From positions 279,619 to 337,967 of the forward strand of contig PS015039.1 in the NCBI GenBank assembly GCA_048213135.1: 58,349 nt of DNA, in the 5' to 3' direction. Within the stretch, counting starts at the first letter, position 1; the number at the start of each line of letters is the position of its first letter. Under the pieces are notes generated by a model. It made no database searches. It was not told where the DNA came from and saw nothing but the letters and a program-made list of their open reading frames with translations. This document shows positions 1 to 58,349 of this stretch, piece after piece. The position numbers and the translations under genes are program-made. This stretch comes from Reclinomonas americana ATCC 50394 (Eukaryota).

Positions 1-61
1 CAGAGAGAGAGAGAGAGAGATACACTGTGGTGATGTGTGTGCTGATTGCGGGACGATGCAG

Positions 62-1753
62 AGTTCTTCCCCAAGTCGGATCCTCACTACGTGGCGGCCA
101 CTCACCTGCTGCGGCAAGTTGTACCGATTCTCAACAATGCCGCGCAGCGGTACGCACACATGCAGCAAGTGGAGTCGGCGGCCGCCAGTCCGTTGCGTCC
201 CTGCTTTGCATCGCGCTTGTGCCTGCGTGTATTGTCGTCTCATTTGTGCGGATTGGGTACAGTCTGCCTGGGCCATCCGGTTGCGTCGACATTTTGACTT
301 GCTGCGTTTGATTTTTTTGTTAATCCTAACTCACGTGCGAATCTTGTCGTTAGCAGTGGCAGATGCAGAGATGCCCTCGCTCCCTGTTCCAGGTGCGTGA
401 TTGTGGTGATGAAAGGAGTGATTTGTGGTAGCTCACCGGCAACGCATCTGCAGCTGTCCGAGAGATTATCGAGAGCGTCGATTCCGACACGGGTGAGTGG
501 CTGAGATTTACCGCTGCTCTCTCGCACTGATCCCTGCTGACCTTTCCCCGTCGCTGGCAGAGGGCACCGACTACGAGCGCGCCTTGCGCCGAACGGTGAC
601 GAAACTGCGCCGGTGAGTTGCCTTTGTTGTCTCCTTTCGTTGCATTCCTCACACGACTCATGACGTGCCCGCAGTCTCGATCGTCAAAAGTACTTTACGC
701 ACGCCGTGGTGACACGCGAGTATCCCGAGTACTACAAGGTCGGTTTCATTGTACCCGCCACATCCACCTGTTGTCTTTGTGCTCAACTGGTTGTTGTGCA
801 GCGCGTTTCGAAACCGGTGGACATTGGCACTGTGCTGCGTCGTGTTAACAAGGGTCGCTACAGCGACTACACCAGCTTTGTGGACGACGTGGTCTTGATT
901 AGCTCCAATGCCCTCTGTTGCGTCACAGTTGTTCACAATCGGTGCCTGTTGGTGCTGCTGACATGCCACTTGTGGTGTGCAGCGTTCTTCAGTCCCAACG
1001 AGGCTCGCTACCGTGCTGCTCGCCTTTTCTTCGAGGGCAGCATGCCCATTCTGGAGGAGGCGGCTCGAGAGTACGCACACCTGCCTGAGTTTGTGGGTGG
1101 TATGGACAAGGTCAAGAGGTTGCGTCACTTTTTCTTGTTTCGCCCGGGCAACGTAGCCGCGTGACTGATCGTATCGATTGTGTGCAGTGTTCTTGCTTCG
1201 CCACCGGATTCAATCGCACTGGCGCTGTTGGTGCCATCCATGGACGCGCCGCCGCCACCGCCACCGTTGCCAATGTCAGGTATGGGGTTTGACGAACACA
1301 TGTAGAGGGCTCCAATAGCGCAGAGTTCCAAGAATCACTCGTAGCATCTCACTTATCAGGAAACGGACAATGTCAATTCTGCTCTTCCCTTTTCCTTCCC
1401 CCTTCTCCTCCCCCNNNNNNNNNNNNNNNNNNNNNNNNNNNNNNNNNNNNNNNNNNNNNNNNNNNNNNNNNNNNNNNNNNNNNNNNNNNNNNNNNNNNNN
1501 NNNNNNNNNNNNNNNNNNNNNNNNNNNNNNNNNNNNNNNNNNNNNNNNNNNNNNNNNNNNNNNNNNNNNNNNNNNNNNNNNNNNNNNNNNNNNNNNNNNN
1601 NNNNNNNNNNNNNNNNNNNNNNNNNNNNNNNNNNNNNNNNNNNNNNNNNNNNNNNNNNNNNNNNNNNNNNNNNNNNNNNNNNNNNNNNNNNNNNNNNNNN
1701 NNNNNNNNNNNNNNNNNNNNNNNNNNNNNNNNNNNNNNNNTCCTACACATTTG

Positions 1754-1798
<45 letters not shown>

Positions 1799-4700
1799 CT
1801 TGTCACAGCCTTCTCCCCCGCCACCCCCAGAATGTCAAGCCGCGAGAGTCGCGACTCGCTGGGTGGTACGTTTGACTATTTTTGCGAGTGGGGTATTGCT
1901 CTCCCTCGAATGTGCTCATCATATCTGTCAACACAGGGCTGGAAGATCCCGCCAAGCCCAGGTCCGTGGCCGAGGACATTCTGAATCGCTGCTGGGAACG
2001 CATCAAGCGGTACGCTCTTCCGTCCCCCCCACACACTCGTGTCGTGTACTGTGGGATTGATCGCCTTCTTTTCCCCCCCGTTTCTCAGTTTCGACAAGGA
2101 TCGCTATTTTACGCACCCAGCCGAGAAGCGCCTGTATCCGCAGTACTACCAGCAGATCGCCACACCCAGTGATTTCCGCACCATTTGCACGCGCATCAAG
2201 CGTGGTCGCTATCCCAAGTTCCAGGCCTTCCAGACCGACATTCTCCTCATCTTCGACAATGCCATGTGTGAGTCGTGTGGATTCGCACGTTGCGCGCTCG
2301 GCTGTGACTCATTTCTCCTCTTGTGCAGCCTACTTCCCGCCGACTTCAGCGCAGTACATTGCGGCCGCCAAGATCCGTCCCATGGCCGTGAACATTCTCC
2401 AGCAGGCCAAAACAGAGTGGGACGAAGCACACAAGATCATCGATCCGAGTGCCATCACGAGTACCACGCCGTCGTCTGCTCGGTTCGTTGCACATACGTG
2501 TTCATCATTTCGCCTCCATTTTGTTGATTTTGTGTCTGCCGTCTGCAGCAAGGGTTCTGGATCCGATTCTGGAGTCTTGCAGTCGGCTCCGCTGCCGCTT
2601 CCTATCGGATGTGCGTCGTTTCTACGCCTTTTTCCCCACACAGAGACCGCTCACCGCGTCGTTGTTGTGTCGTGCGCAGTCAGCGAGCTGTCTATGGAAC
2701 AGCAGCAAGAGGCTCTCAGTGAGTCCCTCACCCATTTCCCACTCCTCTCGTCCACCATGTTGCTGACAGAAAACAATATGTGCAGACGCCGCAGTGCAAT
2801 GCATGCTTCAAAATGTTGACGGTGCGTATCAGTGGTGCTGTGTGCATGTGACGCTGTGTTTTTGCTCATCTGATGCCTTGTTTGTGACACAAGTAGCCGC
2901 GACCCTGGCCTCGATGAACAGTTGAGTGCAGATCGCACGCGTGTGTATATGAGTGCCATCAGAGTGCCCATCTTCTTACGCACTTGTTTGTTGTCGTGCA
3001 GTGAACCCGGATCTTGGTGTGTTTGAACGTGACATGCGCATGCTGATGTGCTCGATCCCTAACCCTTTTGTCGCATTCAAGCAGCCGCGCCGTTGCCGAC
3101 TCAGACCAGTTGCGTTTGAATCCTGTGGGTGTGCTTATTTTTTCCTCTCCATCTTCGGCAGCGTGTCGCCTTTCTCTGAATTACGTGGTGCAGCTCTTGT
3201 TTCTCCTTTTAATGTCTTCTCATCCTTTCTCTTGCATCTCCTCGCTCCCCTTGCGCTCACTCTATCCCGTCCACCACTTGCGCAGTCGAGGGTGTGCCGA
3301 TTACCGTCCCACTCCCCATGCCACCACCGCCGGATCTCACCGGCAGTGCGTCCGATCAACGTGCTGTCTCACAAGAGTGTCTATTCTGACATATTGTTCC
3401 ACCACAGTGGCCATCCCACCCACCGGTCCTCCATATGTCGACGTCCCTCCACGTGCGTCGTCGTCGCGTGTTCGTGTCTGTGCTGTCGTCAACTCTCGAC
3501 TGATTTCAATCATTCTTGCATTTTTCCAGTGCCCCCACCACCGCCGTCCTTGGACGACACTCCGGCGGCTGAAGGTGACGACGCTGCTGCCGCTGCTGCC
3601 ACATCCGCCGCGGCTGCGGCTGATTCCACGATGGGCCTGCTACCGCCTCCGCCGCCTCCACCGCCGCCGCCTCCTCCTCCACCACCTGCCGCGCTGGCCA
3701 TGTTGACCATGCTGCCGTTGTTGCAGTTACAGCAGAAGCGCCGGGAGAGCGAGGGCGGTGAGGAGATGGGAGTTGATCTGTCCTTGGTCGGTCTCCAGTT
3801 GCGTCATGTTCCCTCTCTGTTTGTGTTTTCGGTAGCTACTGGTCTCACTCGATGCTGGTGTGTTTCGTGCAGCGCTCTGACTTGTGCGTGCCAAGCGAAA
3901 TAGCATCGGTTCTTGTTGTTTTCCTTGTGCTCATGCTCTTCCTGTCACGCGCAGCGCGCATCCGCGATGACGATGCCGATGATTTGCAAGATGACAAGGC
4001 CATGCTGTTCCTGGACGATGAGGCTGACGAGAGTTACGTGCACACTGTTTCCCACCTTGCAACCATGTGCCTTCGCTCATTACACTCCCCGCTGCAGTGA
4101 GCGTCACGCAGAACATCTTCAGCCGCGCGCTCGCAGTCATGAAGCGGTTCGTCCATTTTTCTCCATTTTCATCAGCATCACCTGTCTCCTATTTGTGTTG
4201 TTCCTCTTGACCTATTCCCTCCTCTCCTTCTGCTCCCTCTTCCCTCTTCATCCTCATTATCTTACACATTTTCTTCTTGTCCTTCTTCGTTTTTTCTACT
4301 TCCTCTCTTTCTCTGCCTCTCCTGCCTCATCACCATCATCTCTCTCATTTCTTGTATTGCACCTCTTGCCCTTCTCCTTCTTCCTCGCCTTCTCCTTTTT
4401 CCTCGTCTCCTTTCTCGTTCTTCCTCCTTCTCTCTCGTTCTTCCCCTTCTCTCTCTTCGTTATCATCTTTTCACCTTTCTTCTTTGTTCCTCTTGTCCAT
4501 TTTCGTCTTTTTCTCTCCCTCTCCTTCATCATAATCATCATCATGTTTCTCATGTCTTGTGTTGTTCCTCTTGCCGTTCTCCTTCTTCCTCCTCGCTCTT
4601 CGTTATCATCATCTTTTCACCATTGTTCTGTTGTTCCTCTCGTTCGTCTCTGTCTTCTTCGTCTTCTTTCATTTCTGTCTCTGTTGTCTCTCCCTTCTCC

Positions 4701-6722
4701 TTGCCCCTCCCCTCACTCTCTCCTTCCCCCTATTCCCCCACGCGCAGCCAAGACCCGGAGAAGCACTTTACTGCACCGCTGCCGAAGCGCACCTACGCCG
4801 AATACTACCGGCGCATTCGCGTGCCGATGGACCTCGGCACCGTCACTCGCCGCGTCAAGAAGAACCGCTACAAGTCGTTCGAGGAGTTCCAGGCCGATGT
4901 GATGCGTGTCTTTGACAATGCGCAAAGCTTCTTCTCTGCCGGCGACCCCAAGTATGACACGGCGGTGCGCCTGCGTGCCGTCGCCACCTCCGCCCTCGCC
5001 ACGGCTCGTCATCAATTGGCGGCGGCCGGGCCGCAGAGTTTGCGGCAACAGCCGGTCGGGCCACTGGCAGAGTCACTCGAGTCCGCGTCACTCGAATCGC
5101 CGCCGGCCTCCAAGTCGACTCCGCGTGGACGCAAGAAGAAGACGTTTGCGATTGAGTGAGTGCCAAGTCATTTTTTCCCAGTTCTATGACTTGTGAGTTC
5201 GTTTCACTGACTGTGCGCATGCACAGATCACCTGGCCCACTGGATGTCAACTTGACCGAGTTCCAGTTGATTATGACGCGCCTGTTGGACCAGATGCGCG
5301 CCGCTGACGTGAACAAGTACTTTACGCGTGCCATCAAGAAGAATGCCATTGAAGGCTACTACGACAAAGTGCAGCAGCCGATGGATCTCAGTACCGTGCA
5401 GCGCCGAATCAACAAGCAGGCATACGATACGTTCGCGGCGTTCCGCGACGATGTCAATCTCATCTTCCAGAACGCCCTCTGTTGCGTCACGTGTTCCCCC
5501 CCCCCGCTGCACTGTGGGATCGGTCTCGTCTCATGTTGATTTTCGTTGGTGTATCGGCAGCGTTCTTCGCGCCAACACATGAGCGCTATGTGGCGGCCGT
5601 GCACATGCAGGCTTTCTGTCGAGCGCTGATGGACGGGACTGTGCACGAGCACGCAAACGAGGCTGGTTTCGCGTACCGCATGGAGTACGCGGTGCCGCCG
5701 GGCTCGCAGCGCAAGCCGTACATGTTTCGTTGGCATATCGTGTCTTTCCCTACTTTCTTGTCTTCGATACTCACGCGTGTTGGTGATGTCTCCATCATCA
5801 CAGGCGCAAGAATGGTCGCAAGTCTGGTGGTGGCGACGGCGACGGCGCCGACGATGATGATGATGATGACGACGACGAGGGAGATTCATCCGACAATGAC
5901 GAGGTGGAGAGATTCGGTGGCAAGCGCAGGCGTAGCCGCAAGTCCTCTCGTGACAACGACAGCGACGAGACCGAGGACGACGAACGGGAATCCTCCGGGC
6001 GTAAGAGTCAGTCGCGTCGCTCTGGCCTGCGCGCTCCCTCTCAGCGCCGTCAGACTCCCAAGGCTAGCAAGAAGACCGAAAAAGCGGACGATGTGACTGT
6101 TGAGCCGCCGCCGCTGCCATTCATGATACCGATGCCGATGTCGCTGTCACTGCCACTGCCGCCGCTGCCGCTTGATGGTGAGTGTCACAGCGACAGGAGT
6201 CTTTCGTCCTTTCCGCTTGTCTTTTGCCTCCATTCTGTTCTCAAATATCCATTGTCACGCAGTTGCACATCGCATGGACACTGACATTCCGGCTCCCGAG
6301 GAAGTGATGCCGCCGGACGATTTGCAGCAGTTCCTGGTGGATACGTTGAACGAAATCAAGCTCCTCGACCAGTCGGCGTTCTTCATGTCGGTCCCTGACA
6401 AGAACCGCCACGCCAACTACTACCTGCGTGTGCCGCAGCCCACCGATCTTCACACCATCATGCACCAGGCCATGGCACATCGGTATGCGACATTCGAGGA
6501 CTTCCGTGCCGATGTCATGCGCATATTTTCCGACGCGAGAGGTGAGACCAAGGAGAATCAGCGCCCCGCAGTCTGCCTTTGCTTTCTTCTCACCTGCGCC
6601 CTCTTGTTGTTGTTGTTGTAATAATAATAGTCGGTTTCGAGTCATCGGCGCCCGAGTTCAGTGCGGCCATCTCGCTGGAGGCTACTGTGGGAGATCTGCT
6701 GGCCAATCGCGCACATCGCATT
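62..6722 (+). CDS. Multi-bromodomain protein region (at least 6 bromodomains, Pro-rich and acidic linkers), 5' end outside the window; probably continuous with ORC2
   Basis: Spliced exons give repeated bromodomain motifs: YPEYYK|RVSKPVDIGTVLRRVNKGRY..NAL (~570-1070), YPQYYQQIATPSDFRTI..FDNAM (~1970-2430), YAEYYRRIRVPMDLGTV..FDNAQ (~4100-5010), GYYDKVQQPMDLSTV..FQNAL (~5260-5640), NYYLRVPQPTDLHTI..FSDAR (~6320-6710), plus the C-terminal helix of another repeat at 62-150. Linker exon boundaries are approximate. Confidence 0.9.
4148..4747 (+). repeat. Pyrimidine (CT)-rich low-complexity intron splitting bromodomain 4
   Basis: GTTCGT donor after ..VMKR and CAG acceptor before QDPEKHF. The intervening ~600 bp is almost all C/T on the + strand. 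Confidence 0.8.
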
Positions 6723-6852
6723 GTTCGTCGCGCCGATCGCCGAGGTGGGGGGTTTCATTTCACGCATTTTTGTGCTCGATCTTGTGTCGATACTCNNNNN
6801 NNNNNNNNNNNNNNNNNNNNNNNNNNNNNNNNNNNNNNNNNNNNNNNNGCAG

Positions 6853-9255
6853 ATGCTCGAGGCGGAGCTGGCCAAGGCTGCTTCGCAAGTGCAGGAGCAA
6901 GCGGCCGCGCTGACCGCCGGCAACAAGCAGGAGATGTTTGACCGATGGTCCGCTGACTTGAGGTGTGTCCCTGGTCAGGCGCCTTCAAATGAGCAGTAAA
7001 CTAGAAGCCTGCTTTTTTCTCTCTTTCCGCCGAGCTCTGCTCTTTTTGCTTTTGTTCATTTGTGTGTTTTGTGTGCGTTTGTGTTTCTCTCCGCGCGTAG
7101 ACGGCACAATGTTCTCGTGTACGGATACGGCTCCAAGCGGGCGCTGTTGGAGGAGTTTGCGCAACACAGCGCTGCCGCCGCCTTCCATGTCGTCGCCGTC
7201 AATGGGCTTGTCCGTACCGTCGGAAAGCAGGTGCTTTTGTTTGCGTCGCGCATTTTCGAACGCCCAACGAATGCTGACGAAAGTGGCCACTCGATGCACA
7301 GCTGTTTTCGATGTTGGCCGACCAAGTCAGAGTTCCCGTGCATGCCGATCCAATGATCACCGCCACTCGCGTGTGTGATGCTCTCCTGGCCCCGATCGAC
7401 GGAGCCCCACAGCCGGCTGGTTTGTGGCCCCCTTCGCCTGCATTTAGCTGCTTGCACGATACTTAATGTTGCGGCACCTGCACTCGTAGGTCCTTCGGCA
7501 CAGTACGACAGCCTGCAAGCCGAGTTGGTGGCCATTCACCAACAGCTCACCGGTGCGTATTGTTGTTGAATATCTATCCGTGTTCTTCTCGGCTGGTGTT
7601 CACTCTTATGTGTTGCAGTCGACATGGACCGCCTGGCGAGTCAGCGTCGCAGTGGTGCGGATGGCGATGACGACGGTGAGGATGAGGAGGAGGACGANNN
7701 NNNNNNNNNNNNNNNNNNNNNNNNNNNNNNNNNNNNNNNNNNNNNNNNNNNNNNNNNNNNNNNNNNNNNNNNNNNNNNNNNNNNNNNNNNNNNNNNNNNN
7801 NNNNNNNNNNNNNNNNNNNNNNNNNNNNNNNNNNNNNNNNNNNNNNNNNNNNNNNNNNNNNNNNNNNNNNNNNNNNNNNNNNNNNNNNNNNNNNNNNNNN
7901 NNNNNNNNNNNNNNNNNNNNNNNNNNNNNNNNNNNNNNNNNNNNNNNNNNNNNNNNNNNNNNNNNNNNNNNNNNNNNNNNNNNNNNNNNNNNNNNNNNNN
8001 NNNNNNNNNNNNNNNNNNNNNNNNNNNNNNNNNNNNNNNNNNNNNNNNNNNNNNNNNNNNNNNNNNNNNNNNNNNNNNNNNNNNNNNNNNNNNNNNNNNN
8101 NNNNNNNNNNNNNNNNNNNNNNNNNNNNNNNNNNNNNNNNNNNNNNNNNNNNNNNNNNNNNNNNNNNNNNNNNNNNNNNNNNNNNNNNNNNNNNNNNNNN
8201 NNNNNNNNNNNNNNNNNNNNNNNNNNNNNNNNNNNNNNNNNNNNNNNNNNNNNNNNNNNNNNNNNNNNNNNNNNNNNNNNNNNNNNNNNNNNNNNNNNNN
8301 NNNNNNNNNNNNNNNNNNNNNNNNNNNNNNNNNNNNNNNNNNNNNGGAGGATGAGGACGACGAGGACGGCAAGGATGCTGAGGATCGAGCACGGGAGCGT
8401 GTGCACAGGCTGCAGCTGCTAGAGTCGGCACACTTGCGCGAACGCAAGGACCTGTTGTTGGTGATCCACAACTTGGACGGCGACGGCCTTCGCAGTCGCT
8501 CTATCGAGGCCGCGCTGGTGCGCCTGGCCACGTGCCCGCGGGTGCACCTGTTGGCCAGCATCGACAATGTCAACAGTGGCCTGAGTTGCGACAGAGTGAG
8601 AGAGTGAGAGGTCTGTTGGCAGTTACTGATGATTGATGCTGGCAGTCTTCGAGTCGGGCAACTGGCACCGCGGTCACTGGGTGTGCCACCACGTCGACAC
8701 CTTCCAGCCGTACACGGCCGAGCTCGGTCGGGAATGGGCCGTGCATTTCACTGCGGCTCCGGAAACCAAGAGCGGGTGCGGTTATTCGTTGTTTCTGCAG
8801 CGCGCTGCTGCCATGTAGCTGATGACTGTTGCTCGTGCGTGCGACACCACCACACAGCGGTGGCGCCAGTCGTGTGTTGGCCACCCTCACGCCAAACCAC
8901 CGAAAGATCTTCCGTGCGCTGCTGGAGATGCTCCGCGAACAAGTGGGTGATGGTCACGAGACAAAAGATGTGGGCGGTGAGAAAAGCGCATGGTGTATGA
9001 TGGTTCTTCTTCTTCTTCTTCTTCTTCGACGGCTCATTCGTGTGCCGTGCAGTGGACTACGCCGAATTCCTGGAACGGTGTCGTGCTCAATTCACCGTGA
9101 CCAGCAGCCGCGATCTGGATACGAAGCTGCGCGAGTTTCTCGATCACAAGATGGTGGCCAAGCGCACGGCGCGCAACGGACGTGCAACGTTGTTCGTGCT
9201 GCTGCCACGTGGCGAGCTCGAGGATGTGGAGGCCACACTCAACGACAATCGATAA
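6853..9255 (+). CDS. ORC2: Origin recognition complex subunit 2 domain (multi-exon, N gap inside)
   Basis: ORC2 motifs in order: FDRWSADLR|RHNVLVYGYGSKRALLEEF, LLLVIHNLDG..LR..LASIDNVN, WVCHHVDTFQPYTAE, VLATLTPNHRKIF, CRAQFTVTSSRDLDTKLREFLDHKMV; TAA ends at 9255. Confidence 0.93.
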
Positions 9256-9356
9256 AGTAAAACAATAACAACCAATACCAATGATTTCTTCACTCTTTTC
9301 TCGCACCCTCCCTCCTTCTTTCCTTGCCAACCAGAAGCACACATGCCAACATGTAG

Positions 9357-10515
9357 CTACCTTGGAGACGCAATAATGTGGTCCAGTGCCCGTTGCTTGT
9401 CAAAGTCACATCTGGCGAGTGCGTCCAGCACCTGATTTGGGGAAAATCTGTGCGACGAGAAGAACGAGAATCAGCTTCTCGACCACGTGCATGCAACTGG
9501 CAGCACCGACGACGAACGCACCCCATGGAGCACAGCTCGGTATGCGACGACAACATGACACGCATTCTTGTCACGTCCCCTGGCGGCGCTACTGCCGCGA
9601 CCACTTCACACGTCTGCCGATCGTATCCCTCGCGACATAGTGTGTTCACCAGGTCGGCATACGCCGCCGATGTCACCACCACAGACGACGACTCCGAGTA
9701 GGCAGGCGGTGGCGGATAGTTGGCGTACTCGTTGGCGGCACCGGAGGGTGCCGCCGGACGTGCCGCCGCCGCTGGCTGGGGGTACCTGGAAAAGTCCGCC
9801 AAATCGACGACTGCCAGCGATGGCGGCTGGTACGGTGGTGGTGGTGGGTCGGCCGCAGGCAGCCGGAATGCAGGCACCGCTGGTGCCGGCATCGCAGGCA
9901 TCACGGGAGCAGGAGCAGGAGCAGGAGCGATGGCAGGCGGCGCTGATCCCGCCACAGGAAATGAGAGGAACGACGCCGGCAACCCGCCGGGTGTCTCTTC
10001 ATCGGCGCCACCCAATTCGATGCCAGAGTGTGCGGGAGGTGGTATTTGGTGCTGTTGCTGTTGCTGTTGCTGCTGAGGAGGAAAAGGTGGAGGCAGAGGC
10101 TGGAGTCGCGGTGGCTGCGGCGGCGGCTGCTGTTGTTGTTGTTGTTGCTGTACCATTACCGGCGGCAAGTCCACCGCGGGGAAGTCCTGCTCTTGCGCAA
10201 ACGGGTTTGGCGGCGGTGTCCGCGGCACGGGTGACCTCGGTGGTGACCGAGGATACACAATGGGCGCCACCGATTGCAACTGAGGAGCGAAGAATAGAGA
10301 CGAGGCGGAAAAACAGCAACGGAGAAGAGGGGGTGGCATGAGTGTACGTTCTCTCTCTTTCTTCCCACTCGTCACCAAACCTTGGCTTGCGCCTCGAGTT
10401 CACGCGTCTCCTTCTCCAGCTGCCGAGTGTTGAGTTTCTCCAGAATCGCATCCTCTGACGACGTGTCAAACGGAGTCCGGATGGAGCGCACGTCCACATT
10501 GTGCATCGTAGGCAA
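9357..10515 (-). CDS. UBAP1-like ESCRT-I subunit (UMA-like segment, Pro/Gln-rich linker, C-terminal UBA/SOUBA-like helices); 5' exon not located
   Basis: Exon 10381-10515 LPTMHNVDVRSIRTPFDTSSEDAILEKL resembles the UMA yDFslE motif. C-terminus LVNTLCREGYDRQ..ELCSMG|FSPNQVLDALARCDFDKQRALDHII* is UBA-like. Confidence 0.6.
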
Positions 10516-10639
10516 CTACACAGAACACACAAGAACAGAGGAGAATCAGTGAGGGGGGAAGAGAGGGAGAAGAGAGAAGAGAGAGGAGAGAGAATGAGTG
10601 TGAGAGATAAGGAGAGAGAGAATGAGTGTGAGAGCAAGG

Positions 10640-10647
10640 GAAAGGAG

Positions 10648-10723
<76 letters not shown>

Positions 10724-10727
10724 GAGA
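10640..10727. repeat. (GA)n microsatellite, one of many intronic (GA)n/(GT)n tracts (also ~1755-1796, 13923-13979, 16465-16502, 18741-18792, 39414-39447)
   Basis: Directly visible dinucleotide tracts, usually next to N gaps. Confidence 0.95.
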
Positions 10728-10854
10728 NNNNNNNNNNNNNNNNNNNNTTATATTTCTGCTGTGAGAGGAATGAAAAGTTGATTTTGAAGGTCAGCAGGAC
10801 GCATCCTCACAGTCCGAAGCACCACTTGGTTCCAGCGATGACCAAGCAAGATAG

Positions 10855-11051
10855 ATGTGCGCGTAAGCGCAGTGTAATAACAGAATTCGAAGGCGGTGTG
10901 TGATCTGGAAGCTTTGCTGTCCGGATCTTCGAATTCAATCGCGAAGTCCCCGACTTTCGGAAGCACAGTTCATGTGTACGTAAGCGCAGTGGAACAGACT
11001 TCGAAAGCGGCGTTTGTCACACTGCGACGTCCACGACTTTCGGTCCGGATC
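10855..11051. repeat. Imperfect intergenic direct repeat, 2 copies
   Basis: ATGTG(C/T)(G/A)CGTAAGCGCAGTG..AACAGA(A/C)TTCGAA(G/A)GCGG ... GCGA(A/C)GTCC(C/A)CGACTTTCGG at ~10855-10960 and ~10972-11043. Confidence 0.75.
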
Positions 11052-11350
11052 GTCAACGCCACCCTGCGTTGTCCGCCGAGTGCGTCACTTGCGAGCTTGT
11101 GTATTCCAGTGGTTTCGGCATCCTGCACCCTGCACCGTCGCCCATCTCAACAAACAGCGCAGCTACAAACCCCCAGGCGAGCGTAAACGACGACGACGAC
11201 AAGGACTTTTCATACGCGCCGCAGGAGAGGTGAGGGAGACGACGACGACGACGACGGGAGATGCGTATAAAGAAGAGGGGGGAAAAGAGTAGAGGGGTGG
11301 GAAAACGGGGGGAAGGAAGAGTTGTGTCTCTAGTCGAGTCGCTCTCTGTC

Positions 11351-13918
11351 TCAGAGCTCTTCGTTGACGGGCTTGTGGCTGAGCTGCATGGTGATTGATG
11401 TGGACATGCCGCCGAGGCCGTCTGGGTCCAGCTCGTCGTCTTGGTAATACTATGTGTGCGCAGGCGAGTGAGTAAGTGAGACAAGAAAGGCACCATGGCG
11501 TGATACGCACTTGCACCAACTGGTCCATCTTCTTGCCGCAACGAGTGATGAGGTCCTGGTCGGGGGTGCCGCGTGTGCCGCACATGGCGACCAGATCGAC
11601 CACCACGGTACGCAACTCCGTCACGTGCCTGCACCACAAACATCCTTGAGTTAAGTGTCTCGTTTCCCCGACCGTGACTACTGGTTGTGGACGCACGTGC
11701 AGAATTCCCGTCGCAGTTCCGTCTCAAACTCTTGATTCGACGGCGATCGGTGTGCTGGTACCGGCTGTTCGCCCTCCGGTGCTGGCTCGTGGGCAGGGCC
11801 GAGGAACACGTCGGCCAACATGTGTGGATCCTCGCAGATCTGTGACAGCAGCTGCAGCGTAATAATCTTCTCCGAGGCGGTACTCTTGCGGCCCTTGATG
11901 ACCTTGACAAACACGTTGGAGAAGAGCATAAACAGCTCGCCCTGTGCAGCGCACGTCAGCAACACGCACACACACGGGCCGTGAGGCTCGTGAGAGACAG
12001 TCAGTCAACTCAACTCGAATGACGTGTCTGTAGCCCTGGAAGAGCGACAAGACGAGATTCATCGAGTGCTGGAAGAGCACAGGCACGCCGCACAGAATCG
12101 TGCGCAGAATGCCCGTGACGAGGTACCTGATTATCGCAGACAGTTAAATTCTCCGCTACAAACACATACTGCTTGGTGTNNNNNNNNNNNNNNNNNNNNN
12201 NNNNNNNNNNNNNNNNNNNNNNNNNNNNNNNNNNNNNNNNNNNNNNNNNNNNNNNNNNNNNNNNNNNNNNNNNNNNNNNNNNNNNNNNNNNNNNNNNNNN
12301 NNNNNNNNNNNNNNNNNNNNNNNNNNNNNNNNNNNNNNNNNNNNNNNNNNNNNNNNNNNNNNNNNNNNNNNNNNNNNNNNNNNNNNNNNNNNNNNNNNNN
12401 NNNNNNNNNNNNNNNNNNNNNNNNNNNNNNNNNNNNNNNNNNNNNNNNNNNNNNNNNNNNNNNNNNNNNNNNNNNNNNNNNNNNNNNNNNNNNNNNNNNN
12501 NNNNNNNNNNNNNNNNNNNNNNNNNNNNNNNNNNNNNNNNNNNNNNNNNNNNNNNNNNNNNNNNNNNNNNNNNNNNNNNNNNNNNNNNNNNNNNNNNNNN
12601 NNNNNNNNNNNNNNNNNNNNNNNNNNNNNNNNNNNNNNNNNNNNNNNNNNNNNNNNNNNNNNNNNNNNNNNNNNNNNNNNNNNNNNNNNNNNNNNNNNNN
12701 NNNNNNNNNNNNNNNNNNNNNNNNNNNNNNNNNNNNNNNNNNNNNNNNNNNNNNNNNNNNNNNNNNNNNNNNNNNNNNNNNNNNNNNNNNNNNNNNNNNN
12801 NNNNNNNNNNNNNNNNNNNNNNNNNNNNNNNNNNNNNNNNNNNNNNNNNNNNNNNNNNNNNNNNNNNNNNNNNNNNNNNNNNNNNNNNNNNNNNNNNNNN
12901 NNNNNNNNNNNNNNNNNNNNNNNNNNNNNNNNNNNNNNNNNNNNNNNNNNNNNNNNNNNNNNNNNNNNNNNNNNNNNNNNNNNNNNNNNNNNNNNNNNNN
13001 NNNNNNNNNNNNNNNNNNNNNNNNNNNNNNNNNNNNNNNNNNNNNNNNNNNNNNNNNNNNNNNNNNNNNNNNNNNNNNNNNNNNNNNNNNNNNNNNNNNN
13101 NNNNNNNNNNNNNNNNNNNNGGTAGCAGAGGCAGTCGCAACTTCTTGAGAGTGGCAACAAAGAAAACGTTTTCGGCCATGAGGCTCGAATGTGATTGCAA
13201 AATGTGCTGCACCAGCTCCATGGCCAGCACCTTGTTCTGAATAAACGCATCGGTGGGAGCGCTCCTGTGTGTCGAAAACAGTGAGACAAGTGGTCACAAA
13301 GCTGGCCGACCCACTGCCACGCAACTTGCCCGGTGTCTCCTTGGTGGTCAGCTTACATAGCGCACGCATGACGTGCAGACCATCGCGCAACACCGCCGAC
13401 ATCTTCCTGTGCTCCTCGTCCTCAAAGTCCTTGTACGACGGCTGCACGAACTTGGACATTACAGAGTCGAGAATCTGGAACAGGCCGACCTGGACAGCGA
13501 GAGAGAGAGAGAGAAAGAGGTAAGCGACCATCGGTCCGACTCGTTTGCTTTCCAAAACCGAGAGCACCTTGGCCGACACTTGCGTATCTCTGGATCGTGA
13601 CACCAGCACGACATTGTAACAGCAGCGGAAGGCATCGAGCAATGCATCGTCGTGCACATCAAAGTCATCCGAGGTCAGACACGTCACCACCATCTTCACC
13701 AGCGCCATGTGCACGTCGTTCTCATTCAGACCAAAGGCGTGCACCACACCGCGCATCAGCGTATCCGCCACCGTCTCGCCCGTCCTCTCGAACCTCAACG
13801 AGCCGTTCAACAGGCCGAATGCCACGAGTTTCTGGATGAGGGAGAAGGGAGAGAGCATGAGAGAGAGAGAGCAAAAGTGAGAGACAGAGTGAGAGTGAAG
13901 AAGATCGGTGACGACGAA

Positions 13919-13979
<61 letters not shown>

Positions 13980-14800
13980 CGTGTATGTGTCAGCGAAAAG
14001 GCCGGTGACTGCGAATAGTGTGTGGGAGGTTTGGTGGGTGTGAGAGAGTGAATGAGGAGCCAAAGAGACGGGTCACGAACAGATGCGGCCAGGGACCGGC
14101 ACAGAGATGAAGTGACAACATGCATGTGTGAGAGAGAGTGACACGAGTGTCAAAGACAGATGCGCACGTGGCATCCTTGAGAGATCTCTCCTTTCTCTCT
14201 CTCTTCACCCCATCTCTGCCTGCTTCGATATGTGGAGAGGGAGACACGGGGGGAGAGAGAGAGGACTTGGGAGGTGATTGACACTGATGCACCACCACCG
14301 ACCTGAATGCCATTGAGCGCGGCCGCTGCAGTCTTCTTATCATTCGAGTTGACACCCAACACCAACGGGTGAATCCACGATGATTCCTCTCGCGGACTCG
14401 CAATACGCGTGACCTTGCCTGTTTGTCGCATGAGAGCGAGAAGAGAGAGAGAGGAGCGTGAGTGATGGCGAAGAACGAGACACGCACACACGCATACACA
14501 CGCGCGCGCGCGCACGCACGCGTATTTCACAAAGACGCACGCACACACAGACAGACAGAGAGACAGAGTGTGTGTCTTGCGTGCATGCACACAGTGAGCG
14601 CGCGTGTGTGCGTGTGTCTCACCGAGCATGTCCACACAGGCGCGGTTGAGTTCATCGTCCTTGCGTTTCGACGCCCGTTGCTGCAGTGTCTCGAGTGTGC
14701 CTCGCAAGAAGAGTGCCAGTGTCTCTCCATCGGAGGCCGACGAGGAGGAAGACGAAGAGCCTCCGATGGTGCGGACGCCTGATCCTGACGCTGACGCCAT
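11351..14800 (-). CDS. Sec7/BIG/Mon2-family N-terminal DCB+HUS domain protein without a Sec7 catalytic domain
   Basis: Exons: LETLQQRASKRKDDELNRAC; IHPLVLGVNSNDKKTAAAALNGIQ|KLVAFG; VHDDALLDAFRCCYNVVLVSRSRDTQVSAK; RDGLHVMRALCKL; KVLAMELVQHIL; EKIITLQLLSQICEDPHMLADVFL. Two short exons follow and end NEEL-TGA at 11351. A ~940 N gap lies inside the HUS region. Confidence 0.8.
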
Positions 14801-15328
14801 CAAAGTAGCTCACTTACTCAATGCGATCGATGATGATGAGCGAGCGCAATTTCAATGAAGTTGTCAATATCGCTTGTGCGCACTGCGCTGTGGGTCAGGC
14901 GCCCCAGCAACTACAAGTCACGGACGAGATGAGAACGTGGCGGGTCTGTGCGGTCTCTCACAGAGCGACTCATAATTACAACTGATCATGATATCGGTTT
15001 CCGGATCCGGATCTGGCCATGGATATGGAGGCCTCCGGATCCAGACACCACTTGCGCCAAGAGTCTGCAAACCCACTTGCATGCCGGTTATATGGTTCGC
15101 CTTGGGCATGCACATGCAATACTGGGGCTTGAATTGCTCAAACGAGCTTGCAATCCGTGGTGCCGCCCCGCGAAGTACTCGGTGCTGATTGCGCACATGA
15201 TCATCTTCCCCCCATGCACATTGATCTGGTACATAGCGACGAGCTCGAGTTCATTGCATTCGGCTTCTGTTCGCGTTTGTTCGAATCCACGACACTCGGC
15301 CCTGTCTGCTCCTGTGTATCTCCACCGT

Positions 15329-16460
15329 TCAACGACGAACTTGGTGGCGCTCCAGTGACTTGCTCTTGTAGTCACTGATGAATTGGCGCAGGTAGTTGGA
15401 AGTGACGTCGCCCTCGCGTGCCGGCTTGTAGAACGAAGCGCTGTCACCCTGCAGTACGTGAAGGCACAGCCGTGGTCAGCCTGACGAAGAAGCACGTTGT
15501 GCAGAGAGCTGCACTCACCAGATCCAGCAAGACCAGCTGCGGGACGCCTTCAGACTTGCCGAGGTTGGCCAATTTGCGCACCTGTTCACCGACATGTCCC
15601 GATTCGGTGGCGTAGTAAAAGAGCATCGAGCGAGAGGCGAGTCGACCAGCAGACTGCACATGGTGGTGAGACGTATAATAGGCTATAGCGCCAACTGTGC
15701 TATGTGCACGCGTATACCTTGTCCTCCATCAGCACCTCCTTGGCGATCTCCGACAGCGCCGCTTTCAGTTTGTGCTGCTGATCGGCATCCACATCCTCCA
15801 TGAAGAGCATCATGGTGGGAGTGCGATTGACATCGCCAAGTTCGCCACCGTCCAACTCGCTTGCCGGGATCGGATAGTACGGGAACCCCGCAGCACCGTG
15901 AGCCTGTGTACGTGAGATCGTGTAAGTCGTCGCAGTGGGGGAAACTGGAGACTTCGAACTCAACGCACCCGCACAGCACCGGCGGCAGCAGAGTTGACCA
16001 CGTGCATGTCCTCGTCTGTAATATGCAATAGTGAGCGTGTATGGAAAACGGAGAGCACTTCTCCCCTCTTCTGCAACAAGTGCGCACCGAGAATGACAAG
16101 TGACGGAATGCCGGTGATTTCGAACCGCTCTTGCAGCAGGCCAATGCGGTCATCTCCGCGCGGGATGGCCAACCATGGCATTGTCGCTGTGATTCAATGC
16201 ATGAGTACCAACCACGACGTGCACACACACTTCTCCCTGGAAGACAAACCAAGGTACTCCTCAAACTCCTCGTCGCTGCGGTCGACAGAGACGAACACCA
16301 CCTCGAACGGCCTGCACAGAAGACAAGTCAGCATTTCCGCTGCTTCACTTCCTCCACACCTTATAACACGAGCACGCAACTTNNNNNNNNNNNNNNNNNN
16401 NNNNNNNNNNNNNNNNNNNNNNNNNNNNCGTACGTACGTACGTACGTACGTACGTAGTAG

Positions 16461-16505
<45 letters not shown>

Positions 16506-17664
16506 GACAGTGTGTGTATGTGAGAGAGAGAAGAGAGTTATTACGCAACTGACGCTCGGTGGGCACCAGTGGCCGCTGAAGTACAGTCCGAGATACTTGC
16601 CGGAAATGGCATGGCGATCGACAGTCTGACCGTGCTTGTTGACGAATGACGAGCCGACGCAGTCCGACAGCGTTGGTGGGTACCTACACGCATCTTGATG
16701 AGCGGCAAGGTGCACGCACGGGCAGTGACGCGAGAGAAACGGGCGCACCAAGGGAACTTCTCGCCTTGCGGATCTGACGTGACGTGCGTGCGGCCTGTGT
16801 TGTCATTAAGTGAGGCAGCTGCAAGGAAGCTGTGACTTCACTCTCCCTCTCCCCTCTCTCCTCTCTCTCCCTCTTGTAAATACAGACACTCGAACATCAA
16901 TGCATCGACCATACTCACCCTTGGTCGTGATGAGCTCGCCGTTGGGCGACAAAATCACCAGCGTTGGGATGCCGCTGACATTGTACTTGGCGGAGATCGC
17001 TCGGCCACGGGCGCGATCCGCGTACGGCAGCGCAATCCACGGATGCTCCGCAAAGTAGTCACTGTGGACGACAACTATATTGAGAAGACATCGATGCAGC
17101 TGTTTTGTCCGCAGCTGCGCGTTTATTCAAGCGGTTCTTGTCCCGTGGCCCACACAGACAAAGAGCGATGCGCAACTTGAATTCCTCCTCGTCGTTGTCA
17201 CTGGAGATGAAGACGATCTGCGAAAGAGCGAGTGTGAGAGAGTGAAAAGCGTCGGACATCAATATATGAGTGATACACCTCAAAACCCTTGTTGGCCGCC
17301 TTGAATGCGTTGTACACCTCGGCGAGCTTGGGGGTGAACACGCGGCTCGGAGGGCACCTGTCGTGCAACAGAGAGTGAGTGAGTCCGTGGACACGAAGAG
17401 GATGCGCTGCGCATCTCGAGCTCGCTGTCGAACTCACCAGTGGCCACTGAAGAACAGACCCTGTGTGTGCGTGATGCAGGCACAAAGAGAGAGGGAGGGA
17501 GAGAGCAGAGAGCAGAGAGCAGAGAGTGTGAGTGTGCGCTGCGTGTGAGAGATCTGGACAGGTGACGCAACAACAGCGGTGCAGTCTTTCAGTGCCTCGT
17601 CGGTGCTCATTGTGCCATTGTGAGTCAACAACATCGGGCCAAGGAGTTCGATAAATGCGGCCAT
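15329..17664 (-). CDS. Nucleoredoxin-like protein (two tryparedoxin-like thioredoxin domains plus a C-terminal domain), both sites WCPPS
   Basis: GLFFSGHW|CPPSRVFTPKLAEVY, IVFISSDNDEEEF, PWIALPY..GIPTLVIL, DPQGEKFPW; second domain YLGLYFSGHWCPPS, FEVVFVSVDRSDEEFEEY, MPWLAIP..GIPSLVIL; ends LRQFISDYKSKSLERHQVRR*. Confidence 0.9.
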
Positions 17665-17844
17665 GGTGGTGGAAGAGGGAGAGGTGGTTCTCTGTGCTCA
17701 GAAGAAGACAGCGGAAAAATGATTGTCGTGTCTCATCACGGTGTCCGCCATTTTATTTGTGTCCAGTCGATATTCTTAGGCTTCCAGTTCCTCTGTCTCT
17801 GTCTCTCTCTCCTCAGCGAGATAGTTATCTCTTGTTAACTCTCC

Positions 17845-18345
17845 TCTTCCATCATCGACATCGTGCACGCAGTACGCGGACGATCCGCTGGACCACAATT
17901 GCATCGGTGATCAATTTCGAACTCGCGCGCTGTTGCAATTGGCTGGCGCCGGCGCCGTGTGGGTTGCAGTTGCATGTCTTCGTCGCAAGCAACACCATCT
18001 ACTGATAGACCCACGACGTGTAGTTCTCACTCTCAACAGGAGCGGAGGCTTGCTTGAACTCTCTCTGATTTATTGTCGGCATGAGCAAACGACGCTTGTA
18101 GTTACATCTCTCCCGACAAACATGTAGCCCGTGTCATTCATCGTCGGCATCATGCACGCAGTACGCGTACGACCCGCTGGACCACCTCTGCGTCGATGAC
18201 CGACATTCCAAACCCGCTGTCCGCTGAAACTGCAGCGTGTGTGTGGGTTTCAAGTCACCACCACCAGCAGGCTGACCGAGGCCACAAGCAACACCATCCA
18301 CTGAAAGACCCACAACGTGTAGCTCTCACCACCAGCAGCAGCGGT
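17845..18345. repeat. Degenerate tandem duplication of the PDI-like gene's 3' end (~17845-18045 copies ~18135-18345)
   Basis: Shared blocks TGCACGCAGTACGCG.ACGA.CCGCTGGACCAC and CAAGCAACACCATC.ACTGA.AGACCCAC.ACGTGTAG. The copy has TAG where the gene has a Trp (TGG) codon. Confidence 0.8.
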
Positions 18346-18737
18346 CGCGCCGCTCTCAATCGGAATGGAGGCGTGCTTGATGACATACTCGAACATGTCT
18401 GCTGCAAGACGTGGACCCTCGTACTGCAGAATTTCCGCTGCGCTCTTCACCGGCTTGCTCCGAGCCGGAATGAACAGGATTGTGGGGTAGCCTCGCACGT
18501 GCTCCACAAGCAGCGGCGGCATATCATTGGCTGTGCCGTCCAGCTCCGCGACCACCACCGACGGCACGTCTCGCAAGAGTTCTGCAGTGGCGTGGAATTT
18601 CGGCCGCATGTGTTTGCAGTGGCCGGACCATGGCGCGTAGACGCGCAGGAGTACGTCCTTGGTCGGGTCCAGGACGATCTCATCAAAGGTGTGCGCGACC
18701 ACCGTCTGCCAGAAGAGGGTGTGAGAACAGGAGAGAA

Positions 18738-18797
<60 letters not shown>

Positions 18798-21034
18798 CGA
18801 GACGACGGACCGGGACCCGGGACCGGGCCGGACCGACCGTACCCGTACCCGGTACCCGGTACCGGTTACGGTTCGTCCGTCGGTCGGNNNNNNNNNNNNN
18901 NNNNNNNNNNNNNNNNNNNNNNNNNNNNNNNNNNNNNNNNNNNNNNNNNNNNNNNNNNNNNNNNNNNNNNNNNNNNNNNNNNNNNNNNNNNNNNNNNNNN
19001 NNNNNNNNNNNNNNNNNNNNNNNNNNNNNNNNNNNNNNNNNNNNNNNNNNNNNNNNNNNNNNNNNNNNNNNNNNNNNNNNNNNNNNNNNNNNNNNNNNNN
19101 NNNNNNNNNNNNNNNNNNNNNNNNNNNNNNNNNNNNNNNNNNNNNNNNNNNNNNNNNNNNNNNNNNNNNNNNNNNNNNNNNNNNNNNNNNNNNNNNNNNN
19201 NNNNNNNNNNNNNNNNNNNNNNNNNNNNNNNNNNNNNNNNNNNNNNNNNNNNNNNNNNNNNNNNNNNNNNNNNNNNNNNNNNNNNNNNNNNNNNNNNNNN
19301 NNNNNNNNNNNNNNNNNNNNNNNNNNNNNNNNNNNNNNNNNNNNNNNNNNNNNNNNNNNNNNNNNNNNNNNNNNNNNNNNNNNNNNNNNNNNNNNNNNNN
19401 NNNNNNNNNNNNNNNNNNNNNNNNNNNNNNNNNNNNNNNNNNNNNNNNNNNNNNNNNNNNNNNNNNNNNNNNNNNNNNNNNNNNNNNNNNNNNNGAGAGA
19501 GAGAGAGAGAGGGCATGCAGGCCACGGGCCGGCAGACCTTCACCGGTCCCGAGTTGTCCTCTGGCGGGCGCTGACTCCTGATGAACGGCGTGAGCTTGCC
19601 GCCCTTGAAGGCCACCATGAAGGCACGCAGGCTGGCAGGTGTCAGCGCATCCGTGTCGGCCATGCGGTACCGCAGTTTGTGTTCGTAATCGTAGATGACG
19701 GCTGTCGGCGTGTTGTTCACCGACTGCTCGCCAGCGTATGCAGCCAGCAAGCTCCTGCAATGCACTGCGTGCGTGAGTATGCGGAATGCCATCACCCACC
19801 ACATTCCAACGAGAATCGCGCAACTCATCGACGTTGAAAGTAAAGCGAAAGAAGAAGCCATGGGCCTGCTCACTTGCCGTATGCGTCAGCTCACGGAGCA
19901 TCGGGTGCCAGCTCCTGTTTTTGTTGCCGTCATACACGGCCATGTCGGCGGCCGGCAACACGACGAGGAGCATGTGCTGGTGCAGGGAGTCCGGCAGCTC
20001 GTAGCTGAATCTCGCCCAGAGCGGCGTCAGCGCAGTGGCCAACCACGACGCAAACAGACGCTCGTCCACCACACCACCCGTGTACGCCACCGGCTCCGCG
20101 TCGAAATCGCGAAACACAAACACGCGTGCCGGATTGCCCACACCACCAATCGGCAAGTCGGTGCGCAGGAACGTCAGCTCACCGCGCAGGCTATCGGCCA
20201 CACGACTCAGCGCAGCGAACTCTACACGCATGCACGAGTCACGTTCTCCTTCTGTTGTCTGCGGTCCACAAACAAGCGCGCACGCACACACCTGGAGAAG
20301 AGCGGCTCAATGTGGTCACCACTGCCCTCGTACTCTTGACCACAGTGAGTTGCAACATCTCCGCGTCGTCAGCGTCCTGCACCGACGGCAGGCGGCTCCG
20401 TGCGACATACTCGCTCAGCTCCTCCGCCTGTTGAGAGTGTCAGTAGCAGCGAGCTCGAGGCACCGATCGGCATATGCTACACACTCACCGTAAACTCGCC
20501 TTCGTATGCCTTGCCATCGATTATCCCGTGGCGGAACACACGAAGCGAGTACACACCGGCCACGCTGAGACGCAGAGCTGCAACCACGCTCATGAGGACA
20601 AGTGAGAGAGAGAGACAGCTTGCAACAATGCTCACCATGAGCGCGATTGCTGTCCTGATCAAACGAGGCCACCATCACACCATCCTCTATCTGCTGCTGC
20701 GCCAGAGCCTCCACTGCTCGAAACGCCTGCGTGCACAGTGGAATCACCTGCCCACTGCCACATGCCTCTGCAGATCGCGCACATCAGTCTCCACTCATGA
20801 GGGTTGAGAGTAGTGAACGACGAGACCTCCCGAGTAGAACAGCACAATCGCCACAGGAATGTCGTGCAGAGTCCACGTGGCATTCGCCGACAAGGCAAGC
20901 ACCGATGGCATGTCATTGTTACTAGAAGCGTTTGTAGAGTTGTCTGCACTCATGCGCAGCACAGATGCCAGTCCGGGCCATCCGTGCAGTGCACAACAGC
21001 ATAGTATGATGCAAAGCACACTCGCAGCGCGCAT
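18250..21034 (-). CDS. Protein disulfide isomerase-like protein (a-b-b'-a'), signal peptide, SGHC motif, C-terminal hydrophobic anchor
   Basis: N-terminus MRAASVLCIILCCCALHG; b' end LRAFMVAFKGGKLTPFIRSQRPPEDNSGPVK; a' domain VAHTFDEIVLDPTKDVLLRVYAPWSGHCKHM..DGTANDM..VRGYPTILF; ends WVFQWMVLLVASVSLLVVVT*. Confidence 0.88.
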
Positions 21035-21303
21035 GCTTGACACGTGGTGACAGGTTTGGGCGATTCACGCCAAGGGACGACAAGACGTTGACGTTAGTCT
21101 TTACTGACGCGCGTGCACCCTACTACTGCTTCACTTACAAGCATAACAATAGCCACCAATGTTCGCAGCGGTTGCGTTGTGTTGCATGCCGAGAGTGGGA
21201 GGTCGCAGGACAACACACTTTCCCGCCACAAATTGGTTTGGATTCTTCCTCATTCATCGCATCGCATCCCCCGCACGCAGGAGAGCAGACAGAGCACACA
21301 CAA

Positions 21304-24300
21304 ATGGGTCTTGATATCGATCTTTTCCGAGTGCGTTGTCTCTTCTTCTCTCACTGACACGCTGTTTTACACAAGCTGACTTGCACTTTTGTGTCATCAT
21401 GGTTTGTCAGGTTGACAAGGGTGGCAATCCCGATCTGGTGCGTGAGTCGCAGCGGCGGCGACACAAGGATGTGACGCTGGTCGATCAGGTCGTGGAGACC
21501 GACACTGAGTGGAGGAGAAGTTGCGCAACATGTGCACATGTCACTCACCACGCACCTCCCACTCTCTCTGCGGCCACCATCTCTCCGCGCTGCTTCCTCT
21601 GCCTTGGGTGTGCATCTCTCTCTTGTGTGTGTGTGTATTGTTCTCACTGTGCGCACANNNNNNNNNNNNNNNNNNNNNNNNNNNNNNNNNNNNNNNNNNN
21701 NNNNNNNNNNNNNNNNNNNNNNNNNNNNNNNNNNNNNNNNNNNNNNNNNNNNNNNNNNNNNNNNNNNNNNNNNNNNNNNNNNNNNNNNNNNNNNNNNNNN
21801 NNNNNNNNNNNNNNNNNNNNNNNNNNNNNNNNNNNNNNNNNNNNNNNNNNNNNNNNNNNNNNNNNNNNNNNNNNNNNNNNNNNNNNNNNNNNNNNNNNNN
21901 NNNNNNNNNNNNNNNNNNNNNNNNNNNNNNNNNNNNNNNNNNNNNNNNNNNNNNNNNNNNNNNNNNNNNNNNNNNNNNNNNNNNNNNNNNNNNNNNNNNN
22001 NNNNNNNNNNNNNNNNNNNNNNNNNNNNNNNNNNNNNNNNNNNNNNNNNNNNNNNNNNNNNNNNNNNNNNNNNNNNNNNNNNNNNNNNNNNNNNNNNNNN
22101 NNNNNNNNNNNNNNNNNNNNNNNNNNNNNNNNNNNNNNNNNNNNNNNNNNNNNNNNNNNNNNNNNNNNNNNNNNNNNNNNNNNNNNNNNNNNNNNNNNNN
22201 NNNNNNNNNNNNNNNNNNNNNNNNNNNNNNNNNNNNNNNNNNNNNNNNNNNNNNNNNNNNNNNNNNNNNNNNNNNNNNNNNNNNNNNNNNNNNNNNNNNN
22301 NNNNNNNNNNNNNNNNNNNNNNNNNNNNNNNNNNNNNNNNNNNNNNNNNNNNNNNNNNNNNNNNNNNNNNNNNNNNNNNNNNNNNNNNNNNNNNNNNNNN
22401 NNNNNNNNNNNNNNNNNNNNNNNNNNNNNNNNNNNNNNNNNNNNNNNNNNNNNNNNNNNNNNNNNNNNNNNNNNNNNNNNNNNNNNNNNNNNNNNNNNNN
22501 NNNNNNNNNNNNNNNNNNNNNNNNNNNNNNNNNNNNNNNNNNNNNNNNNNNNNNAGATAGAGTAGGGAGAGACAACTGATCCCCATCGCCCAGTCAGTGT
22601 GATTGATCACCTTCTTCTTGGCGCCGACAGTCTTCGACACCAGATTAGCAGCCTTGCGCAGGCTGTCAATGTAGCCCGTGACTGCGACAAGCAGAGTGAG
22701 TTGAGAGAGAGAAGTTCCGACATGCCAGCCCACACCGTGCTCACACTTGAGCTCTTTCTCATCANNNNNNNNNNNNNNNNNNNNCCGGCCACCTGCACGA
22801 AAACAATCGCGTTTTTGAACGAATGTGAACATGCATGCAAGGAGCATGGGAGCAAGCGAGACCTTGCGACCCCGATCGAGGTCCATGCCGTCCAGCGCCG
22901 TGAGCAGCTCCACATGGTTGAAGGGCGCCTGCGGCTTCTCAATCTCTCCCCACGTGCGCAGCGTGCGGTTGTCATCCTCGTTGATCGACACTGGCACGCT
23001 CTCGTGCACAATGTTGCCAATCATGCCCAGCGCACGATCCCTCTGCGCCTCCAGCTCCTCCTGTCGCACCACGCTCTGCTTCTCCATCTCCTTCAACACT
23101 GCACGATGCGACTCGTGGTGAGAGTGAGCTCCTTCCCCTCGCACACACAAGGCAGGCGTGACAACGAACCGGGCGACAGCGTCTTCAGCTGGTTGACGCT
23201 GAGGCGGGCAAGCACCTCCTGCGTCACCGTGTCCACCTGCTCAATGATCTCCTGCGGCACTGGGTCGCTGGTGCCATCCTCTTCCCTGGCCTGCGTGCAT
23301 GAACGGAAAGTGAGTGGATGGGAGAGAAGGGGGGAAGGNNNNNNNNNNNNNNNNNNNNNNNNNNNNNNNNNNNNNNNNNNNNNNNNNNNNNNNNNNNNNN
23401 NNNNNNNNNNNNNNNNNNNNNNNNNNNNNNNNNNNNNNNNNNNNNNNNNNNNNNNNNNNNNNNNNNNNNNNNNNNNNNNNNNNNNNNNNNNNNNNNNNNN
23501 NNNNNNNNNNNNNNNNNNNNNNNNNNNNNNNNNNNNNNNNNNNNNNNNNNNNNNNNNNNNNNNNNNNNNNNNNNNNNNNNNNNNNNNNNNNNNNNNNNNN
23601 NNNNNNNNNNNNNNNNNNNNNNNNNNNNNNNNNNNNNNNNNNNNNNNNNNNNNNNNNNNNNNNNNNTGGTCGTGCGTACTTCCTCAAGAACGGCGCCGTG
23701 AGACTGCAGCTGGCACTCATCAACTACGCTGTCAACTTTTTGGTCACCCGCGGCTACACACCGATGTACACGCCGTTCTTCATGCTCAAGAGCGCCATGG
23801 CTCAGGTGGCACAGCTGGAGCAGTTCGACGAGGAGCTGTACAAGGTGACGGGTGAGGGCGACGACAAGTACCTCATTGCCACGTCGGAGCAGACCATTTG
23901 CGGCTACTTTGCCAAGGAGTGGATGGACCCGAAGGAGTTGCCGCTGCGGTGAGCCACATATCCCTTTACATTTTTCAAGTTCCGTGAGATGGTGTTTATT
24001 GACGAGGACGCATGGTGCAGCATTGCGGGCATGTCGACATGCTTCCGCAAGGAGGTCGGCAGCCACGGCAGGGACACACTCGGCATTTTCCGCGTCCACC
24101 AGTTCGAGAAGATTGAGCAGTTTGTGGTGTGCTCGCCGACCGAGTCGTGGGAGATTATGGACACGATGATTGCGAACTCGGAGGCCTTCTACCAGTCGGT
24201 TCGTGAGCGAACAAGCATATGTCCACTTGTTCTCTCGGGTGTCCTGATACAGCGATGTGCACAGCTCGGCCTTCCCTACCGCGTGGTCAGCATTGTCAGC

Positions 24301-24812
24301 GGTGCGCTGAACAACGCGGCCGCCATGAAGTTCGATTTGGAGGCCCTCTTCCCGGCGTCGCAAAAGTTCCGCGAGCTCGTGTCGTGCTCGAACTGCACCG
24401 ACTACCAGGCGCGCCATGTGGAGTGCCGCTTTGGTCTCGGCAAGAAGGTGCTGCTCGCCTCGCTTTTCACACACTTCCCACGCACTTGTCACTCACCCCT
24501 GTAACCTCTCAGACTGCCACCGGCCCCAAGGAGTACGTGCACATGCTCAACTCGACGCTGTGCGCGCTGACTCGCACCATTTGCTGCATCTGCGAGAACT
24601 TCCAGGAGGAGACTGGTGTGCGCGTCCCGGAGGTGCTCGTGCCGTACATGAATGGCCAGACGTTCCTCGAGTTCAAGACCAAGCCGGTGAAGATTGAGGT
24701 GCGTTCACTCCCTTCCGCATGATCCACGAGAGAGAATGTGAGTCTCACAGAGTTTATCTGTCGGCAGGAACCGGCGGTGGCACCTGGCGAAGGCCCGTCG
24801 GCACCGCAGTAA
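21304..24812 (+). CDS. SARS1: Cytosolic seryl-tRNA synthetase; exons in 22555-23338 lie on contigs assembled in reverse orientation
   Basis: [38 protein letters not shown] (minus-strand contig); [86 protein letters not shown]. Confidence 0.97.
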
Positions 24813-24978
24813 GTGCATCATCGCGTTTGCTCGGTGAACTTGGATGGTGACGACGACACCTGTCGTATGTGTGGGGTGTGGTGAAAAGTGAAGGATACCA
24901 ATGCGAAAAGTACGTGGTTTGAACATTAACAGTGCATTTCTTTTTTTTTATGAGAGTGGGAAAAACGTGTGGAAATCA

Positions 24979-26233
24979 TCATGGCTCTCGCGAGTGTACG
25001 CGCGAGTCGTGCCGTTGTACAGCAGCCGTGTTGAGGGTGGGTGAGTTGGCGACATTGCGGCCAACGGATTCGTCCGACGAGGAGTCGGTGGAGCCGGAGC
25101 TGTCCGACTCGGCATCGTGGTGCTGGCGGCCTGGCATTTCCTCCGGCTGCCCGGGCAAGCGTGCACTCGGCGCCTTGCCCTTGCCGTTGGCGGCGGTCGG
25201 GTGTAGGGCCACCGGACCGGCGGCGTTCAGTTGTTGCCTTCGTGGACTGATGCGAGACCCCGAGAAATCGGCAGATACTGAGCAATCGCGCTGGCTGTAC
25301 GGGTTGCTGATGCTGCTCAACGTGCTCGGATCCCACTGCGCGCGCGCGAGAAGCGAGTGAGTCTCCACGCTCCAGCTGTGTTCTCTCGCGTATTGTCTCA
25401 CCTCTTGGCCCTCAGGCACGTAGTTTGAAGCACCGCGCCCGGCCATTGCGTAAAAGTGCGAACCAAGTGAGGCCGAGGAGCCACGTCGCCCCGACGCCTG
25501 CGCCTCCTGATACGATCGTTCCGACGAGTACGTCGACAGGGTGGTCACCGGTTCCAAGCTCGGATCGTACTCCAACGACACCGTTTGCCTCCACTTGTCC
25601 ACACGACGCAACCTCCGTTGGTGACTCTTGGCCTGCGCCAAAACACAAACAAACAACGATTGTCAATTGATACCAATTGCAACAGCGGCGCACGATCAAT
25701 CAAAGCCAACAACGGACCTCCTTCAACACATGCTCTGGATATCTCTCCAGCGCCTGCAGATACGAGTCCTTTCGTCGCATCCAGTAGCCCACTGTGCCTC
25801 CCGACGAGCCCGTCTCCACAATCTCCACAAGCTCACCCAGTCCGTCACTGTCGGGTCTTCCACCCGCACCCGCCGCTCGTCGCGAGGAGAAGAAGTAGTC
25901 GTTGACCTCACGACCCTATGTACAACATGAAGATGAGCACGAGCAGAAGAAGTTGGACAACTCGGCGGTCAAGCAACGACTGACCTCAGCGAGCAACTTG
26001 AGGCCGTCGGCGACCACTGTCAGTGGTGTTGTGTTGTCCTCCTTGGCGATCTCATCGTCGGCGACCTCGTTGGTCATCTTGGCGTGCAAGTACAAGTGCT
26101 CCTGTGTGAGTGGCAGCACACTGGCCTCGCCAGTCGCGCCTCCGCCACTCAGCACTCCGTTGCTGTTGATCGTCCGCTTGTCGCCCTTCTTGAAGGGCAA
26201 CACCGCACGTGGCTTGCTCGTGCGACACCCCAT
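24979..26233 (-). CDS. Hypothetical protein with N-terminal MGC acylation motif and Ser-rich disordered tail
   Basis: MGCRTSKPR start and three exons joined by GT-AG introns (..GLKLLAE|GREVNDYFF..YPEHVLK|AKSHQRR..). No family recognised. Confidence 0.6.
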
Positions 26234-26743
26234 GGAAGAGCGATTAACCGACTTGGCGTGGTGCGGTTATTGTGCTCTTCTCTCGCACGACACACGAAAG
26301 AAAACAAGACGTCGATAGGAGGCGGGCTGAGTTGTTCACCAACAGCGCGCACTCGGGTGAGAGTGCGGTGTAGTGCGGCGACTGAAACTCGGTGTCTGAG
26401 TGTGTGTGTGTGTGTGTGCGCGCTGAACACGTGCCTAGAAAACCGTTTTTGTCCTCTATCAATTCCGGTATGTCTATCGTCGGACAACTTCTCGAATATT
26501 GCTTCTCTCGTTGCTCAGCAAAACGTCTCGTGACCTCCGACTCTGCTTAGAATTCAACATCCACACGCAAAGCTTTGCCTCGGCCTTTCCGTGACGTTAT
26601 AATTGTATGATTTGCAACGAGCATCAAAACAAGGGGATGCGGTATATTTATGACGCCGGTGATGACGGCGGCTGCGAGGAGAACGCCAGCCGGAGAATAC
26701 ATGGACAGGATGTGCCATGACATCAAAAATGCTGCGCTGCGGC

Positions 26744-29700
26744 TCAAGCGGCAGTCGAGCAGTCGGCGCCCTTCCAGCCAGCGTTGCAAATGCAGGCACC
26801 AGAACCCGAGCAGCGACCGCGACCTATGCAGACGCGATCAGTGAGTGACAACACTCAGGCCGCTAACCACACAAACAGCCACTCTTCACCATTGCACGAC
26901 TCCACAGGGCGGCAGCCACCTGCGCAAACAGACACGACCGTCAGTGGCTACTCACAGCAAGCATCTCACTGGGAGGTGACGCAACAGTTGGGGCCTCCAA
27001 TACCCGCGTAACAGCGGCAACGTCCGGCCACGCATTGGCTGCATACACACAAACAAACACACACACGGACAGCGAAGCAGACCGTCAGCAGCAACCCCCG
27101 ATAAACATTGCAATTGGACCACCCACCCACTGCAAACAAAACAGTCACAACTGAGTAAGCCACTGCGTGAGAAGACAAGGAGCAATTCGCTAGACGACGC
27201 AACTTGTACAAGCTGGCGTTCGCACTCCACGGACCATTGCACTGCGGGTCACTCGTACACACCGCCGGCGAAATAATCACCGACTCGTCGCGCGGAACAA
27301 CAAACACGTCGCGGCTGGCGACGATCGCGGAGCCCGACGGCGCAGCATGCGCTTGCACGCGGTTCAGTGTCTTGAAGGTGACGNNNNNNNNNNNNNNNNN
27401 NNNNNNNNNNNNNNNNNNNNNNNNNNNNNNNNNNNNNNNNNNNNNNNNNNNNNNNNNNNNNNNNNNNNNNNNNNNNNNNNNNNNNNNNNNNNNNNNNNNN
27501 NNNNNNNNNNNNNNNNNNNNNNNNNNNNNNNNNNNNNNNNNNNNNNNNNNNNNNNNNNNNNNNNNNNNNNNNNNNNNNNNNNNNNNNNNNNNNNNNNNNN
27601 NNNNNNNNNNNNNNNNNNNNNNNNNNNNNNNNNNNNNNNNNNNNNNNNNNNNNNNNNNNNNNNNNNNNNNNNNNNNNNNNNNNNNNNNNNNNNNNNNNNN
27701 NNNNNNNNNNNNNNNNNNNNNNNNNNNNNNNNNNNNNNNNNNNNNNNNNNNNNNNNNNNNNNNNNNNNNNNNNNNNNNNNNNNNNNNNNNNNNNNNNNNN
27801 NNNNNNNNNNNNNNNNNNNNNNNNNNNNNNNNNNNNNNNNNNNNNNNNNNNNNNNNNNNNNNNNNNNNNNNNNNNNNNNNNNNNNNNNNNNNNNNNNNNN
27901 NNNNNNNNNNNNNNNNNNNNNNNNNNNNNNNNNNNNNNNNNCCACCACGTTGTAGCCCTCCACGTCCGTGCGCACATGTTTGAACCACGGATTCGCACCC
28001 CACGCGCTATACAGCGAAGTGAGCTGCACCAGGGACGCTGAAGACATAAACATTACGTTAGTCTCGACAGGAAACACACGAGCGTCTCACTCGTCCTGTC
28101 GTAGCGTACCGAACGACGCGCTCGTCTTCAGACCAGCGAGCTGCACGAACACAATAATCTCAGCTGAGCATCACTGTATCTCTCTCTCTCTCTCGCAGTC
28201 CTCTCTGTCACGCACCACAGCATCAGTCGTGGCGTCCAGCAACGCACCGGGCACCGAATACGACAGCTTGTTGCGCAACTGCGGGCGGATGGTGTCGGCC
28301 AGTTGGTCGGCAGTCGCCGGCTTGCGACCGCTGGTCTGCATGGCGACGAGCATGAGCGTTTGGGAGAGGAAGGAAGTCACGCTCACTTCAAAGAAAAGTG
28401 GGAGAGAGAGAGAGAGAGAACTGTCTATCTCTTCAGGTGCGCAACACAGTATTTCCCCTATCAGCCACATCTTCTCCACGCTCACTCTCCCCCCTCTACT
28501 ACTCCCACGGTATTTGTGTCGAAACGCAACGAAATCAAACATCGGCACATACATGCTGATGTTACCGATGTTCGGCACCGGAATGGTGAATGGGAACGAC
28601 ACCAGCGGCAACAAGGACGCAGGCGCTGTCAAGTTGAGGAAGGAAGCGTTCGAGGTGCTGCTCATGCCCGGCGTGACAAACTCGACGCCCACTGCCGCCA
28701 CCGACGGGTCGGTGGCCTTGCTGAAGTCGTCATACAGCTGCGAGGGAGAAGGAGAGAAAGTAGGAGACTTGAGACAAGAGAAGTGAGATCTACACCAGAG
28801 CGTGGGCGCAACATGAGCAGCCACCGCTGAATGCAAGTCGCCAGTCAGCACCACCAGGTTCTTCACACCGGTCTGACGCACGTAGCCGAGAATGTCGGCA
28901 CGCTCAGTCGCATAGCCGTCCCACCCATCTACGAAGCAAGAGCACACACACAAAAGTGAATACACGGCAGCGTGTTGCGACACTGCCATTCTTGCTCGTA
29001 CAAACCAGCTGAGAACAAGAACAGCGACAGGTACGGTCCAAGAGTGGCTTTCTGTCCAGTGGCAGCGAGCGCCTGCGAGTTGATCTTGTTCTGACGAATG
29101 TCGGGCTCGATGTAGCCGAACGCGATCGCATTCGCTGCAGCCTGTGCCTTCTGCGTCGGTGCAGCAGTGGCCGCATTGAAGGCTGCCACCGCCACTCCCG
29201 CCTGCGTTGCAGTCAGACCAGCGGCGACGGCAGCAGCCGTTGCATCGCCGGCAGTCGCCGTGGCCACCGCAATCGCTCCGGCTGCTGCCGCGGCCGTGCT
29301 CTGTGTGGCACCAGCAAAGCTAGCAGCCACAATCGTCGCTGCCACTGGCTCTGGAAGCATGAATGCTGCGGCAGCGTTGGTGATGGACGTGGTCAGCGAC
29401 GGCACGCTCTGCAGTGCCACCAGTGTGGCCACAGCACGGAGGGCATTGATCTCGTTGCGTGCCACAATGACTTCGTTTCCCCACAGGCGCCAAATGGCAG
29501 ATGAGTTCGAGAGCTGCGACTTGAGCCACTCGCGCTGCGGCTTGCCGAGCATGGTAGTGAGCGCGAGCGGATCGTTGGGGTTCAGCGCCGTCGCCTTGGC
29601 GATCAACGCGGCTTCAGCGGCAGCGCGGAGTGCATCGTCGACAACCTGACGTGAGCCTACGCTTCCAATTTCTTGGCCAGTGAGCGGGTTGATGGTGGTC

Positions 29701-31379
29701 TCCGGAATAGTCTGCGCAAGCACAGTGCTGTGAGCTGCAGAGAAAAGAGAAGGAAAATAGTGTGCGTGCGTGCTCTCTCTCTCTCTCTCTGTGTATGTGC
29801 ACGTGGATGGGTGTACTGTAACGTACATGATCCGAGCAATAGACACGCGAGTCCGTGACAAACAGGTGAGCGAGGTTGCCGACTGCGATACATGTGTGAG
29901 ACAACGTCTTTCTCAACGCAACATGCCGGACAGGTGCGTACGCAACACAAAAAGTCGCGATAGATGCGCACAACGTCGTAGCTGTCGGGGTTGCTGGTGT
30001 CGAGGACAACATCGGCCGGCGTGAACTCGAACCACGCTGTGGAGGCCGAGCGCCGGCGTTGCGGCACCGCTGGATTCGAGTTCGGGTACGTGTCATGATC
30101 CATCCAGCCGTCATTGGAGAACTCGTGGTCGTCCCAGCTGCGACAACAAAGTATCACGATCAGCGAGAGCGAATAGAGGAAATCAAGTCCCAACGCAACA
30201 TGACGATGAATGGGAAGTACTCGTGTGCGCGCTGCAGGCGTGCATCGGTGCGGTATGTGGCGTACAGGGTGCGGAAGTCTTCCAGCGTATCTCTGCATCA
30301 CGCACGTGTGCTGGAGTGAGTCGCGACAGTACCCTGTGCACATGGAGCAGGAGAGATAGCAAAAACGCACGCGCGGTACGGGTTTGTGCCGTCAACGTCG
30401 GCCAAGTCACCCACGCCGTTCGGCAGCAAGAACGGCGGATGCGCAGCTTCGCCAGTGGGGTTCTGTGAACGACAATAAGAAGCTGAATGAAACACACGCT
30501 ACTTGCAAGAGAACACACCGTTGCGGAGCCAATTGTCGGGCTGCAACGAGAAAAAGGAGGAGACAAGGGAGAAGAATGTCAGTCTTTCTCTCACTCTTCC
30601 CTCACGCACGGTTTCTTGCACCACCGCACGCAACTACTCGTAAATGTAGTCACCCAGATGCAGCACGAAATCGACATCGCGCTCGTTGTCGACAAGATCC
30701 GTGTAGCCGCCCCAGTGATTGTCGGACCAGTCCTGGCAAGTGATCATCGCAACCTTCAGCCGCGACACTGCGCTGGATCCAGGCGACGGGAATGTCTTGA
30801 AGCGGCCGACCTGTGAAAATGTAGGAAGTGTTACGTGAGCAGAGAACTCATTCTACCGCTCACAGCTCGTGACGCACTCGAGACAGCACGCTGCCGGCCT
30901 GGAATTGATAGTAGTACGTGGTGTTAGGCTGCAGATTGGTGACCTTCTGCCGCGCGGTCATGTGGAGAGAGCTCGACGCGGTGACCTTGAGGTCGACAAC
31001 AAACGGGCCGACCAGTGCCGCACTGCACACATGCACCAGAAATGATGATCCGTGAGTGCAGGTACAGCAGGGAGACCCATGCTCCGTCGCAACTTGCTCT
31101 CCATGCTGCCGGCGTTGGCAGCAGTGCTGCTCACGCGCAGTGAAATCGAGACACTCGACAGGACGGGCAGTGGGCCGGCGGCGGGCGCATCGAGAGGCAC
31201 CACGCGTGCCCACAAGACGGCACTGTTGTGTGTCGGGTCGCCCGAGGCCACACTTTGCGGGAACTGCAAAGAAGACACGCGCGTGCGTGGTCAGCTGAGT
31301 GATGAGTGGAAAGGAAGGGTGATCGTATCGAGGCACACTCACCTTCCAGTTGCTGCCAGTGGCGTCGGGAGTCGGTGGT

Positions 31380-31414
<35 letters not shown>

Positions 31415-32231
31415 AGCCGTGCCTGTGCACTGAGCACCAAAGCGTCCAGCGGCGCAGCTGCCACAGTTGGTGCCCGCAAAGGGGAACGGGCACTGCACGC
31501 ACGCCACTGTGAGCATGAGAGAATTTCTCCGAGAAGCACACACACACTCTCTCTTTTCTCTCTCTCTCTCACGCAACGTAGCAAGTGCCATCATTCAAGC
31601 ACAGACCGCGACCGCTGCAGGTGACGGCGTCGGTGCAAGCAACGGGATTCTGCACGTACTGATCGGGGCCTTGGCCACAGAACGGGTGACCGGTCTTCTT
31701 GTAGTTCGGGGCGCAGACTTCGCAGTTGGCGCCGCGGTACTGCCAGACAACAAACACCACAGACGGTGTACTAATGTGAGAAAACAAGAGATACTACCTT
31801 AGGCCATCATGATGCGCATCATATCACCTGGATGTTGCAGACACAGGAGCCATTGACACAATTGCCGCCGGGTTGGCTGCATTGCGTGCCACTGGTGCAT
31901 GCACCGCCTGCGGGAGGTGCGCAAGAGCAGTCATGAAATGGCACAGCAGCAAAAAAGAGACATAGAGAGCGACGTACCTCCTGTCTGCGCAGTGACGTGT
32001 GTCACGACCAGCAACACCAAGAATGCGGCACTGCGAGAGAGAGAGAACACACACAACACACACGCACACACACGCAAGACGATGAGTGAGACACGGACAA
32101 ACAGTGTCGTGTGTGTCCTGGGAGCCAGAGGGCACGCGCTCGCACCCTGCACAACAAGTGTCAGCAAGGGCACAAGAAAGAGAGAGAATGCAAAAGAGAG
32201 ACGCACTGAGAGTAATGACACGGCTGTGCAT
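26744..32231 (-). CDS. Secreted PhoD-family alkaline phosphatase with N- and C-terminal EGF-like repeats (start codon uncertain)
   Basis: PhoD motifs FPQSVASGDP, LQPNTTYYYQF, VGRFKT, CQDWSDNHW, FVLHLGDYIYE, IWDDHEFSND, MLGKPQREWL, DGWDGYATER, VVLTGDLHS, EFVTPGMSS. EGF-like CSGRGLCLNDGTCYCPFPFAGTNC at the N-terminus and GRCSGSGACICNAGWKGADC* at the C-terminus. Confidence 0.92.
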
Positions 32232-32679
32232 GGCTCTCCGGGAACCTCAAAAGTGTGCGTGGATCGGAGAAATCAAGTTTGTTCGGTCGACAATGGTCGT
32301 CGCCGACTCCTTCGCACTCACTTGAGAACTGCCCTGCTGGAGGCAGCAAATGAGTGCGGTGAGTTGTTGCTGTTAGAAGACAACGAAAAGCCACTCTTGC
32401 GCAGCATGTCCGCTAATCAGCTGCATTCCTGACATACCACCAGGGAGTGAAAGTGAAAGCGGCCTCGCCGCCGAAGATTTTGCTTGGGAGCAGCAAGCAT
32501 AATCTGCGCAGATGTGTCAGAAGGACAACTGAGAAAAAATCATTGAATATCAGACACATCTCGGCGGAGTTTTGAAGCATCCGTTCAACGTCGACCTTTC
32601 ACTGCATCTCAACGAAAAAAGCACCGCGACACAAAGTTGGAGAAAAAGACAAAACAAAAAAGAAACCTGGCGTGCTCGA

Positions 32680-35600
32680 TCAGCGCCGAGTCTTCGGCGA
32701 CGACTGGGGCAGCAACGAAATGTCGGCGAATCCGCAGTTCTTGCACGCGGAGAGGCCATGGTGTGCGATCTCATCGCGGCATTCGATGGGAATCGCGGTC
32801 TGCGTGTTGCCGCAACGTGGGTTCGTGTGCCACTTGCGACCGGTTGGAGTACGGTAGATGACGATGGCCGGGCGCGACGGTGGTGTCATGGGAGTTGTCG
32901 GCTGCTCCGGCAAGCGGGCTGCCGGTGCCGGCGACGTGACCACTGTCACACGAGTTTAGCAAGTGAAAAATACGCAGCAAGANNNNNNNNNNNNNNNNNN
33001 NNNNNNNNNNNNNNNNNNNNNNNNNNNNNNNNNNNNNNNNNNNNNNNNNNNNNNNNNNNNNNNNNNNNNNNNNNNNNNNNNNNNNNNNNNNNNNNNNNNN
33101 NNNNNNNNNNNNNNNNNNNNNNNNNNNNNNNNNNNNNNNNNNNNNNNNNNNNNNNNNNNNNNGCACACACAGAATGTAGAGATTACGAAACTGGTGGTGG
33201 CGACACTGGCACTGCGACGGCCCTCCTCCAGCTCGGCCCTCATGCGACGCTCCTCTTCCAGCTCAGCCTTCATGCGATCGTACTCGCTCTTCCACGAGTG
33301 TGCAATCTCTACCGCTTCCTCTGCACACACACGCACACGTAAGGTGCCTGAATGCCAATCAAAGAATTGGTATACACGCACTGTGGCGACGGCGGAGTTC
33401 GATGTTCTCTGCCGAGACTTCGCGGACACGGCCTGCATCGTTTGCCAGTGAGCGCGTGGATCGCAGTAAAGAGAACATCGACGAATTAGCATCACATACC
33501 ACGCTGCGTCTCAAGATCGGCACCTGCCTCCGTCGCGCGCACTGCAAAGGTAAGCACATTCAGCAACCGACCGTCTACCTGCACAAACCCCGAGACACCA
33601 ACCCTTCCACATTTCGGCATGCTGCTTGGCCTCATCTGTATGGTTGCACGCCATCATTAGACAAAGAGAGTTGGACACGGGATAACTGCGACCGCCTGTG
33701 GGCCAACGCACCACGGTCGCGGACGAGATCTTCTTGACGAGCTGCGCCACCAGCACACGCCCCGTGTTAGTCATCTGTTGCATGCATGCATGCATGAGAG
33801 AGCGTGCGGAGACTGCTCACCTTGCGACGCCTCGTAATTCTCAGTGATTTTGGCAAGTTGCGCTGTTGGGGAGTACACGTGGTTGGCAAGAAGGAAACCA
33901 CAAGGAACAACAGCCAGTTATGCGGGACGCACACTTCAGCACTTGCTCCTCGGCTGTTTCGCAATCGAGAGGAAGTGACAGCTAAGAATCCAAAAGAGCA
34001 ACGAAAGAGCACGCCTGACATCAACATACCACGCCNNNNNNNNNNNNNNNNNNNNNNNNNNNNNNNNNNNNNNNNNNNNNNNNNNNCTCAAGAGAACAGT
34101 GAGCTCCGTCACCTTGTGCAAGCGCTCCGCGACGAGGTGGAGATTCTGCATGCGACTGTGGCCATGCATCAGCATCAGGAGCAAGGTGCGGTACTGATTC
34201 GCTGCACCGTTGGTGACGAGTAACTCGGCTCACCTTGGTGTCGCGTGTTCGGCGAATAGATAATTCGCGAAGGCACACTGGTGCATTAGTGCTGCGTTAA
34301 TCGTGAGACATGATGTGTTGTCCTGCTCACCGATTCTGTTCTATACAGAGATCCTGGCGTCACTGCAGGAGCGCTTGCTGCAGGCCGAGGGTGCGTGACA
34401 GGCAGCTGGGGATTCCATTCGTTTCCATGTACTGATACTGGTCGATGTACAGGGTCTGTGGAGCGCAAGAATCGCGAGAACGATGATCTGCAGCGTTGCG
34501 TGTGCCTGTTGCCATGAGCCGCCCAGATTGACGCACTTGGTTGGCTCTAACATGTCCTTATGCCGCTGCAGACCGCCTGGCGCAGTCTGAAACAGAAGTG
34601 CGCGACCTGAAAGGTACATACATATACGTGTGCGTGTACCGCCAGTCCGTACTCTCGTCTGCTCACTCACCTCGACTCTCACAGCCGAGCTGGAGACCGT
34701 CATTCGTAATCNNNNNNNNNNNNNNNNNNNNTAAGCTGGCGGACCTGTGATAGTCGACAGAGGAGGGTTGAACGCGCTGGGCTCATTCTGCAACAAAAGC
34801 TTTCTGCAATACCGCACCTCGGTCTGCCACAAACATACACGCACATATATAAGGATGAGACAAAATAAAAAGTTGCTTCAAAGTCGGCGACTGCCAAACT
34901 CACCCTCGCCATCTCCGCCACCGTAATCTGCATCGGTCGTCACAGCTGGTGGGCAACAAAAATGCACACGGCAACAAGCGATGAACAACACTCACCGTCT
35001 TGCGAGTAGCTGGAGAGCTCGCAGCCTGCGCCAAGTCACGGTCCTGCAAACACGCATTTCTCAGAAAAGTGCGATGAGAAACAGGGAGAGAGAGGTGCGT
35101 GGACGAACCAGTGTGCGCTGACGCTGCACCGCAGCACCGCTTGCTGAGCGAACACGTGGCTGTGCGCAACACAAGCTGCATGAGCAACATTTACGCTGCG
35201 CACCGAAAGACACCCACGTACCGAGCGACGGACAGTGTTTGTCGCAGTCGGCGAGATCTCCATGGTGTTGGCCTGTGGCTCGCCAGTATAAGCGCACACA
35301 TCACATGCACCATGGATCCGACTCCGACAACTCACCGCCGCATCGTCCATCGGTTCACCGACGACACTACCCGAGCGAGAAATGGACACGAAGCGCTGCA
35401 CATCCATGGCACGCGGATCAATGCTGACGCAGAAAACCTGCCACATCGCGCGCGCGTGAGCCAGAGACTTCACGGAAAGGAGAGAAGCGCACAGGGATGC
35501 ACACCGTCTGCACTCGAGGCATCGGCTCGTTGACAAAGCCGGTGAGCAGACGCATGACATCGTGGCGGAATGGACGGTTGGCCTCCGTCTGCGCCTCGTG

Positions 35601-37030
35601 CATGCGGTGCACCTCGTAGAACAGTTCCGCACGGAACGCACTGTCGGCTCCTGCAATGGTGGATGAGCATCGTGCCACACGACCGCGTCGATGACAACAA
35701 GTAGAGACACACCATCTGTGTCGCACACCACGAGATCACTGATTGTTGTGCCGCGCTGGTCCATGTCGGCACTCGTCACTGCAGAGCGATGTGAATGGAG
35801 AGAAGAGTATCGCGATACCGCGTGTCGTGCGTACACAACTCTCAAAGCGCACAGTCACCACGCGATGACGCAGGTGTGCCGTGCGACCGAGCGGTCCGCG
35901 CTTCTGCACGCCAATCTGGCGGATGAGGCTGCGCACACCCGACCAACATCATGATCAGCAACTCGCTTGTCTAATAGGTCTGCGCGACAATCTACCGACC
36001 TCTTTGCCGTCTTGGGAGTCAGCGAGGTGAACTCGACGACCGCTGCCTCTCGTGCGCCCTTGTGCACAAAGGCAGGCCACTCGGCTGAGCTCAGCACCGG
36101 GCGCACCGGAACAAACGGCAGCTCATCCTGCAGCAATGACGAATAAGAAGAACACCGGGCGCCCCCTCACACTACCAGCAGCACCGCATGCGCACCTGCT
36201 GCCCGATGGTCAGGAGCTCGTAGGAGAAGCGCGAGGGCTGACCGACAGCATCGACTGCCAGCACCGACACCTGCTCACACATGCATCAGCTCACAAGTGT
36301 ACAGCCCACACCGACAAGAGCTCCCCCCCATGTGTACGCAACGCTCTGCACGCGCTCCGACGCCAGCATGCGATCCACAATCCGGCAGACGACTCCTGCA
36401 TCCGGCTGACCCACTGCTCCATACAACTGATCGGTCTTGCCCGTGCGGACTCCACCAATGCTCATCAGCATGACACGGGCCGGTTCTGCAGCACAAAGCC
36501 ACTCGACAGAGCGCGTCACCAGTGCCTGCCGGTCGGTATGCACGAATGCGGGAGGAGGAGAAGACGATGAGGAAGGAGATGATTGCATTGGCGCGAAAAT
36601 CACAAAATGCACATTATGTTCCGCAACTGTGGCATCGTCGGCCTCGTCGGTGGTCTTGTGTGCCGGGGAGACCCACATGTGCAGGTGCGGGCACTCTGGA
36701 ACCTCCAATAGCTCGCCCATGTGTTGCTGCGCTGTCAACTCCTTCTGCGAACCAATGGAACATGTGCGACTGACGTGCTTATTGCGACGCACAGAGTCGC
36801 GGACGTGAGTGGGTGGGCGGTCGAGCGCAGCCATCTCCACCTTGGTGCGGCGGCTGGGAGTGAGAGACTGTGCACAAGTGTGAGTGCAATAGGGGACATG
36901 GCATGTCGAGTGCGTGCAGTGCCCGCGAAACTTGCATCATTGCCGGGCGAAGTGGGGAGCGGTTGTTGGGGCTGGCCATCGGCGCATTAGCGGCGGCAGA
37001 GAGCGGCGACGAGTCACTCGCGGAGGCCAT
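32680..37030 (-). CDS. Degenerate kinesin-motor-like P-loop protein + coiled coil + C-terminal Ada-like Zn-binding motif, copy 1 (34087-34711 assembled inverted)
   Basis: VMLMSIGGVRTGKTDQLYG..AGVVCRIVDRML fits kinesin TIFAYGQTGSGKT.TM.G..GIIPR; RPFRHDVMRLLTGF resembles HIPFRDSKLTRLL; heptad exons follow; tail IYRTPTGRKWHTNPRC..GLSACKNC. Confidence 0.65.
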
Positions 37031-37210
37031 TTTGTTGTGACGGAAAACGGGAGTTGTCCGTCTTGTCCTTCCGTCGATGCACATCTAATCCGTCCACTCG
37101 GAACGCTGTGGCACAAGGAATATGACAGATTTATGAAGTCGCTGAGTATCATTAAGACGTGCACATACAGCACAGTTCACGATCGCGCACAGTGACCGCA
37201 GCGACAGAAT

Positions 37211-39412
37211 TCAACGTCGACGCCGAGGCAGTGAATCAAGGACGCGGGAATCCCAACAGTGCGTGCACGTGTCGGCACTCGCGATCTCGTCACGGCAAGT
37301 GATCGTGACGGGAATCGGGTGCCTCGTGTTGCGACAATCCGGAATCATGTGGTACTTGCTGCCGTATTGAGTGAAGTAGACTTCCACAGCCTCTTCCTCC
37401 TCCTCGTCATCCGAGCCGTACTCCCGCTGCTCGCGATCGGCTAGCGCTCTTGTAGGACGCTCCTCGCTCAGCTTCGTCTTCGTGCGTCGGTACTTGCTCT
37501 TCCACAAACGTGCCTCGTTCCCTGCCTCCACTGCATGCACACACACATGAGGTTCCTGTCCTGGGTAAATGCGGAAGACAGTTGTTACGCACGAAGACGA
37601 CAATAGAGATCGTCGCTCTCTTCTGTGAGTCTGTGGACATCAGCGGCGCTGTCTTCAGCCTGCTGTACGGCAAAATCTGAATGGTTATAAATCCACACAT
37701 CAGGCATGAATCGAAAGCTGAGGAACGACTCGCGCACGCGCAGGTGCGGGCACACCTCGTTCACGGGCGAGATTCAGCAGTCGCGCTGTACCACAAACAC
37801 ATATCCAAGTTGGCCATCCGTACGCGTTACGTGAACTTGATAGTAAAGTGTGTGGGAAGTACGCACCTTGCGACGCCTCACGCTCCTTGGCGGCTTGGGC
37901 CAGTCGCGCTGTGGTGAGTACACGTGATGCGCTTTAGTCGAACGCATACAAGGAACAGAGCAATATAATAAAAACAGTTTCGCGACGCGCAACACACACA
38001 GACCATTCAGCTCGCGAACTTCCGATTCTTGACGTGCTGTTCCAACATAATTATAAGACACATGCACGTTAGTGGTCTGTTGCATGCAAGCCGACTGCGT
38101 GCACGAGGTGCTCACCTTGCGACGCTTCACGCTCCTGGGCGGCTTGGACCAGCTGCGCTGTGGGAGTACACGTGATACGCGTTAGTCATGCGCACGAACA
38201 CAGCACCAATAACTTCGCGGAGGCGAAGTACACGCAGACCTTGTTGCAGCCTGTGCACATACGACTTGAATTGCTCTGACAGGTCCATGTTGGCGGACAG
38301 TTGCATGCAAAACAAAGCGCGTGCGGCAAGTACGCACCTTGCAACGCCTCACGCTCCTGGGCGGCTTGGACCAGCTGCGCTGTGGGAGTACACGTGATAC
38401 GCGTTAGTCATGCGCACGAACACAGCACCAATAACTTCGCGGAGGCGAAGTACACGCAGACCTTGTTGCAGCCTGTGTACATACGACTTGAATTGCTCTG
38501 ACAGGTCCATGTTGGCGGACAGTTGCATGCAAAACAAAGCGCGTGCGGCAAGCTTAAGTACGCACCTTGCAACGCCTCACGCTCCTTGGCGGCTTGGGCC
38601 AGTCGCGCTGTGGGGAGTACACGTGATGCGCTTTAGTCGAACGCATGCATGGAACAGAGCAACAATTGTTTCGCGACGCGCAACACACGCAGACCATTCA
38701 GCTCGCGCACTTCCGACTCGGATTTCTTCTGACGCACTGCACCAACACAGACACACATGCACGTGAGTGGTCTGTTGCATGCAAGCCAGACTGCGTGCGC
38801 GAGATGCTCACCTTGTGACGCCTCACGCTCGTTGGCGGCTTGGGCCAGTTGTGCTGTGGGGAGTACACGTGATACGCTTTAGTCGAACGCATGCATGGAA
38901 CAGAGCAACAATAGCTTCGCGACGCGCAACACACACACACACCATTCAGCTCGCGAACTTCCGATTCTTTACGTGCTGTTCCAACATAAGACACACATGC
39001 ACGTTAGTGGTCCGTTGCATGCAAGCCAGACTGCGTGCGGCAGTACGCACCTTGCGACGCCTCACGCTCCTTGGCGGCTTGGGCCAGTCGCGCTGTGGGG
39101 AGTACACGTGATGCGCTTTAGTCGAACGCATGCATGGAACAGAGCAACAATTGTTTCGCGACGCGCAACACACACAGACCATTCAGCTCGCGAACTTCCG
39201 ACTCGGATTTCTTCTGACGCACTGCACCAACACAGACACACATGCACGTGAGTGGTCTGTTGCATGCAAGCCAGACTGCGTGCACGAGGTGCTCACCTTG
39301 TGACGCCTCACGCTCGTTGGCGGCTTGGGCCAGTTGTGCTGTGGGGAGTACACGTGATACGCTTTAGTCGAACGCATGCATGGAACAGAGCAACAATTAT
39401 TTCGCGAGGCGC

Positions 39413-39448
<36 letters not shown>

Positions 39449-42400
39449 ATTCAGCTCGCGNNNNNNNNNNNNNNNNNNNNNNNNNNNNNNNNNNNNNNNN
39501 NNNNNNNNNNNNNNNNNNNNNNNNNNNNNNNNNNNNNNNNNNNNNNNNNNNNNNNNNNNNNNNNNNNNNNNNNNNNNNNNNNNNNNNNNNNNNNNNNNNN
39601 NNNNNNNNNNNNNNNNNNNNNNNNNNNNNNNNNNNNNNNNNNNNNNNNNNNNNNNNNNNNNNNNNNNNNNNNNNNNNNNNNNNNNNNNNNNNNNNNNNNN
39701 NNNNNNNNNNNNNNNNNNNNNNNNNNNNNNNNNNNNNNNNNNNNNNNNNNNNNNNNNNNNNNNNNNNNNNNNNNNNNNNNNNNNNNNNNNNNNNNNNNNN
39801 NNNNNNNNNNNNNNNNNNNNNNNNNNNNNNNNNNNNNNNNNNNNNNNNNNNNNNNNNNNNNNNNNNNNNNNNNNNNNNNNNNNNNNNNNNNNNNNNNNNN
39901 NNNNNNNNNNNNNNNNNNNNNNNNNNNNNNNNNNNNNNNNNNNTTGTGCTGTGGGGAGTACACGTGATACGCTTTAGTCGAACGCATGCATGGAACAGAG
40001 CAACAATTGTTTCGCGACGCGCAACACACACAGACCATTCAGCTCGCGCACTTCCGATTCCTGACGTGCTGCTCCAACATAAGACACACATTCACGTTGG
40101 TGGTCCATTGCATGCAAGCCAGATCTAAAGTGTGTGCACGAGATGCTCACCTTGTGACGCCTCACGCTCCTTGGCGGCTTGGGCCAGTCGCGCTGTGGGG
40201 AGTACACGTGATGCGCTTTAGTCGAACGCACGCATGGAACAGAGCACCAATAGCTTCGCGAGGCGCAACACACACAGACCATTCAGCTCGCGCACTTCCG
40301 ACTCGGATTCCTTTTGACGTGCTGCACCAACACAGACACACATTCACGTTGGTGATCTGTTGCATGCAGGCCAGAGTGCGTACATGAGGTGCTCACCTTG
40401 CGACGCCTCACGCTCCTGGGCGGCTTGGGCCAGTCGCGCTGTGGGAGTACACGTNNNNNNNNNNNNNNNNNNNNGCACGAGGTGCTCACCTTGCGACGCC
40501 TCACGCTCCTTGGCGGCTTCGGCGAGTTGCGCTGTGGGGAATACACGTGGTATGCTAAATGAGCAGCCGACAGCGCGGACCGGTGACACACGTACAAATG
40601 AATATACCTTTCAAGTCGCGCACTTCCGTTTCAGACTGCGCCAGGCGGTCTGCAGCGGCATAAGGACATGTTAGAGCCAACCAAGTGCGTCAATCTGGGC
40701 GGCTCATGGCAACAGGCACACGCAACGCTGCAGATCATCGTTCTCGCGATTCTTGCGCTCCACAGACCCTGTACATCGACCAGTATCAGCACATGGAAAC
40801 GAATGGAATCCTCAGCTGCATGTCACGCACCCTCGGCCTGCAGCAAGCGCTCCTGCAGTGACGCCAGGATCTCTGTATAGAACAGAATCGGTGAGCAGGA
40901 CAACACATCATGTCTCACGATTAACGCAGCACTAATGCACCAGTGTGCCTTCGCGAATTATCTATTCGCCGAACACGCGACACCAAGGTGAGCCGAGTTA
41001 CTCGTCACCAACGGTGCAGCGAATCAGTACCGCACCTTGCTCCTGATGTTGATGCATGGCCACAGTCGCATATGCATGCAGAATCTCCACCTCGTCGCGG
41101 AGCGCTTGCACAAGATGACGGAGCTCACTGTTCTCCTGGGTAAGCTGGCGGACCTGTGATGGTCGACAGAGGAGGGTTGAACGCGCTGGACTCATTCTGT
41201 AACAACAGCTTTCTGCAATACCGCACCTCGGTCTGCCACAAACAAACACGCACATATATAAGGATGAGACAAAATAAAGTTGCTTCAAAGTCGGCGACTG
41301 CCAAACTCACCCTCGCCATCTCCGCCACTGTAATCTGCATCGATCACCACAGTTTATGGGTAACAAGAATGCACTCGGCAAAAGGCGATGAACGAGTCTT
41401 ACCGTCTTGCAAGTAACCCGATCTGGAGAGCTTGCAGCCGGGTCAGGAGAGCTTGCAGCCTGGTCAAAGTCATCCTCCTGCGAACACATATTACTCAGAA
41501 AAATGAGACGGAAAAGAGAGAGATTCGGATGAACCAGTGTGCGCTGACGCCGCACTGGATCATCGCCTGCTGGCGATGACCTCTCCATCGCGATCGTGCC
41601 AGCCTGTGGCTCGCCAGTGTAAGCGCACGCACCACATGCACCATGGATCCGACTCCGACAACTCACTGCTGCATCGTCCATCGGTTCACCGATCGCGACG
41701 ACACTACCCGAGCGAGAACTGGACACGAAGCGCTGCACATCCATGGCGCGCGTATCGGTGCTGACGCAGAAAACCTGCCACATCGCGCGCGCGTGAGCAA
41801 GAGACTTCACGGAAAGGAGAGAAGCGCACAGGGATGCACACCGTCTGCACTCGAGGCATCGGCTCGCTGACAAAGCCGGTGAGCAGATCCACGACATCGT
41901 GACAGTACGGACGGATGGCCTCCGTCTGCGCCTCGTGCATGCAGTGCACTTCATGAAATAGCGCAGCACGGAACGCACTGTCGGCTCCTGCAATGGTGGA
42001 TGAGCATCGTGCCACACGACCGCGTCGATGACAACAAGTAGAGACACACCATCTGTGTCGCACACCACGAGATCACTGATTGTTGTGCCGCGCTGGTCCA
42101 TGTCGGCACTCGTCACTGCAGAGCAATGTGAATAGAGAGAAGATCTAGAGTACCGCGATACCGCGTGTCGCGCGCACGCAACTCTCAAAGCGCACAGTCA
42201 CCACGCGATGACGCAGGTGTGCCGTGCGACCGAGCAGTCCGCGATTCTGCACGCCAATCTGGCGGATATCATCGATGAGGCTGCGCACACCCGACCACCA
42301 AACTCAGCAACTCGCATGCCTAATAGGTCTGCGCGACAATCTACCGACCTCTTTGCCGTCTTGGGAGTCAGCGAGGTGAACTCGACGACCGCTGCCTCTC

Positions 42401-43348
42401 GTGCGCCCTTGTGCACAAAGGCAGGCCACTCGGCAGAGCTCAGCACCGGGCGCACCGGAACAAACGGCAGCTCATCCTGCAGCAATGACGAATAAGAAGA
42501 ACACCGGGCGCCCCCTCACACTACAAGCAGCACCGCATGCGCACCTGCTGCCCGATGGTCAGGAGCTCGTAGGAGAAGCGCTTTGGCTGACCGACAGCAT
42601 CGACTGCCAGCACCGACACCTGCTCACACATGCATCAGCTCACAAGTGTACAGCCCACACCGACAAGAGCTCCCCCCCATGTGTACGCAACGCTCTGCAC
42701 GCGCTCCGACGCCAGCATGCGATCCACAATCCGGCAGACGACTCCTGCATCCGGCTGACCCACTGCTCCATACAACTGATCGGTCTTGCCCGTGCGGACT
42801 CCACCAATGCTCATCAGCATAACACGGGCTGGCTCTGTAGCACAAAGCCACTCGACAGAGCGCGTCACCAGCGCCTGCCGATATATGAATATTTGAATTG
42901 TTGTGCAGAAAAACGGAACAATAATGCACAATCATGTTCCGCAACTGTGGCGTCGTCGGCCTCGTCGGTGGTCTTGTGTGCCGGGGAGACCCACATGTGC
43001 AGGTGCGGGCATTCTAGAACCTCCAGCAACTTGGATTTAGCCGGTTCTAAATCCAACCCGGTAACCTTAGCGCACGAACGCATGACGAGCTCTTTGCGTC
43101 GAGCAGACTCGCGGACGTGAGTGGGCGTGTACTCGGGGGCAGCAACCCCCACCTTGGTGTGACTCCTAGGGGTGCGTGGCTGCAAAAAGTGGGATTGTGA
43201 GTGTGATGTCGCGATCGGAAAAGTGACATGGCATGTCGAGCGCGTGGAATGCCCGCGAAACTTGCGCCGCAGCGGAGCGGTCGTTGGGGCTAGCCACCTG
43301 TGCATCAGCGGCGGCGGAGAGCGGCGACGAGTCGCTCGCGGAGGCCAT
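37211..43348 (-). CDS. Tandem paralogue (copy 2) of the degenerate kinesin / coiled-coil / Ada-like Zn gene, with expanded coiled coil
   Basis: 40600-43390 is closely similar to 34087-37080, including introns and the identical GGVRTGKT. Tail VYFTQYGSKYHMIPDC..TCTHC* is homologous to that of copy 1. Confidence 0.65.
37860..40550 (-). repeat. Tandem array of ~220-250 bp exon-intron units (at least 10 visible copies, gapped)
   Basis: CCTTG(C/T)GACGCCTCACGCTC..GGCGGCTTGG.CCAG recurs near 37867, 38116, 38337, 38566, 38811, 39050, 39296, 40150, 40396 and 40490. On the minus strand each copy is an AG/GT-bounded exon encoding ARLAQAAKEREASQ or a variant. Confidence 0.92.
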
Positions 43349-43582
43349 TGTGACGGAAAACGGGAGTTGTCCGTCTTGTCCTTCCGTCGATGCATGCATG
43401 CATCCTCGTCGGAAGCGTCGTCGCTGCGACGTCGCGCTTGCACCGAATGCACACCTCCATGCTGCCAAGGATACAGGATACGCACAGCTATCTCATCCAG
43501 CGCGCCTTGGAAATGACAACTCGACGACTTCTGCAATCGGCCAAGTGTTCGCTTTCATGATCACAGCTGCCAGCATTTTTCT

Positions 43583-44619
43583 TTACTTGTCGCCGCTGTC
43601 GCCACTCGGCCCCGCTGCAGCATCGCCCTCTGGTGAGGATGCCACCTTCGGCGCCCCGCCTCGCGACGATCGGGAGCCCGAACCTGAGCCTGCAGCCGCT
43701 GCCGACTTGGCCGAAGGAGGAGGCGCCGCCGGCTGTGTGGTGGGATAGCTATCGATCTGCGCGTGCATTCTCAACGTGGTTAGTAACCACACCGATCGCG
43801 ATCGAGCGACCTCACTCACCACCAGCGTGACCGGCCCGTCGTTCTCGATCTTGACATTCATCATGGCACCAAACACACCATCTGGCACGGTAGTTAAGCA
43901 CACTGTACCACTCCCCCAACAACCCATCATGTACGCATACACGCAGTACCTTTGACCTTGTCCGGCTCATACGCCTCACGCACCATGCGCACAAACTGCG
44001 CGTAGAACTCGCGCGACTCGTCGCTCTTCATCGCCACATGAAAGTCCGGCTTGTACCCTGCGACCCGTCAGCCGCCCTCACTCTCTCACACACCATGCAT
44101 CCACACTAACCCTTCTTGGTCGACCCATACAACGTGAACTGCGACACCAGCAGCACCTCCAATCCCAAATCCTTGACGGACTTGTTCCACCACCGACCGC
44201 CCTCGTCCTCAAACATGCGCACCTGAAGCAGCTTGCGGCACCTGCATCACTGACCACAGTCACAAGGCGAGCGAGGGAGGCCACAGACAACGACAAAGCG
44301 ACACAAACAGTTGCTCGGCATCCTCCATGGTGTCGTCACGCGAGATGCCGACCAGCACATTCAAGCCTACGCACACCACATGCACAGTGACACACACGTC
44401 GACTTTTACTATGCTGTTCGCGCGCATACCTCGTCCAATCTGTGACACCACTTGTCCATCGACCTCCTGCATGCATGCTAGTGAGCGAGCGTGTGAGTGC
44501 ATCGTGGGCAGCAGTGGCACGCAACGACAGAGGACGACAAGACGCGTTGCAGAACCAGTCTCTGTGTGTGCAACAGTGAGCATCGATGCAACACAGTCGT
44601 CACTGCGCTCACACACCAT
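43583..44619 (-). CDS. DTD1: D-aminoacyl-tRNA deacylase
   Basis: [71 protein letters not shown]: the SQFTL and Gly-Pro motifs are present. Confidence 0.96.
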
Positions 44620-44669
44620 CGCTGCAATCAGTGGTGGTGAGTCACTGTTCTTTTCGCGAATTCGGATCG

Positions 44670-45766
44670 ATGCTCGTGCGCGCCACTCGTCGCCTTCTTC
44701 TCTCGCTACGATGGGCGTCGTCGACTCCACCAAAGCCCGTCACCTCCCTCGATGCACCTCCAACGCAACATCGCCTGCAGCCGCCCTCTGCGACCTCCGA
44801 TGACGACGATGAGCGATTGGCGCGAGAGTGGTGGGATGCGCAGAGCACGTGGCGCGAGGGCGCTCATGCCGAGCGCAAGTGGGCACAGGCGCTTGACGAT
44901 GCGCATCGCGATGCGCAGGTGAAGAGCAAGTGGAAGGCACCGTGGAAAGGTACGATGTGGTGTCGTCGCCTTAATCCTCCTCAGGCATTGTGCTTATCGT
45001 GCGTTTTTTTTTGCAGATCGGTTGCGGTGGTGGCAGAACGCTGGCGATGGAGACGAGTTCCCGTCGCGAGAGTGGCAGGAGTGGTTCATACGAGCTGGGC
45101 ATGAGGTCGATGAGGAGACGCGGAAACGAGGTGAAACGCATGAGCAGGTGTGTTGTTGTCTTCTCCTTGGCTGTTGTCTTTGAGTGCTGAGTGTGCATCC
45201 TCTGCGTAGGCGATTCAGCGGCTGGGCGAGGTGCAGATCCCAGCTGGAACGCGAGAGCGAGCGGAGCTGGAAAAGTTCACAGATCCGGCGCATCCGTGGT
45301 CGCATGAGGCCGACAAGGAGCGTGAGCGGGAGAGGCGAGCTGGTGAGCGCGGTGGAGTGAGTCGCTGACTGTGACGAGGCGCTGTTTTGACTCTTTCTTG
45401 CTGGGGGCGCAGAGTACATTCAGAAGAATCACCCGCAAGAGTACGATCGAGTGATTCTGGGCGTCACCGACGAGGAGGATCGCTTCCGAAATTCGTTTGA
45501 GGATTTCGAGGAAGACACGCTGCCGCCGATGCAGGGCACTGGCGAGCGAGGCATTGTGGTCATGGTGTTGGTGCGCACACGAGTGGATCTTCTTGTGCAT
45601 CACCGTGCCTGTCCACTAAACAGTGCACCCTCATAACCAGGTGGGAGCAATCGGGGGTGTGATTGCGCTCAATTACTTGGCGCATCGACGAGCCAAGCGG
45701 ATACACGCAGAATTCGACGAGAAGCAGCAGCAGCAGCAGCAAAGCGCACCACCTGCCGTGTCATAA
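44670..45766 (+). CDS. Hypothetical single-pass membrane protein with probable mitochondrial presequence
   Basis: Arg-rich, acid-free N-terminus MLVRATRRLLLSLRWASST; Trp-rich middle; spliced hydrophobic segment GIVVMVL|VGAIGGVIALNYLA followed by HRRAKR; TAA ends at 45766. Confidence 0.6.
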
Positions 45767-45792
45767 TATAGGCAGTGATTATTATTGTCGCG

Positions 45793-48700
45793 CTACTTCA
45801 AGTCGGCCGGAGGCGCGCGTGACAGAATCCAGCGCGACAGGGATTTCGACAGATCGTCCCCGATCACCCACTCCAGGCCATTGGGTTGCAGATGCGGGCG
45901 GCCGCCACCACCGCCCCCACCTCGCTGGCCGCCTCCACCGCCGCGCCATTTCCCGCCGCGCCATACGCCACCTGTGGCCGTGTCTTGTTGCGAGCGCAGA
46001 GCAAAGGCCACAAACTGCGCCGTGTACAGATCGACGCCTGGCGAGGTGGTGCCGAGCACGTCCACCTCGACAGCAAAATTGGTCTCATCCACGCACTGCG
46101 CCCACTGATCGCCACTCCATGGCATCGGGCGGTGGAAGAACGGATCGCCCGGCAGCATCAGCCCCTCGACAAACATGGACACCTGCATAGCGAGTGCCTC
46201 CATGGCCATGGCTACTGTCGTCATGTCTGCCGCCTGAATGCGGTCCTTGGTAGACGAGTCTCCTTTGCTGGCTGCAGCAGCCACCCTCCACTCGCCGCTG
46301 TCAACTGCTGCCGACGACGACGACGACCCGCGGCCACCACCGCGACCACGACCACCTCCACGACCACCGCGAGCCGAAGCCGGACGGGAAGCGGATCCGG
46401 GCGCAGCCACGGTGCTCCACTCGGTTGCATCGCTGGCAGGAGCCGGAGCCGGAGCCGGAGCAGCGGCGCTTGCTGGACGCTGTGCGTTCGATGGCGGGGG
46501 TGGAGCAATGTCTCTGCTCGACCGATATATTGATGAGGAGGAGGGGATTGCGATCAACGACAACAGTGTGGGTGAGACGCACGGTCGGATGCGATGCAGC
46601 ACGTCCTCGAGGTTGTATGGCTCTGTGTCGGGGTACTGCGGGCGAGTCTGCAGCACTCGGTCGCAGTACTTGAGCAGTGCCCACACAATCGACAGCTTCG
46701 GTCGCATCAGCGGCATGGTGAGGCACAATCGCACACACAGCAGCACCAGAAGGTCCTCCATCATGGCGGTCGACTCCAATCGTGAGTACACCTCCGCGGT
46801 GAGCTGGACATCGCCGCCTGCCGCCCCATGCAGGATCCACCACAAGCATGCCCATCTGTGCATCAACAGCGCACGAAGAATAAGTCGTGGGGTGAGCAGG
46901 CACTCCAACTCGTCGCACGCACCGATCGGCAACCGGCCGGCGCAGCAGGCCCACTACGTCGCGCACTTCAAGTGCGAAGCCTGTGCGTGGAGCTGCAGCG
47001 ACCTTGTTCCCCTGGTAGACGTCGTACGACACGGCCAATTCGGTGACAGCTGCAGCAGCGACAGCAGCAGGTTGTCAGCCAGCCACACAAGGATGAAGAT
47101 GTCATTGTGCACGTACCCGAGTCAACTCCGCAGACAATAGAGTAGAAGCGCTTCCTCAGCGGCACAAAGCGGTTGAATAGCAGACCATTCTTGCGCGACT
47201 CAAAAAGAAGCGGTGACCACCATTCACGCTCGCCGAGTACTGCGCGAGCAGTGAGTATCACAACGGCCACAACAATCAACCAAGAGGCGACGACTGACAA
47301 ACCAGAAATCAATCGTGGCGACACTTTGGCCGTCTCGTAGCACTCCACCAATCGTTCAATCAACTCCGCTCGGCCCTCCTCGTCAGCACCACCGCATGTC
47401 GCCAGACCGCTAGACAAAACTCGGCGCATCTCCGTGTGCGTCTCCTCCAGTTGCGTAATGTCGTACTGATTGCGCGACGTCAAAATCATCTCTGCCCCGC
47501 ACCAGCGATAAGCAACTCGTGCCCGACTCTGCGTGTGCGCGTGCACAAGCGTACCCATGTTTCGCGCGTTGGCCAGATCACCGAGCACAAGGCGCAGAAA
47601 CTTTTCAGGATCACCCTCGTACAACTCGGCAATGCGAGCCGCCGACTCGCGCAGCTGATTGGCGACCCTACGAACATGGGTGGGTCGCGAGACGACGAGA
47701 TGACGAATGTCACACACAGGATGGCGCCGCACCTGGAACCGGGGCCTCGGGATTCGTTAAACAGCCGATCCTGGATGCGCTGTTGCAGTCGTTTGTCGAT
47801 GCGATCGTTGCCGACGAGCGCGGCGAGCATCAACAGCTCCTGCGTGCACACACAGTACACGAGTGAGGAAAAGCTGCGCGGCACACGATACATCACTCGG
47901 ACGAAACCTCCACGGATGCAAGTCCCAGTCGTTCGAGTGTGAACGCGGTGGTGAAGCGCCAACACACCAGTTCACCCTGCGTGCCGACAGCCAGCGAGTC
48001 AATCGGGATGAACCCGGCGGTCTGCATGATCAGAAAGTCCGAGTCGTTGCCCACGACACCAAAGGCACCGATCCTGCAAGCAGCAGATGAGTGGCGAATG
48101 GAGCAACTCCTTGACGTTCCCCCGCATGCACGCAACTCGACAGCGTACTTGGCCACCAGAGCGTCGGCCTCATACGCCGCCTGCACGACTTGCACGCCGC
48201 ACTCGATGAATGCGTGGATGCATTCCAGCTACAATGCCAGGAAGTGGTACTGAGAAGCTGGACGAAAAGAGCGACAGGCATGGACAGAAGACAAACCAGC
48301 ATGCAGCAAGGAGGCACAAACTTGTCAGTGCGCGGCATGAGGCCACGCACATGCAAATCCTCTGCAGCCTCGCATGCTTTCTCATACGTCGCCTGTCGTC
48401 GACTGATTCCCGTGGCAATCTGAACAACAACAACAGCATTCAGTGGCGCAAGGCGACTGACCGACTTGCGAGTGAGCAAGAGACCTTCTCGTGCGGAGTC
48501 ATTCCATCAAAGAAGACCACCATCTCGACTCCACCATCGCGCACAATCTGCACCAATGATCGCACGCGTTCTCTCAGTCTCGCATACTCGCCACCATACG
48601 CGAATGACAGAGGTCCACTGGTGCACAAGCGTGAGATGAGATGAGACAATGGAGAGGAGAGAGAGAGACGCACACATCGCTGCCTGCTGCACTGGGGAAC

Positions 48701-48890
48701 TATGTGCACACAATGAGTGAGTGAGTTAGAGAGAGACTTGCAGGTGTGCTCTCACCACTCCACAAGTGTACAGCCAAAACGCCAGCCCAGTTCCGTCCAC
48801 TGCGAGTGTGGAGCCTGGAGGCACCACTACGCGCACACGATCAGGCTGCACGTCGCGACAGACGACATTCAGCAGGCCCGGAACTCCCAT
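45793..48890 (-). CDS. Asteroid/FAM120-family PIN (XPG-like) domain protein with RGG-rich C-terminus
   Basis: MGVPGL, LAVDGTGLAFWLY, YGGEYARL, VVFFDG, YEADALVA, VVGNDSDFLI, LAALVGND; RGGRGGGRGRGGGRG near the end. Confidence 0.88.
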
Positions 48891-49213
48891 CAAACACAAA
48901 CTGGAAGACGGAGGGCAAACAATGTTCCGATTGTCCTCTTTGTGAAAAAGCATGGACCCGAGAGTGCACTACCCAGCTCTATGCCTTATGTACAATTATA
49001 GATGCCGATTCTGCGGAGAGAAAGAGAGAGAGAAGAGCAAGTGGCTCGACGTCGGAAGTCGACGTCGCGGATACCTCCACACCTGGCATACCAACGCCCT
49101 CGTGTCTCGTTCGCGACACCATTGCTCATTACACTGGAGCATACCACGGAGCAGCAATGCACAGCAGCTTCTCAACTTCGCACATACTTTCCCGCCATTT
49201 CTCATCTGATCAT

Positions 49214-51316
49214 ATGCGACGCGCGCGGGTTGTTCTTCCGGTGCTCGTTGTCTGCTCATTGCTGCTGGTGTGCGCTGTGTCACTGGTCACTGCCACTGAA
49301 GAGAGTGCATACCCCGCATATGCTGCTCGCTGGTCAGTCACTTCTGCTCTCTCTGTCTCTCCCACGCACACTCTCACTCTCTTGTGTCGCAGGCGCTTTG
49401 ACACGACCTTCTCTGTGCGCGATGTGGTGAATGGGCAACCGACGACCATCCGCGGCAGTGTGACTCTGCGAGAAGGCGATCAGATTGATGAGGTGGTCGA
49501 GCGAGCGATGCGCGACAAGTCGGTTCCGCAGCGCTTGTCGTGGGTTCCGTCCATGGTATACCGCGATTCGTCGCGCTTGCTCACGGCCAGTCGCAAGAAG
49601 GCAGCTGCTGCTCGTGTGCTGGAAGTTGCGTTGAATCGGGGGGAAGAGAGCCGAGCCTGTGACAGTAGCTGACGGTGCTTGCAGAGCAATGAGCAGGCGA
49701 CTGCGGGGCTTGGTGGGCACACAGAGTCGGTGCTGCGGTCGCGTGGTGTTCACGAGCTGACGGGTGATGCGAGGGCGCAGTGGGCGGCGGATTACGAGAT
49801 CATGGGCGTTGAGTGATGTGATCCGAGGCTCTCTGTGGTCGCTGCTGTGCTGACGATGGCGCGCGCACACAGAGACCGCTGATGCAGACGACAATCACCA
49901 AGACGCAGCCGCCACTGATCCTGTCGGTGATGCACAACGAGCAGACAGTGGTGTGTTATCATACATGTGTGTTCGTGTGGGGTTGTCTGCGGCAACTGAT
50001 TGTCGCTGCGCGTGTGTGTGCAGATGTTGTTGCGAAGCGGATTGTGGGCGCAAACCGAGACCGCCGTGTTCCACCGCATCTTGCACGAGCGCTGCAAGCA
50101 GCAGCCGGCACCACTTGTCATCGACGTTGGCGTTGCGTGCACTGGCATGCTGTCGTTGTTGTGTGCTTCGATGATGTTCACTGCGGGGTTTGTGCAGGCC
50201 AACTTTGGTTACTTTGGACTGATGGCGGCCTCGCTCGGCTGCCGTGCGTGGCTGTTCGAGCCGATTCCCTCGCTGGCGTCACTAATCCGCTTCAACGCCG
50301 CCCTCAACGGTCTCGAGGGACTCGTGCGCGTGTTTGAGAACCCCGTGATGAGCAAGAGCGGCACGCCGTATGTTCTCATCACCGAGGTACGATGGTTGCG
50401 AGACTGCATGTGTGTGTTCACGTCCAACGACTCATTCCATCGCGTGTGTTAGACATTCATGGGCAGTGCTGTGCGCCCAGCTGACGCTGGCGAAGAGCCC
50501 GACATCGAGTCGGTGGCACTGGAGGATTTGATCGACGAGGACGTGCTGCTGATCAAGATCGATGTCGAAGGCCTGCAGCAGGAGGTGTTGCAGGGAATGG
50601 AGGGCCTGTTTGCCAAGCACCGCGTTCACAACGTGGTCATTGAGATTCTTCCGGAGCACGTGGTACGTGTGCTGTGCTTCCTTTCGCAATCATTCTATCA
50701 TCGCGTCCTCATATGAGTCGATACAGGTGCCGGTGGCTCGACGCACGCCACAACGCGACTCCATTGAGTGGCTGTGGACACACTTTGAGAAGCAGGGTGC
50801 TGTGCGAGCCGTCAACTGGCGCGAGGAGTATCTCACGCGTATTCCGCCCACGTTTGACTTTGACCCCAAGGTATGTGTGTCTCTGTCTCTCCTGGATTGC
50901 CAAGTATCTCTGTCTAACTGATTACTGGGTGCAGAATCAATGCAACGTTGCGCACCGAGCACGTCCCGATCTCACACACGTCCCTGGTTCGTAAACTGAT
51001 TGACTGCCATTTCCTCCCACAGATGGTGGAAATGGAGCGTTCGTGGAGTCACGTGACGCAACCAGAGGTGTGGTTTACCTCCGACGTGGAGGAGATTGAG
51101 CGCCTCGGCAAGCCCAAGTCCCCGCTGCCGGCTGGCGAAGACGCCGATCTGAATCCCGACTGCTTCTTCCGCCAGCACCAGCTGTATCGGTTGCGTGCGA
51201 GCAGCAGGGCGCGCACAGAGAGAGAGAGCGCGCGTGTCCGTTCTCACTTCATCACATCACATGTCTGCAGATATCCCTACTTTGAGGCCGATTACTGGAA
51301 GTCTCTGACGGCTTGA
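49214..51316 (+). CDS. FkbM-family SAM-dependent methyltransferase with signal peptide
   Basis: VIDVG|ANFGYFGL..AWLFEP, LLIKIDVEG.QQEVLQG, VVIE; hydrophobic N-terminus VVLPVLVVCSLLLVCAVSLVTA. Confidence 0.9.
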
Positions 51317-51395
51317 TTCTCTCTCACGGTACCAGACGAGAAAAAGAATCAGTTAACATTTAATACTTAGATTGGGCGATTGTGGGTGGCGGGTG

Positions 51396-54300
51396 TCACA
51401 CTCGCTGATCTTTCGGCGGTAGCGAGGCGTGCCACAGACTCTCGAACTCGGTCTGTGCACACGCGAATGGCGCACTCAGAACACAATCAAGTGCAACCAC
51501 AGCGACGAGCTGGCGACTTACCCGCCGCGATTTGTAACACTTGGCCGGCACGGGTGCGTTGCTGACAGTCTCGGCGGCGTCGAGCTCCTCCAGGTCGAGC
51601 AGCGAGTCGAGTTCTTCGTGCTTATTCGGTGCGCAACAACAACAGCACGAACAGCACTTGCCAGCACCGGAGATGGCGAAACGGTCCTTGAGGGGATCGT
51701 GCATGGCGCCGGTGGTGTGTCGCACAGCGGGGATGGTGATCTGCCGTCGAGTCAACAAAGAGACGGAGAGAAACGAAAAAGGTGAGAGGGAATCCACAGC
51801 ACCTCGTCGAGAATGCCTGCAGCAGCAAGGCGGTCGGTGCCACCGTAGGAGCTGGTGTATGCCGACGAGGACAGGACGGTGCGTCCACTTGGCGCAACCA
51901 CCGAGCTACCGTCATGATGGATGTGCTTTGGGCGGACCTTTGCCTTCTCGCGCACCTTGCCGCGACTAGAGCAGCAGCATTTGCAGCGTGGCAGCAGTCG
52001 CTTCCAGCACGCCAGCGGGACCAGTAGCCATTCGCAGCCAATGTGGACGAGCAGATTCACCAAGGCAACGCCCAGCATGATCAGACGGAAACGCAGCGGC
52101 ATGTTATCCAGCTGCATAATGTTGTAGATCACGGGCTTATCGGTGCCGAATGTCATGTACACACACAGGCCGAGATTCGCCAGCAGCGACACGACCAGCA
52201 GCACTGTGAATCATCAAGTGAGGTTAAGGGAGAGAGTACAACTCGGTGAAGATGCATTGGCGACGACAACATACGATTGGTGTACAGAGGACGCCGATAC
52301 GGTCGCCCAGAGTTGAAGGCAAGTGCTGTCCACAGGTACTGGTAATTCGCAATGACAACTGTTGGCGAGGCAGAATACGTGAGTGGACGGAAGACGGCAC
52401 TCAAAGCGAAAGTGAGAGAGCACGCACAGATGCTGGTGGTTTCGTAGCACACAATGTTGGGACTGTGCGGATCGGGGATTAGTGGATGGAACCTGCATGC
52501 ATGCAACACAAATGTGTGAGAAGGTTGGTTGTGCGGCGATGACGAGACGCCAACATGCGCACCACGACTGTGTCCGCAGATAGAACCAGATGAGCAGCTG
52601 TGAGGAGAAGCACACATGCACGTGAGGTAACGTGCATTAGCAAGCAAGGTCCCATCGATCGCCACCAACCTGGAAGCCAAGAGAGGCCAAGATTTGACCG
52701 AAAAGCGACACCATGATCTTGCGTGAAATGAGCGAACCCGGGGGCCTCTTCCGATCCAGCGTTGGATATGCGTGTGTGTAGCCCACTGCATGTCAAGTGT
52801 GAGTGAAATATGCCACGCAAGGCGACCGAAAAGGACGATCCGCAACTTGCCAGGGTGACGGGAAGTACCAGAATGAGGTCTGCAGCAGACGGCTTAGCAA
52901 AGAAGCAACGCGGTGAGCACAAATGCGTCACGCGACTCACCAATGTAGCTGCATCGGTACAGAAAGCACATAAAACAGATGAGTGATTCTCTTACCCGAG
53001 CACGATTGCAAATATGGGCGATGGCACGCAACAAGAACTGCCAGTTGCCCAGGTTGCTGTACGTGCACACGTACACGAGACTCAATAATGGCAACAGACA
53101 ACTTCCGGAACGAGATACAAGCACACTCACCTGTTGATGTGGTACAGCGCCATTACCGAGATGAACTGCACATGCAAAGATTATCATCAATATATCATTC
53201 ACAGGAAACGATTGTTGCACACACACCTGGATCATCGAGTACAGCGCCATGTACTGCAATACGCCCACAGGGTGAGCGTACAATAACTTTCATGAGTTCG
53301 CGTGAAACACACGCACTGACCTTGAACAATGAGAACGAAGTCACCAGTGCCGCACGGCCCTCGCGCAACAGGGTGATCACGGAGCCGACTGAATTGAGCT
53401 TGGACGTGAACGGTGCCGCAATCGAGGCCTCGGCTTCCGACAGCGACACTCCCACCTGCATGGAGTAACTTCAACCACAACGCACGAGGATTATGGCAGC
53501 GTCTCCCATTCTCTCCCCACGCACGTGAGCAGCCTTGAGTGCTCCGCAATCGTTGGCACCATCTCCGCACATGCACGACACATAGCCCATTTCCGTGAAA
53601 CGCTCCATGAGGCGAGACTTGTGTTGTGGACTCATGCGAGCAAACACCGGAGTGCCGGCCAGCATGCGTTGGAAGAGTGCGCACGGACGGTCGGCTGTGT
53701 GATCCTTCTCGAGCAGCTCGAATGCACGACCCGTCACCGCGAGCTCAAACTCGCCAACCGGCCGTGAAGGCTGCACCAGAGCGGAAGCATTAATTTCGGA
53801 TAGAGGTGGAGAGACAGGAGGAGCACCGGCGACGCACCACAAGCGTTTCGGGGTCGAGCGTCACTCGCGGGTCGCGGGCATCTCTCCACTCGACACGTGC
53901 TCGACCACCTCCAGCACTCTCGACGCGATCGCAGATGAATGTGCGGCGCGATTCCTGCAAGATGTGGCAGTCCTTGGCTACCTTGACAGCCGTAAGCATG
54001 TTGTCGCCTGTGCCACACACACTTGGTGAGTTCTTCGTTGCGACGGCTCTCGTCACAGTCCGCTGCTTCTCACCAGTGACCATGACCACACGAAGACCAG
54101 CATCGAGCAGCGCCTGAATGTGACCACTCGTGTCGGGCTTCAGTCGATTCTGCATGACCACCAATCCCAGGAAGACAATGTCGCGTTCCAGCGTTTCTCT
54201 GCGAGACAGTCAGACTCAACAACACACCTGATGTCTTGCAGTGACCCACCTCTGCACTGAATCGGGGGCGACGGTTGTGTTGTCCAACTGACGCATACCA

Positions 54301-57300
54301 TACGCAAGCACGCGGAAGCCACAGCTAGTGTATGCGTCGAGAATGTCGTTAAAGTCCGCCGGCACTGCACATTGGCGTGTCAGACTGATTGATGGGAAAC
54401 TGCAGTTCTGTCACGCACATACACACCAGTCTCTGGGCGTGCAAGCTCCTGCAGTCGCTCGGGCGAGCCTTTGATGTAGAGAACAGAATCCTGACTGTCC
54501 GACATGGCGCGAGTGAGCACGCTCATGCGCTGCAAGTGACTGGAGAAGTCGAAGCGTCGCAGCACGCCGATTCCATGCTGGTGGGCAGTGAGACGACACT
54601 GACGGAGGGCAGAATGGAACGTGTATGCCTCACCTCGACAGATTCGCGTGGCCCGTGAATGACAGCACGCACATGCTGATCGTGGACGTGACCTGAATGG
54701 AACTCTTCCATCACGTATTCCGTGCTGGCAAAGATCTTTTGCTCCAGCGGATCGCCAATCAGATCGCCGTTGACGTAGGTGAGGCCGTGGCACACGGCCA
54801 TGGCGCGCTCCAACAGATGCGGTTGGCGAATGGCCGCCAGTGACGGGAGGTGTTCGCCAAACGCGGCGTGCCTGTAGCGCGACGATGAGAAGCTTGTAAC
54901 TGGGTACACAATCGTGTTCAAGAGATAAAGATGCACCTGCCACTGGCCAGATGGACACAGCGCACGGCGGCCACATCGAGACCCTCTTCTGTCAGTGTTC
55001 CGGTCTTGTCAAAGCAGCAAATGTTGACCTTGCCTGCCACGTTGACTCTGCGCAAGGGAGGAAAAAGACAGGTCAGTGTGCTTTGGTGACGATCTTATCA
55101 GCAACAACAGACAATCACCTCGGCGGACTGATGCAGAAGATTTGCTTCTTCTTCAGGCGACTGATGGCAAACATGGTGCCGACCGTCATGGCCACCTGCA
55201 TCAAACGCGTCACAATCCCAGTGCGCGCGACAGCTCACACGTGCATGCAACCGTGAATGCTCACCGGCAACGCTGGCGGAACCACCACTGTCACCAGATC
55301 GGCACAGCGCAGGAGGATCTCAGTCACTGGCACACCGCGCTGGATGAAGCCAATGAGACTGATGCCGAAGCCCAGAAGTGCTGCGCGAACAGCGTAAGCA
55401 TACACGTGTTGACGCATCTTCAAGACACGACCACACACCGATGCAAGCCAGAACTCCAATGAAGCGCCAGCCGTCCTGGTAGAAGCGGAACGAAGTCGGC
55501 TTGGGGAACAAGATAGAGCGAACGAGCTTGCCCTTGGAAGTGGAGAAACCGGTGCGACACACAAACGCCGACACGCGGGCGGCGTGATACTTGCGCGTCT
55601 GGATGACGACGGTGCCGGCGTACAGCGTCTGCTTCTTGTCCTCCTCCACCAAGTAGAGCTGCGCTGGTGCGGAATTCGTCGGCAGCGGAGTCTTGATCAC
55701 GGGAATCGACTCGCCTGTTGAAGAAGTGAGTGACGACGCGGTGCACTATACATGCACAGAAAACATTCTGTTTCCCAACATACCAGTGAGTGAACTCTCG
55801 TTCACCACCACTTGGCCACTGTGCATGAAAGAGAGTGCATCAGTGGCGCATCACAAATTGACGACGCACTTGCGAGAGAGTGTTAACCTGAGCAGAACAA
55901 CGTCGCACGGCATGTACATGTTGTCGTGCAACTCGATGAGATCGCCAGGCACGAGCGTGAGTGAGGACACCTCCATCCCTGCCGTGTACGGTGCATGTCA
56001 GCTCACTGGCACGAGAAGACACAAAGCAAGTATACGCAACACTGTCCACCGCGGTACACGGTCACTGTGCACTCGTGTCGGGCCATTTGCCGCAGATTGA
56101 TGAAATTGCGACGTGTGTCGATCAGGGAAATGACAGCAGACAGGGTGGCCACAGCGAGAATCGCCATGGCATACTGCGATAAGGACCGGGAGCATGAGAA
56201 AGCTGACAAACAGTGAAGGCAGCAGAAGCGACGCGCACCGGAACGTACTGGTCGAGCGACCACACCACCACACTCCAGATTTGAAACACTGCGCCATGTC
56301 AACGACGAGTGTTAGTCGGCAGTCTGCACGCACAACAGAGAAGCATCGGCTGCACCGTAGAACGGATGGAGAATCTCGTCAATCAGCAAGAGGAGCCAGT
56401 TCTTGACCTTGATGTCGATCACATTCTCGCCAAACGCCACCAGCGCCTGTCGCCACTGCTGCGTACCCAGCCCTCGTGCATACCGCTCATGAAGGGTGCC
56501 GTATGGCAGAGCCGACTCAAAGCTGCAGCCGGTGTGAGCACGCAAACATGGAGTGGATTAGTTGAGCTGTCGACGCAACTGTCGCTGCTCAAACGCGTCG
56601 CGGGCGCGATTGTAAAAGAAACGCGCGCAGCGGAACTCAAACATGCGCACAGTCTCCGCGTCTCCATCATCCTCATCGTCCACAACACGCAGCGGAATGC
56701 GCAGCGGCTGAACCGAACACAGTTGCCACTCGTGATTAACATCCTGCACGCGCGTAACGAATCGCTCAACACGGTGACCCAGCGACCACAACGGATGCAC
56801 CACCTCACGCCAACAGGCGCACCATAATCAACACCGCCGTGGCCTTGGAGAACGGACACCGCACATGCGTCAGTGTCACAAACAATCTCGGAATCCAGTG
56901 CGACAGCAGCAGCAGTATGCCACACGTGCACAGCGACAGCAGCACAAAGAGAGCGGTCAGACACCACGATCGCCGGTATCCAAGTGCTTGCCGCACCAAC
57001 TGTGTGCGAGAGCATGCATCAGAGTTTGACGGCGGAACAATGCATGCACTGCTGCAGTCACACTCACCAAAATCTCGTCGTCTTCCGTCATGCGGGCTGC
57101 AGCAGCTGCGGCCGCGGCGGCAGGCGGAAGAGCATAGGCACTCCATGCACCTGATTCGCCTACTGGCGACGCGCGACCTGCATGTGAGTGTGAATGCATG
57201 TGAGACGTTTCTCGTGACATCTGCGTTTGGCTGTTCGCGTGATGCGCACCAGTGCCGAGATCGCAGGTGCCTTCGTCATCGTCGTCGCCGCCGTCATCGT

Positions 57301-57465
57301 CGTCGTAGTCGTCGGGTCCGCGATTCAGCAGAAACGGCGCGACATCATCATCGGCGTCGGTGCGCACTGTTTGGCGTTCAGTGAGTGCTGCGCTGTGTGG
57401 AAGAGGGGAGACACTGTGTTGACATGCACACACACGCATGAACACCACGCACCGCGTCGGCTCAT
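51396..57465 (-). CDS. P5B-type ATPase (ATP13A2-5/Ypk9-like)
   Basis: [106 protein letters not shown]. Probable start MSRR at 57465. Confidence 0.95.
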
Positions 57466-57536
57466 GAGAGGAAGAATGGACGGAGAAAGGACACCGACGA
57501 GGACGGACAACTGTTGTGTGTTTCTCATTCATTCAT

Positions 57537-58349
57537 TCATTGCATGTGATGGGGTTGGTTCGACCAGTTCCCGCCCGGCGGGTGGCCACCATCGCCGGCA
57601 AGTAGTGGTGGAGGCGTGTGGTCATCGACTTCCATGCGACGATCCCAGCCACTGCCTCCGCGGCGACGATCACCGCGATCTCGATTGTCTCGATCGCGGT
57701 CCCGATCACGCTCTCGGTCTCGATCTCGGTCGCGGTCTCGGTCGCGACCGCGGTCACGGTCACGGTCGCCCTCACGATCGCGATCACGTGAACGAGGCGG
57801 CGACTCCGACGGGCTGTGTCCTCGACGTCGCGATGGTGAGTGGCCTCGTGCCGACTGCTCTTCGTGAATGAATCTGCATTCGTTGCCCTCGCGGCAGCCA
57901 CGCGCCGAAGAGTAGAAGCGACACTTGGCAGGGATACTGGGTCGATGAGCACCGGCTCCCGACGAACGGGGTGGCGACGGTGATGGTGATCTCCTCCGTG
58001 ATTCGCGAGATGATGGCGGTGGTCCTCCACGGCCTTGCGAGTCTCCTCTATCGCGCTCCTGCACACACACACACGAGAGAGAACAGAGGACAGTGAGTAT
58101 CGCAGTGACAAGAAACGCTGTGTCGTGCACACACAAGCACTCACCGGCGAGTAACGAGGTGGCGGTCCGCCACCGTAGCGCGGGTCACCGTGAGGCGGCG
58201 AAGCATACGAGGGGATGGCGTACGGCGGGAGCTGCTGCGACGAAGGAGGCAGCGGCGGCGGTGGCGCCGGGGCACCGTACGCACCCGGATGTGCAGGTTG
58301 TGACTGCGGAGGTGGTGGTGGTGCGTACGGCGGCCGAGGACCGCCTGGC
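57537..58349 (-). CDS. 3' part of a Pro-rich, CCCH zinc-finger, RD/RS-rich protein (probable RNA-processing factor)
   Basis: CRFYSSARGCREGNECRFIH followed by RDRDRE dipeptide repeats. The upstream Pro-rich exon runs off the window. Confidence 0.8.

Follow-up and report, generated by a model that had tools for sequence, protein, structure and literature searches.

In Reclinomonas americana ATCC 50394, a candidate bromodomain-array gene lies directly upstream of ORC2 on the same (+) strand, and we estimate a probability of about 55% that the array and ORC2 form one gene. The locus stands at the beginning of the 58,349-nucleotide stretch of contig PS015039.1 that was analysed (the window), and the 5' end of the array lies beyond the window edge. 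Origin finding in eukaryotes without sequence-specific origins has largely been ascribed to contacts between ORC and chromatin, with the BAH domain of ORC1 as the textbook reader. If the one-gene reading is correct, the bromodomain array of ORC2 would amount to a natural experiment that fixes a multivalent chromatin-binding arm to an ORC subunit other than ORC1, and it would give ORC a new chromatin-binding subunit, with bromodomains on a subunit not known to bear them. If the genes are separate, the locus would hold two ordinary neighbours that an assembly gap makes look joined.

Ten ORF pieces were scanned with the Pfam Bromodomain family (PF00439; cut-off 21.7 bits), and five of them (664-1161, 1985-2524, 4143-5156, 5156-5536 and 6127-6618) scored above the cut-off, at 33.7-62.8 bits. 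The most upstream copy, bromodomain a, is cut by the window edge and is represented by its last exon, which encodes the C-terminal helices (62-187, + strand). Alone it gave no Pfam match; its positions 64-186 align with the corresponding helices in the five remaining copies, and the ORF beginning at 46 that contains it matched an HMM of those five (E 9.5e-07), among whose building sequences it was not included. The five complete copies, all on the + strand, are bromodomain b (561-1118; exons 561-612, 675-738, 802-916 and 983-1118; 37.3 bits in ORF 664-1161), bromodomain c (1937-2482; exons 1937-2009, 2089-2267 and 2329-2482; 43.7 bits in ORF 1985-2524), bromodomain d (4098-5155; exons 4098-4146 and 4748-5155, separated by a fully sequenced, CT-rich intron of 601 nt; 57.4 bits), bromodomain e (5227-5717; exons 5227-5480 and 5561-5717; 62.8 bits) and the last, bromodomain f (6263-6722; exons 6263-6541 and 6631-6722; 33.7 bits), which ends in phase 0 without a stop codon. 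Between c and d runs a Pro/Ala-rich linker of small exons (2549-4032, + strand) without a recognisable domain: no Pfam family was found in 2061-2816 or 2953-3900, and chain residues 307-553 gave no match to the bromodomain HMM. Exon choice is least certain within this linker. Between e and f lies a highly charged linker exon (5804-6177, + strand) with acidic runs and basic Arg/Lys/Ser patches, and no Pfam family was found in 5353-6093. The curated chain from 454 to 6722 is open over 1,092 residues, and in the spliced chain the bromodomain HMM recovered b to f as domains 1 to 5. The six tandem bromodomains that a preliminary description had counted as a minimum are thus present, five complete and one partial, and more may lie upstream of the window.

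The array shares with polybromo-1 (PBRM1/BAF180, the six-bromodomain subunit of PBAF) a run of at least six tandem bromodomains with linkers between them, and the best solved match of bromodomain d was polybromo-1 itself (chain 7y8r_U; 115 bits over 6 stretches, the next match reaching 52 bits). PBRM1 continues after its bromodomains with a pair of BAH domains and an HMG box, whereas ORC2 follows the array in the window. No BAH or HMG domain was detected at E <= 0.1 in the plus-strand ORF pieces between 46 and 9257, in which only the Bromodomain and ORC2 families exceeded the Pfam cut-offs; on the minus strand beneath the locus, none of nine ORF pieces did so. The two arrays also differ at the BC-loop Asn, the N of 'YN' that anchors acetyl-lysine. 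Tail alignment placed Phe at this position in all six copies of the window; residue by residue, the window 'sff' lines up with 'tyn', 'ryn' and 'hyn' in bromodomains 2-4 of PBRM1. The Asn is present in bromodomains 2-5 of that protein, and its bromodomain 1 alone is also aromatic there. Acetyl-lysine reading therefore cannot be assumed, and the 'reader array' of the preliminary description was itself an assumption. Since atypical bromodomains that lack the anchoring Asn exist, the Phe weakens the label of acetyl-lysine reader, not membership of the bromodomain fold.

Downstream of the array, the ORC2 core is complete, with the RecA-like and winged-helix domains in order on one reading-frame chain. 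The first visible ORC2 exon (6853-6962, + strand) starts with ATG and ends five residues past the conserved F..W motif; it aligns from position 63 of a 370-position ORC2 HMM and is spliced to 7101. Four exons follow on the same strand (7101-7230, 7302-7419, 7490-7552 and 7619-7697), the last of which enters an acidic stretch that runs into a gap of 648 N (7698-8345) with Asp/Glu-rich coding sequence on both flanks. Beyond the gap, four further exons (8346-8584, 8646-8775, 8858-8976 and 9053-9255, + strand) lead to the stop codon TAA at 9253-9255. Pfam RecA-like_ORC2 (PF04084) scored 38 bits in 7000-7353 and 55.7 bits within 8346-9255, where WHD_ORC2 (PF24882) scored 51.2 bits. When spliced, the ORC2 model scored 218 bits (E 1e-68) over positions 63-362 of the 370, with the HMM built from 20 ORC2 proteins. 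Set against canonical ORC2 (PF04084 plus PF24882), both domains are complete; the window protein differs by the acidic insertion with its 648-N gap and by the absence, from the sequenced part, of an N-terminal block with the pattern YF…TS..TL..L that canonical ORC2 usually carries.

The two halves of the locus face each other across a short interval that contains a 53-N assembly gap (6796-6848). The exon of bromodomain f ends ...ATT at 6722 in phase 0, and GTTCGT begins at 6723 as a candidate donor, followed by 73 nt of intron-like sequence (6723-6795, + strand). On the other side of the gap, a candidate acceptor GCAG (6849-6852, + strand) is followed by the ATG at 6853 in the phase 0 frame of ORC2. 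The open end of the bromodomain exon, the donor, the CAG acceptor, the gap and the phase 0 to phase 0 join had been described before and agreed with our coordinates; the GTTCGT donors said to recur elsewhere were found as sequences, but they start at 4147 and 24199, not at 4148 and 24198. Splice matrices were derived from 31 curated introns, and because these had partly been picked for good splice sites, the matrices are somewhat circular. The donor at 6723 scored 4.1, within the range of the curated donors (0.7-7.6, median 4.7; 9 of the 31 score lower), a level that only 6.2% of the remaining 3,363 GT sites in the window also reach. An alternative in-frame donor after 6743 (GTGGGG) was rejected, as its score of -2.7 was below all 31 curated donors. 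GCAG is the commonest acceptor form among the curated introns (19 of 31; 28 of 31 end in CAG).

The 73 nt after the donor have the composition of an intron (A 0.11 and T 0.34, against A 0.13 and T 0.36 in the pooled introns), not that of an exon (A 0.20 and T 0.20) or of a spacer (A 0.27-0.31 in two samples). Most curated introns are 61-89 nt long (25 of 31), although introns of 138-601 nt are also present, and the 77 known non-coding bases at the junction plus a small gap would give an intron within or near the 61-89 nt range. What the sequence shows directly is thus the set of domains, their exons, an uninterrupted frame and, to either side of the gap, splice-site and intron-like features; on the assembled sequence, a direct in-frame join of 6722 to 6853 is the simplest interpretation. 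To this extent the in-frame join put forward earlier is supported, by donor, composition, acceptor and phase; fusion in the mRNA is a proposal, as the gap lies at the junction.

One alternative is that the genes are two with almost no spacer between them, the bromodomain frame stopping inside the gap and ORC2 starting at ATG 6853, either as overlapping transcription units or as an operon-like pair in which the AG serves as a trans-splice acceptor. The ORC2 exon does begin with ATG, which also counts against the fusion as compatible with a start codon, and the frame read through past 6722 meets no stop for 24 codons, up to the gap. In addition, the ORC2 stop and the end of a minus-strand ORF (without Pfam support) are about 100 nt apart, which argues that the genome is compact. 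However, the 73 nt after 6722 are intron-like rather than coding in composition, and a GCAG directly ahead of a start codon would have arisen by chance: the three starts we inferred in the window have other contexts, without an AG just upstream. All three have G at +4, whereas ATG 6853 has C at -3 and C at +4, a comparison with n = 3 and inferred starts. Furthermore, the spacer would be shorter than 57 nt, against the approximately 585 nt measured once between head-to-tail genes, and an Rfam scan of the window gave no RNA family, spliced-leader RNA included, which is weak evidence. A start at 6853 would also leave 31 residues before the conserved Trp. Among 60 ORC2 homologues with an initial Met, the number of residues before this Trp has a median of 168.5 and a range of 26-432; one of the 60 has 31 or fewer and three have 50 or fewer. 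On this comparison ATG 6853 appears a poor candidate for the true start of ORC2, and we regard the arrangement without a spacer as very improbable.

The same shortness, seen in one of 60 homologues, leads us to expect further ORC2 coding sequence upstream of 6853, and it favours the main rival of the fusion, namely two genes that meet inside a 53-N gap of underestimated length or inside a missing small contig. Under this rival, the gap would hide the terminal exon of the bromodomain gene with its stop codon, the intergenic spacer and the genuine 5' exon or exons of ORC2, with the YF…TS..TL block among their coding sequence, and GCAG at 6849-6852 would be a real acceptor, belonging to an ORC2 intron. 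The block occurs in about 48-54 of 76 ORC2 homologues, 34-57 residues before the Trp of the F..W motif, and was found neither in the ORC2 model nor in any of the six reading frames of the sequenced window. When built into an HMM, the block matched exon 6853-6962 weakly and with its second half only (E 1.2), and its first half gave nothing credible in the window. The block may either lie in the gap or have been lost; its absence, which counts against the fusion, suggests that coding sequence may be hidden in the junction gap. A direct join would, in addition, place ORC2 immediately after the final helix of bromodomain f, with no linker.

The state of the assembly bears on this rival from both sides. 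The window contains 16 gaps in 58 kb, and the junction falls inside one of them, between the contig that carries the bromodomains (1741-6795) and an 849-nt ORC2 contig (6849-7697). Elsewhere in the window the scaffold is wrong: a seryl-tRNA synthetase piece on the minus strand (22860-23108) corresponds to residues 96-163 of 6gir, and a piece on the plus strand (23668-23949), across a gap, corresponds to residues 168-260, which proves that a contig was inverted inside an essential gene. The solved seryl-tRNA synthetases nearest to that of the window are, we presume, plant, Naegleria and trypanosome enzymes. Because of this inversion, gap lengths and the placement of small contigs in the scaffold are not trustworthy. 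However, two genes with a boundary in the gap would need approximately 600-900 nt or more rather than 53 nt (the measured spacer of about 585 nt, with exons and an intron added), and gaps of up to 941 N are reported in the assembly, which argues that large gaps were not systematically collapsed. The spacer figure comes from a single head-to-tail gene pair read by eye on the minus strand, between the stop codon, at 18250, of a gene with a thioredoxin domain and an inferred ATG at 17664; it is limited to one pair because an exon-chain gene finder was discarded after two parameter sets had fused nearly all genes of the window into giants. The measured spacer far exceeds the room at the junction, in favour of the fusion, and under the two-gene rival the donor and the acceptor would agree in phase by chance, an outcome expected one time in three. 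We consider this rival possible but doubtful.

The misoriented contig also raises a further possibility, that the bromodomain contig and the ORC2 contig do not truly adjoin. The order and orientation of the 849-nt contig are, however, correct with respect to the contig that encodes the C-terminal half of ORC2, and a random join is unlikely to have paired an intron-like 5' part with a consensus acceptor in matching phase. Such a scaffolding artefact at the junction therefore seems to us highly unlikely.

To find the architecture elsewhere, ORC2 homologues and metagenomic loci were searched. A profile scan with the 66-residue ORC2 exon gave 194 matches, with a best identity of 59% and none near-identical. 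A scan of 85 ORC2 homologues, out of 150 among the matches listed (the 65 left out were all shorter than 300 aa), detected no Pfam Bromodomain, in agreement with the preliminary description, which had known of no ORC2 with a bromodomain. The domain was likewise found in none of 80 metagenomic ORC2 loci, 34 of which have at least 2 kb of upstream sequence. None of the homologues and loci searched is a close relative (identity at most 59% over about 45 residues), and the lack of a bromodomain-ORC2 protein or locus among them speaks for two genes and against the fusion. Longer candidates in a word-index protein search gave weak evidence: no match with the ORC2 exon, three matches with the ORC2 alignment, none of them with a bromodomain, and one distant insect BET protein with a bromodomain exon. 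The ESM Atlas returned ORC2 fragment clusters only, and none of the papers listed for ORC2 and bromodomain architecture dealt with such a fusion, as judged by titles and the starts of abstracts. In the available text of a survey of ORC evolution, the word 'bromodomain' occurs 0 times and accessory domains are treated for ORC1 only; its supplementary figures may show ORC2 architectures (PMC7058166).

The search did recover ORC2 proteins with other chromatin-reader modules. PHD and/or BAH domains precede the ORC2 core in 3 of the 85 homologues scanned and in a Monosiga model, so that ORC2 proteins with such readers already exist in choanoflagellates and among environmental sequences (Salpingoeca helianthica EP00048_P004774, 848 aa; Monosiga brevicollis MONBRDRAFT_26897, 821 aa; environmental P0028 and P0038). 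The Salpingoeca helianthica protein is a complete ORF on a transcriptome contig, which places the fusion on one mRNA in that species. The placement of chromatin readers on ORC1, as described earlier for ORC, is thus too narrow. ORC1 carries a BAH domain, plus a PHD finger in green plants. As the candidate protein would be, it is an ORC subunit with a reader module, and it differs in subunit and in reader fold. The ORC1 BAH domain is treated in the available text of the survey as a histone-reading module that helps to place ORC on chromatin (PMC7058166). The BAH/PHD-ORC2 proteins would likewise share with the candidate a reader-type module N-terminal to a complete ORC2 core in one polypeptide; they carry one to three BAH and/or PHD modules, against six bromodomains in the window, and they are uncharacterised, with none close to the window ORC2. 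ORC2 therefore tolerates long N-terminal additions, reader modules included, which favours the fusion. A Gossypium model that combines HSP70 with ORC2, which we take to be a merge, shows in turn how easily neighbouring genes are merged, in favour of two genes.

In the one-gene reading, splicing from the GTTCGT donor after 6722 would connect the bromodomain f exon with the coding exons of ORC2, either directly at the GCAG acceptor before 6853 or via a short exon hidden in the gap. We infer this joining in the mRNA, and with it any chromatin-binding role, from the features on either side of the gap. Counting the part encoded in the window, the protein would reach at least about 1,500 residues, with the tandem bromodomains at its N-terminus, joined by disordered linkers, Pro/Ala-rich and highly charged, and the complete ORC2 core at its C-terminus. 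The core would join ORC as usual, and the long N-terminal arm would tether the complex to chromatin, by analogy with the BAH domain of ORC1 and the BAH/PHD modules of choanoflagellate ORC2. For the full form of this reading, in which ORC2 is a protein of more than 1,500 residues with a polybromo-like arm of at least six atypical (Asn-to-Phe) bromodomains, we see the chances as evenly balanced; ORC would then carry a multivalent chromatin-binding arm that possibly recognises a ligand other than acetyl-lysine. If the fusion is real, it would suggest, together with the BAH/PHD-ORC2 proteins, that the N-terminus of ORC2 is a recurrent docking point for reader modules. As a separate observation, the window ORC2 sits on a very long branch, and the nearest named ORC2 proteins are a mix from oomycetes and basidiomycetes.

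The exon chain of the bromodomain array was built by listing the GT..AG pairs that preserve an open frame between clearly coding stretches; very short introns were abundant in the window. The chain comprised 25 exons (454-6722) encoding 1,092 residues without a stop, with an extra exon upstream (62-187). Pfam Bromodomain exceeded its cut-off of 21.7 bits in 5 of 10 ORF pieces (33.7-62.8 bits), and an HMM built from these five bromodomains picked out exactly five domains along the spliced chain, with no match in its 250-residue Pro/Ala-rich middle. Exon 62-187, at the window edge, aligned with the other five bromodomains over their C-terminal helices and matched the five-bromodomain HMM (E 9.5e-07), from whose building it had been left out. 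By Pfam, HMM and tail alignment, the 'at least six' bromodomains of the preliminary description hold as five whole domains and a sixth truncated by the window edge. Polybromo-1 was the top solved match (115 bits over six stretches vs 52 for the next protein), but the array is not a standard polybromo, because no BAH or HMG domain follows it (Pfam, ORF pieces). The position of the acetyl-lysine-anchoring Asn was occupied by Phe in all six bromodomains. In the alignment to PBRM1, the window 'sff' lies opposite 'syy' of bromodomain 1 and opposite 'tyn', 'ryn' and 'hyn' of bromodomains 2-4. Some bromodomains lack this Asn; given Phe in its place, acetyl-lysine reading by the window bromodomains cannot be assumed from their sequence. 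Intron positions were common to the bromodomain repeats in 62-6722, and these, together with Phe in every copy, suggest that a unit already atypical was duplicated in tandem. One bromodomain is split by a CT-rich low-complexity intron of 601 nt (4147-4747), sequenced throughout and roughly eightfold the length typical of introns here.

Downstream of the array, on the same strand, eight visible ORC2 exons (6853-9255) carried both Pfam RecA-like_ORC2 and WHD_ORC2, and the spliced model scored 218 bits against an HMM of 20 ORC2 proteins, covering positions 63-362 of 370. An Asp/Glu-rich insertion (7619-8400) lies between the two halves of the RecA-like domain and is interrupted by a 648-N gap (7698-8345), which probably arose from a repeat breaking the assembly. 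In a FastTree phylogeny of 93 ORC2 cores, the window protein lay on a very long branch and grouped with oomycete and basidiomycete sequences (clade support 0.886). Nothing recognisable was found on the minus strand beneath the locus. The ORC2 stop (9253-9255) is only about 100 nt from the end of a minus-strand ORF without a Pfam match (stop 9357-9359), which suggests that the two 3' ends are very short or overlapping.

At the junction 6722^6853, the coordinates in the preliminary description were confirmed on both sides: the last bromodomain exon closes in phase 0 at 6722 and is followed at 6723 by GTTCGT, the N run occupies 6796-6848, and GCAG (6849-6852) precedes ATG 6853 in phase 0. Scored with matrices derived from 31 curated introns, which were partly picked for good sites and make the matrices somewhat circular, the donor at 6723 reached 4.1 (curated donors 0.7-7.6, median 4.7, 9/31 lower), a score equalled or exceeded by 6.2% of 3,363 other GT sites in the window. 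The curated introns ended in CAG in 28/31 cases and in GCAG in 19/31, and 25 of them were 61-89 nt long, the remainder 138-601 nt. The 73 sequenced bases past the donor (6723-6795) had intron composition: A was 0.11 and T 0.34, vs 0.13 and 0.36 in pooled introns, 0.20 and 0.20 in bromodomain exons, 0.31 and 0.27 in the 3' flank of ORC2, and 0.27 and 0.20 in the single measured head-to-tail spacer. From this composition, we take it that an intron follows the sixth bromodomain exon and that the bromodomain gene would go on downstream. The same 73 nt were stop-free in all three frames, which is unusual even among introns (3/31) and was weighed as neutral.

ATG 6853 could instead be the start of a separate ORC2 gene, but three features argue against it. 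Such a start would leave 31 residues ahead of the conserved F..W-motif Trp, while in the 60 homologues (of 76) with both an initial Met and this Trp, 26-432 residues precede it (median 168.5; 31 or fewer in only 1/60, 50 or fewer in 3/60). Its context (C at -3, C at +4) is also unlike that of the three inferred window starts, all with G at +4 (n=3), and the only measurable head-to-tail spacer is about 585 nt, whereas here there is room for less than 57 nt. That spacer, on the minus strand, lies within 15700-18252 and runs from stop 18250 of a Thioredoxin-domain gene with a C-terminal hydrophobic tail to the inferred ATG 17664 of a gene of repeated Thioredoxin_8 (nucleoredoxin-like) units. Two genes with a near-zero spacer, or a false adjacency of the two exon sets, share a small remaining probability.

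If the gap is about as annotated, both exon sets must belong to one gene, since a stop exon, a 3' end, a spacer and a promoter would not fit into the space available. The assembly, however, is not to be trusted far: this draft eukaryotic scaffold has 16 N runs in the window, and two consecutive seryl-tRNA synthetase segments flanking a gap differ in strand (22860-23108, minus, residues 96-163 of 6gir_A; 23668-23949, plus, residues 168-260), so that the contig between two gaps at 22785-23338 is evidently inverted, judging by the alignment. The synthetase N-terminal piece (21399-21657, inferred ATG 21399) is on the plus strand; the later piece spans 23667-24722, with the catalytic core at 23668-23949. 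Elsewhere, a direct duplication has its copies at 35359-36254 and 41696-42603, spaced by about 6.34 kb and 92-98% identical over reference stretches of 300 nt; the interval between them holds repeats of 222-300 nt, both tandem and dispersed (38097-40441). The ORC2 contig 6849-7697 is only 849 nt long; its order and orientation are correct relative to the contig carrying the remainder of ORC2. Most ORC2 proteins also have a conserved block, YF…TS..TL..L.P.L, 34-57 residues ahead of the Trp (key residues present in 48-54 of 76 homologues), which was missing from the window model; a block HMM gave a weak match in exon 6853-6962 to the second half only, and across all frames of the sequenced window the first half had no credible match. 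The block is either lost in this lineage or encoded by an exon in the 53-N gap, whose true length would in that case exceed 53 nt, and the absence of the block is a problem for a direct join. Together with the proven scaffold error, it makes a wrong gap likelier than usual and favours two genes with their boundary hidden in the gap, a serious but less probable alternative, which requires a missing contig or a gap underestimated by at least some 600 nt, as well as a one-in-three phase coincidence. Gaps of up to 941 N are reported in the assembly, so large gaps were not systematically collapsed. One fused gene, joined directly or via a hidden exon, is the leading reading of the sequence (probability about 0.55); of the proposed bromodomain-ORC2 fusion, the domain arrangement and junction features are real, and the in-frame fusion itself is a proposal held at that strength.

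Searched with a 66-residue ORC2 exon by a full HMMER scan, 1.84 billion representatives gave 194 matches, none near-identical (best identity 59%). Pfam was run on 85 of 150 listed proteins (the 9 longest plus the remaining 76 with 300 aa or more), and the Bromodomain+ORC2 architecture sought in other proteins did not appear, with a bromodomain in 0/85 ORC2 homologues; ORC2 bearing BAH/PHD does exist. The absence of any relative with bromodomain-ORC2 kept the prior for fusion modest, which favours two genes. Likewise, 80 metagenomic ORC2 loci totalling 802 kb, of which 34 extend 2 kb or more upstream, contained no bromodomain by a window-derived HMM that detects a canonical BET protein (E 1.3e-20), which is weak evidence against fusion because no locus was a close relative (at most 54% identity). 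PHD and/or BAH preceded the ORC2 core in 3/85 homologues, the environmental P0028 and P0038 and P0128, a complete ORF from a Salpingoeca helianthica transcriptome; a Monosiga brevicollis model with BAH and ORC2 (MONBRDRAFT_26897) was added by word-index search. N-terminal BAH and/or PHD was therefore seen on ORC2 of two choanoflagellates and two environmental sequences (P0128, P0159, P0028, P0038), proteins for which no description was found in the literature searched. In the accessible part of an ORC evolution survey, bromodomains are unmentioned and accessory domains are treated for ORC1 only (PMC7058166). If true, the fusion would be an ORC subunit with a chromatin-binding module and not a new category, ORC1-BAH, plant ORC1-PHD and the BAH/PHD-ORC2 proteins likewise being subunits of this kind. 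ORC2 was also paired with C2H2 fingers (Cyanophora), ORC_WH_C (Tribonema) and HSP70 (Gossypium), combinations that may be merged gene models.

Follow-up and report, generated by a model that had tools for sequence, protein, structure and literature searches.

Few bases of the spliceosomal donor are as well conserved as the G at intron position +5 and the G that ends the exon (position -1), and the canonical 5' end of U1 snRNA reads ACUUACCU. To our knowledge, demonstrations of out-of-register donor recognition are limited to about 1 percent of human sites, obtained minigene by minigene. The closest described system is the shifted (+1) register of U1 at atypical human 5' splice sites, attributed to Roca and Krainer (2009) in PMC4856993, where all validated non-canonical registers together amount to about 1.5% of 201,541 human sites. 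The same article describes a bulge +2/+3 register from the Roca laboratory, with 68 predicted human sites, of which 54 survived curation. A preprint (bioRxiv 10.1101/2022.06.08.495308) describes in Entamoeba a U1 5' end, AACAAAC, that co-evolved with GUUUGU donors, in Mastigamoeba a candidate U1 with ACGUAC, i.e., G at position 5, and in Thecamonas and Mamiellales a standard U1 despite a preference for C at +4, so C can be favored at +4 without any alteration of U1.

A stretch of 58,349 nucleotides from Reclinomonas americana ATCC 50394 (contig PS015039.1), hereafter the window, carries many introns that begin with GTTGCG(T) and resemble the human shifted-register sites in that the intron opens with GU, the remaining donor consensus is delayed by one base, the position of the exon-final G is taken by the first intron G, and U1 binding and the cut site would be uncoupled by one base. 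They differ in frequency, since all validated non-canonical registers in humans together reach only about 1.5% (PMC4856993) whereas one class makes up about 16-26% of introns here; in form, the word being a near-fixed GTTGCGT whose GCG core is not one that textbook U1 would be expected to favor; and in the kind of evidence, which consists of suppressor-U1 proof in humans and of donor statistics here. The likeness to the human bulge +2/+3 lies in the parsing of GTTGCGT as GU plus one additional U plus the +3 to +6 consensus, but a bulge is disfavored in this case by the composition of the exon side and by a third base that is always T. With Entamoeba and Mastigamoeba the window shares a lineage-wide donor preference off GURAGU with a pyrimidine at +4, and the GCG core would be accounted for if U1 carried G at position 5 as in the Mastigamoeba candidate; each of those lineages shows a single transformed consensus, whereas here two registers coexist. 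Out-of-register donors are a rarity in humans, whereas the window uses a single such word routinely. Among the matches listed in the literature for GTTGCG or GUUGCG as a splice donor, only primers and unrelated matches appear.

Abundance and specificity of the GTTGCG donor

The heptamer GTTGCGT occurs 39 times on both strands of the window, an approximately threefold excess over chance, as 100 dinucleotide-preserving shuffles gave a mean of 12.77 copies (sd 3.62, max 24) and none reached 39. In a donor-agnostic parse, in which the gene finder demanded GT alone at the intron start, GTTGCG is the commonest donor hexamer, accounting for 28 of 247 introns (26 of 239 unique ones) where 2.8 are expected, and the earlier note was thus right to single it out as a recurrent donor. 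The coding model was seeded from Pfam matches, as all ORFs of at least 120 codons (169 ORFs, 90.6 kb) proved too noisy, and every junction reported here is derived from coding potential and homology. The hexamer is selected specifically: 26 of its 84 copies in the window serve as donors in the agnostic parse, compared with 0 of 12 for GTAGCG, 1 of 83 for GTCGCG and 1 of 69 for GTGGCG, which is not the behavior of a generally degenerate donor, the outcome that the earlier note had regarded as fatal to its proposal.

A donor-aware parse accepts 29 of the 39 GTTGCGT copies as donors and leaves the other 10 uncalled. The share of GTTGCG among introns is 11% in the agnostic parse, which is a lower bound, 16-17% in the donor-aware parse and 26% among donors decided by homology (9/34). 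By gene models and homology the class comprises about a sixth to a quarter of introns (roughly 1 in 5), and the earlier description of GTTGCG(T) as a common, discrete class beside GTGCGT and GTGAGT holds by all three estimates. An unsupervised mixture fitted to the agnostic-parse donors likewise separates a component G|GTG[C/A/T]GT (weight 40.6%) from a component GTTGCGT preceded by a base other than G (weight 15.3%). Introns of the GTTG[CA]G type are listed below with gene handles.

GTTGCGTCA intron, 917..982, + strand: g01 bromodomain, tct|GTTGCG...GCAG|cg, phase 1; both parses and paralogue
GTTGCGTCA intron, 5481..5560, + strand: g02, same bromodomain position as 917..982; paralogue alignment
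GTTGCGTCC intron, 192..262, + strand: g01; donor-aware parse only
GTTGCGTCG intron, 280..356, + strand: g01; donor-aware parse
GTTGCGTCA intron, 1119..1187, + strand: g01; preceded by an exon-final G; both parses
GTTGAGTGC intron, 2921..3001, + strand: g02; rarer GAG core; donor-aware parse only
GTTGCGTTT intron, 3109..3285, + strand: g02
GTTGCGTCA intron, 3798..3872, + strand: g02
GTTGCGACA intron, 8585..8645, + strand: ORC2-like gene g04; both parses
GTTGCGTGG intron, 13265..13325, - strand: Mon2/Sec7-like gene g07
GTTGCGCAT intron, 17062..17176, - strand: thioredoxin-like gene g09; both parses
GTTGCGTCA intron, 17461..17571, - strand: g09
GTTGCGCGA intron, 19755..19824, - strand: g11
GTTGCGTCA intron, 26920..26985, - strand: g15
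GTTGCGTCG intron, 27130..27203, - strand: g15
GTTGCGTTT intron, 28336..28530, - strand: PhoD-like gene g16; best donor, margin only 2.3 bits
GTTGCGCCC intron, 28738..28812, - strand: g16; best donor by 8.5 bits
GTTGCGTAC intron, 29883..29946, - strand: g16; best donor by 8.5 bits; homologues gapless at YRDF|LFG
GTTGCGTTG intron, 30138..30199, - strand: g16, interrupts VI|WDDHEF; best donor by 25.7 bits
GTTGCGTGC intron, 30541..30634, - strand: g16; margin only 0.5 bits
GTTGCGACG intron, 31023..31093, - strand: g16; best donor by 17.9 bits
GTTGCGTGA intron, 31493..31577, - strand: g16; both parses; unconserved region, homology not decisive
GTTGCGTGT intron, 34495..34571, + strand: g18; exact duplicate at 40650-40726 (-)
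GTTGCGTGC intron, 42116..42182, - strand: g21; the paralogous copy in g19 (donor 35839) has GTTGTG
GTTGCGTAC intron, 42620..42691, - strand: g21; duplicate at 36271-36342
GTTGCGGAA intron, 42875..42945, - strand: g21; paralogue at 36526-36627
GTTGCGTGC intron, 44467..44525, - strand: D-Tyr-tRNA deacylase gene g22; donor-aware parse only
GTTGCGTGC intron, 48074..48136, - strand: g24
GTTGCGTTG intron, 49625..49684, + strand: methyltransferase-like gene g25; homology not decisive
GTTGCGTGC intron, 50132..50197, + strand: g25, interrupts DVG|ANFG; best donor by 17.7 bits; homologues align on both sides
GTTGCGAGA intron, 50395..50466, + strand: g25; uncertain, the competing donor at 50410 scoring 4 bits higher
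GTTGCGTGC intron, 51190..51270, + strand: g25; both parses; homology not decisive
GTTGCGGAT intron, 52786..52846, - strand: P5-type ATPase gene g26; best donor by 32.3 bits
GTTGCGTGC intron, 52949..53032, - strand: g26, within conserved QFF|YIDL; best donor by 13.7 bits
GTTGCGTAT intron, 55979..56040, - strand: g26; best donor by 11.3 bits
GTTGCGTCG intron, 56523..56579, - strand: g26; best donor by 9.7 bits

The window also contains an inverted duplication (34.1-36.9 kb and 40.5-43.3 kb), which accounts for 2 exact repeats among the 43 rows of the full catalogue.

Homology evidence for the junctions

In three genes (g16, g25 and g26), homologue profiles were used to score every in-frame GT..AG alternative lying within 45 bases, which decided the donor in 34 of 71 introns. 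Nine of these 34 donors are GTTGCG, each best by 8.5 to 32.3 bits and distributed over three unrelated genes, and no GTTGCG donor was decisively rejected in this test; 9 of the 18 GTTG[CA]G-type donors in the same genes were left undecided by homology. The cut before the G of GTTGCG is fixed by homology at 9 sites and by bromodomain paralogues at 2 more, so that conservation places cleavage at the GT that opens the word. Splicing out 917-982 and 5481-5560 restores N-A-L-S-F-F, which aligns without gaps to an uninterrupted paralogous bromodomain of the same gene (NAQSFF), while a further paralogous bromodomain carries tgt|GTGAGT at the equivalent position (intron 2268-2328). For 50132-50197 (+), the spliced protein scores 222.4 bits and the intron-retained one 204.1 bits. 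The exon 50198-50394 used alone as a homologue-search query returned no matches, and the read-through ORF 50000-50449 returned 118 among representatives. A cut displaced by one base in the 3' direction (G|TTGCG), paired with an equally displaced acceptor, was rejected, since most sites lack a G directly after the acceptor and a tryptophan would replace the serine conserved in the bromodomain paralogues. In-frame read-through is impossible for 31 of the 41 unique GTTG[CA]G introns of the donor-aware parse; in 30541..30634 (-), for instance, it meets an in-frame TAG formed by the last two exon bases and the first donor G.

Fifteen sites had been named in the earlier note: the agnostic parse recovered exact boundaries for 10 and the donor-aware parse called 14, the one left uncalled being 21520. 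The intron at 21520 escapes modeling because it enters an N gap at 21658, and the Pfam Seryl_tRNA_N match stops at 21518, just upstream.

It is extremely unlikely, and largely refuted, that no real class exists and that chance, gene-model error or mobile introns sharing their ends produced the pattern. The duplicate copies and the 10 uncalled GTTGCGT copies would fit such an explanation; the enrichment over shuffles, the nine homology-decided junctions in three unrelated genes and the 31 introns that cannot be read through oppose it, as does an all-against-all blastn of 236 unique introns, which revealed no similarity between GTTGCG introns beyond paralogues and simple repeats.

Shifted register or bulged base

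The exon side of the junction distinguishes the two intron kinds. Among donors decided by homology, an exon-final G precedes 0 of the 9 with GTTGCG and 20 of the 25 others (p=3.8e-5), and in the agnostic parse 3 of 28 compared with 45 of 64 (p=8e-8); in the donor-aware catalogue the figures are 4 of 41 GTTG[CA]G donors and 37 of 58 perfect ordinary donors (p=3.6e-8), although that catalogue scored positions -3 to -1 and may inflate the effect, whereas the agnostic and homology sets are unbiased. Compensation for an otherwise strong donor does not account for the missing G, given that perfect ordinary donors still retain it at this high frequency. When exon positions -3 to -1 are scored, the ordinary matrix moved by one base fits best (log-likelihood -166.8), a flat matrix follows (-174.2) and the unmoved matrix is worst (-206.0). 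On the intron side, T is used exclusively at +3, the GC core is present in 27 of 32 shifted donors and 28 of 80 ordinary ones (p=2e-6), and +4 G, +5 C and +6 G each reach about 90% or more in the GTTGCG class, whereas ordinary donors are loose.

The earlier note had described the donor as GTGCGT with one extra T, which implies a bulge: U1, and later U6, would pair with +1 G and +2 U, one U at +2/+3 would bulge, and GCGU would fill +3 to +6. Such an arrangement keeps the +1 and +2 pairs, has been validated experimentally in human cells at a few dozen sites (Table 3 and Figure 1C legend of PMC4856993), and is the modeled minimum-energy structure for 7 of 41 donors when U1 carries G at position 5. 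However, it predicts a preference for -1 G, which is depleted in all three sets, it corresponds to the unmoved matrix, and it would tolerate any bulged base although T alone is used; it is accordingly considered quite unlikely, and the data favor displacement of the whole signal. A shifted register, with U1 pairing one base downstream, fits better because -1 G is depleted, +3 is only T and the moved exon matrix performs best, although 4 of the 41 shifted donors do follow G. Taken as one account, it is on balance probable that the GT-AG introns of the window fall into two discrete kinds, a loose G|GT[G/A][C/A/T]GT and a sharp H|GTTGCG(T) (H being any base but G), that the latter is read in the shifted register, and that both are spliced by one U2-type machinery.

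Under this account, the U1 5' end would engage GTTGCGT just as it engages G|GTGCGT. The role of the exon-final G would fall to the first intron G, the obligatory +2 T would face the usual partner of +1 G as a mismatch, and TGCGT would occupy positions +2 to +6. U1 would sit one base downstream of its usual place, and the later steps (U6, U5, Prp8) would cut at the sole GU, one base upstream of the position set by the U1 register. Because the shifted register would lose pairs, its core would have to be optimal, GCG almost always.

Pairing with U1 and alternative readers

In a nearest-neighbor duplex model, the canonical U1 5' end binds the shifted donors at a mean of only -1.5 kcal/mol, with no consistent register, and favors GUUGAGU (-5.1) over GUUGCGU (-1.4), the opposite of the observed preference. 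With a modeled U1 that has G at position 5, 23 of 41 donors take the shifted register and 7 of 41 the bulged one as their minimum-energy structure. Since textbook U1 hardly pairs with GTTGCG sites in these calculations, an altered or second U1 is predicted; within the model, the plain shifted register combined with textbook U1 is insufficient, and the weak duplexes are consistent with the variant U1 or U6 snRNAs considered in the earlier note. The C preference in the core suggests a reading RNA with G where textbook U1 has pseudouridine. The T-only third base and the GCG core thus yield a concrete prediction on the U1 5' end of this organism. An Rfam search of the window found no snRNA genes at gathering scores and, at E up to 1, only 4 irrelevant sub-threshold matches (mir-3149 on both strands of a CA/GT-rich stretch and two bacterial sRNA models).

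One alternative invokes two reading RNAs, in which case GTTGCG introns would be a donor class apart, recognized by a second U1-type snRNA or variant gene copy that complements GUUGCGU at every position, for example through A in place of C opposite +2, alongside the ordinary U1. The discreteness of the class and its far sharper motif agree with this proposal, and a hypothetical 5' end ACGCAAC would bind all 41 shifted donors in one register at -11.3 kcal/mol, against -5.9 for ordinary donors, in the same model. Motif sharpness is, however, equally expected if a weaker register needs an optimal core, and the Rfam search offers no candidate in the window, which leaves the proposal rather unlikely. 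Recognition mainly by other means, through a protein factor, U6/U5 contacts or a U1-independent route with GTTGCG as the binding word, appears very unlikely. The very poor modeled pairing of canonical U1 in any register would suit it, and the motif behaves as a fixed word instead of a graded match. Against it, the word differs from the ordinary consensus (G-GTGCGT) by one change, and the exon-side statistics track the ordinary matrix moved by one base, which together indicate the same reader; moreover, no motif 3' of the donor is enriched beyond what 254 tests allow (best 4-mer p=0.002).

Implications for splicing and annotation

If about 1 in 5 introns carry one sharp out-of-register word, the organism would offer a natural test system for asking how the place of U1 binding sets the cut position and how large an offset U6 and U5 accept. 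In annotation, a gene finder that has learned ordinary donors will place about a fifth of the junctions of this genome wrongly. A bolder interpretation, which we hold to be doubtful, is that two donor codes operate in parallel, with a U1-type RNA, either dedicated or retuned, that matches GUUGCGU and serves about a quarter of introns; together with this, it predicts an RNA with the core ACGCA followed by A or C. If true, U1 binding and cut site would be routinely offset by one base, and a third, donor-defined class of spliceosomal introns would stand beside the major and U12-type ones.

Relation to mobile and U12-type introns

Introner-like mobile introns occur in some algae and fungi, and the GTTGCG introns recall them in that many share a conserved start. 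Introner copies are, however, alike along the body, whereas the introns here show no likeness past the first 7 to 9 bases, and a mobile origin was rejected; intron-body pairs share about equally few 8-mers (0.086 per pair for GTTGCG, 0.051 for ordinary introns). U12-type introns have an RTATCCTT donor and a TCCTTAAC-like branch site near the acceptor. The GTTGCG class resembles them as a minority class whose donor word is far more rigid than that of the majority, but it lacks a TATCCT donor, its branch motif, distance and acceptor are ordinary, and its share far exceeds the 0.36% that PMC4856993 gives for the U12-type class in humans; the U12-type assignment was likewise rejected. The longest perfect complement between donor and intron body averages 4.05 bases in GTTG[CA]G introns, 4.03 in ordinary ones and 3.6 after shuffling, giving no sign of a donor hairpin particular to the class.

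As nothing is shared beyond the donor and all other features are ordinary, the introns belong neither to a mobile family nor to the U12 type. Median length is 72 bases for GTTG[CA]G introns and 69 for ordinary ones, the median distance from the branch motif CTSAY to the acceptor is 22 and 23.5 bases, respectively, and the acceptor is CAG in 41 of 41 GTTG[CA]G introns.

GTTGCG donors as a recurrent intron class

Introns beginning with GTTGCG are confirmed as a real and abundant class in the window. The heptamer GTTGCGT occurs 39 times there, against 12.77 expected (sd 3.62) from dinucleotide-preserving shuffles, none of 100 of which reached that number, and most copies are followed by a CTSAY branch-like motif and a CAG 55-115 bases downstream. 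The intron catalogue was produced by a dynamic-programming gene finder; its coding score was a three-periodic Markov model seeded by the Pfam-matched parts of ORFs, its acceptor and branch model was learned, and its intron body model left out the first 10 bases. With the dinucleotide GT as the sole donor requirement (the agnostic parse), five rounds yielded 247 introns, among which GTTGCG was the commonest donor hexamer (28, against 14 for GTGCGT and 12 for GTGAGT). It accounts for 26 of the 239 unique introns, where 2.8 would be expected from random GTs, which bears out the recurrence proposed in the earlier note. Donors were called at 26 of 84 GTTGCG copies (31%), compared with 0/12 for GTAGCG, 1/83 for GTCGCG and 1/69 for GTGGCG.

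Fitted without supervision to the agnostic donors, a mixture of two matrices and a background component separated G|GTG[C/A/T]GT (weight 40.6%; G at -1 in 73%) from non-G|GTTGCGT (15.3%; G at -1 in 13%), and the remaining background component (44%) is taken to represent misplaced donors. When this mixture was fed back (the donor-aware parse), 249 introns were obtained (GTTGCG 40, GTGCGT 29, GTGAGT 23), and GTTG[CA]G opened 41 of 236 unique introns (38 GTTGCG and 3 GTTGAG), 31 of these 41 permitting no in-frame read-through. The share of the GTTGCG class is thus 11% in the agnostic parse, a lower bound, 16-17% in the donor-aware parse and 26% among donors decided by homology. Three more donor-like GTTGCGT copies, at 16380 and 16549 (-) and 21171 (+), were not included in the counts, as they border on N gaps or precede the coding region of the model.

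Homology test of splice junctions

Genes were identified from Pfam matches on 257 ORFs of at least 100 codons in the window.

Genes of the window
1-6.8 kb, +, multi-bromodomain gene (Pfam)
about 7-9 kb, +, ORC2 (Pfam)
8.3-14.1 kb, -, Mon2/Sec7-like gene (Pfam)
15-21 kb, -, thioredoxin-like genes (Pfam)
21.3-24.8 kb, +, seryl-tRNA synthetase (Pfam)
28-33 kb, -, PhoD-like phosphatase (Pfam)
43.6-44.6 kb, -, D-Tyr-tRNA deacylase (Pfam)
49.2-51.3 kb, +, methyltransferase-like gene
51-58 kb, -, P5-type ATPase (Pfam)

Homologues were gathered by single-ORF queries, and exons were joined in scripts. All GT..AG alternatives that kept the frame, had no stop and lay no more than 45 bases from either end of an intron were scored with a profile HMM built from the homologues, and an intron was considered decided when its best donor stood at least 5 bits above every other donor. 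Across the P5-ATPase, PhoD-like and methyltransferase-like genes, 34 of 71 introns were decided, nine of them (26%) in favour of GTTGCG, and none of the 71 yielded a decisive rejection of a GTTGCG donor.

The P5-ATPase profile (17 of 24 homologues) decided 23 of 38 introns. All four GTTGCG donors were best (56579, 9.7 bits; 56040, 11.3; 53032, 13.7; 52846, 32.3), with junctions lying in gapless alignment, e.g. QFF|YIDL. A different acceptor scored higher for three introns (56822, 54633 and 52669), and one ordinary donor prediction was overturned, from 55917 to 55887: use of the GT at 55917 loses 12 conserved residues, and homology (28.7 bits) gives intron 55819-55887 (-) the donor cag|GTTAAC, which is nearly devoid of the consensus. 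A further 19 bases downstream there is a perfect GTGCGT, out of frame.

In the PhoD-like gene, for which all 9 homologues entered the profile, 10 of 23 introns were decided, four for GTTGCG (31093, 17.9 bits; 30199, 25.7; 29946, 8.5; 28812, 8.5); four more GTTGCG donors stayed undecided, those at 28530 (2.3 bits) and 30634 (0.5 bits) falling below the margin and those at 31577 and 32816 lying in unconserved sequence. The methyltransferase-like profile (70 of 118 matches, those of 220-460 residues) decided one intron in 10, the GTTGCG intron 50132-50197 (17.7 bits), which splits DVG|ANFG. This intron can be read in frame, but with it retained the match falls into two parts and scores 204.1 instead of 222.4 bits. 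The five remaining GTTG[CA]G donors here all stayed undecided; for the donor at 50395, the alternative 50410 scores 4 bits higher, below the threshold.

The one or two genes at 1-6800 (+) carry a run of five or more bromodomains, with five ORFs matching Pfam PF00439. The five align without gaps, and four have an intron at the same codon. Splicing at 917 and 5481 yields NALSFF, where an uninterrupted paralogue reads NAQSFF; at the same position another of the domains has tgt|GTGAGT and yet another, as read by eye, gag|GTGAGA.

Comparison with ordinary introns

Apart from the donor, GTTG[CA]G introns are no different in kind from ordinary ones, and their branch and acceptor signals are ordinary.

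GTTG[CA]G introns (41) and ordinary GTRNGY introns (106)
Median length: 72 bases; 69 bases (p=0.20)
Branch motif: CTSAY; CTSAY
Median distance from branch to acceptor: 22 bases; 23.5 bases
CAG acceptor: 41/41; 98/106

Because length, branch and acceptor resemble those of ordinary introns, the class is not U12-type. GTTG[CA]G introns have no sequence in common after their opening 7 to 9 bases, save in paralogous copies and simple repeats, which rules out an introner-like family. Neither donor-to-body complementarity nor an extra motif downstream of the donor was found in these introns. Ordinary donors are very loose past G|GTG, with homology-supported GTGCAG, GTGATT, GTGGGT and GTGAGA, and G at +4 is almost absent from them (1%).

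Register of the donor: shift or bulge

The earlier note described the motif as GTGCGT with one extra T. Such a donor might be read with that T looped out and the remainder in the usual U1 register, or with U1 paired one base downstream. The bulged base is left free in a bulge register, and any base is possible there. A shift requires T at the third position because U1 A7 would have this base, a U, as its partner, and in the GTNGCG comparison of the agnostic parse the third base of the class is T and nothing else. In a shifted register, the first intron G would stand in for exon -1, T would be forced by the GU rule and TGCGT would follow; GTTGCGT is exactly the motif predicted by a one-base shift.

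The exon side points the same way. G at -1 is found in 0/9 homology-decided GTTGCG donors versus 20/25 others (p=3.8e-5), and in 3/28 versus 45/64 in the agnostic parse (p=8e-8). A strong intron side compensating for the missing G is ruled out as an explanation, since G is depleted even relative to perfect ordinary donors (GT[GA][CA]GT), which keep it in 37/58 cases versus 4/41 for GTTG[CA]G (p=3.6e-8). For exon positions -3 to -1 of GTTG[CA]G introns, moving the ordinary matrix one base along gives a log-likelihood of -166.8, compared with -174.2 for a flat and -206.0 for the unmoved matrix. The bulge is disfavoured by the -1 G depletion, the moved matrix and the T-only third base; among the ways in which the class might be recognised, a shift by one base has the best support.

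Among described mechanisms, the closest is the shifted register that some atypical human donors use (reference 10 of PMC4856993). According to the figures given in PMC4856993, all validated non-canonical registers in humans make up about 1.5% of 201,541 sites, and the bulge +2/+3 register 54 to 68 sites, whereas one such class accounts for 11-26% of introns in the R. americana window. A literature search on the GTTGCG motif at donors returned nothing relevant among the matches listed.

Candidate readers of the GTTGCG donors

Compared with ordinary donors, the shifted class is much more constrained: GC forms the core dinucleotide in 27/32 cases versus 28/80 (p=2e-6). The canonical U1 5' end is ACUUACCU. 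Duplexes were modelled by nearest-neighbour energies that counted pseudouridine as U and took no account of proteins.

Mean duplex energies by U1 5' end
Canonical, AUACUUACCUG: ordinary donors -6.4 kcal/mol; shifted donors -1.5 kcal/mol, no consistent register
G at position 5: ordinary donors -8.4 kcal/mol; shifted donors -5.3 kcal/mol

On consensus strings, the canonical end gives -5.1 for GUUGAGU and -1.4 for GUUGCGU, the reverse of the observed 38 GTTGCG to 3 GTTGAG. With G at position 5, 23 of the 41 donors have their minimum in the shifted register and 7 in the bulged one, and a hypothetical 5' end complementary to every base of GUUGCGU reaches -11.3 on all 41 shifted donors. The prediction from this modelling is that the organism has a U1 with a changed 5' end or carries a second variant of U1. 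An Rfam search found no snRNA genes in the window. As reported in bioRxiv 10.1101/2022.06.08.495308, a candidate U1 of Mastigamoeba has G at position 5, and other lineages with C at +4 have a standard U1. The reader of GTTGCG donors may be a retuned U1, a second U1 or something else.

Intron density and other features of the window

The window comprises 58,349 bases, including 16 N gaps (5,198 N in total), with a G+C content of about 55%. Intron density is extreme, at 249 modelled introns per 29,169 coding bases (about one per 117 coding bases), and introns are short (median about 70 bases in the gene models); 38 of them fall within the 7.4 kb of the P5-ATPase model. The 3' ends of the convergent methyltransferase-like (+) and ATPase (-) models overlap by about 400 bases (50914-51316), and the tail of the latter past about 51.4 kb, without homology support, is probably wrong.

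A coiled-coil/P-loop-like gene lies in an inverted duplication (34087-36940, +/-; 40475-43348, -), which may be recent or an artefact of assembly. Its copies have identical introns (34495 = 40726; 36342 = 42691) and diverged ones, with GTTGTG at 35839 versus GTTGCG at 42182. A gap-interrupted tandem array at 37770-40454 (-), in which a pair of short exons with introns recurs at a period of about 245 bases, codes for repeats such as ARLAQAAKEREASQ... A sub-threshold Rfam match to mir-3149 (14486-14617, both strands) falls on intronic, CA/GT-rich, self-complementary simple sequence and is judged a composition artefact. Within the bromodomain gene, a CT-rich low-complexity stretch of 600 bases (4147-4746, +), part of which the model took as coding, looks like a single long intron starting gcg|GTTCGT.

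Follow-up and report, generated by a model that had tools for sequence, protein, structure and literature searches.

The window (the whole stretch of DNA analysed, 58,349 nt) appears to carry two tandem minus-strand paralogues of a lineage-specific coding gene, the second of which would have had its stalk lengthened by multiplication of an exon cassette; a probability of roughly 0.55 is assigned to this reading. As originally predicted, an exon-intron-exon-intron cassette that is single in copy 1 was found tandemly amplified in the DNA of copy 2; the amplification is probably real. The gene product would consist of three parts, namely a P-loop-like globular N-terminus, an alpha-helical stalk and a short Cys/His tail. 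The stalk would come from phase 1-1 micro-exons, most of which measure 42 nt (14 residues, i.e., two heptads). In paralogue 2, head-to-tail multiplication in the DNA would have acted on a cassette of some 246 bp, made up of exon A, an intron, exon B and a second intron. Unequal recombination or replication slippage among the near-identical short introns and exons is the likely mechanism, with 9-nt deletions and a divergent 36-nt exon presumably arising along the way. The main parts of the two copies are as follows.

37211..43348, minus strand: model of paralogue 2 (copy 2), ATG to stop (DP chain of GT-AG-joined ORFs as far as the coil, tail by hand)
42692-42874, minus strand: P-loop part of copy 2, counterpart of the copy-1 exon 36343..36867
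37211..37530, minus strand: last exon of copy 2, with Cys/His motif (..YFTQYGSKYHMIPDCRNT..CRDEIA..C..C..) and stop codon
32683..37030, minus strand: span of the paralogue 1 (copy 1) model (self-BLAST and alignment)
36343..36867, minus strand: large N-terminal exon of copy 1 with P-loop-like GGVRTGKT, no family match
32683..32868, minus strand: C-terminal Cys/His motif of copy 1 (tblastn), paralogous to 37214-37390

The chain from ATG to coil comes from our own crude DP gene model, in which the middle exons differ between the two copies, and the tail chain of paralogue 2 was read by hand, so that the whole is a model only. In this model, the order of parts in paralogue 2 is N-terminal globular part, coiled-coil micro-exons, array and Cys/His tail; paralogue 1 has the same architecture, but with one A/B unit in place of the array. 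The host genome is here that of an intron-rich, GC-rich eukaryote. The 5' halves of the copies share 91-95% identity (self-BLAST), and their alignment holds 100%-identical blocks, introns included. The C-terminal Cys/His motifs share 41% identity (tblastn, E 8.7e-7) with a pN/pS of 0.64; in the diverged coding parts pN/pS lies between 0.53 and 0.64, and the indels, of 12 and 6 nt, keep the frame. Because the tails share only 41% of their residues and the diverged parts show such pN/pS values, the copies are, as judged by alignment, true tandem paralogues whose 5' halves have been homogenised and whose tails have diverged.

A search of 1.84 billion representatives yielded no homologue for the N-terminal exon; the gene is thus without conservation support beyond the window. 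Neither the N-terminal exon nor the tail exon gave a match in word-based searches, and the former matched no Pfam family (kinesin model included) and no PDB sequence. The sole match to the N-terminal exon, P0001, is a repeat protein and was judged spurious. ESM feature matches of the large N-terminal exon fell in kinesin-motor clusters (score 0.81, a lead only), and no kinesin switch motif was recognisable to us in the N-terminal part. N-terminal-motor kinesins have a P-loop N-terminal region, followed by a long helical stalk and a small tail. The order of parts is the same here, with kinesin membership not established by this architecture and the ESM score; that the N-terminal part is a very degenerate kinesin-like motor is a weak lead and rather doubtful. 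The N-terminal part and the stalk are somewhat favoured to form one gene, and the stalk could also be a separate gene, as an ATG abuts the donor at 41311 (34904 in copy 1).

The exons shared by both copies upstream of the array, together with the contig that holds those of copy 1, are listed below.

34087..34711, plus strand: 625-bp contig, inverted relative to the rest of copy 1 (self-BLAST, alignment)
34036-34086 (51 N) and 34712-34731: N gaps bounding this contig
34349..34390, plus strand: copy-1 exon Ea, 42 nt, EILASLQERLLQAE
34453..34494, plus strand: copy-1 exon Eb, 42 nt, GSVERKNRENDDLQ
34572..34613, plus strand: copy-1 exon Ec, 42 nt, HRLAQSETEVRDLK
41036..41153, minus strand: copy-2 exon E0, 118 nt, phase 0 to 1, VRQLTQENSELRHLVQALRDEVEILHAYATVAMHQHQEQ
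40831..40872, minus strand: copy-2 exon Ea, 42 nt
40727..40768, minus strand: copy-2 exon Eb, 42 nt
40608..40649, minus strand: copy-2 exon Ec, 42 nt

The contig contains part of the copy-1 E0, Ea, Eb, Ec and the start of another exon (34685-34711). It matches positions 40560-41135 of copy 2 in reverse orientation with 95% identity, and the adjoining 34732-35008 matches 41141-41415 in direct orientation; by alignment, the contig is the reverse complement of the orientation needed by the rest of copy 1. Five phase 1-1 exons of 42 nt had been predicted, three read on the plus strand (34349-34390, 34453-34494 and 34572-34613) and two on the minus strand (33821-33862 and 37867-37908). All five were recovered, preceded by AG, followed by GT and open in a frame that takes one base from the preceding exon and gives one to the following exon. 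The plus-strand exons exist as read, but the gene lies on the minus strand, their contig being inverted in the scaffold. The split first codon of the exon at 34453 encodes G, and that of the exon at 34572, previously given as D, is C+AC and encodes H. Lone sites of the form YAG, 42 open nucleotides and GT with a positive codon score also occur outside the locus (17 on the minus and 16 on the plus strand); a single 42-nt site is therefore not rare, and the weight is carried by the chain of exons, the heptad signal and the substitution pattern.

The array of copy 2 and the exons that follow it, with their counterparts in copy 1, read as follows.

37867..40531, minus strand: tandem exon-intron array, 2665 bp as assembled, 503 N included
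40490..40531, minus strand: A1, 42 nt, AQLAEAAKEREASQ
40455..40474: 20-N gap inside the array
40397..40438, minus strand: A2, 42 nt, ARLAQAAQEREASQ
40280..40321, minus strand: B1, 42 nt, ARQKESESEVRELN
40151..40192, minus strand: A3, 42 nt, ARLAQAAKEREASQ
40036..40068, minus strand: B2, 33 nt, ARQESEVRELN
39944..39948, minus strand: A4, cut by the gap, initial 5 nt only
39461..39943: 483-N gap inside the array, about two units if sized correctly
39448..39460, minus strand: B exon cut by the gap, final 13 nt only
39414-39447: intronic (AC)17 run (TRF), adjoining the 483-N gap
39297..39338, minus strand: A5, 42 nt, AQLAQAANEREASQ
39180..39221, minus strand: B3, 42 nt, VRQKKSESEVRELN
39051..39092, minus strand: A6, 42 nt
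38943..38975, minus strand: B4, 33 nt, ARKESEVRELN
38812..38853, minus strand: A7, 42 nt
38695..38736, minus strand: B5, 42 nt
38566..38607, minus strand: A8, 42 nt, ARLAQAAKEREALQ
38462..38497, minus strand: C1, 36 nt, EQFKSYVHRLQQ, proposed frame not favoured by codon score
38338..38379, minus strand: A9, 42 nt, AQLVQAAQEREALQ
38240..38275, minus strand: C2, 36 nt
38116..38157, minus strand: A10, 42 nt
38004..38036, minus strand: B6, 33 nt
37867..37908, minus strand: A11, 42 nt, ARLAQAAKEREASQ
37754..37785, minus strand: putative tail exon T1, 32 nt, phase 1 to 0, ARLLNLARER(G); alternatively 30 nt with a donor at 37755
37593..37662, minus strand: putative tail exon T2, 70 nt, QAEDSAADVHRLTEESDDLYCRL
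33821..33862, minus strand: A-like exon of copy 1, 42 nt, AQLAKITENYEASQ
33712..33741, minus strand: B-like exon of copy 1, 30 nt, ARQEDLVRDR (read by eye)
33603-33635 (33 nt), 33500-33541 (42 nt) and 33391-33432 (42 nt), minus strand: candidate phase 1-1 micro-exons of copy 1

A exons (10 complete and one gap-cut, all 42 nt where complete) alternate with B exons (three of 42 nt, three of 33 nt and one gap-cut) or C exons (two, each of 36 nt), each with its own introns of 62-95 nt. The predicted 33- and 36-nt variants of the second exon are thus present. At least 10 two-exon units had been proposed; 8 units are complete, and 10-11 are reached on a wider count that also admits A exons with no visible partner, either because a gap hides it or because a tail exon stands in its place, T1 aligning where the B exon of the last unit would be. 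The 20-N gap hides at least one B exon, since the sequence before it starts like intron 1 and that after it ends like intron 2. Copy 1 has about one unit, as predicted, in the A-like and B-like exons; the intron preceding the latter is homologous to array intron 1, and the 51-N gap lies directly upstream of the pair. A 29-nt core of the A exon, searched with up to 3 mismatches, gave 10 matches, all on the minus strand within 37872-40523, and none in 100 shuffles. TRF reported periods of 222 and 246 bp.

No two array units are identical (top identities 98.4% and 97.7%, most pairs 89-93%), and the array is therefore not an assembler loop. A wider artefact of this gapped short-read scaffold, one that would explain the array's size, its order or the presence of two copies, is considered quite improbable. 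The window does hold 16 N gaps, two of them within the array, and one misoriented contig; an (AC)17 run stands at a gap edge, and the 100%-identity blocks, which include introns, could stem from gap filling with paralogous reads. However, the units all differ, and variants are not something that an assembler makes up; the unit types come in an ordered pattern; and, with different tails (41% identity) and flanks, the copies are not a single locus that was assembled twice. The gaps make the unit count a lower bound, not an inflated one.

All 22 tabulated exons have an AG acceptor and a GT donor. The ungapped introns (n=20) measure 62-163 nt (median 81), and 18 of them have a CTAAC-like motif that lies 14-32 nt before their 3' end. 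A neighbouring PhoD-like gene has a homology-supported intron (GTGCGT...CACAG) with signals as in the array introns. E0 differs between the copies by one 6-nt in-frame indel and otherwise by synonymous changes only. Across E0-Ec, 4 substitutions in 240 aligned nt were counted, all synonymous (p=0.0026), and the upstream extension of E0 adds one more synonymous change. In the array exons, the proposed frame gives 8 synonymous and 8 non-synonymous variable sites, and the two alternative frames give 4:15 and 3:15 (Fisher p=0.043; binomial p=0.015). These tests of synonymous change, that on E0-Ec included, comprise only 4-16 sites and ignore transition bias. Half of these array changes alter the protein, so that constraint is weak at best. 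Of 8 exons tested, 7 had their best codon log-odds in the proposed frame, the C exon scoring higher in a different frame. Uninterrupted ORFs across the array, on both strands, yielded no Pfam family above threshold.

That the array is untranslated, either because paralogue 2 is silent or decaying or because a minisatellite has expanded within what is functionally one long intron, the frames being left over, is regarded as rather unlikely. It would agree with identities within the array of 90.0% (A) and 89.9% (B) against 88.0% and 93.6% for the introns (exons not above introns), with the residue change at 8 of the 16 variable exon sites, with the lack of a homologue in the searches run, and with the youth of the units (at most 98.4% identity), which makes chance persistence of open frames possible. 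A 1-nt indel near 42975 (stretch from about 42980) also disrupts the reading frame of the long copy-1 exon if the GTTGCG donor at 42945 is not used. Against this, the synonymous excess is confined to the proposed frame, and array exon indels are all multiples of three (none in exon A, a single 9-nt indel in exon B), whereas those of the introns (1, 2, 4-5, 6, 8 and 18 nt) mostly are not. Splice sites and open frame are intact in all 18 complete exons, an intron of 2.8 kb would lie far beyond the local range of 62-163 nt, and both copies have the same 44 nt upstream of the ATG. For the preferred reading, that of an exon array within a coding gene, we infer transcription and exon inclusion from this anatomy.

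The proposed stalk of symmetric phase 1-1 micro-exons, in which 42 nt correspond to exactly two heptads, is borne out by the sequence, one predicted register running through Ea-Eb-Ec-A1. The unique exons show a 3.5-residue periodicity that was reached by none of 500 shuffles and keeps one register over four exon junctions; over the whole array this periodicity is not significant (75 of 500 shuffles as high). Half of the a/d positions of the array (L, A, R, S/L and Q, S, V, L) are polar, and its product may fold as a weak coiled coil or else as a single charged helix, coiled-coil pairing being a prediction from these residues. If spliced in, the 18 complete array exons would contribute 239 residues, or roughly 36 nm of helix, where paralogue 1 has a single cassette. 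It had further been held that exon gain, loss or skipping preserves both frame and register. The frame part holds, all array exons being multiples of three in phase 1-1, but the register is kept by the 42-nt exons only; the 33-nt exons shift it locally by -3 and the 36-nt exons by -2, which would give stutter-like shifts along a translated array.

A length-tuning device, in which cassette number sets stalk length through copy-number change between strains or through exon skipping, had also been suggested and is judged unlikely. Ec ends and T1 begins in phase 1, so that any subset or the whole of the array could be dropped without a frameshift; the units, 89-98% alike including introns, are a good substrate for unequal exchange, and the paralogues already have one as opposed to at least 10 cassettes. 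Yet the 33- and 36-nt exons restrict register-neutral modularity to part of the array, the short introns with uniformly strong signals do not hint at regulated skipping, and frame symmetry follows automatically from duplicating one symmetric cassette and is no sign of design. Lengthening by cassette multiplication, the preferred reading, would if expressed be a tidy case of protein growth through exon duplication.

Fibrillar collagen genes are described as derived from a primordial 54-bp exon encoding six Gly-X-Y repeats, multiplied at constant intron phase (PMC3308698). As in that account, an exon here equals a whole number of structural repeats (two heptads) and units can be added with the frame intact; the collagen product described there is a triple helix, with ancient duplications spread over many genes. 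Unlike collagen, the array here is young, still tandem, has homologous introns and belongs to a putative orphan gene. The kringle IV type 2 region of human LPA is reported as a two-exon cassette with introns, repeated head to tail within the gene as here, that sets protein size (PMC6314250); the unit given there is 5.6 kb, encodes a folded kringle domain and varies in copy number between people, whereas the present unit, of about 246 bp, codes for 25-28 residues of helix. Schistosome micro-exon genes (MEGs) are, like the present gene, built of very short symmetric exons, the skipping of which is frame-neutral (10.1101/2023.06.21.545858); as portrayed there, they have long introns and encode small secreted flatworm proteins, with neither heptad logic nor a tandem cassette array in that description. 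In contrast to MEGs, the introns here are 62-95 nt and a long helical protein is predicted as the product. The extended structural proteins titin (PEVK) and nebulin also owe their length to long series of short, symmetric exons duplicated in tandem; they are animal muscle proteins with different structural units and abundant transcript evidence.

The locus comprises two gene models on the minus strand, copy 1 and copy 2, which self-BLAST and alignments place in tandem and in direct orientation. It lies on a gapped draft scaffold (16 N runs in the window) with a G+C content of 55-59% outside the gaps, and the window holds dinucleotide microsatellites and short GT-AG introns. Outside relatives exist for only one gene in the window, which is PhoD-like (identity 37-64%); Rfam and tRNA scans over the window yielded no matches. 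The features referred to below are:

28636-31263, minus strand: PhoD-like alkaline phosphatase gene, at least seven homology-supported pieces with short introns between them
37030 (ATG) down to about 32683, minus strand: copy 1, from self-BLAST and alignments
43348 (ATG) down to 37211 (stop), minus strand: copy 2, from self-BLAST and alignments
34087-34711, N gaps on both sides: inverted contig of 625 bp within copy 1, carrying the exons read on the plus strand
37214-37390 (copy 2) and 32683-32868 (copy 1), minus strand: C-terminal Cys/His motif, Y.T..G.K[YW]H..P.C.NT...IP..I.CRDEIA....C..C

The 5' halves of the copies show an identity of 91-100%, including fully identical blocks which span introns. 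The 3' halves differ, and the common C-terminal Cys/His motif is 41% identical (E 8.7e-7). Judged from their sequences, the copies are true paralogues and not a single locus assembled twice; a reading as haplotypes was rejected, since the tails share no more than 41% identity and the flanking sequences differ. In the diverged N- and C-terminal parts, pN/pS was 0.53-0.64, with indels of 12 and 6 nt. Blocks of about 100% identity between the paralogues, introns included, were located at 35970-36470 vs 42320-42815 and at 34180-34610 vs 40610-41040, flanked by stretches of 60-77% identity; they could reflect gene conversion between tandem copies or the filling of gaps with reads from the other copy.

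The original prediction started from five micro-exons, at 34349-34390, 34453-34494, 34572-34613, 33821-33862 and 37867-37908, all of which were recovered as 42-nt segments with AG/GT flanks, open in phase 1-1. Two of the peptides reported for them need another first residue, G in the exon at 34453 and H in the exon at 34572. Three of these exons had been read on the plus strand; the gene runs on the minus strand throughout, and these three sit on the inverted contig. This contig matches copy 2 in reverse with 95% identity, whereas the DNA just past the gap aligns to copy 2 in direct orientation, and with the contig turned round the exons fall into the order seen in copy 2. With N gaps at both junctions, the idea that the exons at 34.1-34.7 kb form a gene of their own or a genuine inverted duplication was rejected, and a scaffolding error which misoriented the contig is the simplest reading, in preference to a real inversion. 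Automatic gene models of copy 1 would all be disrupted by such a misorientation.

The stalk region of copy 2 contains unique exons, namely E0 (118 nt, 41036-41153) and the 42-nt exons Ea, Eb and Ec, and continues into an array of tandem exon-intron cassettes (37867-40531, minus strand). The array contains ten complete A exons of 42 nt (ARLAQAAKEREASQ and variants) plus one more cut by a 483-N gap, six complete B exons, of which three measure 42 nt (VRQKKSESEVRELN type) and the other three 33 nt (ARQESEVRELN type), with a further one cut by that gap, and two C exons of 36 nt (EQFKSYVHRLQQ). A exons alternate with B or C exons, separated by introns of 62-95 nt. All 18 complete exons are 42, 33 or 36 nt long and phase 1-1, i.e., symmetric and multiples of 3, which bears out the predicted modularity of the frame. 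The predicted figure of at least ten two-exon units applies to the A-bearing units, of which there are at least ten; complete units number eight.

The units are arranged head to tail on one strand, measure 222-249 bp and are 72-98% identical, aligning over exons as well as introns; TRF reported periods of 222 and 246 bp. A 29-nt A core searched with up to 3 mismatches gave ten matches, all on the minus strand, and none in 100 shuffles, so that the repetition goes well past what chance would give. Lone sites of the form 'YAG, 42 open bases, GT' are common in the DNA of the window, so a single such site proves nothing. Exon Ec (40608-40649, minus strand; HRLAQSETEVRDLK) looks like the start of an A exon (RLAQ) fused to the end of a B exon (SE.EVR.L.). 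The sequences suggest that A, B and Ec all stem from one ancestral 14-residue exon.

No two units of the array are identical. The closest pairs, U4/U6 (98.4%) and U7/U8 (97.7%), appear to be the youngest, the remaining pairs being mostly 89-93% alike and C-type vs B-type units 72-82%. Since the introns align as well as the exons, the amplification took place at the DNA level, cassette by cassette; by the similarity of the units, part of it appears recent, and unequal exchange or slippage between near-identical units would be its natural mechanism. Where copy 2 has the array, copy 1 has unique micro-exon candidates of 42, 30, 33, 42 and 42 nt, among which an A-like exon (33821-33862) and a B-like exon (33712-33741) resemble one array unit; by eye, so does the intron between them. 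The unit count is a lower bound because of units hidden in gaps: a 20-N gap has the start of an intron 1 (the type following A) on one side and the end of an intron 2 (the type following B or C) on the other, so that at least one B exon is hidden, and the 483-N gap has room for about two units. An (AC)17 run within an array intron (39414-39447) abuts the 483-N gap and is probably the cause of the assembly break. In a scaffold with these gaps and a putatively misoriented contig, and in an array whose units all differ from one another, an assembly artefact affecting array size or order is regarded as highly improbable.

The evidence for the exons was drawn from the sequence itself: splice signals, paralogue differences, substitutions within the array and a codon score. 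Donors follow a uniform scheme, with GTGAGC or GTGCGT behind A exons and GTCTG or GTGTG behind B and C exons; acceptors are YAG, and 18 of 20 introns carry a CTAAC-like motif 14-32 nt before the acceptor. The introns of the locus measure 62-163 nt; in the PhoD-like gene, an intron whose position follows from protein homology likewise has the form GTGCGT...CACAG. Between the paralogues, E0-Ec differ at four of 240 aligned bases, and all four differences are synonymous (p=0.0026, given 22.5% synonymous among random changes); an upstream extension of E0 adds one more synonymous change. E0 of copy 2 contains an ATGCAT hexamer (41066-41071, minus strand) that copy 1 lacks; this in-frame indel of two residues coincides with the shift in the heptad register of E0.

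That the array is untranslated or decaying, a reading considered rather improbable, has to be weighed on the within-array data. Conservation in the array is no higher for the exons (A 90.0%, B 89.9%) than for the introns (88.0% and 93.6%). The ratio of synonymous to non-synonymous variable sites is 8:8 in the proposed frame and 4:15 and 3:15 in the other frames (Fisher p=0.043), and indels are 0 or 9 nt in exons and 1, 2, 4-5, 6, 8 and 18 nt in introns. Codon scoring, for which the PhoD exons supplied most of the training data, preferred the proposed frame in seven of eight exons, the exception being the C exon. Uninterrupted frames across the array on both strands gave no protein-family match. 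The constraint signal thus appears weaker within the array than in the unique exons, and translation of the micro-exons has moderate support, short of proof. A real amplification of protein-coding cassettes is, on sequence grounds, the best explanation, with a probability of roughly 55%.

The spliced unique part from E0 to the first array exon, A1 (40490-40531; 95 residues in total), shows a strong hydrophobic periodicity of 3.5 residues, the observed power being reached by none of 500 shuffles. A single a/d register is continuous across Ea-Eb-Ec-A1, where a 42-nt exon equals exactly two heptads. For the array, 75 of 500 shuffles reached the observed power (not significant), and polar residues occupy half of its a/d positions. 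Pairs of A and 42-nt B exons keep the register locally; the 33-nt exons each cause a shift of -3, usually termed a 'stutter', and the 36-nt exons one of -2. The predicted retention of heptad register therefore stands for the 42-nt exons and these pairs and fails at the 33-nt and 36-nt exons. Half-polar a/d positions and a non-significant periodicity leave two possibilities for the array helix, a weak coiled coil and a single charged helix. If all 18 complete exons were included, the predicted array product would have 239 residues and form a helix of about 36 nm. A working length-tuning device, as originally proposed, would build on the symmetric exons; it is judged unlikely. A complex prediction for two 39-residue E0 peptides (score 0.14, mark 0.32) bears neither for nor against pairing.

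In both copies, a simple dynamic-programming model connected the ATG with the stalk by a GT-AG chain of open reading frames, although the middle exons differ between the two. The model is crude and runs through micro-exon introns in the tails, where it is unreliable; the tail models were therefore built by hand. A 1-nt indel near 42975 is intronic if the GTTGCG donor at 42945 is used, a donor form likewise found after exon Eb. The large N-terminal exon contains GGVRTGKT in both copies; the P-loop has the form GxxxxGK[ST], and kinesins also have switch I/II motifs. By eye, no canonical switch I/II motifs were recognised, and the exons after the large exon recall the kinesin motor. The ESM feature hits of the large exon were kinesin clusters (score 0.81, below the lead level of 0.9). 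No Pfam match, including PF00225, was listed at E<=1 to 10 for any N-terminal exon or long frame, with HMMER filters that discard most matches above about 0.1, and none of 19 exons or frames of the locus reached a curated cut-off. A PDB sequence search listed no kinesin among the matches up to E 10, which were at chance level only. AlphaFold2 without alignment gave a mean pLDDT of 41.7 for a 175-residue exon, too poor for fold searching. A degenerate kinesin-like head is accordingly a tentative lead only.

Comparison of the large N-terminal exon with longer proteins yielded no homologue, and none was found for the tail exon. Among 1.84 billion representatives, the N-terminal exon had one match only, a Cys/His repeat protein aligned in five short stretches and judged spurious. 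A metagenome scan with the exact A-exon core gave no matches, and tblastn confirmed as relatives none of the 79 pattern matches obtained with the large exon. The Cys/His tail was without Pfam match, and the ESM Atlas gave no usable hit; it may be zinc-binding.

Head and stalk are somewhat more probably one gene than two. One intron upstream of E0, at 41311-41319 and 34904-34912 (both minus strand), an in-frame ATG GCG AGG immediately precedes a GTGAGT donor. Instead of encoding an internal Met, this ATG could open a stalk gene of its own, which is why the one-gene reading is not rated higher.

The principle at work here is long established. Collagen has a 54-bp exon with six Gly-X-Y repeats, duplicated at constant phase (PMC3308698); in human LPA, the size of the protein depends on the copy number of KIV-2, a cassette of two exons and their introns (PMC6314250); and schistosome micro-exon genes have short symmetric exons (10.1101/2023.06.21.545858). 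The exons of the present locus resemble those of the schistosome genes in being short (30-42 nt), symmetric and phase 1-1, whereas the schistosome genes have long introns (62-163 nt here) and a small secreted product (predicted long and helical here). No signal-peptide-like start was seen by eye in the gene model. In the literature covered (few subscription journals), no coiled coil was described as encoded by two-heptad exons or by exon-intron units in tandem.

If expressed, the array would be an unusually clean and recent case of growth of a fibrous protein by exon-cassette duplication, in which each exon corresponds to two heptads, the duplicated introns can still be aligned and the sister paralogue keeps the pre-expansion state. 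Growth rate and mechanism would be directly measurable, as would the tolerance of splicing and of coiled-coil geometry, where 9-nt deletions give rise to stutters. For annotation, the array would serve as a warning, since neither gene predictors nor short-read assemblers cope well with such arrays. In a wider reading, which we hold to be unlikely, a whole lineage-specific family of stalk proteins would be built from the 14-residue, two-heptad, phase 1-1 exon, an alpha-helical counterpart of the collagen 54-bp exon, and the young array would be a copy-number-variable ruler in which cassette number per strain or isoform would set the reach of the stalk on a degenerate kinesin-like head, with the 33-nt (11-residue) exons setting local supercoil.

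The stop of copy 2 and the ATG of copy 1 are separated by only about 180 bp (37031-37213), which leaves very small space for a promoter of copy 1. The 44 nt upstream of the ATG are identical in both copies, which places the duplication boundary just upstream of the start codon.
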